Source of the DNA: an uncultured Collinsella sp.
GTDB taxonomy: Bacteria; Actinomycetota; Coriobacteriia; Coriobacteriales; Coriobacteriaceae
NCBI GenBank assembly: GCA_963560155.1
Contig: CAUWMY010000004.1
Coordinates: forward strand, 205-64,204
Direction of reading: 5' to 3'
Length of the DNA stretch: 64,000 bases
Of this stretch, positions 1 to 64,000 are shown piece by piece (the stretch's first letter is position 1; each line of letters begins with the position of its first letter). The position numbers and the translations under genes are program-made. The notes under the pieces were generated by a model. That model was given only the letters and a program-made list of their open reading frames with translations. It did no database searches and was not told where the DNA came from.

Positions 1-638
1 GGGGTGCCGGGAACGATGCCGTCAACGCCGATGACCTTGCGGACCAGCGAGTAGCCGTTGGAGTGCACGCCCGTGGAGGGCAGGCCGATGATGACGTCGC
101 CCTCGCGCACGTTGGCGGGGTCGATCATCTTGGGGCGATCGACGACACCCACGGTGAAGCCGGCCAGATCGTAGTCGTCCGGGCGCATGACGCCGGGGTG
201 CTCGGCCATCTCGCCGCCCACGAGCGCGCAGCCCGCGAGCTTGCAGCCGTCGGCCACGCCCTTGATGATCTTGGCCATGTGCTCGGCCTCGATATGGCCG
301 ATGGCGACGTAATCGAGGAAGAACAGCGGCTCGGCACCGGAGGCGAGGATGTCGTTCACGCACATGGCGACGAGGTCCTGGCCGACCGTCTCGTGGCGGT
401 CGAGGATCTGGGCGAGCACGAGCTTAGTGCCCACGCCGTCGGTGCCGGAGATGAGAATCGGGTCCTCCATGTCCTTGAGCGCGGCGGCGGAGAACAGTCC
501 GCCGAAACCGCCGATACCGCCGATGACCTCGGGGCGGTTGGTCTCCTTGACCATCTGCTTGATCGCGTCGACCGCGCGGCCGCCCTCGGCGGTATCCACG
601 CCGGCGTCCTCGTACGTTACGTGCTTGCTCTCGGCCAT
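1..638 (-). CDS. purM: Phosphoribosylformylglycinamidine cyclo-ligase (AIR synthetase), 3' end runs off the window
   Basis: Not in the ORF track; read manually from ATG at 638: [27 protein letters not shown]...[10 protein letters not shown]...[10 protein letters not shown]...[11 protein letters not shown]...FFLDY...ETAEHPG, the PurM signature; directly downstream of purF. Confidence 0.95.
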
Positions 639-692
639 GTGAGGTTCCTTTCGACCCAGGGAATTCCTAGTACAGCATGATAGCAGGGCCAA

Positions 693-725
693 CGTCTCAT
701 TTGGGGACAGGTACAAATTGAGACG
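693..725 (+). repeat. REP-like palindrome, copy 1 (CGTCTCATTTGGGGACAGGTACAAATTGAGACG)
   Basis: Inverted arms around core GGGGACAGGTAC; recurs throughout the window. Confidence 0.85.
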
Positions 726-814
726 CCGGCGCAGCGCCGCCCCGCTACCCCGGTACGGAAAACGCCCCCGGCGCCGAAGCGCCGAGGGCGGACAAAGCGT
801 ACGTCGGAACGCGG

Positions 815-2464
815 TTACTCGGCGTGAGCCTCTTCCCAGCTGCGGTCCTCGGCCTTCTCGACAACACAATTACCGGTGATGGGCTCGGGCTTGCTGAGGT
901 TGCGCGGAACGTAACCCTCGATGAACTTCTCACGCCCAAAGCTGTCCGGAATCGCAACCGGATACTCGCCGGTGAAGCACGCGGTGCAGTAGCCGCCCTT
1001 GGGCACGCACTCAAGCAGCGCATCCACGGACAGGAACGCGAGCGTGTCGGCGCCGATGAACTCGCAAACCTCCTCGACGGACTTGGTCGCGGAGATGAGC
1101 TGGCTCTGCTCGCCGGTGTCCACGCCGTAGAAGCACGGCCAGATATCCTCGGGGCAGTTGATACGGATGTGGATCTCCTTGGCACCGGCCTGACGCAACA
1201 TGCGCACGAGCTGGACCATGGTCGTGCCGCGCACGATGGAGTCGTCCACGACCACGATGCGCTTGCCCTCGATCACGTCGCGCAGCGGGTTGAGCTTGAG
1301 GCGCACGCCCATGGCGCGCAGTTCCTGCGTGGGCTCGATGAACGTGCGGGCCACATAGCGGTTCTTGATGAGGCCGGTGCCGTAGGGAATGCCGCTCTCA
1401 TAGGCGTAACCCTCGGCGGAGGGCAGACCGGAGTCGGGCGTGCCGATGACCATGTCGGCCTCGACCGGGCACTCGAGCGCCAGCTTGCGGCCCATGTCGT
1501 AGCGGCAAGCGTAGATGGACTTGCCATCCACGATGGAGTCGGGGCGGGCAAAATAAACCTGCTCGAAGATGCAATGCGCGGTCTTCTCGGCGGCCGGCAC
1601 ACCCTGCTCGGACACGAGGCCCTCGGCGCTGATGCGCAGGATCTCGCCAGGGCGGATATCGCGCACATACTCGGCGCCGACAATGTCGAGCGCGCAGGTT
1701 TCGGAGGCAACGACCCAGCCAGCGGTGGAGGCCACGACCGCATCGCCCACGAGGTCCTCGGCGGAGGCGGCATCGCTGGGCAGCGCGGAGGCGGCCGCGG
1801 CGGCGTCGGCGGCGGCGACGCCCTCGTCGTTGGTCAGGCGGCCGAGCACGAGCGGACGAACGCCGTGCGGGTCGCGGAAGGCGTAGAGGGCCTCCTCGTT
1901 GATGAGCGCCATGGCGTAACCGCCGCGGATGAGCTCCATCGTCTTGCGGATGCCCTCGCGCAGATGGTGCGTCTCCTGCGTGAAGTAGCCGATGAGCTTG
2001 ACGGCGACCTCGGAATCGGAGCTCGAGTTGAAGGGTACGCCGAGCTCGATCAGCTGGCGACGCAGCTCATCGGTGTTCACCAGGGTGCCGTTGTGGGCGA
2101 GGGCCACGATGACCTCGCCGATGGTGGAAAGGTGGGGCTGGGACTCCTCCCAGCTCTTGGCGCCGGCGGTGCCGTAGCGCACGTGGCCGACGGCCAGCTG
2201 GCCGGGCAGCGAGCAGATATCTGCGTTGGAGAAGACCTTGCTCACCAGGCCGAGATCCTTGCGGACCATGACCGTGCCACCGTCGCCCACGGCGATACCG
2301 GCGGACTCCTGGCCACGGTGCTGCAGCGCGCGAAGGCCGAAGTAGGTCAGACGAGCGACGTCGCGGTCGGGTGCCCAAACGCCAAACACGCCGCACTCGT
2401 CATGCGGATGGTCGGTATCGGAATCGAACGCGGTGAATTCGGACAGATCGGCGTCAAAAGACAT
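815..2464 (-). CDS. purF: Amidophosphoribosyltransferase
   Basis: ECGVFG propeptide/Cys1 motif, [22 protein letters not shown] motif; RBS AAGAGGGG before ATG at 2464; TATAAT at 2508-2513 on the minus strand. Confidence 0.97.
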
Positions 2465-2592
2465 GCGGGTTCCCCTCTTGGTTGCCATGCACGGCCATAC
2501 GGTGGAAATTATACGCGCGCAACGTGCGTGCTAAATGTACACGCTGAATCGACACGGCTTCGCAATGAAACGCGCCCCGTCCTCCGGCTGAA

Positions 2593-2625
2593 ACCTCAAT
2601 TTGGGGACAGTCCCTAAATTGAGGT
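2593..2625 (+). repeat. REP-like palindrome, copy 2 (ACCTCAATTTGGGGACAGTCCCTAAATTGAGGT)
   Basis: 10-bp perfect arms, variant core. Confidence 0.8.
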
Positions 2626-2800
2626 CCCCGACGTACCGTGCCGCCGCGGGCGACTTCAAAGAAGGCCTCACCCTAGACCGAGGTTTGGCCGGGCATGGTG
2701 GAGTGGTGAAGAGGGCGCGCTTTCGATGTAAATCCGGGGGCCGACGGCAGACGGCGCCCATACAATTGCAGTATCGAACCCGCTATTCGACGAGGTGTTC

Positions 2801-3226
2801 ATGGACGAGCAGATTCCCCAGCCGCGGCCCGCAACCCCAGGGACGCGCAAGCACATGGGGGTCGCCACGAGCGACCCGACCTACCTGCCCCCCGTGAACA
2901 ACCCCAACGCGCCCGCATCGGACCGTAAGACGCGCGTCCCTGTGCGCAAGGTTTCGTACGGCAGCGGGGGCTCCGCCCAAAATGGCATCCCCTCGGGCCA
3001 ATCGCCCTCGCGTATCCCAGCCGCCAGCCCAACGCTGCAGGTCCGCACGCACGAAGGCGGCGGCAACATCTCACCGAGACGCAACTACATCTCCACGCCA
3101 AAAAAAGGCCGCGCCATCTTCACGTCCCGTCAGGACCGCCAGCGCCGGCGAATCAAGATCGCCCTCGCGATCATGATCGTCGCCGCGATCTCCCTCGCCC
3201 TGTTCTGGTTCTTCGTCCTGCGCTAA
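2801..3226 (+). CDS. Hypothetical protein: disordered P/S/R-rich N-terminus and a single C-terminal transmembrane helix
   Basis: GAGG RBS before ATG 2801; ends RRRRIKIALAIMIVAAISLALFWFFVLR; 18 bp upstream of iscS on the same strand. Confidence 0.75.
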   Translation: MDEQIPQPRPATPGTRKHMGVATSDPTYLPPVNNPNAPASDRKTRVPVRKVSYGSGGSAQNGIPSGQSPSRIPAASPTLQVRTHEGGGNISPRRNYISTPKKGRAIFTSRQDRQRRRIKIALAIMIVAAISLALFWFFVLR

Positions 3227-3244
3227 GAGATTCGACCATCGCCC

Positions 3245-4480
3245 ATGACCGACATCGCGCCCTACATCTATGCCGACAACGCGGCCACCACGCCGCTCTC
3301 GCCTCGCGCGCTCAAGGCAATGACGCCCTATCTCACCAGCGCTTTCGGCAACCCGAGCGGAATCCACCGCGTGGCGCGCGAAGCTGCCATCGCGCTCGGG
3401 GAGGCGCGCGGCACCATGGCCCGCCTGATTGGCGCCGGGCGTGCGGACGAAATCTACTTCACCAGCGGCGGCTCGGAATCCGACAACTGGATTCTGCGCG
3501 GAGCCGTGCGACGGTTCCGAGACATCCACGGAGAGCATGCGACACCGCACATCGTGACCAGCGCGATCGAGCACCACGCTATCCTACACTGCTGCCAGGC
3601 CCTCGAGGCCGAAGGCGTTCGCGTCACATATCTGCCGGTCGACGCCCAGAGCCGCGTTCACCCCTCCGAGCTTGAACGCGCACTTGCAGAGCATGACGCA
3701 CGCGAGGCAGCAGCCGGCACGGACGCACCCGCGGCCCTCGTCTCCATCATGCTCGCCAACAATGAAGTCGGCACCATCGAACCCGTTCGTGAGCTCGCCG
3801 CAATCGCCCATGCCCACGGAGCGCCCTTCCACACCGACGCGGTTCAAGCGGTGGGACACATCCCCGTCAGCGTGCAGGACCTCGGCGTCGACGCGCTCTC
3901 GCTCTCTGGCCACAAGTTTCATGGGCCGCGCGGCATTGGCGCCCTGTACCTGCGCGAGGGCTTTTCCATCCCGCCGCTCATCGCCGGCGGGGCCCAGGAG
4001 CGCGGCGAGCGGGCGGGTACCGAGAACCTCGCCGGCATCGTCGGCATGGCGGCGGCACTCGAGGAGGCGTGCGCGGACCTCGCTCAGGATGCCGACCGCA
4101 TCGCCGGATTGCGCGACCAGCTCGTACGCAACCTTCTCGGCGAGGTCGACGGCCTGACCCTCACCGGTGCCCCCGTCGATGGCGAATCAACTGGCCGCCT
4201 CCCCTCGATCGCCTCCTTCACGTGCGACGATGTCGACGGTGAGCTGCTCGTGGTCCTACTCGATCGGGCCGAGGTCGCGGCGGCGACAGGCTCTGCCTGT
4301 TCGACCGGGTCGACCGAGCCGTCGCACGTCCTCACCGCGATGGGCATCGAGCCCGCCGCGGCGCGCGGCGCCCTGCGCCTCTCCCTCGCAAGCGACGTCA
4401 CCGCCGAGGACGTCGCCCTCCTCTGCGAGCGCATCCCCTCCTGCATCCGCAAGGCACGCCTCATCAGCTCCATGCGGTGA
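3245..4480 (+). CDS. iscS: Cysteine desulfurase (IscS/NifS family)
   Basis: YADNAATTP, GNPS, FTSGGSESDN, NNEVGTI, HTDAVQ, SGHKFHGP (PLP lysine), GSACS (catalytic Cys). Confidence 0.93.
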   Translation: MTDIAPYIYADNAATTPLSPRALKAMTPYLTSAFGNPSGIHRVAREAAIALGEARGTMARLIGAGRADEIYFTSGGSESDNWILRGAVRRFRDIHGEHATPHIVTSAIEHHAILHCCQALEAEGVRVTYLPVDAQSRVHPSELERALAEHDAREAAAGTDAPAALVSIMLANNEVGTIEPVRELAAIAHAHGAPFHTDAVQAVGHIPVSVQDLGVDALSLSGHKFHGPRGIGALYLREGFSIPPLIAGGAQERGERAGTENLAGIVGMAAALEEACADLAQDADRIAGLRDQLVRNLLGEVDGLTLTGAPVDGESTGRLPSIASFTCDDVDGELLVVLLDRAEVAAATGSACSTGSTEPSHVLTAMGIEPAAARGALRLSLASDVTAEDVALLCERIPSCIRKARLISSMR

Positions 4481-4510
4481 CGGGCCGCCCGCATCTGCGA
4501 GCGGCCCGTC
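4479..4510 (+). terminator. Hairpin directly after iscS
   Basis: GACGGGCCGC...GCGGCCCGTC stem between convergent genes; poor U-tract. Confidence 0.55.
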
Positions 4511-4523
4511 TTCGGCCTCAGGG

Positions 4524-4558
4524 GATGTGTAAAACGCACCCGTCCCCAATTACACATC
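4524..4558 (-). repeat. REP-like palindrome, copy 3
   Basis: Reverse complement reads GATGTGTAATTGGGGACGGGTGCGTTTTACACATC. Confidence 0.85.
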
Positions 4559-4566
4559 ACCGCGCG

Positions 4567-6261
4567 CTACGACAGCAGCTTGCGGCCATCCTCCTCGATG
4601 GCGGCGATGAGCGCATCCGCGGCAGCGGCATCCTCGCCCTTGGCGAAGATGTAGAGCTTGATCTTGGGCTCGGTGCCGGAGGGGCGCACGATGGCCTTGT
4701 TGCCGCCCTCGAGGTCGAACTCGATGACGTCGGCCTTGGGCAGGCCGTTTACGCACGTGGCGTAATCGACCACGGCCTCAACCTTGGCACCGGCAATCTC
4801 GGCAGGGGCCTCGGCGCGCAGGTCGGCCATGATGCCGGCCATCTTGGCGGCGCCGTCGGCGCCGGGATAGCTCAGCGAGACGGTCTTGTTGTGATAGTAG
4901 CCGTACTTCTCATACAGCGCGCGCATGGCCTGAACTAGGTTCTTGCCCTGCAGCTTGTAGTACTGGGCCATCTGGCAGATGAGCATGGAGGCATTGACGG
5001 CGTCCTTGTCGCGCACGTGGTCGCCGGACAGATAACCGTAGCTCTCCTCGAAGCCGAAGATGAAGCGGTCGACCTCGCCGGCGTCGGACAGGCCGGTGAT
5101 GATGTCGCCGATGTACTTGAAGCCGGTGAGGCAGCGGCGCAGCTCGAAGCCGTACTCCTCGGCGAGAGCGTCGACCATGGCGGAGGACACGATGGTGGTG
5201 ACGGCGACCTTGCTGGACAGATCCTCGCCGCGCTCGGCGCGCATCTTGCAGATGTAGTCGAGCAGCAGAACGCCCATCTCGTTACCGGTCAGCAGCGTGT
5301 AATCGTCGCCGTCGGCGCAGGCAACGCCCACGCGGTCGGCATCCGGGTCGGTCGCGAGCAGCAGGTCGGGCTTGACCTCTTGGCACAGGTCGATGCCCTT
5401 CTGCATGGCCTCGCGAATCTCGGGGTTGGGGTACGGGCAGGTCGGGAAGTCGCCGTCCGGGTCCTTCTGCTCGGGGACCACGGTGATGTCGGTCACGCCC
5501 ACCTTGTTGAGGACGGTGGTGACCGGGATCAGGCCGGTACCGTTGAGCGGCGTGTAGACGAGCTTGAGCGGAGCGTTGGCGATCTGCTCAGGCGTGAGGT
5601 TGTTCACCGACTTATCGGCCACGGCGTCGTAGTAGGCGTCGAGCACCTCATCGCCGATCCACTTGACCAGGCCCTTCTCAACGGCCTCGTCGAAGTCCAT
5701 GGTCTTGACGTCGTGGAACGGATCGCACACGTTCATGGCGGCGGAGATGGCGTCGGCGGCCTCACTGGTGATCTGGCAACCGTCGGGGCCATAGGCCTTG
5801 TAACCGTTATAGGCGGCCGGATTGTGGCTCGCGGTCATGCAGATGCCGCCGGAGCACTTGAGGTAGCGCGTGGCCCAGGAGAGCGTGGGCACCGGGGAGA
5901 TCTTGGGGTAGACGTAGGAAGTCACGCCGTTGGCCGCGAGGATGGAGGCGGTGGTCTTCACGAACAGCTCGCCGTTGTTGCGGCTGTCGCGCGCGATTGC
6001 GACCGTGGGATTCTCGAAGTTCTTCACCAGGTAATCGGCGAAGCCCTGCGTAGCGCGGCCGACGGTGTAGATGTTCATGCGGTTGGTGCCGGCGCCGAGC
6101 GTGCCGCGCAGGCCGGCGGTGCCGAACGCGAGCTCCTGGAAGAACGCGTCGGTGATCGCCTCCTCGTCGCCCGCCTCCTTCATGGCCTTGAGCTCCGCAA
6201 GGAGCTCCTCATCTTTCACATTCTCGATCCAAACGGAGAGAAGCTCGTGCACATCTGCCAT
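4567..6261 (-). CDS. pgm: Phosphoglucomutase/phosphomannomutase (alpha-D-phosphohexomutase)
   Basis: FGTAGLRG, TASHNP (phosphoserine), DPDADR (metal), GFEES, RPSGTEPKIK. Confidence 0.93.
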   Translation of the reverse strand: MADVHELLSVWIENVKDEELLAELKAMKEAGDEEAITDAFFQELAFGTAGLRGTLGAGTNRMNIYTVGRATQGFADYLVKNFENPTVAIARDSRNNGELFVKTTASILAANGVTSYVYPKISPVPTLSWATRYLKCSGGICMTASHNPAAYNGYKAYGPDGCQITSEAADAISAAMNVCDPFHDVKTMDFDEAVEKGLVKWIGDEVLDAYYDAVADKSVNNLTPEQIANAPLKLVYTPLNGTGLIPVTTVLNKVGVTDITVVPEQKDPDGDFPTCPYPNPEIREAMQKGIDLCQEVKPDLLLATDPDADRVGVACADGDDYTLLTGNEMGVLLLDYICKMRAERGEDLSSKVAVTTIVSSAMVDALAEEYGFELRRCLTGFKYIGDIITGLSDAGEVDRFIFGFEESYGYLSGDHVRDKDAVNASMLICQMAQYYKLQGKNLVQAMRALYEKYGYYHNKTVSLSYPGADGAAKMAGIMADLRAEAPAEIAGAKVEAVVDYATCVNGLPKADVIEFDLEGGNKAIVRPSGTEPKIKLYIFAKGEDAAAADALIAAIEEDGRKLLS

Positions 6262-6401
6262 GGTGAAACCCTTCCCGATGTTGGTTACGGTGCGGGAGCG
6301 CCGTCAGTATGCGAGCGTCCCGCACCTGCATAATACGCCCTCGAGCGGCTTCGTCGACCAAATTCCCGTCTCAGTCCGGGATTATTCGGCGAGGGGTCAG
6401 A

Positions 6402-6524
6402 AAGTCCCAATCGGGGGCAGGCACCAATTGCAACATTTCGCCTACCGATCCGCCGGCGTCAAGCACCGCCAGCGGCCCGACGCATGTACATGGGCACAAT
6501 TTGTGCCTGTCCCCAATTGCGCAA
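6402..6524. repeat. Degenerate inverted doublet of REP-like palindromes (copies 4 and 5: 6402-6437 + and 6490-6524 -)
   Basis: AATCGGGGGCAGGCACCAATTG on +; AATTGGGGACAGGCACAAATTG on -. Confidence 0.7.
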
Positions 6525-6597
6525 CCGCACCTGCCGCAACTGGTGCTACCCTGTACCCGTACGCTGGTCCATAAGTCCGCGGAAAGGAAACCGAATC

Positions 6598-7464
6598 ATG
6601 ACCAAGCTTTATCAGCGCGAAGGCGCGTACATCCCGCGTGTCGCGGCCGTCCACGACATGTGCGGCTACGGCAAATGCTCCCTCGGCGTGGCGATCCCCG
6701 TCCTCAGCGCAGCCGGCGTGGATGTCTGCCCCGTCCCCACGGCCCTCTTCAGCGCCCACACCAAATTCCCCGTCTTCCACATGCACGACACCACCTGCAT
6801 GCTCGAGGCCTATCTCGACGCTTGGCGCGAGGAGAATGTCGATCTTGACGGCGTGTATTCCGGGTTCCTCGGCTCGGCCGAACAGGTCGCCGTCATCCAG
6901 CGCCTCTATCGCGAATACCCGGGCGCCCTTCGCATCGTCGACCCCGTCATGGGCGACGGCGGCGTGAAGTACCCCACCTACACCGACGAGCTGTGCGAGG
7001 CCATGGCGGCCCTCGTCGACGGCGCCGACATTCTCACCCCCAACCTCACCGAGGCATCCATCCTCACCGGCATCCCCTACGAGGGCCAGGACGTCACGGT
7101 CGAGTTCGTGCAGCGCAACGCCGACGCGCTGCTCGCCATGGGCGCGAAGACCGTCGTCATCAAGGGCATCGTGCATGGTGACGAGCCAGTCATCCGCAAC
7201 TACATCGCCAGCACCGCCGATGAGGGCAAGGTCGAGGAGGTCTCGAGCGAGCTGCTCCCCTACATGCTGCACGGCACTGGCGACCTGTTCGCCAGCGCCC
7301 TCACCGCCGCGATTTACACCGGCCGCACCACGCGCGAAGCCGTCGAGTTCGCCGGCGAGCTCGTGCGCGACGCCATGCGCATCACTCGCGAACAGCCCGA
7401 CTTCGAGATGCGCGGCGTCTCCTTCGAGCCCACGCTCGGCAAGGTGGCCGCATTGCTGGCGTAG
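6598..7464 (+). CDS. pdxK: Pyridoxal/pyridoxamine kinase (ribokinase family)
   Basis: GYGKCSL, SAHT, GVYSGFLGS, VDPVMGD, TPNLTEA, GTGDLF; start moved to ATG 6598 (RBS AAAGGAA). Confidence 0.88.
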   Translation: MTKLYQREGAYIPRVAAVHDMCGYGKCSLGVAIPVLSAAGVDVCPVPTALFSAHTKFPVFHMHDTTCMLEAYLDAWREENVDLDGVYSGFLGSAEQVAVIQRLYREYPGALRIVDPVMGDGGVKYPTYTDELCEAMAALVDGADILTPNLTEASILTGIPYEGQDVTVEFVQRNADALLAMGAKTVVIKGIVHGDEPVIRNYIASTADEGKVEEVSSELLPYMLHGTGDLFASALTAAIYTGRTTREAVEFAGELVRDAMRITREQPDFEMRGVSFEPTLGKVAALLA

Positions 7465-7518
7465 CGCGCGCCGCTGACGAAACTGCGGTCCCACGGCCTC
7501 CGCCCCATCCCGAACGCA

Positions 7519-7548
7519 AAAAGGCATCGACCCATGTCGATGCCTTTT
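7519..7548. terminator. Bidirectional intrinsic terminator
   Basis: AAAAGGCATCGAC-CCAT-GTCGATGCCTTTT between convergent genes. Confidence 0.8.
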
Positions 7549-7578
7549 CTCATATCCCCATGTGCAAGGACGCCCATC

Positions 7579-8466
7579 CTATTCGACGAGCAGCGCCTCG
7601 TCCTGATCGCGCAGCCGTACGTCCTCGTCGATCTCGACCTGAGTCGCGCCTGGGTCCTCCGCCAGCGAACTCACCGAGTTCACCTGCTCCTGGATCGCCT
7701 CGGCCAGATTATCGTCCATGCCGATGATCTTGAGCTCCCAATCGATGTTCGACGGCGTGTCGGACTGCGACTTGGTCCAGACGAACGTCAGCATCGCGCG
7801 ACGCGTGCCTCGGGCGGGAAGGAATCCGAATAGGCGGTCGTGTTGGAATGCCCCCGACTCATCCGTCAGCGTGTAGACGTTGTAGACCACGCGGTTGATC
7901 TTCTCGTTGAGCAGGGCGTTTGTCGCCAGAGCCGAGGCCTGGATCTGCGAGTTCGACAGCAGCTCGAGCTCGTTGTGCGAATCGGTGTCCACCACCGAGA
8001 CCTCGATGGTACCGATCTTCTCACTCGCCTCGTTCACCGTGAACTCGCGGGGAAACTGCGTGAAACCGTTGCCCCACTCGACACCCGACTCCATGGCGTG
8101 CGAAACCGTCTCGGCGTTCGCGCGGTCGGACAGGTTGGCGGTGTTGAGGCGGCGGCTCACGCCGTAGACGATCTGCATGCCGAGAACGAACACGAACACG
8201 CCCATGATCACGGCGACGGCCGTGCGCGAGATGGTCTTGCTCACCTGGGAGCCGGACGGGTCATCCTCGGACAGCGGGTCGATCGCGGCTTTACGGGCCG
8301 CCGAGGGCGCTCCATCGATCTTCTTCCTCGCCTTGCGGCGGGCGAGTAGGCCGCGTGCGGCGTCCTCGCAACCGGGGGCGTCGTCCGGGTCGAGCACGCC
8401 CGATGCGTCGAGCGCGGCGAACAGGTCGCGAGCCTCCTCCGGTGTCATTTCGTGCTTCTTGCCCAT
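7579..8466 (-). CDS. Hypothetical single-pass membrane protein
   Basis: 295-aa ORF, one hydrophobic helix (TAVAVIMGVFVFVLGMQIVYGV); 3 bp downstream of the ABC gene; no family recognised. Confidence 0.8.
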   Translation of the reverse strand: MGKKHEMTPEEARDLFAALDASGVLDPDDAPGCEDAARGLLARRKARKKIDGAPSAARKAAIDPLSEDDPSGSQVSKTISRTAVAVIMGVFVFVLGMQIVYGVSRRLNTANLSDRANAETVSHAMESGVEWGNGFTQFPREFTVNEASEKIGTIEVSVVDTDSHNELELLSNSQIQASALATNALLNEKINRVVYNVYTLTDESGAFQHDRLFGFLPARGTRRAMLTFVWTKSQSDTPSNIDWELKIIGMDDNLAEAIQEQVNSVSSLAEDPGATQVEIDEDVRLRDQDEALLVE

Positions 8467-8469
8467 CGC

Positions 8470-10242
8470 CTACCTCACGTCACGCGCTCGCGCGCCCTCG
8501 AACTGCATTCGATAGTACCGAGCATACGTGCCGCCGCGGGCGAGAAGCTCCTCATGGGTGCCGCGCTCCACAACGCGACCACGCTCCACCGTCGCGATCT
8601 CGTCGGCGTTTTTGATGGTCGAGAGCCTATGCGCGATGATGATCGTCGTGCGGTCGGCCGCGAGGCGCTCGAGCGACTCCTGCACGGCCTCCTCGCTCTC
8701 GTTGTCGAGGGCCGAAGTCGCCTCGTCCAGGATGAGAATCGCCGGGTCCTTGAGGAACACACGGGCGATCGCCACGCGCTGCTTCTGACCACCGGACAGG
8801 CGACTGCCGCGCTCGCCCACCACGGTGTCGTACCCCTCGGGAAGCGAGGCGATGAACTCATGGATGTTCGCCTTGCGCGCCGCCTCCTCGACCTCGGTGT
8901 CCGTCGCCCCGGGACGGCCGTAGGCGATGTTGTCGCGCAAGGTCCCGTCGAACAGGTACACGTCCTGCTGGACCAGGCCGATCGCGCTGCGCAGGCTGCG
9001 CTGCGTCACATCGCGCACATCCTGCCCGTCGATGGCGATGGAACCGCTCGAGATGTCGTAGAGGCGCGGGAGCAGCGAGCAGGTCGTCGACTTGCCGCCG
9101 CCGGACGGGCCCACGAGCGCGATCGTCTCACCGGGACGGATCGAGAGGCTCATGTGGTCGATCACGGGGCGCGCCGCCTCTCCGCCCTCGGGCATCTCGC
9201 CGTCGGCGTAGGAGAAGCACACGTCGCGGTATTCGATGGCGCCCTCGGTCACCTGCAGCTCACGGGCGTCGGGCTTATCCTGCACATCGGGAGCGGTGGC
9301 CAGGACCTCGTCCATGCGGCGGAATCCCGCGATGGCCTTCTGGAATGTCTCGGTTGAGTTGACGAGCGTCTCGATGGGGCCGGTGAACAGGCTGATGTAC
9401 AAGGCGAAGGTCGCCATGTCGACGGCGGTCATCTGCCCTTGCGCCACCAGGTAGCCGCCGAACAGCACGACGGTGATGTAATGCGCCGCCGTCATGACCG
9501 CGCTCGTGGCTTGATAGGCGCCCATGACCCTGTACTGCGCCACCTTCGAATCGAGGTAGCGGTCGTTTGCCGCGCGGAACTTCGTGCGCTCCGTCTCCTC
9601 GTTCGCGAAGGACTTGACCACGCGCATGCCGGCGAGCGAATCCTGCAGCTGGGAGTTCACATCCGAGATCTTCTTGCGGTTGTCGGCAAACACGCTGCGC
9701 ATGTGCAGGTTCTGACGGACCATGATGGCGACGAACACCACCGTGACCAGCGTGAGCGCGCCGGCGAGCATCGGGGAGATGGTGAACAGGATCGCCAGCG
9801 CGCCGATGATCTTGATGCCGCAGATGATGATCCACTCCGGCAGGTGATGCGCGCCCTCGCAGATGTCGAACAGGTCGTTGACCACGCGACTCATCATATC
9901 GCCGGAATTATGGGCGTCGAAGTAGGCGAAGCTGAAGCGCTCGTACTGGTCGAACAGGTCCTCGCGCATGCGCGACTCCATGCGGGCGCCCATGATGTGC
10001 CCTTGAGCTGAGACGAAGTAGACGCACGCCGTGCGCACCAGGTACATCGCGACCAGGCCGATGCCGAGGAACAGCAGCCCGTCCATGATGGCGGCCTCGC
10101 CATCCGTGAACAGCCCGCCGGTCAGCGCGCGCAGGATCACGGGGAACGCGAGGTCGATCCCCGCATACGTCAACGCGCAGACCGTATCTGCGATGAAAAG
10201 CCCCTTCTCGGGTCCGTAATATGAAATGAAACGTTTGAACAT
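8470..10242 (-). CDS. ABC exporter, fused permease and ATP-binding domains
   Basis: Multi-TM N-terminus; GPSGGGKS, LSGGQ, ILILDE, AHRLST; likely start MFKRFISYY at 10242. Confidence 0.93.
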   Translation of the reverse strand: MFKRFISYYGPEKGLFIADTVCALTYAGIDLAFPVILRALTGGLFTDGEAAIMDGLLFLGIGLVAMYLVRTACVYFVSAQGHIMGARMESRMREDLFDQYERFSFAYFDAHNSGDMMSRVVNDLFDICEGAHHLPEWIIICGIKIIGALAILFTISPMLAGALTLVTVVFVAIMVRQNLHMRSVFADNRKKISDVNSQLQDSLAGMRVVKSFANEETERTKFRAANDRYLDSKVAQYRVMGAYQATSAVMTAAHYITVVLFGGYLVAQGQMTAVDMATFALYISLFTGPIETLVNSTETFQKAIAGFRRMDEVLATAPDVQDKPDARELQVTEGAIEYRDVCFSYADGEMPEGGEAARPVIDHMSLSIRPGETIALVGPSGGGKSTTCSLLPRLYDISSGSIAIDGQDVRDVTQRSLRSAIGLVQQDVYLFDGTLRDNIAYGRPGATDTEVEEAARKANIHEFIASLPEGYDTVVGERGSRLSGGQKQRVAIARVFLKDPAILILDEATSALDNESEEAVQESLERLAADRTTIIIAHRLSTIKNADEIATVERGRVVERGTHEELLARGGTYARYYRMQFEGARARDVR

Positions 10243-10264
10243 GGGCAACTTTCCAGCGATAAGA

Positions 10265-10918
10265 TCAGAGCCTATGCGAGATGGCATCGCAAGCGAGGGC
10301 GCCCACCACGGTCTTGGCGTCCTCGATCTTGCCATCGAGAACCGCATCGATGAGCTCGGTCAGCGGCACGAGGTCGACGTTGACGAACTCGTCGTCATCG
10401 GGGTTGGCGCCGCTGAACGTCAGGCCCGTCGCCATGTAAATGTGGATGACCTCATCGCAGAAGCCGGGCGTCGTCGCAATGGTGGTGAGGTACTGGATGC
10501 GGCTGGCGGCAAAGCCGGTCTCCTCGAGCAGCTCGCGCTTGGCGCACTCGAGCGGGTCCTCGCCCGGGTCGAGCTTGCCCGCGGGAATCTCCACGGTCAC
10601 CCGGTCGATCGCCGTGCGGTACTGGCGCACAAGCACGATCTTGCCCGTCTCGGTCAGCGCCACGACGGCGGAGGCACCGGGATGGCGGACCAGATCTCGT
10701 CCGGTCACGCGGCCATTCGGCAACTCGACCTGGGCGCTTCGCACGTCGAGGAACTTGCCCTTCCAAGCTTGCTCCTCGGAGATGATGCGCTCATGGAGAC
10801 CCGCATCGCGCGGATCGTCGTCGCCCAGCACGAGCGACTGCTCGGGCTCCCCCTCGCACATGTCGTCCTCGATGGCCCCGTTTTCGACGATCTCCGCCTC
10901 GAAATCCTCGTTATCCAT
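10265..10918 (-). CDS. NUDIX hydrolase (ADP-ribose pyrophosphatase-like) with acidic N-terminal extension
   Basis: RQYR, EIPAGKLDPGEDPLECAKRELLEETG Nudix box; RBS GGGAGG before ATG 10918. Confidence 0.9.
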   Translation of the reverse strand: MDNEDFEAEIVENGAIEDDMCEGEPEQSLVLGDDDPRDAGLHERIISEEQAWKGKFLDVRSAQVELPNGRVTGRDLVRHPGASAVVALTETGKIVLVRQYRTAIDRVTVEIPAGKLDPGEDPLECAKRELLEETGFAASRIQYLTTIATTPGFCDEVIHIYMATGLTFSGANPDDDEFVNVDLVPLTELIDAVLDGKIEDAKTVVGALACDAISHRL

Positions 10919-10948
10919 GCCGTCCTCCCAGCACACATATCCAAAACA

Positions 10949-11003
10949 GGTAGGAATGTCGAAAATCCGCCGGGAGACCCGGGCGTTTTTCGACATTCCT
11001 ACC
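10949..11003. repeat. Long hairpin, 17-bp perfect arms GGTAGGAATGTCGAAAA / TTTTCGACATTCCTACC
   Basis: Perfect inverted repeat between purD and the NUDIX gene; arms shared with the hairpin at 51475. Confidence 0.75.
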
Positions 11004-11062
11004 CTCTAGCCAACATTCGCATCGCGCGCTGTGGGCAGGGTGCCCTCAAGCGCCGCCGCGTC

Positions 11063-12370
11063 TTACGCGTCCCACGCGTCGCGGCCGCGCAGGGCGCGCA
11101 GACCGATGTCGCGACGCAGGGTCTTGCCCTCGAAGTCGATCTTCTCGCACGCGGCGTACGCCAGGTCGCGGGCGGCCTCGAACGTCTCGCCGAGCGCGGT
11201 GACGTCGAGCACGCGCCCGCCGGAGGTCACGACGTCGCCATCCTCGTTCACGGCGGTGCCGGCATGGTAGACGGTAACGCCGTCCATAGCGGAGGCGTCC
11301 TCGATGCCGGTGATGACCTTGCCCTTCTCATACGAACCCGGGTAGCCGGCGCTCGTGAGGACCACGGACACGGCCCATTCGTCACGCCACTTCAGCTCGA
11401 CCTCGTCCAGGCGCTGCTCGGCACAGGCGAGCATGACCTCGACCAAATCGCTGGCGAGGCGCGGCATGAGGACCTCGGTCTCGGGGTCGCCGAAGCGGGC
11501 GTTGTACTCGATGACCTTGGGGCCCTGCGGGGTGAGCATGAATCCGCCGTACAGGCATCCGCGGAAATCGATGCCCTCGCGGTTGGCGGCGGCGACGGTC
11601 TCGTCGAGGATGTGGCACATCTCAGCGTGCTCCTCATCCGTGACGATCGGCACGGGGCTGTACACGCCCATGCCGCCCGTGTTGGGACCGAGGTCGCCCT
11701 CGAGAGCGCGCTTGTGATCCTGGGAGGTCGCCATGGGGCGCACGACCTTGCCATCGGTGAAGGCGAGCAGCGTGCACTCGGGGCCGGTCAGCATCTCCTC
11801 GATCACGACGGTGCTGCCGGCGTCGCCGAACGCGCCGTCGAAGCACTCGTGGACGGCCTCGAGGGCCTCGTCGAGCGTGAGCGCCACCACGACGCCCTTG
11901 CCCGCCGCAAGGCCGTCGGCCTTGACGACCACCGGCGCGCCCTGCTCGCGCACGTAAGCGAGAGCGGACTCCTCATCGGTGAAGGAGCCGTAGGCGGCGG
12001 TGGGGATGCCGGCACGGGCCATGAGCTCCTTGGAGAAGCGCTTGGAACCCTCGAGCTGCGCGCCCGCGGCACCCGGGCCGAAACACGGGATGCCGGCCTC
12101 GCGAACGGCGTCGGCCACACCGGCGACGAGCGGGGCCTCAGGGCCGATCACGACCAAGCCGCAGCCGGTCTCACGGGCGAAGTCGGCAACGGCCGCCGGA
12201 TCCTCGGCGTCGAGGGCGACGTTCTCACCGACCTCGAGGGTGCCGCCGTTGCCTGGGGCGATGTACAGGTTGCCGCACAACGGGGATTCGGCGAGCTTGG
12301 CGGCGAGGGCGTGCTCGCGGCCGCCGCTGCCGAGCAGCAGGATGTCGATGGTCTTCTCGGTTGCGCTCAT
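11063..12370 (-). CDS. purD: Phosphoribosylamine-glycine ligase
   Basis: [57 protein letters not shown]. Confidence 0.97.
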
Positions 12371-12427
12371 GCGTCCTCCTCTAGTGCAAGGCGCCGCCCG
12401 ACCGGACGGCGCTGTACCTGCGTGTAA

Positions 12428-13720
<1,293 letters not shown>

Positions 13721-13820
13721 GGCCACTCCTCAATTCAATCGCCCGGGCGAACGCTCCGGGCAGGACTTTGAACGTATCGGACGCACGTCCGACCGCCGGG
13801 TCAAACGACCCAGCTCTCCC

Positions 13821-13826
13821 ATTATA
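13821..13826 (-). promoter_or_regulatory. -10 element (TATAAT) upstream of purA
   Basis: Perfect TATAAT on the minus strand ~100 nt upstream of purA; no -35 identified. Confidence 0.5.
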
Positions 13827-13848
13827 GGCGCAAGGCCCCTACCTCGCA

Positions 13849-15246
13849 TTACTCAACCGCGTGTTCGTCAATCTCATAGAACTTGGTCGAAGCGGGCAGG
13901 AACATCAGGTCGACGTCGCCGACCGGACCCGAACGGTTCTTGGCGAGGATCACGCGCGTGATGCCGAAGTCCGGGCGGTCGTCGCGCTCGGCCTCCGCCT
14001 CGGTGCTCGAGCGGTCGAGCAGCATGATGATGTCGGCGTCCTGCTCGATGGAGCCCGATTCGCGCAGGTCGCTCATCTGCGGGCGCTTGCCGGTGCGGCC
14101 CTCGAGCGAACGGTTCAGCTGGGAGAGCATGATGACCGGCACGCCGAGCTCCTTGGCCATGATCTTGAGGCCACGGCTCATCTCGGAGACCTCGACGGCG
14201 CGGTTACCTCCGTAGTTCTTGCCCGCCGGCGGGTTCACCAACTGCAGGTAGTCGAGGATGATGACGGCCTTCTCCTTGTTATGGAGCATGCGGCGCGCCT
14301 TTGCGCGGATCTCGGTGACCGTCGTGCCCGGGGTATCGTCGATCAAGATGTCCAGGCGCCCCAGCTCGTTGATGGCCTCGTTGATGTTGGCCCACTCCTC
14401 GGGCGAGATGCGGCCCGTGCGGAAGTTGGACATGTTCACCATGGCCTGGGCGCAGATGAAGCGCTGCGCGATTTCCTTGCCGGACATCTCCAGGGAGAAG
14501 AAGCCCACCGTGTATCCATCCGCGGCGGCGTTGAGAGCCAGGTTCAGTGCGAACGACGTCTTGCCGACGGCAGGGCGGGCGCCGATGACCACGAGCTGGC
14601 CCTCGCGCAAGCCCATGAGCATGCGGTCGAGCGTCGGGTATCCCGTGGGGGCGCCGTGGACGTCGCCGCCGGCGCGGGCGACCTCCTCGGCCTCCTGATA
14701 TGCCTCGGCCATGAAGTCCCCGAGCTCGCGATAGGAGCTCTTGACCTCGCGCGCCGTGACGGAGAGCAGCATGGACTCCGCGCGCTCGATGACCTCCTTC
14801 GTGTCGATCGGGGCATCGTAGGCAAGCGCGCTGATCTGGTTGGTCGCGCCGATGATCTCACGGAGCATGGCGTCGCGGCGGACGATGCCGGCATGGTGCT
14901 GCCAGTTCGCGAGCGCGAGCGTATTGCCCATGAGCTCGAGGATGTACGCCTCCCCGCCCACCGACTCGAGCTTGTCGATCGAATTCAGGTAGTCGATGAG
15001 GGAGATCGAGTCGATGGGAATCGAGCTCTCGTACATCCCGCCCATCGCGATGAAGATCGTCTTATGGGAGGGGCGGTAGAAATCATCGGGCATGAGCTCG
15101 ACGAGTGCCTCCTCGACGACCTCCCCCGAGAGAAGCATGGCGGAGAGGACTTTCGCCTCGGCCTCGATGTTGTTGGGCAGCCCCTTGATGGCACCGCGGT
15201 CGATCGAGCCGGATGGCTCCCAACCGCGTTCGTCGATACCGCTCAT
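13849..15246 (-). CDS. dnaB: Replicative DNA helicase
   Basis: EAEAKVL, GARPAVGKT, FSLEM, DYLQL, LSQLNR, DLRESGSIEQDAD, KNRSG. Confidence 0.97.
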   Translation of the reverse strand: MSGIDERGWEPSGSIDRGAIKGLPNNIEAEAKVLSAMLLSGEVVEEALVELMPDDFYRPSHKTIFIAMGGMYESSIPIDSISLIDYLNSIDKLESVGGEAYILELMGNTLALANWQHHAGIVRRDAMLREIIGATNQISALAYDAPIDTKEVIERAESMLLSVTAREVKSSYRELGDFMAEAYQEAEEVARAGGDVHGAPTGYPTLDRMLMGLREGQLVVIGARPAVGKTSFALNLALNAAADGYTVGFFSLEMSGKEIAQRFICAQAMVNMSNFRTGRISPEEWANINEAINELGRLDILIDDTPGTTVTEIRAKARRMLHNKEKAVIILDYLQLVNPPAGKNYGGNRAVEVSEMSRGLKIMAKELGVPVIMLSQLNRSLEGRTGKRPQMSDLRESGSIEQDADIIMLLDRSSTEAEAERDDRPDFGITRVILAKNRSGPVGDVDLMFLPASTKFYEIDEHAVE

Positions 15247-15374
15247 CACTCACCTTCCTTGGCGCGTTGCGCTCGGATGCGCAGGGTCTTGGGACAATCA
15301 ATGGTAGGGTATCCGCGGCCGAGTTCCTAGCATCAGGCGACACATGTGAACCGCTTTATCTATCCCCCGCACGG

Positions 15375-15464
15375 TGTTGATAACTCACTGCCTTGAACTG
15401 GGGGCGGAGCGGTTATCAACGTTTTCCACAATATGGACGCCTCGTGAGCTGTCGGTTATCCACA
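15375..15464. promoter_or_regulatory. DnaA-box cluster upstream of dnaB
   Basis: TGTTGATAA 15375-15383, TTATCAACG 15413-15421, TTTTCCACA 15422-15430, perfect TTATCCACA 15456-15464. Confidence 0.75.
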
Positions 15465-15738
15465 GCCAATCGCATGACCTGCGGGTTTAGCCAAAACAGC
15501 ACGACTTACTTTCCCTTGATGTAGCGTTTACCTGCGATAATGACATTTCAGCAGGTAGATAGCTATATATGAAATCAAAGGCAAGGTCAGGGCTCCATGC
15601 GGACCCGTCCAGCCAACGCTCATCTTCACCCCGGTAGTCGGCAGGCGACCAGTGGAAGTCGCTCTTCTAAGGCAGTGACCTGTGGATTTCTCGACGTTTT
15701 CCCACAGGTGCCCCTCTGGGACGATACCAGTTGCCCAC

Positions 15739-15768
15739 AAAATAGCCCCGTGCCTCACGGCACGGGGC
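15739..15768 (-). terminator. Intrinsic terminator after rplI
   Basis: GCCCCGTGCC-loop-GGCACGGGGC stem followed by TATTTT on the minus strand. Confidence 0.75.
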
Positions 15769-15798
15769 CTGCAAGTCGCTTGACTCGTAGCGGAGATG

Positions 15799-16326
15799 CT
15801 ACTCGGCGGCAGCCTCGGTCTCGACCTCGGCGGTCTCCTCGGCGGCGACCTCCTCAGCCTCGACGGTCTCCTCGGCCTGCTCCTCGACGCCCACCAGGAC
15901 GACGATGGAGGCCTTGATCTCACGGTAGATGGAGATCTCCACCTCGTGGGAACCGGCGACCTTGATCGGCTTGCCAAGCTCAATGCGCTTGCGGTCGATC
16001 TCAACGTCGAGCTCGGCCTTGATCGCGTCGGCGATCATGGCGGCGGTGACGGAGCCGAAGAGGATGCCCTCCTCGCCGACCTTGGCGTCGACGGCGACCT
16101 TCTGGCCATCGAGCTTGGCCTTGAGGGCCTCGGCGTCGGCCAGACGAACGGCCTCGCGCTTCTCGATGTTGTGACGACGCTCCTCGAGCTGCTTGAGGTT
16201 ACCCTTGGTAGCAGCAACGGCGAGCTTCTGCGGAATCAGGTAGTTCTCGGCGTAACCCTGAGCGACGTCGATGACGTCACCCTCGCCGCCCTTGCCCTTG
16301 ATCTCACCAAGCAGAACAACTTTCAT
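15799..16326 (-). CDS. rplI: 50S ribosomal protein L9
   Basis: MKVVLL...GYAENYLIP, LFGSVT; acidic tail. Confidence 0.97.
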   Translation of the reverse strand: MKVVLLGEIKGKGGEGDVIDVAQGYAENYLIPQKLAVAATKGNLKQLEERRHNIEKREAVRLADAEALKAKLDGQKVAVDAKVGEEGILFGSVTAAMIADAIKAELDVEIDRKRIELGKPIKVAGSHEVEISIYREIKASIVVLVGVEEQAEETVEAEEVAAEETAEVETEAAAE

Positions 16327-16337
16327 GGGTACCCTCC

Positions 16338-16604
16338 CTACTTCTTCTCGCGAGGACCGCGGGTGGACACCACGGGCACGGCGTACGGCAGAAGAGCCAT
16401 CTCGCGGGCGCGCTTGATGGCGTTCGCGATGTCGTGCTGATGCTGCGTGCAGGCGCCAGTGACGCGGCGCGGCTTGATCTTGCCGCGATCGGTCATGTAC
16501 TTGCGAAGGAGCTGAGTATCCTTGTAGTCGATGTACTCGGTGTTCTCCTTGCAGAACTGGCAGTACTTGCGACGCGGCTGACGGGCAGAATAATCATTAG
16601 CCAT
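16338..16604 (-). CDS. rpsR: 30S ribosomal protein S18 (Zn-binding C+ type)
   Basis: [35 protein letters not shown]. Confidence 0.98.
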
Positions 16605-16663
16605 GTCTCAATACCTTTCGTGACGACGGTTCGAGCGAGCCCCAACCGTCAATTACACATCCC

Positions 16664-17143
16664 TTAGAACGGGATGTCCTCATCGTAGACGTCGACCGCA
16701 GGGGGGACCGGAGCCGCCATGGGCGCCGGAGCCTGCTGCGGAGCGGGCGCGGGGGCGTAGCCGCCCTGCTGGCCGTAGGACGGGGCGGGGGCATAGCCGC
16801 CTGCCTCACCCTGCTGCCCGCGGGACATGAACTCGATCTCATCGACGATGACCTCGAGCTTGCTGCGGCGCTGGCCGTCACGCTCCCAGGAGCTGTAACG
16901 GAGCTTGCCCTCGATAGCGACCTTCGACCCCTTCGAGAGATAGCGGCTCACGGCCTCCGCACGGGTGCCGAACATCGTGCAGTCCACGAAGTTCGGGTAG
17001 TCCTCCCACTCGCCCGTCTGAGGGTTGCGGCGGCGGTCGTTGACCGCCACGCCGAAGCTCAGGACCTGCGTGCCGCTCGCAGTGGCGCGCAGCTCGGGAT
17101 CGCGGGTGAGGTTACCGGAAATGTTGACTCGATTGATGCTCAT
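16664..17143 (-). CDS. ssb: Single-stranded DNA-binding protein
   Basis: INRVNISGNLTRDPELR OB fold; DEDIPF tail. Confidence 0.98.
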   Translation of the reverse strand: MSINRVNISGNLTRDPELRATASGTQVLSFGVAVNDRRRNPQTGEWEDYPNFVDCTMFGTRAEAVSRYLSKGSKVAIEGKLRYSSWERDGQRRSKLEVIVDEIEFMSRGQQGEAGGYAPAPSYGQQGGYAPAPAPQQAPAPMAAPVPPAVDVYDEDIPF

Positions 17144-17196
17144 ACGTGTTCACTACCTCTCACGCGGCTTTGATGGGCCGCATCCATACAAATGAC

Positions 17197-17490
17197 CTAC
17201 TCCTGGTCGTCGCGACGGACGATCATGTGGCGGATCACGGCGTCGGTAATACGAAGCACGCGATCGAGCTCCGCGATGGAAGCCGGGTCTGCATGGAAGT
17301 TGATGAGGGTGTAGTCACCTTCGGTGAGCTTGTCGATGGCGTAAGCGAGCTTGCGCTTGCCCCACTCGTCGACGTTGTCGACCTTACCATTGCCCTCGGC
17401 GATCGTGGTGTCGATGCGCTTCATCACGGCGAGACGAGTCTCGGGATCGAGGTTGGGGTCAACGAAGAACAGCAGTTCATAAGCCTTCAT
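17197..17490 (-). CDS. rpsF: 30S ribosomal protein S6
   Basis: MKAYELLF, WGKRKLAYAI, VIRHMIVR; RBS GGAGG. Confidence 0.97.
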   Translation of the reverse strand: MKAYELLFFVDPNLDPETRLAVMKRIDTTIAEGNGKVDNVDEWGKRKLAYAIDKLTEGDYTLINFHADPASIAELDRVLRITDAVIRHMIVRRDDQE

Positions 17491-17514
17491 GTGGTCACCT
17501 CCTCTGGACAAACG

Positions 17515-17587
17515 GCTTCGGGTCGTGAAGGTGCGCCCGAAGCAGGAAAAGACGTGCTAACTATAGCCGAGTCCGCACATCTTGCAA
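17515..17587 (-). promoter_or_regulatory. rpsF operon promoter (TTGCAA-N16-TATAGT) and leader hairpin, possible S6:S18 autoregulatory element
   Basis: -35 at 17582-17587, -10 at 17560-17565; 8-bp stem GCTTCGGG/CCCGAAGC at 17515-17543 just before the RBS. Confidence 0.4.
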
Positions 17588-17790
17588 GGTGTCCGCTGCC
17601 GCACCCCATGACCTCCACAATTTCGAGCACTTCTGCCATATGCTCCGCCATGTGATCCGCCACGAAGATAGGATGCCACGCCGTCCTGACACAAATCCGG
17701 GAGATGACACGGCGCCTCATGTCCCCCATCCCCGCTTCGACCCGCATCATCTGAATTCAGCCGCTCCGCGATGCCGCCGCAAATTGAGAA

Positions 17791-17840
17791 AAGCGCCCCG
17801 ATCGCGTTTTCTCCAGATAAGAAACGCGATCGGGGCGCTT
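17791..17840. terminator. 19-bp perfect inverted repeat, probable terminator of the DUF4013 gene
   Basis: AAGCGCCCCGATCGCGTTT / AAACGCGATCGGGGCGCTT. Confidence 0.65.
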
Positions 17841-17923
17841 GTAAAGGATGATCGATCCTCTTTGCCGATCTTGCGCGGCGCAACTGAGGAGACGTAAGTA
17901 TCACCGACATCCGCGATGTCGGG

Positions 17924-19249
17924 CTACTCCGCGATGGGGCCCTGATCCTCGTCTTCAACCTCGTCATCCGACGTGATGGGGCCGAGTGGAATCGGCGTCT
18001 TCTCCGGGACCGCGCACTCGTCGGCGGCATCCGGCCCCGTCTCGTCGCCTGCGTTATCCGCCGCCGCCTCGTCGTCCCCAACCGCCGTGGTCGGAGCATC
18101 GGCATCGAGCGGCTCGACCGCAGAGTCAGCGGACGGAGCATCGGCATCGAGCGGCTCAACCGCGGGGACCGCCGGCTCGGGGTCGGCGTCAAGAGGCGTC
18201 ACGTCGGCGGAAACGACCGTCGCGGTTGTAGGGGCGCCCGTAGCGGCTGCGGACGCATCCGTCACGTCTACAGGGGCACTCTTGGCGGCGGGGGTGCTCG
18301 TCGGATCGACGGGCGCAGACGCGGGCTGCGGGGCCCACGAATCGCGATGGGGGACGTCATCGGGCAACGGCGCGGCGGAGACGCCCCAGCGATTCACATC
18401 GAAGCGGCAGAACCACTGCCCCATGGCGTTCGCGCTCACCAGGCTCATCGCCGTGGCGATCACATTTCCGACGAACGCGAAAGCGATCACGAGCAGGACG
18501 AACAGCAACAGGGGGCCGGCGCCCATGCGCAGAAGCTGATCAGCTAGATAGTGCCAACCGTTCATATACGGGTCCGAAAGGCCGATGACCGCTGTGGCGC
18601 TCAACAGGCCGCCCATGACTATCAGGACCGCGATCATGGCGACCACGAATGCGTACACGCCCGAGATAAACGACCCGATGACCGTGACGAGCAGGACTCG
18701 GCAGAATCCACCGAAATCACGTCCGATCATCTGCGCCAGGCGATCGAGCCGCCAGCCGGCGGAGAAGCTGTCGTAAAGGGTCCCGCGCATCGCCGCCGCC
18801 TGGAGGAACGTTCCCATAAAGGCCGTCGCCACGAGCGTCAGGATGGAAACGGTCGCCCCCGACGCCACGGCGAGTGAGCTCGCAAGAGCACCCCCGCCCG
18901 CGGCGGAGGACATGATGATCGCCAAGGACCCCGGGAACAGCACCTGAAGGACCAGACCGCAGGCGAACCCGAGGGAAATGACGATGAGAAACGCGCGGCC
19001 ACCCGTGACGAGTACCTTCCCGTAATCGACATCGCGCTGCTTGGGCGCGGAATCGACGCCCCAGGCGGTCAGGCGCGCCCACTCGAGACCATAGCCGAGA
19101 ACGGCGATCTGGCCCAAGATGGGAATCCAACTGACCAGCGTCAGGACGAGCAACGGTTTGACCCATCCCTTATCTCGCGTGAGCATGCGCCACGACGACA
19201 TGAAACCCAATTCCCGGGACTGCATAAATGCCTCAATTCCTGTCTGCAT
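17924..19249 (-). CDS. Multi-pass membrane protein, DUF4013-like, with acidic P/A-rich tail
   Basis: WIPILGQIAVLGY motif and several TM helices; tail carries a 42-nt duplication (18092-18115 / 18134-18157, EPLDADAP). Confidence 0.75.
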   Translation of the reverse strand: MQTGIEAFMQSRELGFMSSWRMLTRDKGWVKPLLVLTLVSWIPILGQIAVLGYGLEWARLTAWGVDSAPKQRDVDYGKVLVTGGRAFLIVISLGFACGLVLQVLFPGSLAIIMSSAAGGGALASSLAVASGATVSILTLVATAFMGTFLQAAAMRGTLYDSFSAGWRLDRLAQMIGRDFGGFCRVLLVTVIGSFISGVYAFVVAMIAVLIVMGGLLSATAVIGLSDPYMNGWHYLADQLLRMGAGPLLLFVLLVIAFAFVGNVIATAMSLVSANAMGQWFCRFDVNRWGVSAAPLPDDVPHRDSWAPQPASAPVDPTSTPAAKSAPVDVTDASAAATGAPTTATVVSADVTPLDADPEPAVPAVEPLDADAPSADSAVEPLDADAPTTAVGDDEAAADNAGDETGPDAADECAVPEKTPIPLGPITSDDEVEDEDQGPIAE

Positions 19250-19403
19250 CCAACGTATGGCTGAAGTGTATCCCGATTGGAATGTGCTCGCACATCTGAT
19301 TTCAAAGCATTAAGCGCTGCTTAAGCCCACCTCAAGGACCCCCTAAGACGCGAGGCGGCAAAATGGGTGCAAATCTTGCTGCCGCACCAGTGTCGTATGG
19401 GCA

Positions 19404-19553
19404 AAGGGTCACCTCTGGCGAACGTTTTGCCCAAAATAGAGAGGCCTTGACGGCGATAAGAAGGCGATTCGGAAAGAATCCCCAGGAAAAGGTCGCCATG
19501 ATTCAACGCGATATCGCCGCTCCGCCCCAAAACGTTCGCCAGAGGCGACCCTT
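19404..19553. mobile_element. 150-bp element with 26-bp terminal inverted repeats (MITE-like or structured RNA)
   Basis: Arms 19404-19429 and 19528-19553 match at 25/26; inner nested stems; no target-site duplication seen. Confidence 0.45.
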
Positions 19554-19736
19554 CGGTCCGAAGAGCGTCCCCTCCGGCAGAGAAACCGATTTTTCACCTT
19601 CTCGCCGCCTCGAGAAACACCCCACATCGGGTCGTTATTCAAACACGAGCCCTCAGTCTGCCGGCACAAGGCTCACACGCACTCAAGCACACCCCCCCAC
19701 ATGCGCTTTTCCGTGAAACAAAACACGCTTGATCGC

Positions 19737-19763
19737 AAAAAAAACGAGCCTCAAGGGGCTCGC
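19737..19763 (-). terminator. Intrinsic terminator after the tRNA-Ser pair
   Basis: CGAGCC...GGCTCG followed by a T run on the minus strand. Confidence 0.75.
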
Positions 19764-19777
19764 GATGCAAATGAAAA

Positions 19778-19868
19778 TGGCGGAGGAGGAGGGATTCGAA
19801 CCCTCGTACGGGGAGTACCCGTAAACGGTTTTCGAGACCGCCGCATTCAACCACTCTGCCACTCCTCC
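19778..19868 (-). tRNA. tRNA-Ser(CGA)
   Basis: GGAGGAGTGGCAGAGTGG...GCGGT-CT-CGA-AA-ACCGT, long variable arm, GGTTCGAATCC, CCA end. Confidence 0.97.
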
Positions 19869-19922
19869 GTTAAGAAGTGAAAACGGCACGTCATCCAATT
19901 GGATGCGTGCCGCTGAAAGTTC

Positions 19923-20013
19923 TGGCGGAGAGTCAGGGATTTGAACCCTGGAGACGCTTTTGGCGCCTACACGATTTCCAATCGTGCTCCTTCGGCCACT
20001 CGGACAACTCTCC
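19923..20013 (-). tRNA. tRNA-Ser(GGA)
   Basis: GGAGAGTTGTCCGAGTGG...CACGA-TT-GGA-AA-TCGTG, long variable arm, GGTTCAAATCC, CCA end. Confidence 0.97.
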
Positions 20014-20028
20014 GTGAATGCAGGGGCT

Positions 20029-20056
20029 ATTGTACCGTAAGTTCCAGGTGATGCAA
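20029..20056 (-). promoter_or_regulatory. Promoter of the tRNA-Ser pair (TTGCAT-N16-TACAAT)
   Basis: -10 at 20029-20034, -35 at 20051-20056. Confidence 0.5.
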
Positions 20057-20152
20057 CCGCGATTCTTGGAAAGGCTGCAAAAATTGCTCTGCTCGCCGCA
20101 TATCATGCTCCGTTAAGATGGTCTGGCCAGTTGATCTTTCCAGGGAGGCACC

Positions 20153-21016
20153 GTGTTCCCGGCCGTACTCGCAGTCACGCAAAGCGCCGTTTCCGCTTCC
20201 ACCATCGCCGCCGAGAGCGTCACCATCCCCCTCGCATTCGAGATGCTCGCCGTCGTCGTGGCAGCCGCAACTGGCGCGCTCACCGCGCGCGAGAACAAAC
20301 TCGACCTCGTCGGTGCGATCGGCCTGGCGGTCCTCGTCTCCCTCGGAGGAGGACTCATCCGTGACGTGATTCTGCAGGAGGGCAACGTCTACATCCTGCA
20401 GCAGGCCCTCGCCCTGCCCGTGTCCATCTTCACCGCCGCCGCCGTCTTCACGTTCCCCGTCATGGTGGAAAAACCCGACCGTCTCGTCGCCGTCCTCGAT
20501 ATCTTCTCCGTCGGCCTATTCGCCGTCATGGGCGCAGACAAGACCATGTTGTACGGGTATCCGGCCATCACCTGCGTGATGATGGGCTTCTTCACCGCGG
20601 TCGGCGGCGGCATGCTGCGCGATGTCTGCCTGGCGCGCGTCCCCTTCATCTTCCAGCGCAGCAACCTCTACGCGATCGCGGCCATCTGCGGTTCGCTCAC
20701 GTACATAACCCTCGTGAAATACCTGGGCGTCTGGAACATCGCCGCCGCGGCGGCGAGCGTCGCGGCGACCATGCTCATCCGGTGGTGGTCCATCCGATAC
20801 AACATCATGAGCCCCACCGAGGTCGACCTGCACAAATTGCCCGAGCCGATGAAGAAGGTCGCCCGCCCCGTGGTGAGGCCGGTACGCAAGGCGGCGCGGC
20901 ACGTGAGCAGCAAGACGACCCAAGCGGCGCAAAGAGCGCGCATGCGCAAACTCGAACGCCAGCATAAGCGCGACCGTCAGAGGGAGGGTCGACGCGGGCG
21001 GAACCGTGCCCGATGA
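20153..21016 (+). CDS. Trimeric intracellular cation channel (TRIC, UPF0126/YadS-like) membrane protein
   Basis: Duplicated motifs SLGGGLIRDVIL and AVGGGMLRDV; RBS GGGAGG before GTG; basic tail. Confidence 0.85.
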   Translation: MFPAVLAVTQSAVSASTIAAESVTIPLAFEMLAVVVAAATGALTARENKLDLVGAIGLAVLVSLGGGLIRDVILQEGNVYILQQALALPVSIFTAAAVFTFPVMVEKPDRLVAVLDIFSVGLFAVMGADKTMLYGYPAITCVMMGFFTAVGGGMLRDVCLARVPFIFQRSNLYAIAAICGSLTYITLVKYLGVWNIAAAAASVAATMLIRWWSIRYNIMSPTEVDLHKLPEPMKKVARPVVRPVRKAARHVSSKTTQAAQRARMRKLERQHKRDRQREGRRGRNRAR

Positions 21017-21660
21017 TGCACAGACGGGGGCGCGCAGACATCGACGGCATTCTCGTACCAGCCGCCATACAACGTAACATCACCGGTGATGGAAGTCTTC
21101 TCGGCATCGAACGGCTTCTTGAGATCCTTATCCAAGAACCAGCCGGCGAAGGTGTAGCCCTCAGTCGTCGGAGTTTCGGGCAGCTTCACGAACGCCCCGT
21201 CCTCCACCTCGACGACGATGGAATCATCACCGCCGACGATCGGGATGAACGTCACCGTATGGATGATTGGTGCGGGAACCTCGTCCTTGACCTACTTTGC
21301 ATACACCGTGGTGTCCGCCTTCACGGCTGCAGTGAAATCGAACTCGGTCTTGAACGATGTTGCCGACAAACGATGAGCCGGGTTTCGTGAGAATCGTGGC
21401 GTACCCGCATCCCGTGAACTCGCTGTTCCTGATCTCGGCCTCGCCCGTGTATTCTTCGGTGTAGAGAGCATTTCCCTGACCGTTGAAGGTGCACCCATCG
21501 ACAATGATGTCGCCCGCCCCCAGATATGCCGCCATACCGCCGCCGGTTACCGTGACGTTGACCAGAGAGCCAGACACCATGCTGAATCCGTTGGCGTTGG
21601 AGGGCTGGCTGATCTTGATGTCCCTGACCGTGATATTTAAAATACCCCCCGACCGATCTT
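20977..21660 (-). pseudogene. Fragment of a surface protein: beta-helix-like piece and InlB B-repeats (Listeria-Bacteroides repeats)
   Basis: DIIVDGCTFNG segment; frame change near 21350; FDFTAAVKADTTVYAK*VKDE with TAG (21292-21294) at the conserved Trp position; then PTTEGYTFAGWFLD...VTLYGGW; no credible start or anchor. Confidence 0.7.
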
Positions 21661-21708
21661 GTCTAGATGGCGCCAGCTCTCCCATCGGCCCCATGTTGCC
21701 CCGTCATG

Positions 21709-21740
21709 AAAAAAACCGCCCGAGACTTCATCTCGGGCGG
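21709..21740 (-). terminator. Intrinsic terminator after purB
   Basis: CCGCCCGAGA-loop-TCTCGGGCGG followed by T7 on the minus strand. Confidence 0.85.
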
Positions 21741-21771
21741 CGCACCGTCAATCACTTGGAAAATACCTGTG

Positions 21772-23121
21772 CTATTTCTCGAAGCTCAGCTGCTCAAGGC
21801 GATCGAACAGGGCATCGCGGCGGGTGAGGAAGTCCCAGGGGTCGAAGATCTCATCGAGCTTCTCGGCGGGAACCGTGCACTCGGGATCGGCCTCAAGGCG
21901 GGCGCGCAGGTCGGGGCCATCCACGGCGGCGTGGACGTCATCCCACACGGCCATGGAGTTGCGCTGGACGATCTTGTAGGCATCCTCGCGCGAGATCCCC
22001 GTGTCGACCAGGGCGAGCAGCACCTTGGAGGAGTAGATCAGGCCACGCGTCAGATCGAGGTTGGCCTTCATGCGCGCGGGATACAGAATCAGGCCGTCCA
22101 CAATGCGAATGAGACAGGTGAGCATGTGGTCGAGCGCCATGAAGCTGTCCGCCTGGGCCACGCGCTCGGCGGAGCTGTGGGAGATGTCGCGCTCATGCCA
22201 CAGGGCGACGTTATCGAACGCGACCTGGGCGTTGGCCTTCACGACGCGGGAGAGGCCGCACACCTTCTCGAGCGTGATGGGGTTGCGCTTGTGCGGCATG
22301 GCCGAGCTGCCCTTCTGCCCCTTGCGGAACGGCTCCTCGACCTCGAGGGTATCGGTCTTCTGAAGGCTGCGGATCTCGGTCGCGATGCGGTCGCAGGTCG
22401 CGGCGGTAGTGGCGAGTACGCCGGCCAGATACGCATGGTGGTCGCGCGAGATGACCTGGGTGGACAATGGATCATGCGCAAGGCCGAGGCGCTCGCAGAC
22501 GTACTCCTCGACGAACGGGTCGATGGAGCTGTACGTGCCCACCGCGCCGGAAATGGCTCCGAAGGCGACATTCGCGCGCGCATCGATGAGGCGGTCGAGA
22601 TCGCGCTTGAGCTCCCAGGCCCAGCTGCCGAATTTCATGCCGAATGTCATAGGCTCGGCATGGATGCCGTGGGTGCGGCCGACGCACAGGGTGTCGCGTT
22701 CCTCAAAGGCGCGACGGCGGCAGATCTCACCGAGCTTGCGCACGTCCTCGATGATGAGGTCGCAGGCTTGGGTGAGCATGTAGCACAAGGCGGTGTCGCC
22801 CAGGTCGGAGCTGGTCATGCCGTAGTGGACCCAGCGGCTCGGCTTTGGCTGCCCTTCCGGCACGTCGGCGTCGATATGCTCTCCCATGTTGGTGAGGAAG
22901 GCGATGACGTCGTGATGGGTCACGGCCTCGATGGCGTCGACCTCCGCCCTGTCGAACGCCGCGTGCTCGCGGATGTAGGCGGCATCCTCCTTGGTGATGC
23001 CACACTGGCCGAGCTCGGCTTGAGCCTCGCAGGCGAGCACCTCGATCTCCTGCCAAACGGCGTACTTGTTCTCGAGCGAGAAGATATGGGCCATCTCCGG
23101 GCGAGCATAGCGATCGATCAT
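21772..23121 (-). CDS. purB: Adenylosuccinate lyase
   Basis: MIDRY, HDV, TSSD, GRTHG, GSSAMPHKRNP, WHERDISHS; RBS AAAGGAG before ATG 23121. Confidence 0.97.
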   Translation of the reverse strand: MIDRYARPEMAHIFSLENKYAVWQEIEVLACEAQAELGQCGITKEDAAYIREHAAFDRAEVDAIEAVTHHDVIAFLTNMGEHIDADVPEGQPKPSRWVHYGMTSSDLGDTALCYMLTQACDLIIEDVRKLGEICRRRAFEERDTLCVGRTHGIHAEPMTFGMKFGSWAWELKRDLDRLIDARANVAFGAISGAVGTYSSIDPFVEEYVCERLGLAHDPLSTQVISRDHHAYLAGVLATTAATCDRIATEIRSLQKTDTLEVEEPFRKGQKGSSAMPHKRNPITLEKVCGLSRVVKANAQVAFDNVALWHERDISHSSAERVAQADSFMALDHMLTCLIRIVDGLILYPARMKANLDLTRGLIYSSKVLLALVDTGISREDAYKIVQRNSMAVWDDVHAAVDGPDLRARLEADPECTVPAEKLDEIFDPWDFLTRRDALFDRLEQLSFEK

Positions 23122-23186
23122 GACGAAGGCTCCTTTCACGAAAAGAGCCCGACACCTCAACGGTACCGGGCTCCCATAGCTCTCAA

Positions 23187-23261
23187 TGGAGCGGGTAACG
23201 GGACTCGAACCCGCGAATGTCAGCTTGGGAAGCTGATGCCTTACCACTTGGCGATACCCGC
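23187..23261 (-). tRNA. tRNA-Gly(CCC)
   Basis: GCGGGTATCGCCAAGTGGTAAGGCA-TCAGC-TT-CCC-AA-GCTGA...GGTTCGAGTCC...CCA. Confidence 0.97.
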
Positions 23262-23546
23262 GTTCGTTAAATCCTACCACGTGGACTCACATGCAGGCAA
23301 CCGACGTCTTTGCGGTCTTTCGTTGAAGCAATGTGACCAAAGACGGAGAAAACATGATGATCCTATTTCGATATGCGCCCATGAGCTGCACCTTTAACGC
23401 GCTGGCAAGAACCGTTCAGCTTCTCGACCATCTGAAGACAGAGCAGCCGGGACGGCCTCGGGAAAGCCGGTCGTAGCATCGCCCCACGGGCAACGCACCA
23501 CATACACAACCGCCCGCGTTCAGCCACGAGACCACGGGAGGCCCAG

Positions 23547-26500
23547 ATGATCGACAAGAGGAAGAGAAAACTTTGCGGGAACATCGGAGGTGGGTTCGCC
23601 AGACGCACGCCTCCAGAGGAGACCGGGGAGCTCGGCGCTCGTCGGGCACGGCGCCTCCCATGGTCGGGCGATCCGGTGCCCAACATCCCCCTCGACGCCA
23701 AGGCCCGCGCGCTCATCATCGTCTTACTGCTTGCGATGACGCTCTGCGGTGTTTCGGGTCTCGTGGGCTCTCGTGCATCCACCGCGTTCGCCGCGGAAGG
23801 GTATACCCACACGTTCCCAAACGGAAACTCGGTCCAAGTGCACTCGGATGGCGCGGTCACGGGGACGTGCGTGATGACGAACAACGCCACGGTGAACGGG
23901 GTGTTCGGCGGGACCGTCACCATGCCCGACGGAAGCTCATATCATGCGGCATGCTACGAGCGCTACCTCGGCGTCCCCAATTTCAAGTACTACCCCGGCC
24001 CTTGTGATGGGACTTACCCCTTCAGGGCCACACGCAACGAAGACGGCACCTATTTCGTCGTGATCCAGAGCCAGGATGCCGATCACGGAGCCCCAGGCGC
24101 CGGAGAATCCGACAAATACCCATATCAGCGCTGCTATACCAAGGAGTGGGCCCTCGTCCTCGACATCGAGGTCTCCTTCCTCAAGAGGTCGGCCGACATC
24201 TCCATCACCGAGGGCAATTCGGAATACTCGCTGGCGGGGGCGTCCTTCGACATCTACGACGCCGCCACCGACACGAAGGTCTCAACCATCACCATGGATG
24301 AGACGGGACGGGCGAGCTGCCGTCTCGCGCCGAACAGAAAGTACTACGCGATCGAGACGAAGGCCCCGGCGGGATACATCCTCCATCATGGGCGCATCCC
24401 CTTTTCGATAGGAACCCAGGCAAGCGAGATTCCCTTCGACAATCGACCCGGCAGTGTGTCCCTCACCTTGCGCAAGCGCGACGCGGCGACAGGAGGGGGT
24501 CCGCAGGCGGGCCTGACTCTGAAGGGAGCGAAGTACGAGATATCCTCCCTCTCGACCCCGGGCTGGAAGACGACGGCGACCACCGATGAGCGCGGCATCG
24601 CGACGGCAGGGGGCGTCCCCCTGGGCCGGATCGCGGTGACCGAAGTTGAAGCGCCCGCGGGATACAAGATCGACTCGACCGTGCACGTCTATGAAGTGAA
24701 CGGCGGGCAACTGGGCGACGCGGGGACGTTCGAGTTGAACCCGCAAGACGGCTACGCCGAGATCCCCTGCGCATTCGACATCGAACTCGTCAAATACCTC
24801 GAAAGCGGTGGCGACTCATCCGGGCTGCAGAACCCGGGAGCTGGGGTTCGATTCTCCATCATCTCGAATTCGACGGGCAAGGCCATCGGGACGATCCAGA
24901 CAGACGAACACGGACGGGCATCCACCGCGGGAATGTGGTTCGGCGAGGGGAAGCGCGTCGACGGGGTTCGCGGGGCGATCCCCCACGACGCAAAGGGCTA
25001 CACCGTTCGCGAGGACCCAGACAGCACGCCCGAGGGATATCAGCCCTGCCCTGAGTGGACCATAGGGACCGAGCAGATGGTGGATGGCGCGACACTGCAC
25101 TACATCGTCGACAACGACTTCATCGGCTCGCGCATTCAGATCATCAAGCACGATGCCGCGAGCGGAAGGCCCGTGCCCCTCGCCGGATTCTCGTTTCAGG
25201 TTCTCGACGAGGAGAAGCGCCCCGTGACACAAGAGGCCTGGCATCCCAACCACGTCGTCCTTGACGAGTTCACGACGGATGAGACGGGCAGCGTCACCCT
25301 TCCGGAGATCCTCAAACCCGGAACGTACTACATACGGGAGACGAGCGCGGTGCCCCCCTATCTCATCAATGGGGATGACATCGAGTTCAAGATCGCCGAT
25401 GCGTCCACGACGGAACCCATCACGGTCGCGCGCATCGCAGATGACCGCGCAAGGGGCACCGCGACGATCATCAAGCGATGCTCTGAGGATGATTGCCCGT
25501 GGGGCGATGAGGATGGAAGGCTGAAGGGGGCCGTGTTCAACGTCATCGCCTTGGAAGACATCTTGAGCCCCGACGGTACCGTCGAAGCGGTGAAGGACGA
25601 AGTCGTAGGCACGGTCACGACGGGAGATGACGGCACCGGCCGAATCGACGGCTTGCCCTTGGGCGGCGGGAGCGCGCGGTACGCTTTCGTGGAGACATCC
25701 CCCGCGGCGGGTCATCTACTCGACCCCGCCCCGATTCCCTTCACGCTGACTTGGGAGGATGCCGGGACGGCGACGGTCCACGCGAGCGTCGAGACCGACA
25801 ACGCGCCTACGGAGGTCGTCGTCGATAAAACCGACGCATCGACGAATAAGCCGCTGGAGGGAGCGATATTTGACGTCTGGCCGCGCCAGCTGGAGCACGC
25901 CCCCATCGATTCAACCGATGGCCTGGGAACCCTGCTCATCACCAATCGATCTGGCAAGCGAAACTGGGATGGGGTGGACATCTCGCTCACAGAAGGGTCG
26001 AGTGAAACCGGTGAGAAGGACCAGCCCACACGATACACGGCAAGGGACTTCGCGCTCGACGGGGATGTGGCGATGCTCACGGGAATAGAGGCCGGCGAAT
26101 ACGTGCTCGCCATCCCCCAAAACGATCGCAAGGCGAAGACCCCCACCTTGCACGTCACCGTCGCTCCCGGTGAATGCGTCCACGCGCAATGGCGTGATGA
26201 GGGTCTTCTCCTCGTCGGACACACGTTGGCGCCCGGGTATCAAAGGGTGATCGACTCGGCGCTCGCGCGCCTCGACATCTCCACCATCAGCGACGATCAG
26301 GGCCATATGCGACTCGCGCACCTCCCTGCAACGGTTGGCGAGCTATCCCGCCTCATCAAAATAGACGAGGGCTCGGATCGGAAGCCCGAGAAGCCCGTTG
26401 AAGGCGAGGGCACGCCGGATGTCAGCGAGGATACGCCACTGACCTGGCGCATTCAGGAAACCGAGGCGCCGGCCGGATATGTTGCAGACCCGACTGTCCA

Positions 26501-27854
26501 CGACCTCGACATTCAGACGAAGAAGGACGGACAAGACGATTCCTCCCAACGCGTGTCGATTGAGAACGATTTCACGAAAGTGGAGATAGCGAAGCGCTCA
26601 ACCGCGAACGAAGAGCCTCTCGAGGGGGCGAAGCTCGAGCTGGCTGACGCCGAGGGAAACATAGTCGACCGATGGACGAGCTCGAGCGAACCGCACCGAA
26701 TCGATCGGATCGCACCCGGATCCTACGTATTGACGGAAATCGCCCCTCCTCAAACCCATGATCAGGCCGAACGGCTATCCATCGACGTGAAACCGACCAC
26801 CGCCGTGCAGACGTTCGCCATGTATGACGAGGAGCTTTCCATTGAAGGAGGCATCGACAAGCGGCAGGAGATAGTCGAACCGACCGCATCGGGCACCCGA
26901 GCCAACGGAGACGGACTCAACCGAGTCGAGCCGACGATAGGCGACGATGGGTGTTTCTCATATTCGTTGGACTATCGAAACGAAAGCTCATCATGGGTGG
27001 ATGAATTCACAGTCGACGATCATCTGTCCGCCGTGGAGGCCGGAATGGCGGAACTCACCAGCGTCACGACCGGGCGGGCGCACGGCGACCTCGACGGGAG
27101 GCTCAACCTCTGGTATCGGACGAACCTCGATGAAGGGAACGCGGATGAGCATGCGGATGCCAACGCGACGATATCCGACGGGCATGAGAACCCTTGGCTT
27201 GGAGACCCCGCCATCATCGAGGCGATCGGGAATGACGGCAGGGTTCTGGACTACGAGGGCTGGAGGCTCTGGGCTTCGGATGTCCCCGCCGAAGAAATCA
27301 CCACCTTCGACGTCGCCGATCTCGACCTTGCGCCCGACGAGCGCGTCACCGCGATTCGCCTGGAGTACGGAAGCGTGTCGAAAGACTTCACGACGAGACA
27401 CGGCGAATGGGACGACGCGAGGGTCAAGGACCTCCACGACGATTGGAACCCATTGCCGCTCGTCCATCCAAAACCGGGCGTCGATGAACCCGACGCCGCC
27501 CCGACCGTGCTGAACATGAAGGTGCTCGAGACATATCAGGGAGGCTGTTCGATAGACAACCACGCAAGCGTCTCGCTATACCGAAACGGAGGAGGCGATA
27601 GCCTTGAGGCACACGACGAGGACATGGTGCACCAAGAGGCAGCGAGACCCGCGATGCCATTCCTCGATCAAACCGGGTCAAACCCCTTTGTTCGAAGCGC
27701 CATCGCGCTCGTCATCTTGGCAGGAGCGACGACCGGATTCCTCAAAGTCAGAAATGGCAAGAAAGGAACTGTCCCGAAGGGCGCTGTTGGGCTGCGCGGT
27801 CGCATCGGGAGCGGGCGCGGCGCTTTCGGCGGTCGAGGCCGCATGGCTCAATGA
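23547..27854 (+). CDS. Large cell-wall-anchored adhesin/pilin-related protein with SpaA (Cna-B/prealbumin-like) repeats
   Basis: RBS GGGAGG; signal ending STAFA-A; repeated K..D...L.GA.F..Y and E..AP.GY units; LDQTG sorting motif, TM helix and basic tail. Confidence 0.85.
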   Translation: MIDKRKRKLCGNIGGGFARRTPPEETGELGARRARRLPWSGDPVPNIPLDAKARALIIVLLLAMTLCGVSGLVGSRASTAFAAEGYTHTFPNGNSVQVHSDGAVTGTCVMTNNATVNGVFGGTVTMPDGSSYHAACYERYLGVPNFKYYPGPCDGTYPFRATRNEDGTYFVVIQSQDADHGAPGAGESDKYPYQRCYTKEWALVLDIEVSFLKRSADISITEGNSEYSLAGASFDIYDAATDTKVSTITMDETGRASCRLAPNRKYYAIETKAPAGYILHHGRIPFSIGTQASEIPFDNRPGSVSLTLRKRDAATGGGPQAGLTLKGAKYEISSLSTPGWKTTATTDERGIATAGGVPLGRIAVTEVEAPAGYKIDSTVHVYEVNGGQLGDAGTFELNPQDGYAEIPCAFDIELVKYLESGGDSSGLQNPGAGVRFSIISNSTGKAIGTIQTDEHGRASTAGMWFGEGKRVDGVRGAIPHDAKGYTVREDPDSTPEGYQPCPEWTIGTEQMVDGATLHYIVDNDFIGSRIQIIKHDAASGRPVPLAGFSFQVLDEEKRPVTQEAWHPNHVVLDEFTTDETGSVTLPEILKPGTYYIRETSAVPPYLINGDDIEFKIADASTTEPITVARIADDRARGTATIIKRCSEDDCPWGDEDGRLKGAVFNVIALEDILSPDGTVEAVKDEVVGTVTTGDDGTGRIDGLPLGGGSARYAFVETSPAAGHLLDPAPIPFTLTWEDAGTATVHASVETDNAPTEVVVDKTDASTNKPLEGAIFDVWPRQLEHAPIDSTDGLGTLLITNRSGKRNWDGVDISLTEGSSETGEKDQPTRYTARDFALDGDVAMLTGIEAGEYVLAIPQNDRKAKTPTLHVTVAPGECVHAQWRDEGLLLVGHTLAPGYQRVIDSALARLDISTISDDQGHMRLAHLPATVGELSRLIKIDEGSDRKPEKPVEGEGTPDVSEDTPLTWRIQETEAPAGYVADPTVHDLDIQTKKDGQDDSSQRVSIENDFTKVEIAKRSTANEEPLEGAKLELADAEGNIVDRWTSSSEPHRIDRIAPGSYVLTEIAPPQTHDQAERLSIDVKPTTAVQTFAMYDEELSIEGGIDKRQEIVEPTASGTRANGDGLNRVEPTIGDDGCFSYSLDYRNESSSWVDEFTVDDHLSAVEAGMAELTSVTTGRAHGDLDGRLNLWYRTNLDEGNADEHADANATISDGHENPWLGDPAIIEAIGNDGRVLDYEGWRLWASDVPAEEITTFDVADLDLAPDERVTAIRLEYGSVSKDFTTRHGEWDDARVKDLHDDWNPLPLVHPKPGVDEPDAAPTVLNMKVLETYQGGCSIDNHASVSLYRNGGGDSLEAHDEDMVHQEAARPAMPFLDQTGSNPFVRSAIALVILAGATTGFLKVRNGKKGTVPKGAVGLRGRIGSGRGAFGGRGRMAQ

Positions 27855-28494
27855 CCGCAAGTACGGAAGACTCGCGGAGGAATCGACCTGCGACGCTCAG
27901 GGAAGCGCGGTGGATGAGCTCGATTGGGAATACCTGAGGCGGATCAATCCCGATGCCGCCGCATGGTTGCGCGTGAAGGGAACCGATATAGACACCCCGG
28001 TCGCGCGCCCCTCGAGGGACAAACCACGCGGCTGGTATCTTCGACATGACTTCTGGGGCGCCCTCAACGAGCTGGGCTGCCCGTATGTCGATGACAGATG
28101 CGCCGAGACGGGGCTCCACACCCTCGTCTACGGACATCGCGTCAGCCGCGACGGACAGATGTTCACCGAGCTGGCAATGGCCCACCGACAGGAAAAGTTC
28201 GCCCGACTCGGAGCCGCGTCGTGGCAGACCCCGGCGGAAAGCCTGACTCTGGAACCACTCCTCGCAATGAAGGTCGATAAGACGGAGGGAGAAATCCAGC
28301 GATTCGACTTCGTCTCCCATGTCGCATTCGGTGAATGGATCGAAGACCTTCTCGAAAGAGCGGGCGCGGTGAGCGCGGATGCGCAAGGCCTCGCCTCACG
28401 GGCCCATCGGGCGCTCACGCTGGTGACATGCTCCAACCCAAAGGCGGGGCAAAGGGATCGCACGCTGGTCGTCTTCGTGGCGCCGCCATCCTGA
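27754..28494 (+). CDS. srtB: Class B-like sortase with a twin-arginine-like N-terminus
   Basis: LDW..L..INPD...WL...GT.ID, YLRHDF, VYGH, TLVTC...R catalytic motifs; start taken as ATG 27754, overlapping the adhesin by 101 nt. Confidence 0.82.
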   Translation: MARKELSRRALLGCAVASGAGAALSAVEAAWLNDRKYGRLAEESTCDAQGSAVDELDWEYLRRINPDAAAWLRVKGTDIDTPVARPSRDKPRGWYLRHDFWGALNELGCPYVDDRCAETGLHTLVYGHRVSRDGQMFTELAMAHRQEKFARLGAASWQTPAESLTLEPLLAMKVDKTEGEIQRFDFVSHVAFGEWIEDLLERAGAVSADAQGLASRAHRALTLVTCSNPKAGQRDRTLVVFVAPPS

Positions 28495-28512
28495 CACGCG
28501 CCTCCAACAACA

Positions 28513-28543
28513 ATGCACCCCGAGACCTTCTCTCGGGGTGCAT
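28513..28543. terminator. Hairpin between convergent genes
   Basis: ATGCACCCCGAGA-CCTTC-TCTCGGGGTGCAT, 13-bp perfect stem. Confidence 0.7.
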
Positions 28544-28547
28544 ACTC

Positions 28548-28760
28548 TCACTCTTCGTCAGATGAAGCACCGTTGACGTCTATGTCAAGCTCATCCATCT
28601 CCTCGCCTCGCCGCTCCTCGGCCTCGACGCGCTCGACACGGACGCTCGCGGGCGTCGACCACTTGTTCCCCAGATAGAAGGACAGTCCCAAACCGAGCAG
28701 CGCGGCGACGGTGGCGCCGATGAGATACTGGACCCAATGCTCCTTTATGAACTCAAGCAC
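28548..28760 (-). CDS. Small hypothetical membrane protein
   Basis: 70 aa, one TM helix, acidic tail; follows the M28-like gene on the same strand. Confidence 0.65.
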   Translation of the reverse strand: MLEFIKEHWVQYLIGATVAALLGLGLSFYLGNKWSTPASVRVERVEAEERRGEEMDELDIDVNGASSDEE

Positions 28761-28786
28761 GTCTCCCCCTCATTCCCTTGACGGAA

Positions 28787-31762
28787 CTACGAGCGGCGGA
28801 TGACTTCGGTCACCACGTCGGAGACAACGGCGACGTTCTCGAGGTCGACGTTGTACGGTTGATCTTCCTCGGTACGGGCCAAGGCGAATCCGGTACCCTC
28901 GACTCCCGCAATGGTCAGGGAGCGCAGGCTCATGTTCATGGCGACGTTCGCATCAGTGGTGACATAGGGCATGTCGACCGTGGGGTACTCGTGGTGGAAG
29001 TCGGCGCTGACGCGCTGTACCAACTTGGTGATGCGCTTATCGCCCTTGAGCACGCGCCGCTCTCCCTCAGTGGCGAGCATGGCGACCTGTCCGGCGCCGA
29101 CGCTCTCGAGGTTGATGAGGAACACGCCGCGAAGCTTGTCGCGATGGGCGTCGAGGAAGGCCTGCATGCCGGCGTTGCCGTTCTCGGACGCGCCGGTGGC
29201 GACGAACCAGATGTCGTGGCCGAGGAGCTCATCATCGCCCATATCGGCGATGGCCTCGCGCAACTCATCCTCCGTCGCGCCCTCGAAAGGCGCGGCGCCG
29301 CCCTTCCAGTCGTCATCGTCGAAGTTGTCCCATGAACCGATGTCGTGGCCGCTGCGCTTGGCATCGAAGGAGTCGTCGACGCCGAGCCAGTCGCTCATGC
29401 TGTCCTCGCTCTTCTTCTTGCGACCGAAAAGGCGCCCAAGGCCGCGGCGGGGCTTCTCGGGCTCGGGGCCCGGGGCGCCGATGGTCTCGAAAACACCCTC
29501 GGGAGCATGACCATGCTCGACAGGTGCCGGGGAACTGATGACGGTGAAGGCACTACGGGCCTCAGCGGCTTGCTCGTCTGCGACCGGAGCGGTCACAGAC
29601 GGAGACGGAACCGAGGCGCCGGCGGCCGCAAACGGGTCGACCGGGGCCGCAGACGGATCGGGAAGGTCGAAGAGGGACGCGCGGTTCGCCGTCTCGGGCA
29701 CGCGCGGCTTGGGCGCGGAAGCGGTACTGGGGACGTTGATGACACGCTGCGGGCGCGCGGGGACGGCGCGGTCTATCTCCGCCATGAGGGAGTCGACGGT
29801 CTCCGCCGGCTGAGCGGGCATGGCGACCGTACCGGAAAGATCTACGACGGGGTCGGGCTCATCTGAGGGCATGGCGAACATCTGGGTAGCGCCCGTATCA
29901 GCCGATCCGTCCTGAGCGGAGCCGTTCGGCGAGGCGAAATCAAGCGCGTCATCGACACCCGCCTCGACGTCTGCCGCAGCACCGGCCGCGATATCGGCCT
30001 CTGCGGGCGCAGCTGCCGCTTCGTCGTCCTCGACGTCTGCGGGGGCGTCGGCACCTTCTTCGCCATCGCAAGCATCAACGGGGTCGCCGTCGGCAACGGA
30101 GGCCTCATCCTCCTCGACGACGGGCTCATCCTCGATGACCTCGTACTCCGCCTCGAGAATGTAATCGGGGGCCTCGACTTCGGGCTCGGGGGCGATAGCG
30201 GCCGCGGAGGCCTCATCGCCCTCAGGCTCATCCTCGTAATATTCGCCCTCGTAATACACCTCATCGCCCTCGACGGGAGCCTCATCGTCGACAGCAACCT
30301 CATCGTCGACCTCCCCGACGATCTCCTCGGAGGTGGTGGGCTCGTCAACGGTCACTTCATCCGCGACGAACTCGGCGGGGGCCACCGCGGAAACCGCGGG
30401 GGCATCGGGCTCATACACGAGCGTGCAGGTCTCGGGTAGCATGCCGAGGGCGCGAATCGCATCGGCGCCGAAGCGGACGTTGCCCTCGGAGTTGATGTGG
30501 AACGGGGACTCGGGTTCGGCCGCCTCGAAATCGAGCTCGGATTGCACCTCCTCAAGCGCCCCCTCGGCTCCCTCCTCATCCGCGGCGGGTTCCGCGGAAT
30601 CCATCTCAACTCGATCGGGATCGACGGCCGCGAAAACGGCGGTACCCTGCTCGGCGAGCTGCTCGGCGGCGGCAACTCGATCGTCCTCGACGATCTCGTC
30701 CTCAACGGCTCCCTCGGCTGGCTCGAAGCCTTCAATCTCGGACCCGTCCTCGACAATCGAGAGGGCAGGTGTCGTGATGCCGGCGGCGATCTCATCGGCG
30801 CTCATCGCGGAAGTCGAACCGAAATCAACCGGCTCGGCGGCGTCCTCAGCGTCGGACTCGGCTTCCCCTTCGACGTCCACGACGTCCTCGAGGTCACCGT
30901 CGCCCTCCTCCATCTCATGTGGATAGGAGGCCTCGGCGGCGGCCGCAGCCTCGGCGGCGGCGATCGCCTCATCGAGGATGCGCTGCTGCTCGGCGAAGTA
31001 CTCGTCTGCTGGCTGATCGGAGGGGAACTCCTCGCCCATCTCATATGGGGCGACCGCATCCATCACGCCGAGCATCGCCGCGACGGAGGACTTGTTGCAA
31101 ACGGATCCCGAGGTATAGGGCAGGAAGAAGCGGTTGGCGATGACGGCGATTCCATTGGCGAGCGGCACGAGGGCGGCGACGATCGCGAGGACCCACAGCA
31201 CGATTTTCGCGGGGTCGGGCAGTGGCAGCATGCGCACGACGGAAAGGACGGCGGGGGCGACCATGCAAACCGGCAGCAGCTTTACGATCAGCGGGCGATA
31301 CGCGGCGAAGGGCTCGCTGCTCAAAAGGTCGGCGCGAGGCGAGTCATAGTGGGCGACCACGACGACCGGGCGGTTGCGGGGGGAGGCGAGCGGGCCGCTG
31401 GCCTTGTGGTACGCGATCACGTTCTGGCTCAAGCCACCCGACCCGAGGTTGGAGAGCACGGGGTGACCGGTGCGCTCCATGACGAAGAGGACGGCGGCCG
31501 CGACGGCGATCAGCAAGCCGACCACGCCGGCGGCGCCACCGATGCCGGCGAGCAATGCGCCCACGAACACCAAGATGCCAAGGACGGCCTGGACGACCTT
31601 CGCGGAGCCGCTCGCGCTGAACTCCTGCACCTCAGGCGCGAATCCGTGCTCGGAGAAGATCTTCGCGATCACATCGGCCGCGGCGCGCTCCTCCTCGCTG
31701 CATGCGGGGGTGATGCCGGTGTTCTGAAGCAGGTGGCTCAGGTATTTCTTCGTATTCGCCAT
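28787..31762 (-). CDS. M28 peptidase-fold membrane protein split by a ~600-aa acidic insertion
   Basis: SEEERAAA, QNVIA, VVVAHYDS in the N-half; IWFVATGASENG, INLESVG in the C-half; four TM helices. Confidence 0.75.
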   Translation of the reverse strand: MANTKKYLSHLLQNTGITPACSEEERAAADVIAKIFSEHGFAPEVQEFSASGSAKVVQAVLGILVFVGALLAGIGGAAGVVGLLIAVAAAVLFVMERTGHPVLSNLGSGGLSQNVIAYHKASGPLASPRNRPVVVVAHYDSPRADLLSSEPFAAYRPLIVKLLPVCMVAPAVLSVVRMLPLPDPAKIVLWVLAIVAALVPLANGIAVIANRFFLPYTSGSVCNKSSVAAMLGVMDAVAPYEMGEEFPSDQPADEYFAEQQRILDEAIAAAEAAAAAEASYPHEMEEGDGDLEDVVDVEGEAESDAEDAAEPVDFGSTSAMSADEIAAGITTPALSIVEDGSEIEGFEPAEGAVEDEIVEDDRVAAAEQLAEQGTAVFAAVDPDRVEMDSAEPAADEEGAEGALEEVQSELDFEAAEPESPFHINSEGNVRFGADAIRALGMLPETCTLVYEPDAPAVSAVAPAEFVADEVTVDEPTTSEEIVGEVDDEVAVDDEAPVEGDEVYYEGEYYEDEPEGDEASAAAIAPEPEVEAPDYILEAEYEVIEDEPVVEEDEASVADGDPVDACDGEEGADAPADVEDDEAAAAPAEADIAAGAAADVEAGVDDALDFASPNGSAQDGSADTGATQMFAMPSDEPDPVVDLSGTVAMPAQPAETVDSLMAEIDRAVPARPQRVINVPSTASAPKPRVPETANRASLFDLPDPSAAPVDPFAAAGASVPSPSVTAPVADEQAAEARSAFTVISSPAPVEHGHAPEGVFETIGAPGPEPEKPRRGLGRLFGRKKKSEDSMSDWLGVDDSFDAKRSGHDIGSWDNFDDDDWKGGAAPFEGATEDELREAIADMGDDELLGHDIWFVATGASENGNAGMQAFLDAHRDKLRGVFLINLESVGAGQVAMLATEGERRVLKGDKRITKLVQRVSADFHHEYPTVDMPYVTTDANVAMNMSLRSLTIAGVEGTGFALARTEEDQPYNVDLENVAVVSDVVTEVIRRS

Positions 31763-32001
31763 GTGGACTCCACATCGAACTCGTATGCGTGCAAGCGCGC
31801 TGCGAAGGCTACGCGCATGTATAGTCGCAAGTATACCCTTACTTGCGCCCTACCTGCCGGATTTTGAACCGGGGGCGGGCTCGCGAAGGCCCTGCCGCGC
31901 GTTTTCCACATGAGCCGTCGACACAACGCCTTGCACTAAAATGGATGAATGGGTACAAAAATGTCTCCACAACGGTATCAAGCTGAAAAGGAAGCGACGC
32001 C

Positions 32002-33060
32002 GTGCACAGCGCAACCGAGCACACAAGCGAAACACATACCACCCCCTCCCTGCCACCGCGAAAGGCGGAGGGCGTGCGCAGGGTCCTCAACCTCCTGTTC
32101 ACCCTGCACGTCTCACCGCGGCCGCTCACGACGAGCCAGATCGTCAACGACCCCGAGATCGGGTATGCGGCCAAAGAATCGACCTCGCATGAATCCCGCT
32201 GCAAGGCGTTCAAGCGCGATCGCGAGACGCTGGCGGAGCACGGCGTCCACATTCGCGAAGCGGCGCATCAGACCGCCGGCGGGATCGCCGCCAACGAGGA
32301 GAGCAGCTGGACGATCGACCGAGCGAGGACCCACGTCTCGCGCGATGGCCTCTCCACCTACGACGCGCAGGAGATAGTCTCCGCGATCGACCAGATCTTC
32401 GAGCTTCACGCCGACGATCCGACCCTATGGCCGCTCCAGACGGCGCGAACCAAGCTCTGCGAGCTCATGGAATGCGACCCATCCGCCCCCTCGCCTCTCG
32501 TCGGGACGGGCAGGGACGGCCTCCGAGCGATTTGGAGCGCCTTCGATCGTCGAAAGCCCGTCGAGTTCTCGTATCGCGACGCGCGGGGCGTCGAAAAGCC
32601 CCATACGCTGGAAACGTACGGCATGTTCACCCATGGCACCCATTCCTACCTCGTGGGTTTCGACCGCGACGCATGCGATCTGCGCACATTCAGGACGGAC
32701 CGGATCATCTCCGCCAAGAGCGCGCCCGACTCCCGCAAGTCATACGCCATCCCAGCCGAGTTCGATATCGCAGGCCATCAATTCCTGCCCTTCGACTTCT
32801 CGCGAGACGAGGCGGCCCCATGCGTCTTTACCTTCCCGGCCGGACTCGCCCGAGACGAGTTGCTCCTCATCACGCAGGGCCGCGGACGGCTCGAAATGAA
32901 TGATGAGGCGTGGGCGTGGAGCATCGATGTCCGCGACCTGGATGCCGCCGCGACCTTCGCCCTCGAGCATGCCCACCTGGGAATGAGGGCGCAGGGGCCC
33001 GCGGAGCTCAAACGCCGCATCCGCTCCCATATCGAACAGGCGGTGTCCGCACATGAATAA
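32002..33060 (+). CDS. WYL-domain transcriptional regulator, PafB-like
   Basis: RVLNLLFTL...KAFKRDRETL wHTH; SYLVGFD...RTFRTDRI WYL core. Confidence 0.82.
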   Translation: MHSATEHTSETHTTPSLPPRKAEGVRRVLNLLFTLHVSPRPLTTSQIVNDPEIGYAAKESTSHESRCKAFKRDRETLAEHGVHIREAAHQTAGGIAANEESSWTIDRARTHVSRDGLSTYDAQEIVSAIDQIFELHADDPTLWPLQTARTKLCELMECDPSAPSPLVGTGRDGLRAIWSAFDRRKPVEFSYRDARGVEKPHTLETYGMFTHGTHSYLVGFDRDACDLRTFRTDRIISAKSAPDSRKSYAIPAEFDIAGHQFLPFDFSRDEAAPCVFTFPAGLARDELLLITQGRGRLEMNDEAWAWSIDVRDLDAAATFALEHAHLGMRAQGPAELKRRIRSHIEQAVSAHE

Positions 33061-34003
33061 AACCCCACGCAACGCCGAGCGCAAGCTGTCTGCCGACGAC
33101 ATGCTCCAGATCTCCCTCGGTCTGATGGAGCGTCTCACCGCCGACCCGCTCCACCGAGTCGACGCAGGCGCATTCGCTCGCGATCTCGGCGTCTCGCCGG
33201 AGCAGACCGGGCAGATCGTCGAACTCCTCCAGGGGTTGGCGGACGAGCAGACGGGGTCTCGCATCGCACTCGACTGCCAAGATGACGTCGTGTCCCTCAA
33301 CGGGGACGCCGGGCGATTGGACCCCGTGCGCCTCACGCCCGCCGAGTCCCTCGCCCTGCGGCGCGTCCTCACGCACTGCAGCATCGCGGAGGACGTGCGC
33401 GAACGCGTCGAGAAGACCCTGTGCGCCGATTCCGGCTCCAATCGAGGCGCCGAGGATGAAAAACTCATGGGAGGCGATCGCCTGCTCGGCGGGTTCTACC
33501 CCATCATCTCCGAGGCCATCGCGATCGGCGGTCGGCTCGAGATCTCGTACCGGGCGGGCGATGAGACCGAACCGAAGAAGCGCTTGGTCGATCCCAAGCT
33601 CATCGAGGTGTCCGGCGATGCCGCGTACCTCATCGCCTGGAACATCGAGAAAGACGCCCAGCGCAGCTACCGGCTTGACAGGATGGCTGACGTCGTCCTC
33701 ACCGATGATTCGGTCGAAACTCACGACTTCGAGCCATACCGCGCATCCGAGAGCCTTCGCGCCCACGGAACGACCGTCACGCTACGTTTCGCCGACGAAA
33801 CCGCCTTCGCCCTCCGCGACTGGGAAGGCATCCACAGGGACGAAGTGCACAGGGAAGACGACGGCCATATCGTCGCCGAAGTCAGCTCCACCTCGAAACC
33901 CTGGCTGTTCTCCCAAGTTGCGGCGGCGGCCGGGGCGATCGAGATCGCCGCCCCGATGGAGCTGAGGTCCGAATTCAAGGATTGGGCGCGGGCGATGATG
34001 TAG
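33053..34003 (+). CDS. WYL-domain transcriptional regulator, PafC-like
   Basis: FARDLGVS HTH, RLTPAESLAL, AYLIAW...RSYRLDRM; overlaps the upstream WYL gene by 8 nt. Confidence 0.82.
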   Translation: MNKTPRNAERKLSADDMLQISLGLMERLTADPLHRVDAGAFARDLGVSPEQTGQIVELLQGLADEQTGSRIALDCQDDVVSLNGDAGRLDPVRLTPAESLALRRVLTHCSIAEDVRERVEKTLCADSGSNRGAEDEKLMGGDRLLGGFYPIISEAIAIGGRLEISYRAGDETEPKKRLVDPKLIEVSGDAAYLIAWNIEKDAQRSYRLDRMADVVLTDDSVETHDFEPYRASESLRAHGTTVTLRFADETAFALRDWEGIHRDEVHREDDGHIVAEVSSTSKPWLFSQVAAAAGAIEIAAPMELRSEFKDWARAMM

Positions 34004-34007
34004 TGAA

Positions 34008-34029
34008 AGGGGCGTTCATGGACGCCCCT
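34008..34029. terminator. Hairpin between the convergent WYL pair and dinG
   Basis: AGGGGCGT...ACGCCCCT. Confidence 0.5.
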
Positions 34030-34077
34030 CGTCATTTCGAATATCTCACGTCGCGGCCGAGCGCATGGGGCCGCACT

Positions 34078-37011
34078 CTACCCGCGCTCATGGCTCCCGC
34101 GCCACAGCTCCAGATACCTGCCGACTTGGGCCACCTCGATGCGCTGATGTGCGGCGGGCAGCGAATCCAGGAACTTCCTGCCATAGCCTTTGCTCACCAA
34201 GCGCGAATCGGCGAGCACCAGGACGCCCGCATCCGTGGAGGTGCGGATGAGGCGGCCCGCGGCCTGCTTCACCTCGAGCACGGCCTCCGGCAACGAGTAG
34301 CGCGCCCACGCGCGGTCCTCACGGGCGCCGCGCTCGCAGGAAAGCGGGTCACTCGGGCTCGAGAAGGGCAACTTGGGTATGACCACGCACCTCAGCGTGT
34401 CCCCCGCGGCGTCGAAACCCTCCCAAAACGCCTTGAGCGCGAACAGGGAGCTCTTCTCGTTGGAGAGGAAGCGGTCGCGCAAGATCTTCGCCGAGGTGGT
34501 CCTGCGCTGACAGTCGAGCACCAGACCATGCTGGGCCAGGCGCGGCTCGAGGCGGTCGAACAGCTCCTCCATATCGCGCCTGTTCGTGAACAACGTGAGC
34601 GTGCTGCCACCCATGGCGATGTGCACGTCGTACAGGAGCTTCTCGAGGGACGCGAGGTAGGCGTCGCGATTGCGGGGGTCGGGCATGTCCGACGCCACGA
34701 CCACGGCCATGTTCCGTTCGAAATCGTAGCTGGAGTCCAGATGTATCGAACGCGACCTCGTGGGCGCGAGGCGGTCCAGTCCGACGGCATGGCGGAAGTG
34801 ATCGAAGCTATCCGACACCGTCATGGTGGCGGACGCGAAAATAGCCGAATGGACCTCGGGCAGCCAGTCCTCGGCGAGCGCCTCGCCCACGTCCAGCCGC
34901 TCGGCGGTCAGGCACTCTCCACCGGCCTTGAGGCGGCGGTTGACCTGGCAGGAATAGACGTATCTCTCGTCACTGCCGTCAAGGATGAGTTTGAGCCCAT
35001 CGCGCAACTCGGCGAGGCGGCGCTGGCCATCCGCGACATCCGCCACGAGGTCGGGCTTCTCCTCCGAGACCGTCTGAACGAGCGACGACAGGTTCTTGGT
35101 CGCCTCGTCCAGGGCGTCGAGCGCCGTCCGTCCGACCTCCTCGAAACTCGTCCAGATCATGGATTCGCGCAACTCGCCGCCGATCCACATGTTCGCGTTG
35201 TCGTAACCGCCGTCGGACCGGGCGGAGCGGGCCAGCTCACGGGTCGCGTCGAACAGTTCCGCCATCGCGAGCGAGGCGCGCTGCGTGGTGACCGCGGCCT
35301 TCGCCGTCAAACCCATGAACAGGGTCGCGGCGTCGCTCAAGGCCAGGTCGCGGGCCATCTTACCGAGCGCTCCGGTGCGCTCTCCCCCCAAGCGCTCGAA
35401 CACCGAGCGGCTCTCGTCGGCGGAAACCTTGACCGCCCACTGACGACGGGCCTCGGACTCGATGGAATGCGCCTCGTCGACCACCCAATGGCGAATGGGC
35501 GGCAGGATCTTCCCCTCCGCGGCGACGTTGCGGAACAGCAGCGAGTGATTGGTCACGACGACATCCGTGCGCGCGGCGCGACGGCGCGACCCATGGACCA
35601 TGCACTTGTCCGGGTAAAACGGGCACAGGCGGCGCGAGCACTCGCGCGACGAGGTGGTGAGGTCGGGCTTGTTGACGCTGCGCCAGCGAATGCCCAGGCC
35701 GTCGAGATCGCCGGTGGGAGATTGGCAGGCGAAGGCGTAGATCACCGCGATGGCCGTGAGCGTGTCCGCCGGATCCCGGTTGGTCTTGATCTCATGCGCC
35801 CGGGCAAGGCGCTCGAGTTTGCGCAGGCAGGGATAGTGGTCATACCCCTTGAGGGCGCAATAGGTAAGACCGCCCTCAAGCTCGCGCGAGAGACGCGGAA
35901 GCTCGTGGTAGATCAGCTGGTCGGCGAGGTTGTTCGACTTCGTCGCTATGCCGACGGTCACCTTGTTGCGGCGGGCGAGCTCGGCCATCGGTACGAGGTA
36001 GGCGATGGATTTTCCGACGCCCGTGCCGGCCTCGATGACGCGGTGCGTCGAGGTGGCGAGGGCGTCGCGGACCTCGACGGCCATCTGCACTTGCTCGGCG
36101 CGCGGCTCGTAACCGGGATACATCCTGTTCACGAGCCCACCGGGGGCGAAGCTCTCCTCGATTTCCTCGCGCGCGGGCACGCTCAATCGCGCAAGCTCGT
36201 CCGCATCGACGCGGGCCGCAGACCCCGTCTCGGGGTCCAGATCGCTCTGCAGGAGCTCATATCGGGCCTCTGTCAGGGAGAAGGTCGCATCAGGCTCCTC
36301 TGCGGCCAAGAAGCTGAATATGGGGCGATACGACCACGGTACATCCGGGTGCATGTCCGCCAGGCGGCGCATCAGGCCCGCGGGCAGGTCCATCAGGCCG
36401 CACAGCAGGATGCGCCATACACCGCACAGCGCCTCGACATCAGCGTTCGCGCGGTGCGAGACGCTCTCGCAGCCGAAGAGCTCGGCCATGACCGAGAGCT
36501 TATGCGACGCCAGGCGCGGGAGGGCGATGCGCGAGAGGGCGAGCGAATCGATCCAGATATCCGACACCTCGGCACCGCCGGGAGCCATCTCGATGAACCC
36601 GCGGTCGAACGAGGCGTTATGGGCGACGACGGGCGATCCCCCGACGAACTCAGCGAGCGCGGCGACGGCGTCCTCCGCCGAGGGGGCGTGCGCGACATCC
36701 GCGTTCGTGATGCTGGTGAGCGCGGTGATCTCCTCCGGGATGAGCCCGCTCGGCTTCACGAAGGTGTCGAAGCGATCCACGATCTCACGTCCGCGCAGGC
36801 GGGCCGCGGCGATCTCGATGAGCTCGTTATCGCGGTGGGACAATCCTGTGGTCTCGGTATCGAGGACCACGACATCATCTTCAATCAGGCCGAACGATCG
36901 GTTCCGCGCTCGCTCCTCCAGCGTCGCGTAACGGTCGACGATCGCTTGCGGTGTGCCGGGGAGAACCGCCGCGGCCATATCGCGCGGCGAGGCCGCCGGG
37001 GCGGCGCTCAT
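34078..37011 (-). CDS. dinG: DinG-family helicase with N-terminal DnaQ-like (DEDDh) 3'-5' exonuclease
   Basis: VLDTETTG, AHNASFD, HRANADV; EAGTGVGKS, DEAH, FASAT, FWEGFD, KQAAGRLIR; four Cys consistent with an Fe-S cluster; ATGA overlap with ddl. Confidence 0.92.
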   Translation of the reverse strand: MSAAPAASPRDMAAAVLPGTPQAIVDRYATLEERARNRSFGLIEDDVVVLDTETTGLSHRDNELIEIAAARLRGREIVDRFDTFVKPSGLIPEEITALTSITNADVAHAPSAEDAVAALAEFVGGSPVVAHNASFDRGFIEMAPGGAEVSDIWIDSLALSRIALPRLASHKLSVMAELFGCESVSHRANADVEALCGVWRILLCGLMDLPAGLMRRLADMHPDVPWSYRPIFSFLAAEEPDATFSLTEARYELLQSDLDPETGSAARVDADELARLSVPAREEIEESFAPGGLVNRMYPGYEPRAEQVQMAVEVRDALATSTHRVIEAGTGVGKSIAYLVPMAELARRNKVTVGIATKSNNLADQLIYHELPRLSRELEGGLTYCALKGYDHYPCLRKLERLARAHEIKTNRDPADTLTAIAVIYAFACQSPTGDLDGLGIRWRSVNKPDLTTSSRECSRRLCPFYPDKCMVHGSRRRAARTDVVVTNHSLLFRNVAAEGKILPPIRHWVVDEAHSIESEARRQWAVKVSADESRSVFERLGGERTGALGKMARDLALSDAATLFMGLTAKAAVTTQRASLAMAELFDATRELARSARSDGGYDNANMWIGGELRESMIWTSFEEVGRTALDALDEATKNLSSLVQTVSEEKPDLVADVADGQRRLAELRDGLKLILDGSDERYVYSCQVNRRLKAGGECLTAERLDVGEALAEDWLPEVHSAIFASATMTVSDSFDHFRHAVGLDRLAPTRSRSIHLDSSYDFERNMAVVVASDMPDPRNRDAYLASLEKLLYDVHIAMGGSTLTLFTNRRDMEELFDRLEPRLAQHGLVLDCQRRTTSAKILRDRFLSNEKSSLFALKAFWEGFDAAGDTLRCVVIPKLPFSSPSDPLSCERGAREDRAWARYSLPEAVLEVKQAAGRLIRTSTDAGVLVLADSRLVSKGYGRKFLDSLPAAHQRIEVAQVGRYLELWRGSHERG

Positions 37012-37967
37012 CGAGCGGCTCGCTCGAGGGCAAGTTCGACGAGCTCGGCGCACAGGTCGCTGAACGCGATGCCGGCGTGGCGGGCCTCATCGGGAACCAG
37101 GGACTCAGATGTCATGCCGGGGATGTTGTTCGTCTCGAGAATGATCGGACCGTCCTCAGTCACGATGACGTCGGTACGGGAAATGCCGTACAGGCCGAGC
37201 GCCTCATGCGCGCGGCAGGCGATATCCTGGACCTGGGCATACACATCTTCGGGCAACTGCGCCGGAATACGATGGATATCGGCGGGGTCGGCGTACTTCA
37301 CCTCGAGGTCGTAGAACTCCGACTGCTGCGGCATCATGATCTCCACCACGGGAAGGGCGCGCAGGGTCTCGCCATCACCCAACGCGGCGACAGAGCACTC
37401 AACGCCGAAGACGCGATGCTCGACCATGACCTTGTCGCCATGCTCAAACGCACGCTCGATGGCAGCCGCAAGCTCCGAGGGATCCTTCACCAGGGAGATG
37501 CCATAGCTCGAGCCGTTCACAACAGGCTTGACGAAGCTCTGAGGACCCACGATCTCGACGATCTCGTCGATCGACGGCATGTCGGATCGGGTGAAGGTGA
37601 CGCTCGGCGCGACGGGTAGGCCGGCGCGCCGATACAGTAGCTTGGACAGGTCTTTGTCCATTGCGATACCGCTCGCCAGGGAGTTTGAACCGGTGTAGGG
37701 GATACCGAGGAACTCCAGGATGTGCTGGGTCATGCCGTCTTCGCCGCCAAAGCCGTGCAATGCGATGAACGCGACATCATAATTGCCGTTTTCCAAGCGA
37801 GAGAGGAAGCCCTGCTCGCCGGGGTCGACCATCTCGACCGTGCCGTAGCCGGCCTCGATGAGGGCTGCGGCGGCATTCTTGCCCGACGCCAGCGAGATCT
37901 CCCGCTCATCCGAGATGCCGCCCGCGAGAACCGCCACCCTCATCTCACGACGCTCTTTGCCAGCCAT
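37008..37967 (-). CDS. ddl: D-alanine--D-alanine ligase
   Basis: LAGGISDEREISL, LHGFGGEDG, GSSYG, ETNNIPG; omega loop FYDLEVKY ends in KY (D-Ala-D-Ala type). Confidence 0.95.
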   Translation of the reverse strand: MAGKERREMRVAVLAGGISDEREISLASGKNAAAALIEAGYGTVEMVDPGEQGFLSRLENGNYDVAFIALHGFGGEDGMTQHILEFLGIPYTGSNSLASGIAMDKDLSKLLYRRAGLPVAPSVTFTRSDMPSIDEIVEIVGPQSFVKPVVNGSSYGISLVKDPSELAAAIERAFEHGDKVMVEHRVFGVECSVAALGDGETLRALPVVEIMMPQQSEFYDLEVKYADPADIHRIPAQLPEDVYAQVQDIACRAHEALGLYGISRTDVIVTEDGPIILETNNIPGMTSESLVPDEARHAGIAFSDLCAELVELALERAAR

Positions 37968-38126
37968 GTCGCCACCTTTCACCGTTTCCCGCGCGCTACC
38001 TGCGACGCGAGGTGTCTATTTCACGCAATAACCGCGCACTTCGGCATGAAGCGCGCCGCAATATCCTATTGTATAGGGTAACTATGCACCTGGGGGCCAA
38101 GCTCCCCACCATCCGAAAGGCGACAG

Positions 38127-39173
38127 ATGGAACGCACCAACCGTTCGCGCGATATTCGTCAATTCGACCTCGATGACCTCAAGGAACTCGTTAAAGAACT
38201 CGGACAGCCCGCTTTCCGCGCAAAGCAGCTGTACGAGTGGGTTCATGAGAAGAACGTCTGTTCGTTTGACGAGATGACCAATCTCCCCGCAGCCCTGCGC
38301 CAGTCCCTCAACGAGACATTCTCATTCAAGGTCCCGACCGAGCTGGTCAAACAGGTCTCCAAGGACGGATCGCGCAAGTATTTGCTTGAGTTCTCCGACG
38401 GCGTCTCGGTCGAGACCGTCGGCATGCCAAACCGTAACAAGCTTGCCGTCTGTATCTCATCGCAAGCTGGTTGCGCCATGGGCTGCGCATTTTGCGCCAC
38501 CGGTCTCGCGGGCCTCTCCCGCTCCCTCACGGCCCAGGAGATGGTGGACCAGGTGCTCCATGTCTCGCGCGACTTCGGTGAACGCGTCACGAGTGTCGTC
38601 TTCATGGGTCAGGGAGAGCCCTTCGCCAACTTCGACAACACCGTCGAGGCTCTCCGCATGCTGAACGATCCCGCGGGACTCGCCATCGGCGCTCGCCACC
38701 TCACAGTCTCCACCTGCGGCGTTATCCCCGGCATCCGCCGCTTCGCCGAGCTCCCCGAGCAGTTCACCCTCGCCATCTCCCTGCACTCCGCGATCCAGAG
38801 CACGCGCAACCAGCTCATGCCCGGGGTCAAGAAGTTCACGCTGCTTCGCCTCCATGAGGCTATCCAGGAGTATGTCGAGAAAACCGGTCGGCGCCCGACT
38901 TACGAATTCGCGATGATCGAGGGTATCAACGACACGACCCCCGAGATGCAGGCGCTTGTCGACTTCTGCGCGGGAACGCTCTGCCACGTCAACCTCATAC
39001 AGCTGAACGATATCCCCGACAGCCCCTTCCGCCCATCGCCAATCGAAAAGGTCGAGACCCTTCAGCGTCGTCTCACCATGCATGGCGTGGAGACCACGAT
39101 CCGCAACTCTCGTGGCGGCGATATCGACGCCGCCTGCGGCCAGCTCAAGCAGCGTCGCTTCCGCGCTCGCTAG
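38127..39173 (+). CDS. rlmN: 23S rRNA (A2503) / tRNA radical-SAM methyltransferase
   Basis: CISSQAGCAMGCAFC, VVFMGQGEP, ISLH, AACGQL. Confidence 0.96.
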   Translation: MERTNRSRDIRQFDLDDLKELVKELGQPAFRAKQLYEWVHEKNVCSFDEMTNLPAALRQSLNETFSFKVPTELVKQVSKDGSRKYLLEFSDGVSVETVGMPNRNKLAVCISSQAGCAMGCAFCATGLAGLSRSLTAQEMVDQVLHVSRDFGERVTSVVFMGQGEPFANFDNTVEALRMLNDPAGLAIGARHLTVSTCGVIPGIRRFAELPEQFTLAISLHSAIQSTRNQLMPGVKKFTLLRLHEAIQEYVEKTGRRPTYEFAMIEGINDTTPEMQALVDFCAGTLCHVNLIQLNDIPDSPFRPSPIEKVETLQRRLTMHGVETTIRNSRGGDIDAACGQLKQRRFRAR

Positions 39174-39187
39174 GGGAGTGGTTGCAC

Positions 39188-39203
39188 CGTTTCACATGAA
39201 ACA
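39188..39203. promoter_or_regulatory. parS site (CGTTTCACATGAAACA)
   Basis: Two mismatches to the TGTTTCACGTGAAACA consensus. Confidence 0.8.
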
Positions 39204-39253
39204 GAATTGGCTCAAATGCATTCCAGCCCTCACCTGGCGAAACGCTGCCATTG

Positions 39254-39282
39254 AAAAGCCCGTCCATCGGACGGGCTTTTTT
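39254..39282. terminator. Bidirectional intrinsic terminator after rlmN
   Basis: AAAAGCCCGTCC-ATC-GGACGGGCTTTTTT. Confidence 0.85.
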
Positions 39283-39437
39283 CGGTTCAATCATCCATTT
39301 GAATCACAGCGCCAACTCGACCCTGCCTCCACCGCACATGCGGACCTCCTGTCCGAACCGGTGATCCGGTCCAACTTTTCGTCCGCAGCCCCGACGCATT
39401 TCCGAGGTGGAGATGTAGAACCATTCTGTTAGGTACC

Positions 39438-39698
39438 TTAGTATCCGACCTGCTCCCATTGCTTTTCAACCCACGACTGATTGATTTGCGGATTGCGAGT
39501 CACCTTTGCGGTCCGCAATGCCACCTCCTCGCTCACCATATCCATCGTGTCGCGTGAAACCGGATTAAGCTGATCCAGTTTGCCCTTAATAGATACTCCA
39601 AGCTCTGTCTTGCTGACAATGTGCACCCCAGCAGCAAATCCGACTGCGACCGTGCATGCCGTCAATATCATCCGATAGGACTTTTTCATGAAAACCAT
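39438..39698 (-). CDS. Small hypothetical membrane protein directly after parB
   Basis: ATG abuts the parB TAG; basic N-terminus then hydrophobic helix (MILTACTVAVGFAAGVHIV). Confidence 0.7.
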   Translation of the reverse strand: MVFMKKSYRMILTACTVAVGFAAGVHIVSKTELGVSIKGKLDQLNPVSRDTMDMVSEEVALRTAKVTRNPQINQSWVEKQWEQVGY

Positions 39699-40574
39699 CT
39701 ACTCTTGATCAGCATCAACCATGGAGGCAAGGATGCGCTGCAAGTCATCCTCATCCTTGAACTCAATTTCAATCTTATTCTTACCGCGAGTAGAACGAAC
39801 CTTCACATTCGTATTGAAGACCTGACGAAGGACGCGGGCAGCTTTTTTATAGGATTGCGGGGTCACCGGACGTGGAGGCCGAGGCGCATCTCCGACTGAA
39901 AACAATGGAGCAAGGTTCTCAGTCGCTCGAACCGACAAACCTTCTGTGACCACCTTCTCAGCCAGCTTGATTCGAGCCTCCTCAAATGGAACAGCCAGAA
40001 TCGCACGAGCATGGCCGGCGGTAAGTTTTCCCTCATACATGAGCTGCTGAACAGGCTCCGGTAGATCGAGAAGCCTCAATGAGTTTGTTATCGCAGAGCG
40101 AGACTTCGAAACCGCTTTCGACAGAGCCTCCTGCGTCATCCCACTTGCCTTGATAAGCTGACGATATCCTTTTGCTTCCTCAATTGGATTAAGGTCAGAG
40201 CGTTGAAGATTTTCGATAAGTGCAATCTCGAGCATCTTCTGATCATCAACGTCCTTGATTATCACAGGGACTTTCTCAAGACCAGCAATCTTTGACGCCT
40301 GATATCGACGCTCACCGGCAATGATCTCGTACTTCGCTCCATTTTTTCTAACAAGCAGTGGCTGAAGAACGCCATTCTCTCGAATAGATTCACTCAGCTC
40401 CTCAAGCTCGGACTCATTGAAGTGCGTACGTGGCTGATTCGGATTGGGGAAGATATCCTCGATAGACAATTGAACCTCAGACGCTGCCTGAGTAAACCCC
40501 GTCTCCGACTGCGCCTCCCCCATGAGGGAACCGAGACCACGACCGAGAGCCGGCTTCTTTTTCGCGCTAGGCAC
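39699..40574 (-). CDS. parB: Chromosome partitioning protein ParB (Spo0J)
   Basis: LGRGLGSL, PNPNQPR, IIAGERRYQA, ENLQRSDLNPIEEA, HTH, GHARA. Confidence 0.97.
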   Translation of the reverse strand: MPSAKKKPALGRGLGSLMGEAQSETGFTQAASEVQLSIEDIFPNPNQPRTHFNESELEELSESIRENGVLQPLLVRKNGAKYEIIAGERRYQASKIAGLEKVPVIIKDVDDQKMLEIALIENLQRSDLNPIEEAKGYRQLIKASGMTQEALSKAVSKSRSAITNSLRLLDLPEPVQQLMYEGKLTAGHARAILAVPFEEARIKLAEKVVTEGLSVRATENLAPLFSVGDAPRPPRPVTPQSYKKAARVLRQVFNTNVKVRSTRGKNKIEIEFKDEDDLQRILASMVDADQE

Positions 40575-41367
40575 GACGAATCACTTCCTTAGCGAGATCC
40601 ATATACGCTCGGGCGCCCTTGTTGTTGGGTGCATACTCGATAACCGGCATGCCATAAGACGGCGCCTCAGAAACTTTCACTGATCGCGGAATGCAGGTTT
40701 TAAAGGCGACATCACCGAAGTAATTCTGCACCTCCTCGACAACCTGATTCGAGAGCGAAGTGCGAGAATCGAACATCGTCATGAGCACGCCATATGTCTC
40801 AAGATCCTTATTGATACGGCCTTTGACCATTCGCATCGACTCAAGCAGCTTTGTAACGCCTTCCAGTGCGTAATACTCACACTGGATCGGGATGAGCACA
40901 CTGTCTGCCGCTGCCAAAGCATTGATGGTAAGAAGACCAAGGGATGGCGGGCAATCAATAAAGATGAAATCGAACTCATCTTTGACCGGCTCAAGGAGAT
41001 CCTTAAGACGCGTCTCACGTGCCATAGCCGAAACTAATTCGATTTCCGCACCCGCCAGCTGAATCGTTGCGGGGATAATATAGACTCGATCGCTCACAGT
41101 GTCATGAATGAGCTCCTCAGCAGGAACATCGTGCAACAACGCATCATATATGCACTGCGTAAGCCCCTCTTTATCAACTCCAATACCACTTGTACTGTTA
41201 CCCTGGGGATCGAAGTCGACAATCAGTACTTTTCTTCCCTGCTTACCTAGTGCCGAAGCAAGATTGACTGTCGTGGTGGACTTACCGACGCCACCCTTCT
41301 GGTTGATGATTGCAATGGTGTGAAGCGGTTTCGTGCTCTTAGAACGCTTTACATCGCGAAATCCCAC
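40567..41367 (-). CDS. parA: Chromosome partitioning ATPase ParA (Soj)
   Basis: NQKGGVGKST, DFDPQGN, DCPPSLG, EAPSYG. Confidence 0.97.
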   Translation of the reverse strand: MGFRDVKRSKSTKPLHTIAIINQKGGVGKSTTTVNLASALGKQGRKVLIVDFDPQGNSTSGIGVDKEGLTQCIYDALLHDVPAEELIHDTVSDRVYIIPATIQLAGAEIELVSAMARETRLKDLLEPVKDEFDFIFIDCPPSLGLLTINALAAADSVLIPIQCEYYALEGVTKLLESMRMVKGRINKDLETYGVLMTMFDSRTSLSNQVVEEVQNYFGDVAFKTCIPRSVKVSEAPSYGMPVIEYAPNNKGARAYMDLAKEVIRRA

Positions 41368-41420
41368 ATTACCTCCTGTTGTCTCGTTATTGTTGTGCTT
41401 TTCAGGTCTCTTGTAGGTGA

Positions 41421-41470
41421 TGTTTCACGTGAAACCTCTTTATACAAACCATTATGTTTCACGTGAAACT
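41421..41470. promoter_or_regulatory. Two parS sites (41421-41436 TGTTTCACGTGAAACC; 41455-41470 TGTTTCACGTGAAACT)
   Basis: One mismatch each to consensus; directly upstream of parA. Confidence 0.92.
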
Positions 41471-41949
41471 AGTATTCAAGCATCAGTTTCTTAATCATGC
41501 CATGTACTGCTTAGTCAATCTTGCGATGAAACTCAAGTTAGGTAATATCGCAATCCTAATACGCAAACCAGAATCTTAGAGTTTGCTCTGAATTATGCAT
41601 GGAAGATTGATGCATTAAAATAGACATTTAGCAACTTCCAACAATCATAATCAGAACTGCAGTCATTAACATCTGAGGTCGTACTCATTCTGAAGGACAT
41701 ATACAGTCCAAACAATCAACTTACCTGAAAACACAAGTTATACTGTATATGCAATATCAGTGTACAAGAACGATCATTTGAGGTGTTTGAGCAGGGATAG
41801 TTACGGAAATAGCTGATAGAAGTAAACAGTTTATGGATACTGCACCGTTGAAGCCCTTGACATTAATGATGAACGAACGTCAAATTCATCAATGGGTTCT
41901 GAATGCAAGCCAGAATCAGCCTTCAATCAAATACAACCCTCTATAAGAC

Positions 41950-41983
41950 AACAACCCATGTTTCACATGAAACATGGGTTGTT
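41950..41983. promoter_or_regulatory. parS site (41959-41974 TGTTTCACATGAAACA) within a 16-bp-arm inverted repeat after rsmG
   Basis: AACAACCCATGTTTCA-CA-TGAAACATGGGTTGTT. Confidence 0.85.
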
Positions 41984-42008
41984 AGAAAAGCGATAATTGA
42001 AACCAAGA

Positions 42009-42788
42009 TTAAGATACAAGCGGCTGCTTCTTGGCGAGGCCAACAGCACGGGGCAGCTTGATACGCGGCTCGTTTACTTTCTGATACAGAAAAACAGAGC
42101 GATGTCCTAAGTCGCGAGGAAGATCGAACTCATCACAGCCAATAAGTTCCAATCCACAGATATCTGCAGTCTTGGAAGCGAGCTTCAATTCTTCATCACT
42201 AGGATTTGCTTTAGCAACAACCAGATAGCCATCTTCCTCAAGGAAAGGCGTTCCGTACTCGATAATCATAGCCATCTGTCCAACAGCGCGAGCAAAGACA
42301 GTATCAAACTTGCCACGCATGTGCTGGGCATACGACTCACATCGGTCATGAACACCTTGGACATCCTCAATGCCGAGTTGACGAATAAAAGCGTTGACCG
42401 CATCGATCTTCTTGCCAACTGAATCAAGGAGAACACCAGAGCAGCCAGTGTATAGCGCAAAGGGGATTCCAGGGAAACCGGCCCCTGTACCCATGTCGAG
42501 AAAGTTCTCGGGCTCAATAGGGAGATCGCGGTACAAGGCAAGTGAATCAACGATGTGGAGGACCAAAGCGTCATGGATGTCCTTGATACGAGTAAGGTTC
42601 ATGAACTCATTGACCTGATTGACATACAGCAAGTGTTTAACACACTGCTCGGCTGTCGTCTGATCAAGTTCGATATCGATTTGATCGGCCAGCTCGATAA
42701 CCTCGGAAACCAAAGAGGAAAACTCTTCATCCTTAACATCGATGGGTCGAAGTTCTATAACTCGACTAGATTCAAGAGACATATTCAT
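42009..42788 (-). CDS. rsmG: 16S rRNA (G527-N7) methyltransferase
   Basis: NLTRI, HIVDSL, DMGTGAGFPGIP, LDSVGKK, FARAV. Confidence 0.95.
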   Translation of the reverse strand: MNMSLESSRVIELRPIDVKDEEFSSLVSEVIELADQIDIELDQTTAEQCVKHLLYVNQVNEFMNLTRIKDIHDALVLHIVDSLALYRDLPIEPENFLDMGTGAGFPGIPFALYTGCSGVLLDSVGKKIDAVNAFIRQLGIEDVQGVHDRCESYAQHMRGKFDTVFARAVGQMAMIIEYGTPFLEEDGYLVVAKANPSDEELKLASKTADICGLELIGCDEFDLPRDLGHRSVFLYQKVNEPRIKLPRAVGLAKKQPLVS

Positions 42789-42832
42789 GCATCCATTCTG
42801 TGACTGAAATCAATGTAGCAAGGAGTTGCGTC

Positions 42833-42857
42833 AAAAAAGGGGCGCAGAGCGCCCCTT
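42833..42857 (-). terminator. Intrinsic terminator after jag
   Basis: AAGGGGCGC-loop-GCGCCCCTT followed by T run on the minus strand. Confidence 0.8.
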
Positions 42858-42879
42858 GTATCAGCAGTATGTAGCCACC

Positions 42880-43464
42880 CTAGCGAACGGTGATCACAAC
42901 GCGGCGCTCTGGGTCGGTGCCCTCAGAATGCGTATCGATACGATCATCCTCGCGCAGCGTGATGTGGACAAGACGACGCTCATAGGCGGACATGGGAGGC
43001 AGGTTAACCGTGCGGCTCTGGGCAACAGCTCGGGAGGCAGCGGAGTGAGCCATGCTGACCACCTTATCGTGGCGACGACTCTTATAGCCCTCGACATCAA
43101 TGGAAACGGGGTAACGGAACCCAAGCTTGCGGCTCACCAACAGGGAGACCATGGTCTGCAGGGACTCGAGCGTACGACCATGACGACCAATCAGCACGGC
43201 AAGGTCAGGCGCGGTGATGTCGAGAATCAGCTCACCTTCGTCGCCCTCGTACTCATCGATAGGAGAGGTATCAGCATCAAAGAAGCCGAGGAGGTCGCGA
43301 ACAATGGAGATGGCCACATCGGCAATCGTATCGAGGTCCTCGTCTGAGAGCTCCTCGCCAGCCTTGTAGCGGCGGGCAATCTCGGGGTACTCGCCGGTGA
43401 TCTCCTCAACGGGCTCCTCAACCGGCATATCTTCAGTAAGCTCTTCAGTCATGTCCATCTCCAT
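42880..43464 (-). CDS. jag: Jag/EloR (KhpB) RNA-binding protein, KH and R3H domains
   Basis: LIGRHGRTLESLQ (KH), MSAYERRLVH (R3H). Confidence 0.92.
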   Translation of the reverse strand: MEMDMTEELTEDMPVEEPVEEITGEYPEIARRYKAGEELSDEDLDTIADVAISIVRDLLGFFDADTSPIDEYEGDEGELILDITAPDLAVLIGRHGRTLESLQTMVSLLVSRKLGFRYPVSIDVEGYKSRRHDKVVSMAHSAASRAVAQSRTVNLPPMSAYERRLVHITLREDDRIDTHSEGTDPERRVVITVR

Positions 43465-43501
43465 AATTAGGTACCTTAGTAGTTGTTATACCAGGTAAAT
43501 A

Positions 43502-44281
43502 CTAGCGCTTCTTGTGAGGGCGCTTCTTATGCTCGCGACGGACAACGTCGACCTCGATCGGAGCGTTGATCATGCGAGCTTCTTCCTCAGCCTTGGCCTT
43601 GTCGATAACCTTCTGGGTCACAAAGATCTGCTGAATGACCTGCCAGGCGGAAGAAACGTCGTAGTACAGCAGAACGCCGGCGGGCATACCCCAGCCCATG
43701 ACGAGCATCATGACGGTCATGACGACCATCATCATCTTGGTGCTCTGCACCTGGACGCCGGTCTGGTTGCGGGTCATGTACATCTGCGGGATGAAGGTGA
43801 GCACACCGAACAGGATAAGGGCGATCAGGTACGGCAGGGCGGCGCCAAAACCGCCGGCGATGGCCTGAGCGGGCGAAGTGACCAGATTGGGCAGGATGTT
43901 GAAGAACGAGAAGCCCTTATCCGCCGCATCCGGGAAGTAATGGCCGAGGTCGCGCAGGAGGTTGAACAAGGCGACCAGGATGGGCATCTGGATGAGCAGA
44001 GGCAGGCAGCCACCGAAGGGGTTGAACTTGTTCTCAGAGTAGAACTTCTGCAGCTCCTCGGCCTGACGCTGCGGATCGTCAGCGTAACGCTCCTGGATAT
44101 CGAGAAGCTTGGGCTGCAGGACCTGCATGCGGGCGGTTGACTTGATGGACTTGAGCATCATCGGGGTCAGCAGCAGGCGAATGATCACCACCAGGATGAT
44201 GATCGACAGGCCCCAGTCGCCTGCGAAGCGCTGAATGAGCTCAAGCGCCTGGAAGAGAATCTGAACAATCCAGTCCCACAT
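43502..44281 (-). CDS. yidC: Membrane protein insertase YidC/Oxa1 family
   Basis: WGLSIIILVVIIRLLL, LQPK, GGCLPLLIQMPIL, GVLLYY. Confidence 0.95.
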   Translation of the reverse strand: MWDWIVQILFQALELIQRFAGDWGLSIIILVVIIRLLLTPMMLKSIKSTARMQVLQPKLLDIQERYADDPQRQAEELQKFYSENKFNPFGGCLPLLIQMPILVALFNLLRDLGHYFPDAADKGFSFFNILPNLVTSPAQAIAGGFGAALPYLIALILFGVLTFIPQMYMTRNQTGVQVQSTKMMMVVMTVMMLVMGWGMPAGVLLYYDVSSAWQVIQQIFVTQKVIDKAKAEEEARMINAPIEVDVVRREHKKRPHKKR

Positions 44282-44311
44282 ACGAATAATCCTTACCGTA
44301 GAATCTGATAG

Positions 44312-44539
44312 TTATGGCACGGGATCATAACCGCCGGCATGAGTGGGAACACAGCGCAAAATGCGCCGCAGCCCGAGCCAACAGCCTTTGACCACGCCAT
44401 ATGCCTGTATTGCCTCAACAGCATACTGTGAACAGGTGGGTATGTATATACACGCGTCGGGCAAAAGGGGTGAAATATACCGCTGGTAGCAACGGATGGC
44501 GGCGATCGCGGCGCGCTTAAGCACGCCCCTCATCGCCAT
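44312..44539 (-). CDS. yidD: Membrane protein insertion efficiency factor
   Basis: YQRYISP...C.Y.PTCSQY...GCWLG..RILRC.P...GGYDPVP. Confidence 0.95.
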
Positions 44540-44879
44540 TCACGAGCCCAGATGCGTCCACATGCGCACGGTGGAGCAGCGCCTGCAGGGCAGCACGCAT
44601 CTCTTCTGGCGAGGCAGTGCGCGTGCGCGGCGTGGCGAAGAGGATGATCTCCCGGCCTTGTGCCGGCAACCCGCAAACGCGCGCCGCCTCACGCAGCACG
44701 CGTTTGCTCCGATTGCGCACCACGGCATTTCCCAGCCTTTTGGCAGCAGCGAAGGCGACCCTCGCCGGATCGCCTTCGCTGACACAATCACATATAACCA
44801 TGCGAATCAGAGGATGATTCAAACGCTTCCCCTGAGTGAACACCCGCTCGAAGTCCTGATGGGACTTGATGGTCTGCAT
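44517..44879 (-). CDS. rnpA: Ribonuclease P protein component
   Basis: [29 protein letters not shown] (RNR motif). Confidence 0.92.
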
Positions 44880-44885
44880 GAGAGC

Positions 44886-45029
44886 TTAGTTGTCGCTCAC
44901 CGTGAGACGCTTGCGGCCCTTGGCGCGGCGACGGGCGAGCACGGCGCGGCCGGCCTTGGTGGCCATACGGGCGCGGAAACCGTGAGTCTTGGCGCGCTTG
45001 CGCTTGTTCGGCTGGTAGGTACGCTTCAT
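44886..45029 (-). CDS. rpmH: 50S ribosomal protein L34 (not in the ORF track)
   Basis: Manual translation [47 protein letters not shown]. Confidence 0.98.
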
Positions 45030-45094
45030 GGTAAACATCCTCCTGGTGCGTTTTGACTACTCGACTAATCGAAAAAATACGCGTGAGCTAGGAG

Positions 45095-45124
45095 ATTGTA
45101 GGGAATACCGTGCTCGAATGTCAA
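45095..45124 (-). promoter_or_regulatory. rpmH promoter TTGACA-N18-TACAAT
   Basis: -35 at 45119-45124, -10 at 45095-45100. Confidence 0.75.
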
Positions 45125-45209
45125 TCTCAGAACCATGAAATGCGCATAGTCTACTAAGGCACCGGATGACCATGTCCGTCGCGGCGAGATGCAAACAAGT
45201 TTCTTTCAG

Positions 45210-45310
45210 AGTTTTTCAGCCACTTATCCACAGCTTGTTAAGTACGTGTTGATAACTTTTCCGCTCTTTCCAACACTTTTCAACCGACTTGGAAAACTTG
45301 TTGAAAGTTT
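45210..45310. other. oriC part 1: DnaA-box cluster between rpmH and the gene upstream of dnaA
   Basis: TTATCCACA 45224-45232, TGTTGATAA 45247-45255, weaker boxes at 45277 and 45299; AT-rich. Confidence 0.8.
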
Positions 45311-45370
45311 TGAACGCGAAGGGTGTGAGCTGGTATCCTAGGCTCACGACAATCGTGGAAAGAATGCAGC

Positions 45371-46651
45371 ATGTCAGAAGATTTCTACCCCTTTGTGGAT
45401 TCGGGCGACCCGGCTCCAGACAACACGCACCTCACGGGAGCCGCCCCAGCCGCACCTGAGGGCAATCCGGTGGAAAACGAGCCCGTGCAGGCCTCGTACA
45501 CGATCCGCATATCGGTGTATGACGACATGCTGTCCACCCCGCGCGTGATCGTGGTGGAGCAAAGCGACGTGAGGACGTACCTGGAAGACGTCACGAACAC
45601 GGTCTACCGCACCATGAAAGAACAGGGTGGAAAACTTTCACTCATGATCATCCGAGAGCTCGTGGAGAACTTCATCCACGCCCAGTTCACCGAACCGGTC
45701 ATCTCCATCTTGGACAACGGCAACACCATCCGCTTCGCCGACCAGGGCCCCGGTATTCACGACAAAGAGCGCGCATTCGAGTTCGGCGTCACAAGCGCCG
45801 ACCGAGAGAAGAAGCGCTATATCCGAGGCACGGGCGCAGGCCTGCCCATGGTCCAGCAATACGTCGAGAACGCTGGCGGCGCGATAGCCGTAGAGGACAA
45901 CCTGGGCGCGGGAACGGTCGTCACCGTGAGCGTCGACGCCAAGCGCGCGGCGGAGCTCGAGCACGCCGTTTCACGTGGAGCGGCCGTGCGCAGCGGTTGT
46001 GCACACGAGGCGGAACCCGCAGCGGCACCCATGCAAAATCCATCGGATCCCTGGGGCGCGGCGAGGTACCAGGCTGGAGCCTACCCGGCTCAAGCCGGAT
46101 ATCCGCAACAGCCCTACGGAGCCGGGACGTATCCCGCCCAGATGCCCTACGGCATGATGTCCGGCCAGATGCAGGGGGCGGCCCAGGCCCAACCCGGCGG
46201 TTTCCCGGGGGCCCAGGTCCCAGCGGGGACGGCACCCGGCGCGTTCCCACAGCAGCCCGCCTACTGCCCGGGCTATCCGCAGGGATACCCCATGCAAGGC
46301 TTTCCACAGCAGCAGGGGTTCCCTCAACCGGGATTCCCGCCTGCGGGAATCCCGGGCATGGGTTATGAGCAGATGGGCATGCCCGGACAGGGCTACGCGC
46401 AGGCCGCGCCCGCGCCCGTACGGCAGGGTCCGTACGTAAGCGAGCGCGGCGCGGCGGCGCTGCTGTTCATCTACCAGAACGGCAAAGGCGGGCCAACCGA
46501 CCTCACGCGCGCGCTCGGGCGCTCGGACGCCACGTGGTCGCGTGAACTCGACGCGCTGGCGAGCACGGGCCTCGTGCATAAGCCCCGCCAGAAGTATGTG
46601 CTCACCGACATGGGCAAGGCCTGGGTCGAGCAGAGCGCGGGATCGCAGTAG
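45371..46651 (+). CDS. Uncharacterised GHKL/HATPase_c-fold ATPase with Q/P/G/Y-rich linker and C-terminal winged helix
   Basis: RELVENFIHA (N box), DQGPGI (G1), GTGAGL (G2), GTVVTV; tail LSERGAAALL...PTDLTRALGRSDATWSRELDALASTGLV. Confidence 0.8.
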   Translation: MSEDFYPFVDSGDPAPDNTHLTGAAPAAPEGNPVENEPVQASYTIRISVYDDMLSTPRVIVVEQSDVRTYLEDVTNTVYRTMKEQGGKLSLMIIRELVENFIHAQFTEPVISILDNGNTIRFADQGPGIHDKERAFEFGVTSADREKKRYIRGTGAGLPMVQQYVENAGGAIAVEDNLGAGTVVTVSVDAKRAAELEHAVSRGAAVRSGCAHEAEPAAAPMQNPSDPWGAARYQAGAYPAQAGYPQQPYGAGTYPAQMPYGMMSGQMQGAAQAQPGGFPGAQVPAGTAPGAFPQQPAYCPGYPQGYPMQGFPQQQGFPQPGFPPAGIPGMGYEQMGMPGQGYAQAAPAPVRQGPYVSERGAAALLFIYQNGKGGPTDLTRALGRSDATWSRELDALASTGLVHKPRQKYVLTDMGKAWVEQSAGSQ

Positions 46652-46714
46652 CGCCCAACGCACACCGCAGGATTCAGACGCGAGCAACCGCGACACGAGA
46701 AGGAATCGTGAGAC

Positions 46715-48457
46715 ATGGATAACGAAGCGCGCATCCTCTTGGACGACGTCATAGCGTTTTGCCGCCGCGATGGCCGCGAGACGCGCCTCATCAACATGCT
46801 CGAGCAGTGCGGGGCAACGGGATTTGACGACGAGTCCCTGACCATCCAGGTCCCCAGCAGATTTGCCTATAACTACCTCGTCAAACAGCGGGAGCTGATC
46901 GAGCGCTATCTCGAGGAGATCTCGTTCATGCCCATGGCCCTCAACGTCGTGGTGGCCGAGGGCGGGGCGCCGAGCGAAACGCAGGCGCCCGTCGCCGCGC
47001 CGGCGGTGCCGGCGGTCGAGGGCCAACCGCCGAGGGCCGCCGAGGTGCCGGCGAGTTTTGCCGAGGGCCCCGCAAGCCAGATTGCGCCCGTAGAACCCGC
47101 CGCGGCCAGCGACCTCGCGGCCTCCTCACCTGCCAAGCCCGAACCCAGCTCCAAGTCCGGCGTCACGGTGCGCAACACCGTCTCGCCCGAGGCCTTCCGC
47201 AAGATGATGGACGAGATGCGCAGCCAAGACCCCACCGGTAAGCGTCAAAGCACCGGCGCGATGCAGCAGCCGGCGGCACAGGCACCCATGGCCGCGACGG
47301 CGCCCGCCGCGGCGGCGGCATCGGCCCCGGAACCCGACGTCGCGGTGCTGGACATCAACGCCAAGTACACGTTCGCGAGCTTTGTCGCGGGCGACGAGAA
47401 CCGCCATGCCTTCAACAGCGCGATGCGGTTCGCCGCCTACGCCGAGGAGCCGCAGCAGTGCCCGAGCCTGTTCATCTACGGCAACTCGGGCCTGGGCAAG
47501 ACGCACCTGCTCTTCGCCATCCGCAACTACCTCGCCAAGGAAAAGCCCTACATCCGCGTGAAATACGCGAACTCCCAGGCCTACCTCGACGATTACATGA
47601 ACGAGCTGGGCGCGCAGCGCGGTCCGGGCAGCCTCATCATGCGCGAGTACCGCGACGCCGACATCCTCATCATCGACGACGTGCAGAATATCGTGGGCAA
47701 GCAGGCATCCGTCGAGTTCTTTTTCCAGCTCGTGGACAGCTTCATCCGCGAGGGCAAGAAGATCGCGCTGGCATCCGACCGCGCGCCCAAGGACCTCGCC
47801 ATGGACGAGCGCCTCACCAGCCGCTTCAGCAGCGGCATGCTCTGCCTGGTGTCCGAGCCGGGCTTCGAGATGAAGTACGTCATCCTCAAGCGCTATTACG
47901 AGAGCATCATCCAGCAGGACGTGGACCTCTCCTCCATGAACGTGGACACCTCGCTGCTCCAGGCCCTGCCCTCCTCCGAAGGTAAGCTCACCGACGAGCA
48001 CCTGCGTCATATGGCCGAGATCTCGGGCAACAACATCCGCTCGCTCGAGAGCTTCTGCGAGCGCTGCGCGAACCTCTCCTCGGAGCGCGAGGCCGCGGGC
48101 GTCGAGCTCACCGCCGAGGACATCGACCGCGTGGCCAAGATCTATTTCAACACCGCGCACAAGATCATCCACGTGGACACCGTGCAGCGCGTGGTAGAGG
48201 AGTTCTACCATGTGAGTCACGAGGAGCTCGTGGGCAAGCGCCGCACGGCCAACATCGCCTTCGCACGCCACGTGGCGGTCTACCTCGCCAACAACCTCTG
48301 CGAAATGACCACCCCGGCCATCGGCGCCGAGTTCGGCGGGCGCGACCACTCCACGGTTCTCAACTCCCTCAAGGTGGTTGAAAACAAGATGCGCGAGGAC
48401 CGCCGCATCGTGGAGGACATCCAGAACCTCAAGAACACCATCCTCTTGAAGTCGTGA
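46715..48457 (+). CDS. dnaA: Chromosomal replication initiator protein
   Basis: YTFASFVAG, PSLFIYGNSGLGKTHL, IDDVQ, RLTSRF, GGRDHSTV; long A/P-rich domain II. Confidence 0.97.
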   Translation: MDNEARILLDDVIAFCRRDGRETRLINMLEQCGATGFDDESLTIQVPSRFAYNYLVKQRELIERYLEEISFMPMALNVVVAEGGAPSETQAPVAAPAVPAVEGQPPRAAEVPASFAEGPASQIAPVEPAAASDLAASSPAKPEPSSKSGVTVRNTVSPEAFRKMMDEMRSQDPTGKRQSTGAMQQPAAQAPMAATAPAAAAASAPEPDVAVLDINAKYTFASFVAGDENRHAFNSAMRFAAYAEEPQQCPSLFIYGNSGLGKTHLLFAIRNYLAKEKPYIRVKYANSQAYLDDYMNELGAQRGPGSLIMREYRDADILIIDDVQNIVGKQASVEFFFQLVDSFIREGKKIALASDRAPKDLAMDERLTSRFSSGMLCLVSEPGFEMKYVILKRYYESIIQQDVDLSSMNVDTSLLQALPSSEGKLTDEHLRHMAEISGNNIRSLESFCERCANLSSEREAAGVELTAEDIDRVAKIYFNTAHKIIHVDTVQRVVEEFYHVSHEELVGKRRTANIAFARHVAVYLANNLCEMTTPAIGAEFGGRDHSTVLNSLKVVENKMREDRRIVEDIQNLKNTILLKS

Positions 48458-48660
48458 AAACATGGGTGAAGCCTGTGGAAAACCTGGGTGGAAAACTCAA
48501 AATCCAGTGGAGGGAAAATCGGTGGATATCTCACAGGGGAAAACAAGCGCGTTGTCTACAATTGATTGTTGAAAGAAAAACCGCCCGGCATCTGGGCAAA
48601 CGGGAGTAGTTCACACCATTCACTGCGTTATTACTGTTATTACCTATATTTATTTAAGAG
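48458..48660. other. oriC part 2 (dnaA-dnaN): DnaA boxes, DnaA-trio-like tract and AT-rich unwinding region
   Basis: TGTGGAAAA 48474-48482, GGTGGAAAA 48487-48495, GGTGGATAT 48521-48529; TATTACTGTTATTAC 48629-48643 followed by TATATTTATTTAA. Confidence 0.85.
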
Positions 48661-48675
48661 AGGAATAATAAAGAG

Positions 48676-49779
48676 ATGAAGTTCACGGTCAGCCAGTCGG
48701 CCCTTTCCGATGCCATCGCCGTCGTGATGAAGGGCATTGCGCCCTCGTCCACGCTTCCCATCCTCTCCGGCGTGCTCGTGCGCGCCGCCGACGGGGTCCT
48801 CGAATTCCAGACGTCCAACTACACCATCTCGATCCGCCATCGCATCGCCGCGCGCGTGGACGAGGAGGGCCAGGTCGTCATTCCCTGCAAGATGCTCTCC
48901 AACATCGTGAAGACCCTGCCCGACGCCCCGGTGTCCTTTGAGCTGGCCGAGCGCCAGGTGACCATCGCCTGCGAGCGCTCCACCTTCCGCCTGAACACCC
49001 TGGACGCCGGCGACTTCCCCGAGTTCCCCACGTTCGCGCTCGAGCGCTCCGTCGAGCTGCCCGCCAACATCCTGACCGAGATGGTCAGCCGTGTCTGGCG
49101 CGTCACTTCGACGGACAAGAACCGCCCGGTCCTTAACGGCGTGTTCATGACCGTCGAGAACAACACAATCCGCCTGGTGGCCACCGACTCCTATCGTCTC
49201 GCGGTGTGCGACACCCAGGTCGAGACCTCCTCGCTGGATGGCAGCTTCGAGCTGAACGTCCCAGCCGATGCCTTCAACGATGCCCTCGCCATCACCGGCG
49301 GCCAGGGCTCCATCCTTATTGGATCCACGGATACGCAGGTCGTGTTCGTGGCTGGCAACACCACCTACGTCGCCCGTCGTATCGAGGGCATGTACCCCAA
49401 CTACAAGGCGCTGCTGCCCGCGTCCTGCGCCACCACGGTCAAGATCGATGTGGCCGCCCTGACCTCCGCGCTTAAGCGCGTCTCCACGGTCGCTCAGGCC
49501 AACTCCGCCGTTAAGTTCGACATCTCCGTCGAGACCGGCCAGATGATGCTTTCCGCCATTTCCAATGATCAGGATGCCGCCACGGCCACGGTCGAGGTCG
49601 AGGCCGAGGGCGCCAGCGGCGTCATCGCGTTCAACTACCACTACATCTTCGGCTGCCTGAACGTGCTCTCCCGTGAGAAGGAGATCACGCTCGAGCTGCA
49701 GAGCTACAACCAGGCGGGCGTGTTCAAGTCCTACGACAAGATCAACTACCTCTACCTGGTCATGCCGGTCCGCATCTAG
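48676..49779 (+). CDS. dnaN: DNA polymerase III beta sliding clamp
   Basis: MKFTV, LPILSGVL, VATDSYRLA, YPNY, YLVMPVRI. Confidence 0.97.
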   Translation: MKFTVSQSALSDAIAVVMKGIAPSSTLPILSGVLVRAADGVLEFQTSNYTISIRHRIAARVDEEGQVVIPCKMLSNIVKTLPDAPVSFELAERQVTIACERSTFRLNTLDAGDFPEFPTFALERSVELPANILTEMVSRVWRVTSTDKNRPVLNGVFMTVENNTIRLVATDSYRLAVCDTQVETSSLDGSFELNVPADAFNDALAITGGQGSILIGSTDTQVVFVAGNTTYVARRIEGMYPNYKALLPASCATTVKIDVAALTSALKRVSTVAQANSAVKFDISVETGQMMLSAISNDQDAATATVEVEAEGASGVIAFNYHYIFGCLNVLSREKEITLELQSYNQAGVFKSYDKINYLYLVMPVRI

Positions 49780-49794
49780 CCCCCCGCTGCCCCG

Positions 49795-49890
49795 AAAGTC
49801 TCAATTGGGGACAGGCACCAATTGAGACTTTCTTGCCTGCGGCGCCATACGCTCGAATGTCGCAATCGGTGCCTGTCCCCAATTGCACCG
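49795..49890. repeat. Inverted doublet of REP-like palindromes (copy 6 49795-49831 +; copy 7 49856-49890 -)
   Basis: AAAGTCTCAATTGGGGACAGGCACCAATTGAGACTTT, then a degenerate inverted copy. Confidence 0.8.
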
Positions 49891-49942
49891 CCAATTGCAC
49901 CGCCCGCACCACCTTCTTCTCGCACGTTAGGTTCTCCCGCCC

Positions 49943-51091
49943 ATGTTCATCGCCGCGACGGAGCTTTCCGTTCTCCATTACCGCAGCTTCGATGATCTCA
50001 AGATCGAGCTGGATCCGGGCATCACGGTGCTCGTGGGCCGCAACGCCGTGGGGAAGACCAACCTCGTCGAGGCGTTGCAACTGCTCACGGCCGGAGCCTC
50101 GTTCAGAAAGCCGACGGCCTCTGAACTGCTGTGCGAGGGTGAGGGTTCGGGCCGTATCCGCCTGATGCTCGAGGGGGAGGGCCGCCTCATCGAGATGGGG
50201 CTCGATTTTTCCGAGGGTAAACGCTCGTTTACGCGTAACGGGAAGAAGACCCGCGCCGCGGGTATCCGCGGCGTGCTGCCGAGCGTGCTGTTCTGCCCCG
50301 ATCACCTCGACATGGTCAAGCGGTCCGCATCACGTCGCCGCGAGGCACTCGATTCTTTTGGCGTGCAGCTGAACGAGAACTACGCCAAGCTGCTGGCCGC
50401 TTACGAGCGTACGGTCGAGCAACGCAACAACCTGCTCCGCGATGGCTACGCCCCCGGTTTGCTCGAGGTGTGGGACGAGTCGCTCGCCATGACCGGCGCC
50501 CAGCTGCTGCTTCATCGCACGGCCCTGCTCGAGCGCATCCGCGAGCATTTCATCGACGTCTACCGCGCGATCGCCCCGCACGAGGAGCCCGACGTCCGCT
50601 ATCTGCCGAGCTTTGGGGAGCTGGCCGACGGCCGCGAGGCGATCGCGGCACAGTTCCTGGACGCGCTCGCTTCGCGCCGCGAGGACGAGCTCCGCCGCGG
50701 CTGCACGCTCGTGGGCCCGCATCGCGACGAGGTGCTGTTCACCATCGACGGCCGCTCCGCCCGCGATTACGGCAGCCAGGGCCAGCAGCGCTCGATCGTG
50801 CTCGCATGGAAGATCGCCGAGGTCCAGGTGACGCGCGATATTCTTGGCAGGTATCCGCTGTTGTTGCTCGACGACGTCATGAGCGAGCTCGACGCCGCCC
50901 GCCGCGATGCCATCATGGGCTTCATCGCCGACGAGATCCAGACGGTGATCACCACCACGAACCTCGGCTACTTCGCCGAGGACATGCTCGCGCGCTCCCG
51001 CGTGATCCGTATCGGCGATATGCAATTCGCACCCGTCCCCGATTACACATCCGCACCTGGAGGAGAGGAGAAGGCGATATGGGAAAAGTAA
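49943..51091 (+). CDS. recF: DNA replication and repair protein RecF
   Basis: GRNAVGKTNLVEAL, GPHRD, GSQGQQRS, LLLLDDVMSELD. Confidence 0.96.
   Translation: MFIAATELSVLHYRSFDDLKIELDPGITVLVGRNAVGKTNLVEALQLLTAGASFRKPTASELLCEGEGSGRIRLMLEGEGRLIEMGLDFSEGKRSFTRNGKKTRAAGIRGVLPSVLFCPDHLDMVKRSASRRREALDSFGVQLNENYAKLLAAYERTVEQRNNLLRDGYAPGLLEVWDESLAMTGAQLLLHRTALLERIREHFIDVYRAIAPHEEPDVRYLPSFGELADGREAIAAQFLDALASRREDELRRGCTLVGPHRDEVLFTIDGRSARDYGSQGQQRSIVLAWKIAEVQVTRDILGRYPLLLLDDVMSELDAARRDAIMGFIADEIQTVITTTNLGYFAEDMLARSRVIRIGDMQFAPVPDYTSAPGGEEKAIWEK
51017..51051 (-). repeat. REP-like palindrome, copy 8, inside the recF 3' coding region
   Basis: Reverse complement GATGTGTAATCGGGGACGGGTGCGAATTGCATATC; encodes DMQFAPVPDYTS. 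Confidence 0.8.
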
Positions 51092-51459
51092 CTGAGAGGG
51101 GTCGGCTCAAGGCAACCGCCGGCTTGAGTGAGTTCATCAACTCCGAGAGGATGCGCCTGTTCGACGGCGCAACTCCCGAGCGCCAGGCGCAGTTCCGCCA
51201 GGCCGAGCGCCGCCATGTCATCTTCCAGGCGTGGAACAAGGTGTGCGCCGGCACGCGCGAGGGCAGGCACGTCACGGGTCTGCACTACGTCGCCGAGCGC
51301 GATGAGCTCATCGTCTACACGGACGGCGCCTCCTGGACCCAGGAACTTACCATGATGCGCGAGATCATCCGCGCCCGCATGGACGCATGTGGCGGAGCTG
51401 TGGGCAACATCGTGGTCAAGACCACCCGCCCCGGCTTCGCCAAGGGGCCTCGGGAGTAG
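51079..51459 (+). CDS. dciA: DciA/DUF721 family protein
   Basis: Canonical recF-X-gyrB position; AW.....G...HVTG......ELIVY.D...W.QEL pattern; ATG 51079 after AGGAG. Confidence 0.7.
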   Translation: MGKVTERGRLKATAGLSEFINSERMRLFDGATPERQAQFRQAERRHVIFQAWNKVCAGTREGRHVTGLHYVAERDELIVYTDGASWTQELTMMREIIRARMDACGGAVGNIVVKTTRPGFAKGPRE

Positions 51460-51474
51460 CGTGTCTGCGCGTGC

Positions 51475-51518
51475 GATGTCGAAAATGGGGGCACTCGAAG
51501 CGCTTCATTTTCGACATC
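51475..51518. repeat. Hairpin with 13-bp arms GATGTCGAAAATG / CATTTTCGACATC
   Basis: Perfect arms; shares ATGTCGAAAA with the hairpin at 10949. Confidence 0.7.
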
Positions 51519-51535
51519 ACGCGCGCAGGCGGGGC

Positions 51536-51644
51536 AATGTGCAAATGGGGACGGGTGCGAATCGCACATCGGAGAGTGCGCGTCCTCGGCGTCCCGCATC
51601 GACCGCCGGGATGTGCGATTCGCACCCGTCCCCATTTGCACATC
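51536..51644. repeat. REPIN-like unit: two inverted 35-nt palindromes (copies 9 and 10) with a 39-nt spacer
   Basis: 51536-51570 and 51610-51644 are reverse complements at 34/35 positions. Confidence 0.9.
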
Positions 51645-51751
51645 CAGTCGCAAGTCCCCGCAAAACGGCTCTCAGGGGCTTGTAGAGGTATTCGGTACCT
51701 CAAACCTCACGCGTTTTACCCTTGGTCCATGCGATAAAATGTAAAGGTTAG

Positions 51752-53806
<2,055 letters not shown>

Positions 53807-53818
53807 CCGGCGCCGGCC

Positions 53819-53928
53819 GATGTGTAATTGGGGACGGGTGCAAATTACACATCGGCGGGTTCACGCACCCCGCGGCCCGCACCGGCCGCCCGGGATGTGT
53901 AATTTGCACCCGTCCCCAATTACACATC
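53819..53928. repeat. REPIN-like unit: two inverted 35-nt palindromes (copies 11 and 12) with a 40-nt spacer
   Basis: 53819-53853 and 53894-53928 are exact reverse complements (GATGTGTAATTGGGGACGGGTGCAAATTACACATC). Confidence 0.92.
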
Positions 53929-53955
53929 TGCGACCACGACCGATAAGGAGAACCC

Positions 53956-56733
53956 GTGGCTGACGATATGAACAACGACGAGCTCGAGCAGGGCGGTGCG
54001 TCCGAGGGCATGCCCGAGGACCTCAAGCGCCTGCTCGCTCGCGCCAACGAGGACGACGCCTCCGCGTACGACCCCGACGCCGAGCCCGATGAGGACGAGG
54101 ATGACGACGAGGAGCTCGAGGAGAGCTTCGGCGCCAACGACCGCGGCGAGGACGCCGGCACGGATGTGAACGGCGGCTCGCTGCAGATCAGCGAGTTCGG
54201 TCGCGAGATGAAGCAGTCCTTCATCGAGTACTCCATGTCGGTCATCACCGCGCGCGCTCTGCCGGACGTGCGCGACGGCCTCAAGCCGGTCCACCGCCGC
54301 ATCCTCTACGCGATGAACGAGAGCGGCATCTTCCCCAACCGCCCGCACAAGAAGTCCGCCTGGACGGTCGGCGAAGTCATCGGCAAGTACCACCCGCACG
54401 GCGACTACGCGGTCTATAACACCATGGTCCGCCTCGCCCAGTGGTTTTCCATGCGCACCCCGCTCATCGACGGTCACGGCAACTTCGGCAACATCGACGG
54501 CGACGGCGCCGCCGCCATGCGTTACACCGAGTCGCGCCTGGCCAAGCCCGCCATGGAGCTCCTGCGTGACCTTCAGAAGGACACCGTCGACTGGCAGCCC
54601 AACTACGACGAGTCCCTCGCCGAGCCCACGGCACTGCCTGCCCGCTTCCCCAATCTGCTGGTGAACGGCTCCCAGGGCATCGCGGTCGGCATGGCCACCA
54701 ACATCGCCCCGCACAACATGGGCGAGGCCGTCGAGGCCACCTGCTATCTCATCGACCACCCCGACGCGACAGTCGACGAGCTCATGCAGATCATGCCCGG
54801 TCCCGACTTCCCCACGGGCGCCCTCATCATGGGCACCGACGGCATCCGCCAGTCCTACGAGACCGGCCGCGGCTCCATCACCGTGCGTGCCAAGGCGCAT
54901 GTCGAGTCCACCAAGACGGGTCGCAACCGCCTCGTGTTCACCGAGATCCCGTACATGGTGAACAAGGGCACCCTGCAGGAGAAGATCGCGAGCCTCGTGA
55001 ACGAGAAGCGCATCGAGGGCATTTCCGACATGCGCGACGAGTCCACCCAAAAGGGCCTGCGCCTCGTCATCGAGCTCAAGAAGGGCATCATCCCGCAGGT
55101 CGTGCTCAACAACCTGTATAAGTACACCTCCCTGCAGACCACCTTCGGCGCGAACAACCTCGCGCTGGTCAACGGTATTCCCAAGCGCCTGTCGCTGCGC
55201 GAGATGCTGCAGCACTACATCGACCACCAGGTCGACGTGGTGACCCGCCGCACCCGCTTCGACCTCAAGAAGGCCCGGGCCCGTGCGCACATCCTCGAGG
55301 GCTACCTCATCGCCCTCGACCATATCGACGAGGTCATCTCCATCATCCGCTCCTCCCAGACGGACGCCGAGGCCAGCAGCCGCCTCATCGAGCGCTTCGG
55401 GTTCAGCCCCGAGCAGACCACGGCCATCCTCGAGATGAAGCTCCGCCGCCTCACCGGCCTGGAGCGCGACAAGATCGAGGAAGAGCTCGAGGGCCTGCGC
55501 CGCGCGATCGCCTACTACGAGGACCTGCTCGCGCACGAGGAGAAGATCCTCGGCGTGATCAAGGAGGAGATGCGCGAGATCGCCCGCAAGTTCGGCGACA
55601 AGCGCCGCACCCAGATCACCGGCGCCGAGAAGGACCTCAACGTCGAGGACCTCATCGCCGACGAGGACATGGTCGTCACCATCACCCACACCGGCTACGT
55701 CAAGCGCATCCCAGTGGAGTCGTATCGCGCCCAGAAGCGCGGCGGCAAGGGCGTCTCCGGCGTCAACCTCAAGGAAGACGACGTCATCGACGAGATGTTC
55801 ATTGCCAGCACCCATGAGTACGTGCTGTTCTTCTCCACCAAGGGCAAGGTCTACCGCCTCAAGGTGCACGAGCTGCCCGAGGGCACGCGCCAGGCACGCG
55901 GCACCGCGATCGTGAACCTGCTGCCGTTCGAGGACGGCGAGAAGATCGCGTCCGTGATCTCCTGCCGTGAGTTCCCCGAGGACGAGTACCTCATGTTCGC
56001 CACCGCGCACGGCATGGTGAAGAAGACGGCCATGGCCGCCTACGACCGCTCCCGCCGCGATGGCATCATCGCCATCAACATCAAGGACGGCGACCGCCTG
56101 CTCGGCGTGCGCCGCGTGAAGCCGGGTGACAAGATCATCATGGCAACCACCGCCGGCAAGGCCATCATGTTTAGCGAGGACCAGGTGCGCGCCACCGGTC
56201 GCGACACGAGCGGCGTCCGCGGTATCGGTATGAAGGCCGGCGCTGAGGTTCTGGGCATGGAGATCACCAACGGCACCGGGGAGCTCTTTGTGATCACCGA
56301 GCGTGGTTACGGCAAGCGCACCCCGGTTGCCGACTACCCCGAGCAGAACCGCGGCGGCCAGGGCGTCTACACGATCCAGATGACCGAGCGCAAGGGCGCG
56401 CTGGCTGCGATGAAGGTGGTGGGCCCGCAGCACGAGCTGTTCATCATCACCGAGGGCGCGACCGTCCTGCGTGTGAAGACCGCCGAGATCTCCCAGACCG
56501 GCCGTGCCACCCAGGGCGTGAAGATGATGAGCGTGGATGAGGGCGACCGCGTCACTGCCGTGGCTCGCATGACCGCGGCCAAGAAGAAGGATGGGGATCC
56601 TGCCGAGGCCGAGGGCGAGGGCCAGGAGCCGACTGACCTGCCGGATGGCGCCGTCGCGGAGGTCCCTGGCGATGAGGACCGCGTGGATATCGGTTCCGGC
56701 GACGAGGCTCTGGAGGACCTGCTCGAGGAGTAG
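53956..56733 (+). CDS. gyrA: DNA gyrase subunit A
   Basis: [37 protein letters not shown] GyrA box; acidic termini. Confidence 0.98.
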
Positions 56734-56960
56734 GGGTTTTCACGGGGGCATATTCGCTGACAAGGCGGCTTCGACCAAATGGTCGGGGCCGCCGTTTGTG
56801 CTCGCCGGGGCGCGGCCGTCCGCGGTTGTGGAGAGCTGTCCGCCCGCCGAATCCCCGAGCTTCGCCGGCTGCTGTCAGTGCGGATTTGAGGTTATGAACG
56901 ATTGACCCCCTCTGCCCAATTTGGACCCCATCGTTTCCCAAGGTAGATGCATGTGCATAT

Positions 56961-56995
56961 TTGCAGCTTATGAACGGTTCGTTCATAAGCTGCAA
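56961..56995. promoter_or_regulatory. 15-bp perfect inverted repeat upstream of the GH3 gene, candidate operator
   Basis: TTGCAGCTTATGAAC-N5-GTTCATAAGCTGCAA; extra half-sites at 56892 and 57012. Confidence 0.5.
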
Positions 56996-57138
56996 TTTTG
57001 TACGGAAAATTGTTCATAGCCTCACGCACCTTCCCGCGGCTCCGCAGCTCCGCGCCGTGGGCCTTCCAGCGCTCATGCGGGTATAAGGCGGGGGACCAGG
57101 CCGCATGTCGCGGTCTTGCAGTTTTGGGAGATGGCGCG

Positions 57139-59727
57139 ATGATGCGGGACGAGCAATGGGATAATTTGGCTGATCGACAGCCCCCGAGCGCCTCGCGCGC
57201 GAGCAGCCTCCCGCTTGAGGAGCGGGCTCGGTTGCTCGCCGGCGAGTCGCACTGGACAACCCATGCCGCCCCAAACGCGGGCATCCCGAGCCTGTTTCTT
57301 TCGGACGGCCCTCATGGCCTGCGTAAGCAGGAGGGCGCCCAGGATTGCATGGGTATTGCGGAAAGCCGCCCAGCGACGTGTTTCCCCACGGCTTCGGCTC
57401 TCGCCTGCTCATTCGACCCGGCGCTGGTCGAGCGCATCGGCGTCGCGATTGGCGAGGAGGCTCGTCGGCAGGGTGTCGACGTGGTGCTCGGTCCAGGGGT
57501 GAACATCAAGCGCCATCCACTGTGCGGTCGCAACTTCGAGTATTTCAGCGAGGACCCGGTCGTGTCGGGCGAGCTTGGCGCGGCAATGGTGCGAGGCATT
57601 CAGAGCTGCGGCGTTGGCGCGTGCCTTAAGCACTTTGTCGCCAACAGCCAGGAGCATGCACGTATGGTGTCCGACTCCGTGGTCGATGAGCGGACGCTGC
57701 GCGAGCTGTATCTCGCGCCGTTCGAGCATGTGGTGCGCCGCGCCCATCCGTGGAGCGTGATGACGGCGTATAACAAGTTGAACGGCGTCTATTGCTCTGA
57801 GAGCGAATGGTTGCTACGCGAGGTCCTGCGTGGTGAGTGGGGCTTTGACGGCGCGGTCGTCAGCGACTGGGGCGCCATGAGCTCGAGCGTGGCTTCGGTT
57901 CGGGCCGGCCTCGATTTGTGCATGCCCGGTCCCCGCGCCGATCATGCGCGCGCGCTTGTCAAGGCGGTTCGTTCGGAAGATCTGGGGGAGGATCGCGTAA
58001 CCGAGGCCGTTTCGCATATCGAACAGCTGGCCCGTCGAGTGGCGGAAGCCCGTGGCGCCATGCCCATGGGGTCAGCGTCTGGCGAATCCTTGCCCGGAAC
58101 CGCTGCGGAAAAGCGCAAGTCGCTCGTCTCGGGCGAGGAATTCTACCGTGCGCATGCGGACTTGGCCCGAACGGCGGCGGCCCAAAGCGCCGTCCTTCTC
58201 AAGAACGATGGCGTGCTGCCGCTGAATCCGGATGCAAAGGTCGCGGTAATCGGCGCGTTCGCCCGCATGCCGCGGTATCAGGGCTCGGGTTCGTCGCGCA
58301 TCAACCCAAAGATCATCGACAACATCTGGTATCGCCTCGAACAGCGCGGTGTGGCTGCTGAGTATGCGGACGGTTACGACCCCGCAACGGGTGATGTGGA
58401 TGAAGGGCAGCTGCGCGCGGCGGAGACCCTCGCCGCTCGTTCGGATGTGGCGATAGTTGTTGTGGGCCTTCCCTCGCGATACGAATCCGAGGGCTTCGAC
58501 CGTAAGCTCATGGTCATGCCGCGCGGCATGCGCGCGCTCATCGACCGCGTGTGCGCTGCAAATCCGCGCACGGTTGTGGTCCTGCAGGGCGGCGCGCCCA
58601 TGGAAATGCCATGGCGCGACGGCCCCGCCGCGATTCTTCTCATGTACCTGTCCGGATGCCAGGGCGGCGGCGCTGCCGTCGACGTGCTGGTGGGAGATGT
58701 GAACCCCGGCGGCAAGCTCGCGGAAACCTGGCCCGTCGATTTGGGTCAGACCGCGCTCGGTGCGACGTATCCCGACATGGACAACGAGGTTCTCTATCGC
58801 GAGGGCCCGTTTGTGGGATATCGCTATTACGATGCGGCGGACGTCGAGCCGGCGTTCCCGTTCGGCCATGGCGAGTCGTACACCGAGTTCGCGTATGAGG
58901 GATTCGAGGTGAAGGCATGTGCGGGCGTTGAGGTCTCGTTCACGCTGCGAAACATCGGATCCCGCACCGGTGCCGAGGTTGCCCAGGTGTATATCGCGCC
59001 CGCTTCGGGCGTTGTCCCGCCGCCTTGCCCAGTGCAATGGCTCGCCGAGTTCGCCAAGATCGAGCTGAAGCCCGGCGAGGAGCGCCGAGTTGTGCTGAGC
59101 CTGGATGAGGCCGCATTCCGGAAATGGGACGCGAGCCTTCACCGCTGGCGCGTGTATCCGGGTGAGTATGAGGTTCGCGTGGCGTCGTCGAGTCGCGATG
59201 TTCGCCTGGCGACATCCATCGCCGTCGGCGACGGGCAGTCCGCATTCAATCTGGAGGGAGCGCTGTATCGACGTGGTATCACCGAAGAGCAGCTTGCGCC
59301 CGATCAAGCCCCCGCGCCGGCCCGGCAGGTTCCCGAGATATATCGTCATCCGGTATCCAGTTGCTTCGCACAGCCGGAATCTGCACGGGCGTTCGCCGAG
59401 TTGTATGCCCGCCCGCTCCCCGAGCGTCCACCCGTCACGCCGTTCACCATCGATTCGACCGTGAGCGACATGGGCGCCTGCTGGCTCGGCCGTCGCTTGT
59501 ATCGCATCATCGATTGGGTCATGGCCGAGCCGGCGAGCAAGATGAACCGCGATCAAAAGGCGATGATGCGGGAGATGGCGGCCGACATGCCGTTGCGCTC
59601 CCTCACCACGAGCGGCGTTCCCCTGGAGTCAGTGAAGGGTTTTGTCTCAATGCTGAATGGCCATTATCTGACGGGATTTAGACACGTGTTCAAAGGACTG
59701 ATGCACTTTGTGAGAAGCGGACGGTAA
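57139..59727 (+). CDS. Glycoside hydrolase family 3 beta-glucosidase with Fn3-like C-terminal domain
   Basis: SDGPHG, RNFEYFSEDP, LKHFVAN, VVSDW (nucleophile), VLLKND, ESEGFDR, GYRYYD, FGHGESYT; no signal peptide seen. Confidence 0.93.
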   Translation: MMRDEQWDNLADRQPPSASRASSLPLEERARLLAGESHWTTHAAPNAGIPSLFLSDGPHGLRKQEGAQDCMGIAESRPATCFPTASALACSFDPALVERIGVAIGEEARRQGVDVVLGPGVNIKRHPLCGRNFEYFSEDPVVSGELGAAMVRGIQSCGVGACLKHFVANSQEHARMVSDSVVDERTLRELYLAPFEHVVRRAHPWSVMTAYNKLNGVYCSESEWLLREVLRGEWGFDGAVVSDWGAMSSSVASVRAGLDLCMPGPRADHARALVKAVRSEDLGEDRVTEAVSHIEQLARRVAEARGAMPMGSASGESLPGTAAEKRKSLVSGEEFYRAHADLARTAAAQSAVLLKNDGVLPLNPDAKVAVIGAFARMPRYQGSGSSRINPKIIDNIWYRLEQRGVAAEYADGYDPATGDVDEGQLRAAETLAARSDVAIVVVGLPSRYESEGFDRKLMVMPRGMRALIDRVCAANPRTVVVLQGGAPMEMPWRDGPAAILLMYLSGCQGGGAAVDVLVGDVNPGGKLAETWPVDLGQTALGATYPDMDNEVLYREGPFVGYRYYDAADVEPAFPFGHGESYTEFAYEGFEVKACAGVEVSFTLRNIGSRTGAEVAQVYIAPASGVVPPPCPVQWLAEFAKIELKPGEERRVVLSLDEAAFRKWDASLHRWRVYPGEYEVRVASSSRDVRLATSIAVGDGQSAFNLEGALYRRGITEEQLAPDQAPAPARQVPEIYRHPVSSCFAQPESARAFAELYARPLPERPPVTPFTIDSTVSDMGACWLGRRLYRIIDWVMAEPASKMNRDQKAMMREMAADMPLRSLTTSGVPLESVKGFVSMLNGHYLTGFRHVFKGLMHFVRSGR

Positions 59728-59846
59728 CTTTCCTTAACTTTCCGCCACTCACATTTTGCATGCGGTCTAACGTGTGGGAAGATGGAAACACCAGCTCATT
59801 GACGCTGATTCTAATCAATATTCAACTTTCCCTAACTTTCCTGAAT

Positions 59847-59877
59847 AAAAAAACCGGGGCTGGCGACCCAGCCCCGG
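59847..59877 (-). terminator. Intrinsic terminator after the DUF151 gene
   Basis: CCGGGGCTGG-loop-CCAGCCCCGG followed by T7 on the minus strand. Confidence 0.85.
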
Positions 59878-59880
59878 CAA

Positions 59881-59916
59881 AACGTCTCAATTTGTACCTG
59901 ACCCCAATTGAGACTT
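59881..59916 (-). repeat. REP-like palindrome, copy 13
   Basis: Reverse complement AAGTCTCAATTGGGGTCAGGTACAAATTGAGACGTT; overlaps the stop of the DUF151 gene. Confidence 0.85.
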
Positions 59917-60484
59917 AGAAATCGTCTGGGGATAGGCCCTGCACGAACTCGTCGAAACGCTCGAACTCCTCTTTTTCGGAGTCCGGGTCAGTGTCGGATT
60001 GGAGCGAGATGCTCCCCGCGCGGTTCATGACCTCGTCTTCAACGTAGATGGGGGCGTTGGAACGGGCGGCCAAGGCGAGCGCATCGCTCGGGCGCGCGTC
60101 GATCTTGATCTCGCGACTGCCCGGATTGCCCGACGAGTCCTCGTTGTCGTCATCGGGTGCCTCGCTGCTCGTCGTGCCCCCGCGGTCCAACACCACGTCG
60201 GCGTAGAACACGGGCGCCTCCCAGCGGTTGATCTCAACGCGCTCGATCTTGGCGCCCAGCTCCTGCACTGTGCGCAGCATTACGTCGTGCGCGATGGGCC
60301 TCGGTGCGGCCTTGTCGGAGTCCATTCCGCCGCCAATGGCAGCCGCCTCGTACGCACCCGTCTGGATGGACAGCGCACGCAGCGGCGCGCCAGATCCGCT
60401 CCTGCCCTTGCGCTCGCGCAGCACAACAACGGAGGGAACGGGCCCCGCGGCCATGACGATGCTTTCGATATCAACACGAATCAC
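59915..60484 (-). CDS. Bifunctional nuclease domain protein (DUF151, DNase-RNase)
   Basis: VVVLRE, I..G.YEAAAI, RP.AHD, FYA, IDARPSDALALA; start taken as GTG 60484. Confidence 0.88.
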   Translation of the reverse strand: MIRVDIESIVMAAGPVPSVVVLRERKGRSGSGAPLRALSIQTGAYEAAAIGGGMDSDKAAPRPIAHDVMLRTVQELGAKIERVEINRWEAPVFYADVVLDRGGTTSSEAPDDDNEDSSGNPGSREIKIDARPSDALALAARSNAPIYVEDEVMNRAGSISLQSDTDPDSEKEEFERFDEFVQGLSPDDF

Positions 60485-60488
60485 AGTG

Positions 60489-62609
60489 CTACTCCGCCGC
60501 CTCGGGCTGAGGGTCCGCCTCGTTGGCACCCCAACCGGCAACGACCTGCGCCGTGGGCGTGGTGCGAACTGTGAGGGGCTGCTCCGCCTCGGCGGAGACG
60601 GTCGTGTCGTAGGAGATCGTGATGGTCTCGCCGCCCGCCAGAACGGGGCTCGCGGTGAAGAAGGTCCACTGGTTGTAAGGCATCTCGGTGAAAGGCTGGG
60701 GAGAGAAGTCGCCGCCCTCGGTGGTGATGTTCGAGATGGTCCCGCCCGCCGGCGCCACCAGGTACACGTGCATGAACATGCCAGCACGGTTCTTCTTGTT
60801 GGGGTGGTAACCCGTGATGTAGTCGGCCTGCTTGGCGGCCTCGTCCAGCGTGAGGTTGTTGGTCATGGTGGTGGTCACATGATAGGAGGTGCCACCATCG
60901 CTGTTCTTGACGCCCTCATCAACATGGGTGTTGCTGGAGAAGTACCAGCTGATCTTGGACCAAGTCTCATCGGCGAAGTACACACCCAACTCGGGCTCGG
61001 CGGGGTCGTCCTTGAGGGCGCCGGAGCACCCCATGAGGGTCATGAGCTCCTCCTCCTCGGGGTTTTCCATCCAGGCGAGGAACCGGTGCTCGGCAATGCC
61101 GCGGCCGAGCGTCTTGAAGAGGTTGGAGAATCCGACTTCACCCAGGTTGCCCATGATCTGCTTGAACGCCAGCCCCGCCACGCCGGAGAAGAACTGGTCA
61201 GTCTGCTCGACGCTGAGCATATTGTAGGCGTCGTGAAGCATGAGCGAGGCGGCGTTGTCGCCATTCACGTTGATGCCTGCAACGTCCACGCCGCCGGCGA
61301 GTGAGAGCAGATACTGCAGGAACACCGGGTCGATGGCGATCACACCGTCGACTTTCTGGCCGGTGCCGGTCTCGTACAGCCCCTTGGCAAAATGTGCGAC
61401 ACGCGGGAAATCAGGGTTGAAATTGGTGTCGGTGATGCGGGTCGCCATGCGGTCGGAAAACAGGGCGTTCTCCTCTGCGGTGACCTCGCCGTGCATGTTG
61501 GCCTCGGTGGAGAAGTCGGTGCTGCCGGCAACAAACTCACCGACGGAAATCTTGCCATTCTCTATGGAAAGCGGGCCAATGGACCCAGGCAGGCCGCCCG
61601 TTGCTCGCAGCTCGGCATTTTGCTGCGCCATGAGGAGGTACGTGCGGGTGCCGCCGTCTCCGAGCATCTGGGGGAGCAGGGGTGCGATCTTGTTGATGTT
61701 GGAGAGGACCGTCTTGGCGGAAGCCATGGGTTCGGTCACTTTCCCCATGAGCTCCTGGATTTTGCCAATGTGGGGCTCGGGCAGGGCATCGATGGCGTCG
61801 ATGCTCGATGAGACGACGGGTTCGACATCCTGGATGGTGGCGATGAGCTCTTTGAGCATGGGAAGGTTCACGGCGCCGTCGGAGAGAAGATTGCTGAGCT
61901 TGAAGTCCTCGAGCTGGGTGCAGACAGGGAGCATGGCATCCTGGGCGAGGATGTGTGCCTGGTCCATGACGCCGCGAATGAGCTTGATGTCGTCGCCATA
62001 AACCGGGATGAAGCTCGCGATGGTCCAGGCGGGGCCGTTCACCGTGTCGCGCATGGAGGCGATTTGGTCGGCCACGGTGCTCGCAGCTGCGTTGAGCTGC
62101 TCGCCCTCGCCGTTCTTGAGGTAGTCCTTCATGGATTTGACCTCGGACATGAGCGTGCCCGCCTGTGCCTGAAGATTCTTGGCATCCTTGTACAGGAAAA
62201 AGCCCGTGGTGCCGCCAAACGCAACGACGGCGAGGATGACGAGGCCCACAACTAAGCAGATAACCTTGCTTTTTTTTGGTTTGGTCGCATCGCTATGGTA
62301 TGGATCATTAATCAGATCGTCGTGCATGCTAGTATAAAGGGAACCTGAGGTTCCGTGGCGATTGTTCGAGCATGCGCACGCCCGCGAACTCCCGCCGGGC
62401 CTTACATCGCCCGTGTGAAAACTGTTGCTTGCGAGAGACCGTTGTGCTTGCCTTGCTGTTTGTTGAGGCTGAGCTGCCTTCATAAATGTATCGGTTGTAC
62501 CTGGATTGGGCCGCGATGAATCGATGGTGCGATCGCCGGCTGCCCCACACGTTTGCCTCGTGTCTGCGGAAAAATGATTACCGTGCGGTCTACTGTTGTC
62601 GACGGGCAT
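60489..62609 (-). CDS. DUF4012-domain membrane-anchored protein (polysaccharide-locus associated)
   Basis: Disordered N-terminus, one TM, RTYLLMAQQNAELRATGGLPG, NFNPDFP, DGVIAIDP, KISWY; RBS GGAGG before ATG 62609. Confidence 0.85.
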   Translation of the reverse strand: MPVDNSRPHGNHFSADTRQTCGAAGDRTIDSSRPNPGTTDTFMKAAQPQQTARQAQRSLASNSFHTGDVRPGGSSRACACSNNRHGTSGSLYTSMHDDLINDPYHSDATKPKKSKVICLVVGLVILAVVAFGGTTGFFLYKDAKNLQAQAGTLMSEVKSMKDYLKNGEGEQLNAAASTVADQIASMRDTVNGPAWTIASFIPVYGDDIKLIRGVMDQAHILAQDAMLPVCTQLEDFKLSNLLSDGAVNLPMLKELIATIQDVEPVVSSSIDAIDALPEPHIGKIQELMGKVTEPMASAKTVLSNINKIAPLLPQMLGDGGTRTYLLMAQQNAELRATGGLPGSIGPLSIENGKISVGEFVAGSTDFSTEANMHGEVTAEENALFSDRMATRITDTNFNPDFPRVAHFAKGLYETGTGQKVDGVIAIDPVFLQYLLSLAGGVDVAGINVNGDNAASLMLHDAYNMLSVEQTDQFFSGVAGLAFKQIMGNLGEVGFSNLFKTLGRGIAEHRFLAWMENPEEEELMTLMGCSGALKDDPAEPELGVYFADETWSKISWYFSSNTHVDEGVKNSDGGTSYHVTTTMTNNLTLDEAAKQADYITGYHPNKKNRAGMFMHVYLVAPAGGTISNITTEGGDFSPQPFTEMPYNQWTFFTASPVLAGGETITISYDTTVSAEAEQPLTVRTTPTAQVVAGWGANEADPQPEAAE

Positions 62610-62821
62610 GATACCTCCAAATATCAAATGATTGAAAAATTATACTCGCATTGATATTTATCTTTTGGGCTGCATATATGCTCCCGACATGATTCGCGCA
62701 TATGTAAATGTGATATAGCAGAGGGGTATCTGTTAAGTTGCTAAATAAAAAATAGCCCAAACGATAGTGATATATTTTTGAGTAATATGAATTTGTTTGA
62801 AGAGCATCTTACCTGCCGTTG

Positions 62822-63613
62822 ATGCGAAAAAAGGGGGTGACTGTCATAGATCATTCGGACTTCGTCAATGAGCGAGATCTGAAGCCCGTTGCCAACGAGA
62901 TGTCGCGTGGGGTCGGGCTGCAGGCCGCGCATCCTACCGATTCCGCTCTTGCAACCCCCCCCTCTCTTTCCCTAGATGACAAGGCATTTAACCCTAAGCC
63001 TGGCGGTCTATGGTATCGTTGCGCGAAACGAACGTTTGATATTGCATTCAGCCTTTCTGTGTGTTTGTTGATGGCGTTGCCTGTTGCGGTTTTATGCCTG
63101 CTTGTCATGCTTGATTCACCTGGTAACCCGTTCTTTTGCCAGGATCGTATTGGCTTAGATGGCAAGAGGATTCGAATATGGAAAATCCGCACTATGGTGG
63201 CTGATGCCCATGATAATCCTGAACGCTATATGACGCCGAAGCAACTGATGCAGTGGGAACGAGAACAAAAGGTTGATGATGATCCGCGTATTACACGTGT
63301 TGGTCGATTTTTACGCAATACGAGTTTGGATGAGCTGCCGCAGTTTATCAACGTTTTCACTGGCGAGCTGTCCGTCGTCGGACCTCGACCGGTGACGCTC
63401 GAGGAGACATATGAATTCGGGGACGCGCGCGATGAATTTCTTTCGGTCAAGCCTGGTATCACTGGCTGGTGGCAAGTGACCGAGCGGAATAACGCAACTT
63501 GGGAGAACGGCACCCGTCAGTTGCTCGAGCTTTATTACGTTAGACATGCTGGCTTCGCGTTGGATTTAAAGATCCTAATGAAAACCGTTCGAGCCATGGG
63601 GAGGGGACAGTGA
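62822..63613 (+). CDS. Priming sugar transferase (undecaprenyl-phosphate glycosyl-1-phosphate transferase, WcaJ/CpsE C-domain family)
   Basis: KRTFDI, QDRIG, KIRTM, DDPRITRVGRFLRNTSLDELPQ, VGPRP, KPGITGWWQV; exact start uncertain. Confidence 0.92.
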   Translation: MRKKGVTVIDHSDFVNERDLKPVANEMSRGVGLQAAHPTDSALATPPSLSLDDKAFNPKPGGLWYRCAKRTFDIAFSLSVCLLMALPVAVLCLLVMLDSPGNPFFCQDRIGLDGKRIRIWKIRTMVADAHDNPERYMTPKQLMQWEREQKVDDDPRITRVGRFLRNTSLDELPQFINVFTGELSVVGPRPVTLEETYEFGDARDEFLSVKPGITGWWQVTERNNATWENGTRQLLELYYVRHAGFALDLKILMKTVRAMGRGQ

Positions 63614-64000
63614 TTACGAATGCATATAGCGTGTTGATGAGCGTGTATGCCAAGGAGAATCCAGAATGGCTGCGCGAATCAATGGATAGCATGCTTGCGC
63701 AGACAACGCCTCCTGCAGAAATGGTTGTCGTCAAAGATGGGGCTTTATCTCGTGCTCTCGAAGAAGTGCTCGACGAGTACAGTGAAATGTATCCGGGTTT
63801 ATTCAACTTTGTTGCATATTCGGAGAACCGGGGCCTTGGATACGCTCTTCATAAGGGAGTGCTTGCGTGCCGCAACCCGATAATTGCCCGTATGGACACC
63901 GATGATATTGCGGTTCCAGAGCGCATGGAGATGCAACTTCGTGCAATGCGGGAATACGATTTGGATATGGTTGGATCGCAGGTTATAGAGTTTGATGGCG
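63610..64000 (+). CDS. Glycosyltransferase family 2, 3' end runs off the window
   Basis: Manual translation from GTG 63610 (GTGA overlap): YSVLMSVYAKENPEWLRESMDSML...VVKDG...NRGLG...IARMDTDDI. Confidence 0.9.
   Translation, partial: MITNAYSVLMSVYAKENPEWLRESMDSMLAQTTPPAEMVVVKDGALSRALEEVLDEYSEMYPGLFNFVAYSENRGLGYALHKGVLACRNPIIARMDTDDIAVPERMEMQLRAMREYDLDMVGSQVIEFDG

Follow-up and report, generated by a model that had tools for sequence, protein, structure and literature searches.

Dispersed palindromes with a constant GGGGAC core accompany two RAYT-like genes in a Collinsella genome

Introduction

The closest described counterparts of the repeats reported here belong to the TIRtron/TIRYT class, in which TIRs carry a GGGGWSAS motif and are sometimes dispersed as dimers (Di Nocera, De Gregorio, Rocco 2013, BMC Genomics 14:522, PMC3733652); binding and cleavage of TIRs by TIRYT were proposed there as future work. 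TIRYT proteins have since been equated with TnpA_Y1 subclass 2.1, which has an HTH tail (Quentin et al. 2018, PMC6006769). In size this subclass ranks second among the groups of Y1 HUH nucleases, being present in 14.9% of strains, and the same survey reported no REP-like structures beside its genes and, in Actinobacteridae, members of the IS200 type only (PMC6006769). The searched text of PMC3733652 and PMC6006769 contains no mention of Coriobacteriia (Collinsella) as a host.

Two better-known systems also bear comparison. Like the family described here, classical REP/RAYT and REPIN systems (E. coli TnpA_REP, PDB 4ER8; Pseudomonas, Bertels and Rainey 2011, PMC3116915) comprise short extragenic palindromes, inverted doublets that can form long hairpins, and an HUH/Y1 gene of low copy number that stands between its own repeats (a REPtron) and keeps its position across related genomes, with one gene per repeat family. 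IS200/IS605 elements (IS608, ISDra2) share the HUH/Y1 catalytic core and have subterminal hairpins recognised in single-strand DNA; they are whole gene-carrying units present in many identical copies, with ends that are not mutual inverted repeats.

A palindrome family of about one hundred copies

The window analysed here is a 64,000-nt stretch of a Collinsella MAG (1.6 Mb, hereafter G000). Within it, the motif AATTGGGGACRGGYRC has 12 matches at up to two mismatches (at 693, 4524, 6402, 6490, 49795, 49856, 51017, 51536, 51610, 53819, 53894 and 59881) where 0.26 are expected, and none of 100 shuffles reaches 12. A 13th copy, at 2593-2625, has the variant sequence ACCTCAATTTGGGGACAGTCCCTAAATTGAGGT, whose core takes part in the pairing. 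All 13 palindromes listed in a preliminary description of this DNA are accordingly accounted for, 12 as motif matches and one as a variant.

Searched with nhmmer, the full assembly yields 104 repeat copies at E ≤ 1, 83 of them at E < 1e-3. As judged with a crude GC3-based gene caller, intergenic positions hold 86 of the 104, and the 18 'genic' copies lie mostly at the ends of predicted ORFs. The copies are thus mostly intergenic in the genome at large, with one copy in the window (51017) sitting inside the recF frame. Enrichment beyond the window is found genome-wide (~104 copies) and across the Coriobacteriaceae. At the gathering threshold, Rfam reports three tRNAs only and no family at the palindrome sites. 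All 13 palindromes are genuine members of a REP-like family that numbers about 100 copies in this Collinsella genome.

Two subtypes carry one core on compensatory stems

The consensus of subtype A is (C)GTCTCAATT-GGGGACAGGYAC-AAATTGAGAC and that of subtype B GATGTGYAATT-GGGGACGGGTGC-RAATTRCACATC. Five stem pairs differ between them, all fully compensatory, while the core is identical; subtype B is the more homogeneous (27.3/33, against 23.4/33 for subtype A). Across 83 copies, 76% of stem cells are paired, compared with 64% in shuffles and at most 40% when the partner is slid. Double-sided stem changes occupy 150 cells in the same copies, against 81 in shuffles (0 of 500 shuffles reach 150), a covariation that mostly reflects the split between subtypes A and B and so represents few independent events. 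By both measures, pairing and double-sided change, the stem co-varies as had been claimed.

The accompanying picture of a fixed, unpaired centre applies to subtypes A and B in a modified form. The two AATT boxes pair with each other and are part of a 9-11 bp stem, which leaves 13 nt unpaired at the centre and only 9 nt in copies of the CACCAATT variant. Likewise, a constant loop on an interchangeable stem describes subtypes A and B and fails in the 2593 variant, G014, C. stercoris and Olsenella, where the core lies in the stem. In every doublet, moreover, the core can pair with the core of its partner. It is therefore the core that is constant, and not its unpaired state. Hairpin z-scores range from -4 to -8.7 for single copies and from -7 to -14 for doublets.

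The subtype A core, GGGGACAG, fits GGGGWSAS exactly, and the subtype B core, GGGGACGG, departs from it at position 7. The consensus arms begin (C)GTCTC in subtype A and GATGTG in subtype B. They thus lack the GT[AG]G that classical REPs carry at the hairpin foot, and the conserved block is central. The flanks, conserved at 30-60% per position, contain no GTAG. Nor is the consensus an intrinsic terminator, as AATT makes the upper part of its stem AT-rich and the hairpin is not followed by a T-run.

A conserved loop on a covarying stem, in copies many of which would be transcribed within 3′ UTRs, might be taken to mean that the repeats act as RNA, as a structured motif recognised by an RNA-binding protein or another RNA. 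We regard this as extremely improbable. Copies occupy both strands irrespective of the strand of the flanking gene, inverted doublets pair loop to loop, Rfam has no match, the core is stem-buried in relatives and in the 2593 variant, and the repeats are linked to genes for DNA nucleases (see below).

Inverted doublets have a single orientation

Half of the copies occur in inverted doublets, 25 of which are arranged '+ then -' and none '- then +'. Doublets can fold as a single long hairpin of -30 to -56 kcal/mol. Doublet partners share private variants (subtype B, 31.6 vs 29.1 of 33, p~2e-4; subtype A, p~0.007). Their spacers span 5-238 nt with a mode near 37 nt and, in contrast to those of Pseudomonas REPINs, are for the most part not conserved. 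BLAST of the doublet spacers found no second copy, and most are unique; whole-doublet matches of 70-81% identity are owed mainly to the repeats themselves. Spacer similarity is weak and confined to a few subtype-B pairs (z 3-6); that between the two gyrB-flanking spacers has a z of about 3.

The mostly unique spacers, unlike those of classical REPINs, count against the explanation that we favour below. Several spacers are G+C-rich and hairpin-like, which prompted the idea that doublets form by insertion at both sides of a terminator. We rejected terminator targeting as a general explanation, since relatives have dnaN-recF and gyrB-gyrA spacers of 11-40 nt with no hairpin in them.

Copies in the window and their orthologous sites

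The first copy in the window is a subtype A single, CGTCTCATTT-GGGGACAGGTAC-AAATTGAGACG, at 693-725 (+). The variant at 2593-2625 (+), ACCTCAATTTGGGGAC-A-GTCCCTAAATTGAGGT, holds its GGGGAC core in a 15-bp stem (-13.1 kcal/mol, z -7.3). At 4524-4558 (-), a subtype B copy with a GTTTT 3′ variant occupies the interval between a nifS-like and a phosphoglucomutase-like gene. It is followed by a degenerate subtype-A doublet at 6402-6525 (6402-6436, +; 6490-6525, -; 52-nt spacer by nhmmer model coordinates), both copies of which have degenerate arms.

A subtype-A doublet at 49795-49890 (49795-49829, +; 49856-49890, -) lies in the dnaN-recF interval. This spacer measures 163 nt here and 11-12 nt in eight congeners (G083, G186 and six others), which identifies the doublet as an insertion specific to this genome and supplies the contrast between filled and empty orthologous loci that the preliminary description had put forward as a check. 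Similar C-rich strings stand on the flanks of the insert (CCCCGCTGCCC ... CTCCCGCCC), and the empty site has one TCCCCGCCGCCC. The strings could be a target duplication of 9-11 nt, imperfect and ambiguous; Y1 transposition is expected to proceed without one.

The subtype B single at 51017-51051 (-) is embedded in the recF ORF at its 3′ end, where it contributes 12 residues, DMQFAPVPDYTS, to the tail of the product. At this site G083 has the element in the opposite orientation, and G186 a truncated copy. Upstream of gyrB, a subtype-B doublet at 51536-51644 (51536-51570, +; 51610-51644, -; 39-nt spacer) forms one long hairpin of -53 kcal/mol; only the outer 20 nt of its - copy are left in G083 and G186. 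A further subtype-B doublet, at 53819-53928 in the gyrB-gyrA interval (53819-53853, +; 53894-53928, -; 40-nt spacer; fold of -55.6 kcal/mol), has a near-identical orthologue in G186. G083 keeps 20 nt of it as a remnant, G010, G015 and G013 lack it, and the same spacer in G014 holds a doublet with different arms. The last copy, of subtype A with core GGGGTCAGGTAC, spans 59883-59916 (-; motif match from 59881) and starts at a predicted TAA stop. A separate terminator-like hairpin with a T-run follows it on the same strand.

Two TIRYT genes lie beside copies of the family

The preliminary description had postulated a trans-acting HUH enzyme with no gene for it in the window, and had proposed a search for IS200/Y1_Tnp genes flanked by the repeats. 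Two Y1_Tnp/RAYT-like genes are indeed present elsewhere in the assembly (Pfam Y1_Tnp 40.8 and 33.3 bits, cut-off 23 bits), each next to members of the family. The first, on contig C2 (G000:C2:59062-59817, -), is intact, encodes a 252-aa product and lies between subtype-B copies, with 58933+/59003- on one side and 60001- on the other. Relative to the direction of this gene, a repeat(+) lies 184 nt upstream, and a repeat(+) then repeat(-) 22 nt downstream. The second, on contig C10 (G000:C10:258-1003, +), is apparently frameshifted, which could be an assembly error; a subtype-A copy (1108-) adjoins it downstream, and its upstream side is the contig end. The two paralogues are identical at 101/252 positions (~40%). 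Subtype B, whose gene is intact, is also the more homogeneous subtype, and subtype A, with the broken gene, the less so, which bears on the relative ages of the two.

In the C2 protein, H60-V-H62 and Y119-V-H-D-N123-P124 (HUH, Y-x3-NP) are invariant or nearly so across 24 homologues, and a putatively helix-turn-helix-like C-terminal stretch, GLTxxQIxRxTGIGRxxISR, is conserved in the same set. Residues ~150-250 are helical in an AF2 model (pLDDT 89.9). The tails typical of the class resemble Bac_DnaA_C, HTH_23 or HTH_28 domains; for the C2 protein Pfam gives weak matches only (HTH_23, E 0.12; MerR_1, E 0.097). A search of the PDB by sequence returned no match for this protein; the fold search alone succeeded, with Foldseek placing 4ER8_A first (E 1.2e-6, TMt 0.73, rmsd 2.6, 149 columns), the structure of E. 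coli RAYT in complex with a REP hairpin, and ISDra2 and IS608 TnpA next. This best match is a further likeness to REP/RAYT systems. In contrast to classical RAYTs, the C2 protein scores below the equivalog cut-off of NCBIfam REP_Tyr_transpos (NF047646; 68.7 bits, cut-off 80) and has an extra, putatively HTH-like tail. The expectation of a REP-like family with a trans-acting HUH enzyme is supported as to the repeats and the HUH gene, which belong to the non-GTAG TIRYT/TIRtron branch and not to the classical GTAG branch. The system also differs from IS200/IS605 elements in that its two genes are only ~40% identical, the C2 site, beside rsfS, is the same in G000 and G057, and the short repeats alone have multiplied.

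Spread and turnover among relatives

Homologous genes are present in 186 of 201 Coriobacteriaceae genomes. The core has expanded to 30-78 copies in ~14 genomes from five genera, with 0-3 per genome for reversed-pattern controls. In relatives, the GGGGAC core on different stems flanks the homologous genes (GGGGTCAG in C. stercoris, GGGGACAG in Olsenella) in the same + ... - bracket, and it stands at fixed distances from homologous Y1 genes in both Coriobacteriia and Firmicutes. The exact 16-mer AATTGGGGACRGGYRC had no match in 40 relatives, a sample that left out the true sister species G083, G186 and G057. A species-private family, which this zero had suggested, was rejected, as the shorter core TGGGGACRGGYRC occurs in many genomes. 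Our cross-genome comparisons are alignments of hand-picked stretches.

These fixed core distances, which random insertion would not give, bear on the view that the doublets are MITE-like units moved by a DDE-type cut-and-paste transposase, or products of recombination or replication slippage, with the Y1 genes merely flanked. The exclusive '+ then -' order (25 to 0), unique spacers resembling cargo and the direct repeat of 9-11 nt that may enclose the dnaN-recF insert would suit such units. Singles, however, make up half of the copies, no DDE transposase with such ends was seen, the putative duplication is imperfect and C-rich, and a different subtype adjoins each of the two Y1 paralogues, all of which makes this view very unlikely.

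Gain, loss and inversion are all seen between this genome and its sister species. Besides the same-site inversion and the dnaN-recF insertion, deletions break inside the core, just after GGGGACGG, at three loci. Among partial copies, 11 upstream ones end in the G-run. In G083 (99% complete, 3 contigs) the core occurs 59 times, with both subtypes represented and many copies at orthologous loci, but no TIRYT gene is detectable, indicating that copies persist without the enzyme; this persistence fits fossils and also host-level retention. Because many copies occupy loci common to the sister species, much of the family is old and not recently mobile. The preliminary description had named three outcomes as evidence against a mobile family: no enrichment outside the window, no compensatory changes, and copies fixed at the same loci across distant relatives. 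None was found; on the last point, sites are empty in relatives, while many loci are shared with the sister species.

Retention in G083 of both subtypes at orthologous loci without a TIRYT gene is also what would be seen if the palindromes were host-selected hairpins, independent of the transposase-like genes, serving as 3′-UTR stabilisers, attenuators or terminators, or sites for nucleoid or regulatory proteins. Several copies lie at or just past a stop codon and before a terminator (59883-59916), copies occur in 10% of convergent and 4.8% of divergent spacers, and classical REPs affect mRNA stability (PMC6006769). Host selection nevertheless seems very unlikely as the explanation, given that insertions fall in tight operon junctions of 11-40 nt in relatives (dnaN-recF, gyrB-gyrA), both orientations are used, with sister species differing in orientation at one site, the hairpins of singles are not followed by a T-run, one copy lies within a reading frame, and the repeats bracket TIRYT genes in many genera. 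Secondary effects on expression may exist alongside the explanation to which we now turn.

A probable TIRtron arrangement for the Collinsella repeats

We consider it probable (about 0.85) that the palindromes are dispersed non-autonomous repeats of the two resident TIRYT genes in a TIRtron arrangement, under the following scheme. TIRYTs are RAYT-like HUH/tyrosine (Y1) nucleases with a C-terminal helix-turn-helix-like tail, and a gene of this kind that lies between inverted copies of its own repeat is a TIRtron. The enzyme would recognise single-strand DNA folded into a hairpin, formed either by one repeat or, at greater length, by an inverted pair. It would read the invariant GGGGAC(R)GG core, which corresponds to the published GGGGWSAS motif, nick in or beside this core and rejoin the strands, thereby seeding singles and inverted doublets into intergenic DNA. 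The stem sequence is subtype-specific and kept self-complementary; subtype B accompanies C2, the intact gene, and subtype A accompanies C10, the apparently frameshifted one. Inserted copies would then undergo long vertical inheritance, decaying through point changes and deletions. The family, its structure, its linkage to the two genes, its taxonomic spread and its gain, loss and inversion between sister species are direct observations, whereas catalysis by the TIRYT, the role of the core as recognition or nick site and a single-strand mechanism are inferences. Weighing against the scheme are the persistence of copies in G083, the mostly unique doublet spacers, the possible target duplication at dnaN-recF, the departure of the subtype B core from GGGGWSAS and the chance that the C10 frameshift is an assembly error.

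Several likenesses tie the system to the TIRtron/TIRYT class: a RAYT-like HUH/Y1 gene that is longer than the E. coli RAYT and ends in a putatively HTH-like tail; its bracketing by inverted repeats with a GGGGWSAS-type motif (GGGGACAG, GGGGACGG); the dispersal of these repeats in moderate numbers, partly self-complementary and often as dimers or clusters; and one repeat family per gene, as in S. maltophilia K279a. It differs from that class in that every repeat is a separate hairpin of 33-35 nt whose loop carries the motif, in its two subtypes with compensatory stems, and in a gene that is near-universal in the family (186/201) while repeat expansion is patchy. The system thus adds a host and a variant to a kind of small mobile DNA known since 2013; the class of element itself is not new.

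A more far-reaching version, which we put forward tentatively and hold to be somewhat doubtful, is that an old TIRYT-repeat partnership of the Coriobacteriaceae has kept its genes at fixed sites, and that the enzyme reads GGGGAC-R-GG in any self-complementary context, be the core loop-displayed on a stem, stem-buried or paired with an inverted partner. Stem identity alone would then separate the repeats of the paralogues, and breakpoints would mark the nick site. If so, the three independent truncations just after GGGGACGG and the 11 G-run partials would offer a first handle on substrate choice and cutting in subclass 2.1.

G000 and its sister species form a clean natural data set in which two enzyme-repeat pairs have the same core on compensatory stems, an apparent defect affects one of the enzymes, and one sister species has lost both. 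Near the origin, at the housekeeping loci dnaN, recF, gyrB and gyrA, the set also contains gains and deletions that are dated, and an inversion. To our knowledge, binding or cleavage of TIRs has not been shown for any TIRYT and no substrate of subclass 2.1 has been defined; the question of recognition and cut site is now directly testable with oligonucleotides. For the annotation of Collinsella genomes, the family explains recurrent contig breaks, inflated dnaA-gyrA spacers and the altered 3′ end of recF.

A dispersed family of hairpin repeats with a conserved core

The window corresponds to C4:205-64204 of an assembly of 1.6 Mb in 77 contigs (63% G+C, rated 92% complete; G000). Within it, AATTGGGGACRGGYRC is matched with at most two mismatches at 12 sites, against 0.26 expected from shuffles. 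These sites coincide with 12 of the 13 palindromes listed in the preliminary description, the thirteenth being a variant at 2593-2625. The predicted enrichment beyond the window was also found: an nhmmer profile built from 46 exact copies identified 104 copies across the whole assembly at E ≤ 1. Genes called crudely from GC3 (80% coding) place 86 of these 104 copies in intergenic DNA, and most of the others touch ORF ends. No Rfam family matches the window's repeat sites.

These copies comprise subtype A (52 copies, consensus (C)GTCTCAATT-GGGGACAGG[C/T]AC-[A/C]AATTGAGAC, mean pairwise identity 23.4/33), subtype B (39 copies, consensus GATGTG[T/C]AATT-GGGGACGGGTGC-[A/G]AATT[A/G]CACATC, with a GTTTT 3′ variant, mean pairwise identity 27.3/33) and 13 weak matches (E > 0.01, minor types included). 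Conservation is highest in the central block of both subtypes. Because the two AATT boxes are mutually complementary, the element consists of a 9-11-bp stem and a 13-nt centre, while the CACCAATT variant has an 11-bp stem and a 9-nt centre. At 2593-2625 the centre reads GGGGAC-A-GTCCC, so that the core itself is base-paired. The constant, unpaired centre initially proposed holds for the 13- and 9-nt centres, but not for the AATT boxes, which form stem, or for the paired core at 2593. Folded as single-strand DNA, single copies reach -6.6 to -13 kcal/mol (z -4 to -8.7), and inverted doublets form one long hairpin (-30 to -56 kcal/mol, z -7 to -14).

Covariation of the stem, also proposed earlier, is evident in an alignment of 83 copies: pairing holds in 76% of stem cells (64% in shuffles, ≤40% with slid partners) and 150 are changed on both sides (81 in shuffles), though the changes are mainly subtype differences, so that independent compensatory events are few. 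Between subtypes A and B, full compensatory changes occur at five stem positions.

Along the window, the 13 copies are confined to clusters at 0.7-6.5 kb and 49.8-59.9 kb, and the 43 kb at 7000-49700 are repeat-free (the genome average is ~1 copy per 15 kb). G+C content drops to 49.6% within 40001-44000, compared with 62-66% in the rest of the window.

TIRYT genes are linked to the repeats

As anticipated, HUH-type genes lie outside the window: the assembly contains two Pfam Y1_Tnp matches, on contigs C2 and C10, and none in the window. The TIRYT gene at C2:59062-59817 (- strand) is an intact ORF of 252 aa, with subtype-B copies just past its stop (58933+ and 59003-) and upstream (60001-). The second gene, C10:258-1003 (+ strand), has two frames overlapping after ...SGHLFQ, an apparent frameshift or misassembly; its neighbouring subtype-A copy is at 1108-. 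The two proteins share 101 of 252 residues. Sequence motifs of the C2 protein are HVH, Y-V-H-D-N-P and, at the C-terminal end, a conserved GLTxxQIxRxTGIGR; its NCBIfam REP_Tyr_transpos score, 68.7 bits, lies under the 80-bit cut-off, and its tail has no more than weak Pfam HTH matches. Its AlphaFold model (pLDDT 89.9) best matches PDB entry 4ER8, a complex of E. coli RAYT with a REP hairpin, followed by the IS608 and ISDra2 transposases.

The family is of the TIRYT/TIRtron kind, a name given to RAYT-like genes that have terminal inverted repeats, rather than GTAG REPs, on either side (Di Nocera et al. 2013, PMC3733652). Many TIRtron repeats share GGGGWSAS, and some form moderately abundant dispersed families that are partly self-complementary and occur in dimers or clusters (PMC3733652). 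Subtype A fits this motif exactly (GGGGACAG), whereas subtype B departs from it at one position (GGGGACGG). TIRYTs correspond to TnpA_Y1 subclass 2.1, whose members are long and carry an HTH-like domain at the C-terminus; no REP-like structures were found adjoining subclass 2.1 genes, and Actinobacteridae had IS200-type members only (Quentin et al. 2018, PMC6006769). The host group and hairpin form described here are not covered in PMC3733652 or PMC6006769, and our literature search returned no paper connecting RAYT or TIRYT with Collinsella.

Repeat structure, linkage of repeats to the genes and turnover between species, each shown here, support the original reading of a REP-like family served by an HUH enzyme encoded outside the window. 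The TIRYT would move the repeats, with the core as its putative recognition and nick site.

The core is shared with relatives

Of 201 Coriobacteriaceae genomes sampled, 186 encode homologues of the C2 protein (1-6 per genome, mostly 38-59% identity). A GTDB-wide scan placed them in Collinsella, Olsenella, Enorma, Thermophilibacter, Atopobiaceae and Eggerthellaceae, and also in Firmicutes such as Sporomusa (35-38% identity). G000 has 74 occurrences of the core TGGGGACRGGYRC; about 14 other genomes, of five genera, have 30-78 and most others 3-10, against 0-3 per genome, usually 0-1, for a reversed-pattern control.

Beside the homologous genes of relatives, the same core sits between quite different arms, e.g. 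GGGTTGGTT...CCAACCC and GGGTCAGTT...CTGACCC. Since the repeats aligned from beside these genes were chosen by a core-fixing pattern, core invariance there arises by construction, and the evidence is the position of the repeats beside the genes. The core falls within the stem in the congener G014 (GGGGACGGGTT-CGCTTC-AACCCATCCCC), C. stercoris (GATGTGTAATTTGGGGTC/GACCCCAAATTACACATC) and Olsenella (AAAAGGGGACAGGCCCCTTTT); those of Sporomusa and a Clostridia MAG are plain inverted repeats that contain (A)GGGACGGTTC. With the core buried in the stem in some relatives, the constant feature is the core, and its unpaired state varies.

At C32:4956-4992 and C68:1854-1890 of G000, the centre GGGGACGTACCCC gives a perfect 16-bp palindrome (e.g. 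GCATGTGTAATTGGGG-ACGTA-CCCCAATTACACATGC), which places this form between subtype B and the perfectly palindromic repeats of C. stercoris.

Repeats form inverted doublets

About half of the census consists of paired copies (<250 nt apart), with 25 pairs oriented + then -, none - then + and 6 in tandem. Doublet partners share more private variants than do same-subtype copies from different doublets, and their spacers (5-238 nt, mode near 37 nt) are essentially unique within the genome. In shape, then, the doublets resemble REPINs, though the spacer may not travel with them. The origin of the unique spacers is unexplained under the TIRYT account. A partial 5′ copy (arm + AATTGG...) ending in a G-run precedes 11 of the 104 copies, compared with 2 in a downstream control.

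A head-to-tail cluster at C12:39043-39190 contains four to five overlapping units that share an arm with their neighbours and mix subtype A and B cores (GGGGACAGGTAC, GGGGACGGGCGC, GGGGACGGGTGC, GGGGATAGGTGC, GGGGACGGACGC).

Repeats turn over between sister species

We compared filled and empty orthologous loci in sister species (gyrB 3′-end identity to G000 of 94% for G083, 93% for G186 and 90% for G057; 81-85% for other sampled congeners). The dnaN-recF spacer is 163 nt in G000, where it holds a subtype-A doublet; it measures 12 nt in both G083 and G186 and 11-12 nt in a further six congeners. Between gyrB and gyrA, the subtype-B doublet of G000 is near-identical in G186, spacer included, and reduced to a 20-nt remnant in G083; among further congeners, G010 and G015 have 12-40 nt and G013 a ~150-nt spacer, all repeat-free, and G014 has a doublet with different arms. 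Upstream of gyrB, G000 has a full subtype-B doublet, and G083 and G186 retain no more than 20 nt, from the outer part of one copy. At the recF 3′ end, the element of G000 is reversed within the same flanks in G083 and truncated in G186. All three truncations end immediately after GGGGACGG.

G083 contains both subtypes (59 core matches, many with flanks matching G000 copies), and a profile search found no TIRYT homologue in it. Its rsfS-glycosyltransferase spacer (L163 2704-2797) is 92 nt with an ordinary terminator-like hairpin; the same site in G000 (C2:58929-60034) holds a 1.1-kb repeat-TIRYT-repeat cassette, and the TIRYT gene adjoins rsfS in both G057 and G000. At least one insertion, at dnaN-recF, is specific to G000. 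The orthologous copies and G083, with no detectable TIRYT gene, indicate that much of the family is older than these species and that copies can outlast the gene.

To the left of the dnaN-recF insert is CCCCCCGCTGCCCC (49780-49800) and to its right TCTCCCGCCC (49925-49942), where the unfilled sites of G083 and G186 have TCCCCGCCGCCC once. These flanks may represent an imperfect target duplication, which is not expected from a Y1 transposase and is unexplained under the TIRYT account.

The RecF ORF (49943-51091) contains the repeat at 51017-51051, which contributes DMQFAPVPDYTS to the 25-residue tail that follows ...RVIRIG. With this 35-nt element reversed in G083 and truncated in G186, the RecF C-terminus differs among sister species.

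A second, unrelated family of ~60-nt palindromes (GCGCGTGCGATGTCGAAAATG...CATTTTCGACATCACGCGCGC) comprises at least 10 copies, located at 51465-51530 in the window and at C52:6114-6167, C52:7541-7588, C12:8422-8485, C12:39251-39309, C32:5557-5618, C5:29151-29213, C21:12744-12801, C14:30495-30555 and C23:11283-11334. The window copy sits immediately upstream of the doublet at 51536; neither G083 nor G186 has it in that spacer.

Follow-up and report, generated by a model that had tools for sequence, protein, structure and literature searches.

Control of DnaA has been described in detail only in a few model bacteria, and the regulators Hda, SeqA, DiaA, YabA, SirA and Soj are all restricted to certain lineages. 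Some known regulators of DnaA or oriC are encoded near dnaA or are themselves controlled by DnaA boxes. We know of no initiation regulators in Coriobacteriia, Rubrobacter or Thermoleophilia, the first of which are abundant in the human gut and include drug-metabolising Eggerthella. In a window of 64,000 nucleotides from an uncultured Collinsella sp. (GCA_963560155.1, contig CAUWMY010000004.1), a gene named here X separates rpmH from dnaA and encodes a GHKL-type ATP-binding domain, a linker and a winged helix. Modulation of DnaA at the origin, the role proposed below for X, is carried out elsewhere by YabA, SirA, Soj/ParA, DnaD, DiaA/HobA, Hda, SeqA, MtrA and AdpA, none of which, to our knowledge, has a GHKL fold, and none of their Pfam/NCBIfam models match X.

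The CA domains of class-I sensor histidine kinases (HK853, CpxA, PhoQ, WalK) have the Bergerat fold and the N, G1 and G2 boxes in common with X. However, X lacks the DHp/HisKA helix with its acceptor His as well as any sensor or transmembrane domain, its locus contains no cognate response regulator (the neighbours are rpmH and dnaA), and it adds a beta-hairpin (RIAVYD...PRV), a Glu four residues before the Mg-binding Asn and a fused winged helix-turn-helix (wHTH). This Glu is typical of SpoIIAB/RsbW and PDK/BCKDK, not of classical histidine kinases. CapK, a GHKL kinase carrying an HTH domain, regulates its adjoining operon (PMC13373217). Both CapK/CapS and SpoIIAB/RsbW have, like X, DHp-less GHKL modules with an ExxxN-type N box, and in these systems the target is a protein partner. 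CapK is arranged HTH-STAS-GHKL with a CapS substrate always adjacent, whereas X has the order GHKL-linker-wHTH and no STAS partner nearby. Membership of X in the RsbW/SpoIIAB group was rejected, with no HATPase_c_2 match among the Pfam results at E<=1; a PF13581 search of the whole genome retrieved C36:15216-15563 and not X. No gene for a STAS antagonist or substrate, or for a sigma factor, was found beside X at the locus, STAS genes being located elsewhere in the genome.

NifL has a non-phosphorylating GHKL domain derived from histidine kinases, which responds to ADP/ATP and sequesters the AAA+ domain of NifA by binding to it; NifL and NifA are co-expressed in stoichiometric amounts (PMC12998190). 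For X and DnaA the NifL-NifA pair is the nearest working parallel, though no more than an analogy. NifL, which lacks a wHTH, carries PAS and DH (DHp-like) domains; X has neither of these and so is not a member. Besides, the partner of NifL is a sigma-54 activator, not DnaA. The only solved structure aligning with both modules of X in order, GHKL-like and then winged helix, is DIP2311 of Corynebacterium diphtheriae (PDB 3LMM), an uncharacterised COG2865-type AlbA_2 / HATPase_c_4 / wHTH protein that was the top Foldseek match of a compact Rubrobacter orthologue of X (E 5.5e-7, 327 columns). Identity is 13-14% with an rmsd of about 20 A and a different domain arrangement, X has no AlbA_2 (Schlafen-like) N-domain and no match to the HATPase_c_4 profile, and DIP2311 has no known dnaA linkage. 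In GHL ATPases (GyrB, MutL, Hsp90, MORC), whose N-termini dimerise in response to ATP, a transducer domain directly follows the ATPase fold, and X lacks such a domain; MutL matches X weakly, at the N box only (E 1.4e-3). A role in defence systems was also discarded, PADLOC having matched only the wHTH (Csa3/CasR C-terminal HTH, E 1e-4).

The rpmH-X-dnaA locus and its expression signals

The features of the locus, in window coordinates, are:

44886 to 45038, minus strand: rpmH (ribosomal protein L34), divergent neighbour upstream of X, from the ORF list
45095 to 45124, minus strand: sigma-70-like rpmH promoter, TTGACA-18-TACAAT, with 11/12 consensus matches
45205 to 45315, no strand assigned: DnaA-box array with a perfect TTATCCACA at 45224-45232 (plus), TTATCAACA at 45247-45255 (minus) and several weaker TTTTC(C/A)A-type repeats
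45310 to 45339, plus strand: putative X-dnaA promoter predicted from sequence, -35 TTGAAC (45310-45315), 18-nt spacer, -10 TATCCT (45334-45339)
45371 to 46651, plus strand: X (GHKL-linker-wHTH protein), stop codon included, 426 aa, ATG start
46652 to 46714, plus strand: X-dnaA spacer of 63 bp, with the dnaA ribosome-binding site GAAGGAA inside
46715 to 48457, plus strand: dnaA, encoding 580 aa, domain II long and A/P-rich
48458 to 48675, no strand assigned: dnaA-dnaN spacer, the other candidate origin segment; a single DnaA box with one mismatch at 48474
48676 to 49779, plus strand: dnaN, from the ORF list and locus comparison

The gene order is jag, yidC, yidD, rnpA and rpmH on one side and X, dnaA, dnaN and recF on the other. 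The rpmH product is 96-100% identical to RpmH at other Collinsella loci, and that of dnaA matches Bac_DnaA (E 5e-40) and Bac_DnaA_C (E 1.5e-23) in Pfam. The ORF coordinates and the box scan agree with the initial annotation, which had described a 426-aa gene splitting rpmH from dnaA, placed between a DnaA-box cluster and dnaA and followed on the same strand by a gap that is indeed exactly 63 bp. Its description as an insertion does not hold as a peculiarity of this Collinsella genome, X being an ancient occupant of the slot across classes.

The rpmH-X spacer has 332 bp, where such DnaA boxes would be expected by chance about 0.03 times. The box at 45247 has one mismatch to the DnaA box, and the weaker box-like repeats beside the DnaA boxes are kept across 86 distinct Collinsella spacers, as is the rpmH promoter block. 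The putative X-dnaA promoter, with 8/12 matches, is under the scan threshold, and both its hexamer regions are kept across Collinsella. An inverted repeat of 6 bp that covers the putative -10 (GTGAGC...GCTCAC, 45324-45346) was considered as an operator and discarded since its right arm is not conserved in Collinsella. Among rpmH-X spacers of distant lineages, the sole common k-mer is TT[AT]TCCACAG (24/24), and k-mer enrichment over these 24 spacers gave only variants of the DnaA box, with no X-specific DNA motif. The dnaA-dnaN spacer contains 17-19 DnaA boxes at the orthologous loci of Rubrobacter.

Neither a plus-strand terminator nor a promoter consensus was found by scan in the 63-bp spacer, and the gap between X and dnaA in annotated relatives is 48-84 bp. 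Gut metatranscriptome contigs, undirected and from a strain 97-98% identical to this Collinsella genome, span the X-dnaA junction in 3/4 runs, one of them also spanning the divergent rpmH promoter region. Such contigs could still stem from carried-over DNA or from merged transcripts. The short gap, the lack of a plus-strand terminator and the RNA contigs together bear out the expected co-expression, and X is very probably co-expressed with dnaA. We conclude that X is a real gene, present in a single copy and expressed, and that it opens an X-dnaA(-dnaN-recF) unit as the first cistron. Since X lies behind the DnaA-box array, X and DnaA should be made together under the control of DnaA.

Domains of the X protein

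Residues 1-43 are variable in the alignment and disordered in the AlphaFold2 model. The rest of the protein is divided as follows:

45500 to 45991, plus strand: beta-hairpin and histidine-kinase-type ATP-binding (Bergerat) fold, residues 44-207, from Pfam, motifs, pLDDT and Foldseek
45992 to 46420, plus strand: disordered linker, residues 208-350, a short charged helix and then about 120 aa rich in G/P/Q/A/Y/M/F
46421 to 46648, plus strand: wHTH, residues 351-426, from Pfam, PDB, PADLOC and pLDDT

Residues 93-190 match HATPase_c (PF02518) with an E-value of 1.1e-12, better than the family cut-off. The N-terminal beta-hairpin has a conserved R-I-A-V-Y-D...P-R-V, and the N box (E96-x-x-E99-N100-x-x-H103-A104), G1 (D124-x-G126-x-G128) and G2 (G153-x-G155-x-G157-L-P) are invariant in a class-wide alignment of 16 sequences. 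Foldseek places the domain (pLDDT about 90) with the CA domains of HK853, CpxA and PhoQ (E about 2e-6, 18-25% identity), and, of the solved structures, BCKDK matches best in sequence (E 1.3e-4), including the G-x-G-x-GLP G2 box. No HisKA-type match was found in Pfam at E<=1, only one beta-hairpin and one helix precede the N-box helix in the model, and the peak 19-residue hydropathy is 1.09, with no transmembrane segment; motifs, Pfam and hydropathy are thus as anticipated for intact N, G1 and G2 boxes without a His-phosphotransfer helix or membrane anchor. In the model, a single helix connects the ATPase fold to the disordered linker.

At the C-terminus, residues 363-421 match winged-helix families of Pfam, the best being PF25213 (E 8e-7, short of its cut-off), with further matches to HTH_45 and MarR, and PDB and PADLOC comparisons show a resemblance to the wHTH of Csa3 and ArsR/MarR. 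These matches and a pLDDT of 94-98 confirm the predicted C-terminal wHTH, both folded domains of X having a pLDDT of about 90-97. The winged helix has a net charge of only about +2. It could make protein contacts in place of binding DNA. In a few genomes, the GHKL and wHTH domains are encoded by separate ORFs.

The linker spans about 140 aa overall, and its composition is the nearly uncharged Q/G/P/Y/F/M tract reported initially. Residues 226-345 (120 residues) comprise 24 G, 22 P, 21 Q, 19 A, 11 Y, 8 M and 5 F, with 17 aromatic and only 3 charged residues, and the peptides YPAQAGYPQQPY and GFPQQQGFPQPGF are both found in the linker. Residues 209-344 stay below a pLDDT of 50 in the AlphaFold2 model. 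No other tract of such composition occurs among the six-frame ORFs of the 1.6-Mb genome, which rules out a generic linker style of the genome, and slippage was ruled out as its origin, with no meaningful tandem repeats in the DNA. The nearest tract in the proteome is the tail of SSB. The aromatic residues are more evenly spaced than in shuffled sequences (CV 0.53 vs 0.87, p about 0.013), with a median z of -1.1 across 147 related linkers, for which relatedness makes the statistics not independent. Even spacing is not general, as the linker of the C. aerofaciens type has a z of +3.3.

Coriobacteriales linkers have 85-207 aa with 3-14% charged residues; low charge and 6-12% aromatics persist in them despite drift in sequence and length. 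In small-genome Atopobiaceae, deeper Coriobacteriia, Rubrobacter, Thermoleophilia and others, linkers have 9-59 aa, are nearly aromatic-free and contain 14-43% charged residues, except at one locus (L073, 15 residues, 0 charged). The supposed conservation of linker composition across homologues therefore failed, the long low-charge aromatic form being confined to Coriobacteriales. A long, disordered, low-charge tract enriched in G/Q/P/S with regular aromatics, as in prion-like or condensate-forming regions, was found in the Collinsella X protein only, and does not accompany X wherever the synteny holds, linkers outside Coriobacteriales being short and, at all but one locus, charged. The long aromatic linker is a local add-on and not core to the X family. 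Because it is found only in Coriobacteriales, the condensate idea is limited to one order at most, and condensate formation cannot be the core mechanism of the family.

Synteny and distribution

X is directly upstream of dnaA at 73/73 loci inspected, close Collinsella relatives excluded, in the order rpmH<- ->X->dnaA->dnaN. These loci come from Coriobacteriia (50), other Actinomycetota families (20) and metagenome contigs (3), including Rubrobacter, Thermoleophilia, Ca. Solincola and unnamed Actinomycetota. Homologues scattered away from dnaA, which would have spoken against an origin-associated factor, were not seen in this survey. None of the three rearranged loci has parted X from dnaA: L033 and L036 carry the two genes inverted together, and L078 lacks the rpmH cluster upstream and has thiamine and MoeA genes in its place. 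The inversions could reflect recombination between the two flanking DnaA-box spacers.

Matches to X at roughly E 1e-22 or better were obtained in about 265 of the 301 sampled Coriobacteriia genomes, and strong profile matches in about 146 of the 401 sampled Actinomycetota genomes, with Rubrobacter xylanophilus, Miltoncostaea marina and Ca. Solincola among the carriers; the class Actinomycetes and some small Coriobacteriia genomes have lost X. The family is sharply bounded (399 clusters at E<=1e-30, against a histidine-kinase background of thousands), and a related-locus search of genome contigs returned Collinsella/Enorma-type loci only, in agreement with the genus. Class-wide, the GHKL domain of X has 45-52% identity and the aligned part of DnaA 31-38%. 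In a mirror-tree analysis covering 30 diverse loci, the pairwise distances of X, DnaA, DnaN, RecF and YidC gave partial correlations of 0.26 for X-DnaA, 0.48 for X-DnaN and 0.21 for X-YidC, singling out no DnaA-specific co-evolution of X. We found no description of the family in the literature, in keeping with its presumed undescribed status.

Proposed role and alternatives

X is a good candidate regulator of replication initiation. What bears on its function is positional, and position cannot by itself prove a role with DnaA, because rpmH, rnpA and yidC also adjoin dnaA. We tentatively suggest, at somewhat less than an even chance, that X is produced in step with DnaA, depends on nucleotides and is tethered to DNA, and that it modulates DnaA itself or the expression of dnaA. 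Tethered at or close to the origin and the dnaA promoter, it would act as a switch operated by nucleotides. Binding of ATP or ADP to the GHKL domain would alter self-association or contact with a partner, most plausibly the AAA+ domain of DnaA, and DnaA activity or dnaA transcription would be tuned to the energy and growth state of the cell. The tether would have expanded later, in Coriobacteriales, to a long low-charge, aromatic-rich disordered region, which may raise local concentration or self-association and would stand outside the ancestral mechanism.

It is also conceivable, although rather unlikely, that X is an ordinary transcription factor responsive to ATP, or else a housekeeping protein, with targets elsewhere or with autoregulation only, its adjacency to dnaA being historical in a slot fixed within rpmH-dnaA-dnaN, the most rearrangement-resistant region of bacterial chromosomes. 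The genes rpmH, rnpA, yidC and jag, without a replication role, are equally faithful beside dnaA in the same loci, and the lack of an X-specific origin motif in the 24-lineage spacers, the lack of a DnaA-specific mirror-tree signal and a wHTH like those of generic MarR/ArsR/Csa3 regulators all agree with such a history. Nevertheless, X is on the same strand as dnaA, at a short gap and behind the DnaA-box array, so that its expression is tied to DnaA control regardless; it went with dnaA and not with rpmH in 3/3 rearrangements, is single-copy and never away from dnaA in the 73 diverse loci, and its GHKL domain is better conserved than the aligned part of DnaA.

The GHKL domain could instead be a Ser/Thr (or His) kinase of the anti-sigma/PDK type, localised on DNA by the wHTH and acting on DnaA or a different replication protein, on a STAS protein or on its own linker, which we consider improbable. 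The Glu four before the Mg-binding Asn in the N box (E96-x-x-x-N100-x-x-H-A), the best match to BCKDK, the JGI label of some orthologues ('anti-sigma regulatory factor (Ser/Thr protein kinase)'), the precedent of CapK as a GHKL kinase with HTH controlling an adjacent operon, and three STAS-domain ORFs in the genome, one of them stand-alone with 117 aa, point to a kinase. But X has no HATPase_c_2 match while a genuine STAS-HATPase_c_2 protein of the same genome does, no STAS or other substrate gene is present at the locus, no substrate-docking domain is evident, and in structure it comes closest to the CA domains found in classical histidine kinases. A factor that organises the origin or acts in segregation by forming condensates through the aromatic 'sticker' linker seems very improbable. 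The disorder of the linker, its standing as the only tract of its kind in the proteome, its low charge and 6-12% aromatics maintained across Coriobacteriales despite drift, and the even spacing of aromatics in X would fit it; yet most of the family lacks a long linker despite identical synteny, the spacing is not general, as the C. aerofaciens type shows, ParA/ParB-like features are absent from X, and the two domains are split into separate ORFs in a few genomes.

Returning to modulation of DnaA, a more specific and doubtful version is that X represents an ancient, unrecognised class of initiation regulators of deep-branching Actinomycetota (Coriobacteriia, Rubrobacteria, Thermoleophilia, Geothermincolia-like). 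Here, a GHKL sensor, kinase-dead or kinase-active, would be made from the same DnaA-controlled mRNA and would dock on the AAA+ domain of DnaA in a NifL-like manner, with the wHTH anchored at the origin and ATP/ADP as the gate, while in gut Coriobacteriales the prion-like tether would also concentrate X at oriC.

As a near-universal, single-copy gene of the dnaA operon, located behind DnaA boxes, better conserved than the AAA+ region of DnaA and with an intact ATP-binding site, X is a concrete candidate to test. If it does not act on DnaA, strict and phylum-deep synteny with dnaA can be positional inertia. If it does, X would be the first protein of the GHKL fold to take part in replication initiation, and the energy state of the cell would be directly linked to initiation.

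The dnaA locus and the distribution of X

Gene X (426 aa) lies on the plus strand at 45371-46651 in the ORF list, as had been claimed, and all elements of the initial annotation's observation on it (location, domains, linker and DnaA boxes) were borne out. The region is organised as follows:

44886-45038, opposite strand to X: rpmH, upstream, then rnpA, yidD, yidC and jag
45124-45095, minus strand: strong rpmH promoter (consensus scan)
45205-45315: array of DnaA-box-like repeats, roughly 110 bp, conserved in 86 Collinsella spacers
45310-45339: plausible -35 TTGAAC / -10 TATCCT pair, conserved in 86 Collinsella spacers
46715-48457, same strand as X: dnaA, starting 63 bp past the X stop; dnaN and recF next

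X is single-copy in this genome, the runner-up matches being ordinary kinases (E 3e-7). GC content drops markedly at 38000-44000 of the window (0.46-0.57 vs about 0.65 elsewhere), on the origin-proximal side and immediately upstream of the jag-yidC-rnpA-rpmH cluster.

X, DnaA, DnaN, RecF, RpmH, RnpA and YidC were placed by tblastn on 70 loci, 30 at the Collinsella level, 20 from other Coriobacteriia families and 20 from other families of Actinomycetota. X was found directly 5' of dnaA, on the same strand, in all 70, and the same order is seen in 3 metagenome contigs from still more divergent family members, so that its homologues are decisively not scattered away from dnaA. In two Eggerthellaceae genera (loci L033 and L036, genomes G054 and G262), X-dnaA is inverted as one unit between rpmH and dnaN, and in locus L078 the rpmH cluster is missing, with thiamine-transport, TPK and MoeA genes upstream of X-dnaA-dnaN-recF. 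These three rearranged loci indicate that X tracks dnaA rather than rpmH, although the inversions may be no more than the product of recombination between the two DnaA-box spacers. Two loci labelled as Candidatus Bathyarchaeia archaeon (GCA_038850055.1, L163) and Bacteroidaceae bacterium (L084) bear the bacterial yidC-rnpA-rpmH|X-dnaA order and are probably mis-binned actinobacterial contigs.

The nearest relatives of X are gut metagenome proteins (97-98% identical), and the named ones are an "ATP-binding protein" of Collinsella intestinalis (84% identity) and proteins of C. stercoris DSM 13279 and Enorma, which places the window in Collinsella. By protein search, about 265 of 301 Coriobacteriia genomes match at roughly E 1e-22 or better, those without a match being mostly fragmentary assemblies whose congeners have X. 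Across the phylum, about 146 of 401 Actinomycetota genomes have a strong profile match (E<=1e-18), and large-genome Actinomycetes show the histidine-kinase background alone (about 1e-9). Exact look-ups identified carriers beyond Coriobacteriia in Rubrobacter xylanophilus (WP_143528520), Miltoncostaea marina of the class Thermoleophilia (WP_217914303), Ca. Solincola tengchongensis and many "Actinomycetota bacterium" MAGs, under the source labels "ATP-binding protein", "histidine kinase", "hypothetical protein", "predicted HTH transcriptional regulator" and "anti-sigma regulatory factor (Ser/Thr protein kinase)". A search of 1.84 billion cluster representatives with the X profile retrieved 399 clusters at E<=1e-30, 594 at E<=1e-10 and 7,730 at E<=1e-3, which marks a compact family standing well apart from ordinary kinases. 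We found no description of it in the literature searched. Two orthologues, one in a complete 1.6-Mb Eggerthellaceae-family genome (G008:C1:1616874-1617728) and the other at G492:C97:5473-6270, each have one in-frame TAA stop, perhaps through a sequencing error or because the gene has decayed to a pseudogene.

Domains, fold and linker

Pfam assigns residues 93-190 of X to HATPase_c (E 1.1e-12) and matches residues 363-421 to several winged-helix families (best PF25213, E 8e-7), with no HisKA domain. NCBIfam models of many histidine kinases match X just in part, at their CA ends and far under all family cut-offs, and X has no hydrophobic segment. In the AlphaFold2 model, built from a 16-sequence alignment, two parts fold with confidence, the alpha/beta ATP-binding domain (residues about 44-207, pLDDT about 90) and the winged helix (350-425, pLDDT 94-98), and residues 209-344 between them are predicted to be disordered (pLDDT below 50). 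The nucleotide-binding residues E96, E99, N100, H103, A104, D124, G126, P127, G128, R152, G153, G155, G157, L158, P159, G181 and T185 are invariant across the family, and an N-terminal hairpin (R-I-A-V-Y-D...P-R-V) is conserved and family-specific. Across the class, the GHKL domains share 45-52% identity; in DnaA, the part that aligns (AAA+ and DNA-binding) shares 31-38%.

The structures nearest to the GHKL domain in Foldseek are the CA domains of HK853, CpxA, PhoQ and WalK, plus BCKDK (E about 2e-6). Profile comparison with PDB sequences puts BCKDK first (E 1.3e-4, G-x-G-x-GLP G2 box included) and matches the wHTH to Csa3, ArsR and MarR proteins. When the compact orthologue of Rubrobacter (266 aa, model mean pLDDT 85) is the query, the top structural match is DIP2311 (3LMM), an uncharacterised GHKL-like-plus-wHTH protein; both modules align, but identity is 13-14% and the domain arrangement differs. 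X does not belong to the sensor histidine kinases (it is devoid of the DHp/His helix), COG2865 (devoid of AlbA_2) or the GHL ATPases (devoid of the transducer domain). Nor is it an RsbW protein, since HATPase_c_2 is unmatched, though a true STAS-HATPase_c_2 protein is encoded elsewhere in the genome, a single 256-aa ORF with a STAS domain fused to an RsbW-type HATPase_c_2 kinase domain (contig C36:14853-15563, plus strand). A stand-alone 117-aa STAS protein is found at C41:8677-8970.

The linker core of X (residues 226-345) contains 24 G, 22 P, 21 Q, 19 A, 11 Y, 8 M, 5 F and 3 charged residues. Of the 188 orthologues gathered, 3 have no detectable winged helix; in the other 185, linker bounds were set by domain HMMs. 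Coriobacteriaceae, Eggerthellaceae and part of Atopobiaceae have linkers of 85-207 aa, 6-12% aromatic and 3-14% charged (<=9% in all but one locus). Those of small-genome Atopobiaceae, deeper Coriobacteriia, Rubrobacter, Thermoleophilia and the rest are short (9-59 aa), nearly aromatic-free and 14-43% charged, with one exception (L073, none charged). The long form is thus a derived trait, confined to a single order.

Among all six-frame ORFs of this genome, the linker is the sole 60-residue window with <=3 charged, >=5 aromatic, >=6 Q/N and >=15 P+G residues. When these limits are relaxed, just one other tract is comparable in biological terms, the tail at the C-terminus of SSB:

16664-17143, minus strand: SSB (Pfam SSB E 1e-31), C-terminal tail G/Q/Y/P/A-rich

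Aromatics are more evenly spaced in the linker of X than in shuffles (CV 0.53 vs 0.87, p about 0.013), and 147 distinct long linkers give a median z of -1.1. This signal is suggestive at most, since the aromatics are clustered instead in the C. aerofaciens type (z +3.3) and the linkers compared share ancestry. No DNA-level tandem repeat was found in the linker region. In a few genomes the domains are split over separate, overlapping or adjacent reading frames, as in locus L041 (genome G090, 6178-6970, minus strand; GHKL ORF 6386-6970, wHTH ORF 6178-6501), G480:C13:25448-26196 and G381:C3:8389-9329. Either these are frameshifts or mis-assemblies, or the covalent tether is not always required and the domains can work as separate polypeptides.

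DnaA boxes and transcription

The 332-bp rpmH-X spacer has a perfect DnaA box at 45224 and a one-mismatch box at 45247, about 0.03 such boxes being expected by chance. The phylogenetic footprint of 86 distinct Collinsella spacers shows that the rpmH promoter is also kept. In the rpmH-X spacers of 24 distant lineages, the sole enriched k-mer family is TT[AT]TCCACAG, the DnaA box, present in all 24; no X-specific motif emerged from this enrichment. Up to 8 boxes, one mismatch permitted, are found upstream of X. In Rubrobacter (loci L061-L064), the dnaA-dnaN spacer of about 530 bp holds 17-19 boxes with at most 1 mismatch, so dense and clear that an oriC is predicted there, downstream of dnaA, in these X-carrying Rubrobacter. 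With boxes upstream of X and in the dnaA-dnaN spacer, X and dnaA are together flanked by two DnaA-box regions; in the bipartite Bacillus origin, it is dnaA alone that is so flanked. Another cluster of one perfect and two one-mismatch boxes within 90 bp (window 15375-15464), near the ssb/dnaB region and about 30 kb from dnaA, could be DnaA-titrating or regulatory.

Neither a plus-strand terminator nor a consensus promoter was found in the X-dnaA gap. A 97-98% identical strain occurs in 4 gut metatranscriptome runs, and in 3 of them contigs span the X-dnaA junction (X1 44937-47808, X3 45578-46950, X2 46422-47409). These agree weakly with a single X-dnaA transcript, as they are undirected, one extends over the divergent promoter region as well, and some may derive from carried-over DNA.

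Possible role of X

X is conserved and single-copy, in operon-like linkage with dnaA and behind DnaA boxes. Its ATP-binding site is intact and strongly constrained, an acceptor His is absent, and a flexible tether leads to a winged helix. We suggest a nucleotide-operated switch, which would be held by DNA at the origin or the dnaA promoter, be produced in fixed proportion to DnaA and modulate DnaA or the transcription of dnaA. The best working precedent for such a model is NifL. There, a GHKL domain of kinase origin acts as the ADP/ATP sensor; jointly with the DH domain it binds the AAA+ domain of NifA, the stoichiometrically co-expressed partner, and sequesters it (PMC12998190). CapK/CapS provide a case in which a neighbouring operon is under the control of a GHKL kinase that has an HTH domain but no DHp (PMC13373217).

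On its position, a role of X in initiation or dnaA control is a tentative reading, which we hold at somewhat short of even chances because DnaA did not stand out as its co-evolving partner in a mirror-tree test and the search for X-specific motifs was negative. It is rather unlikely, though a serious alternative, that X is a regulator frozen beside dnaA with targets elsewhere; genes without a replication role are dnaA neighbours just as constant as X. That X is a protein kinase is improbable, but this reading is retained as an alternative. Least probable is the condensate or segregation factor proposed in the initial annotation, whose nearly uncharged aromatic tract is real here while its composition, over 185 orthologues, is not kept beyond one order.

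The individual domains of X are of known kinds; the novelty lies in how they are joined, in the constant position within the dnaA operon and in the possible role. X is of real interest for replication biologists, although the case for it is positional.
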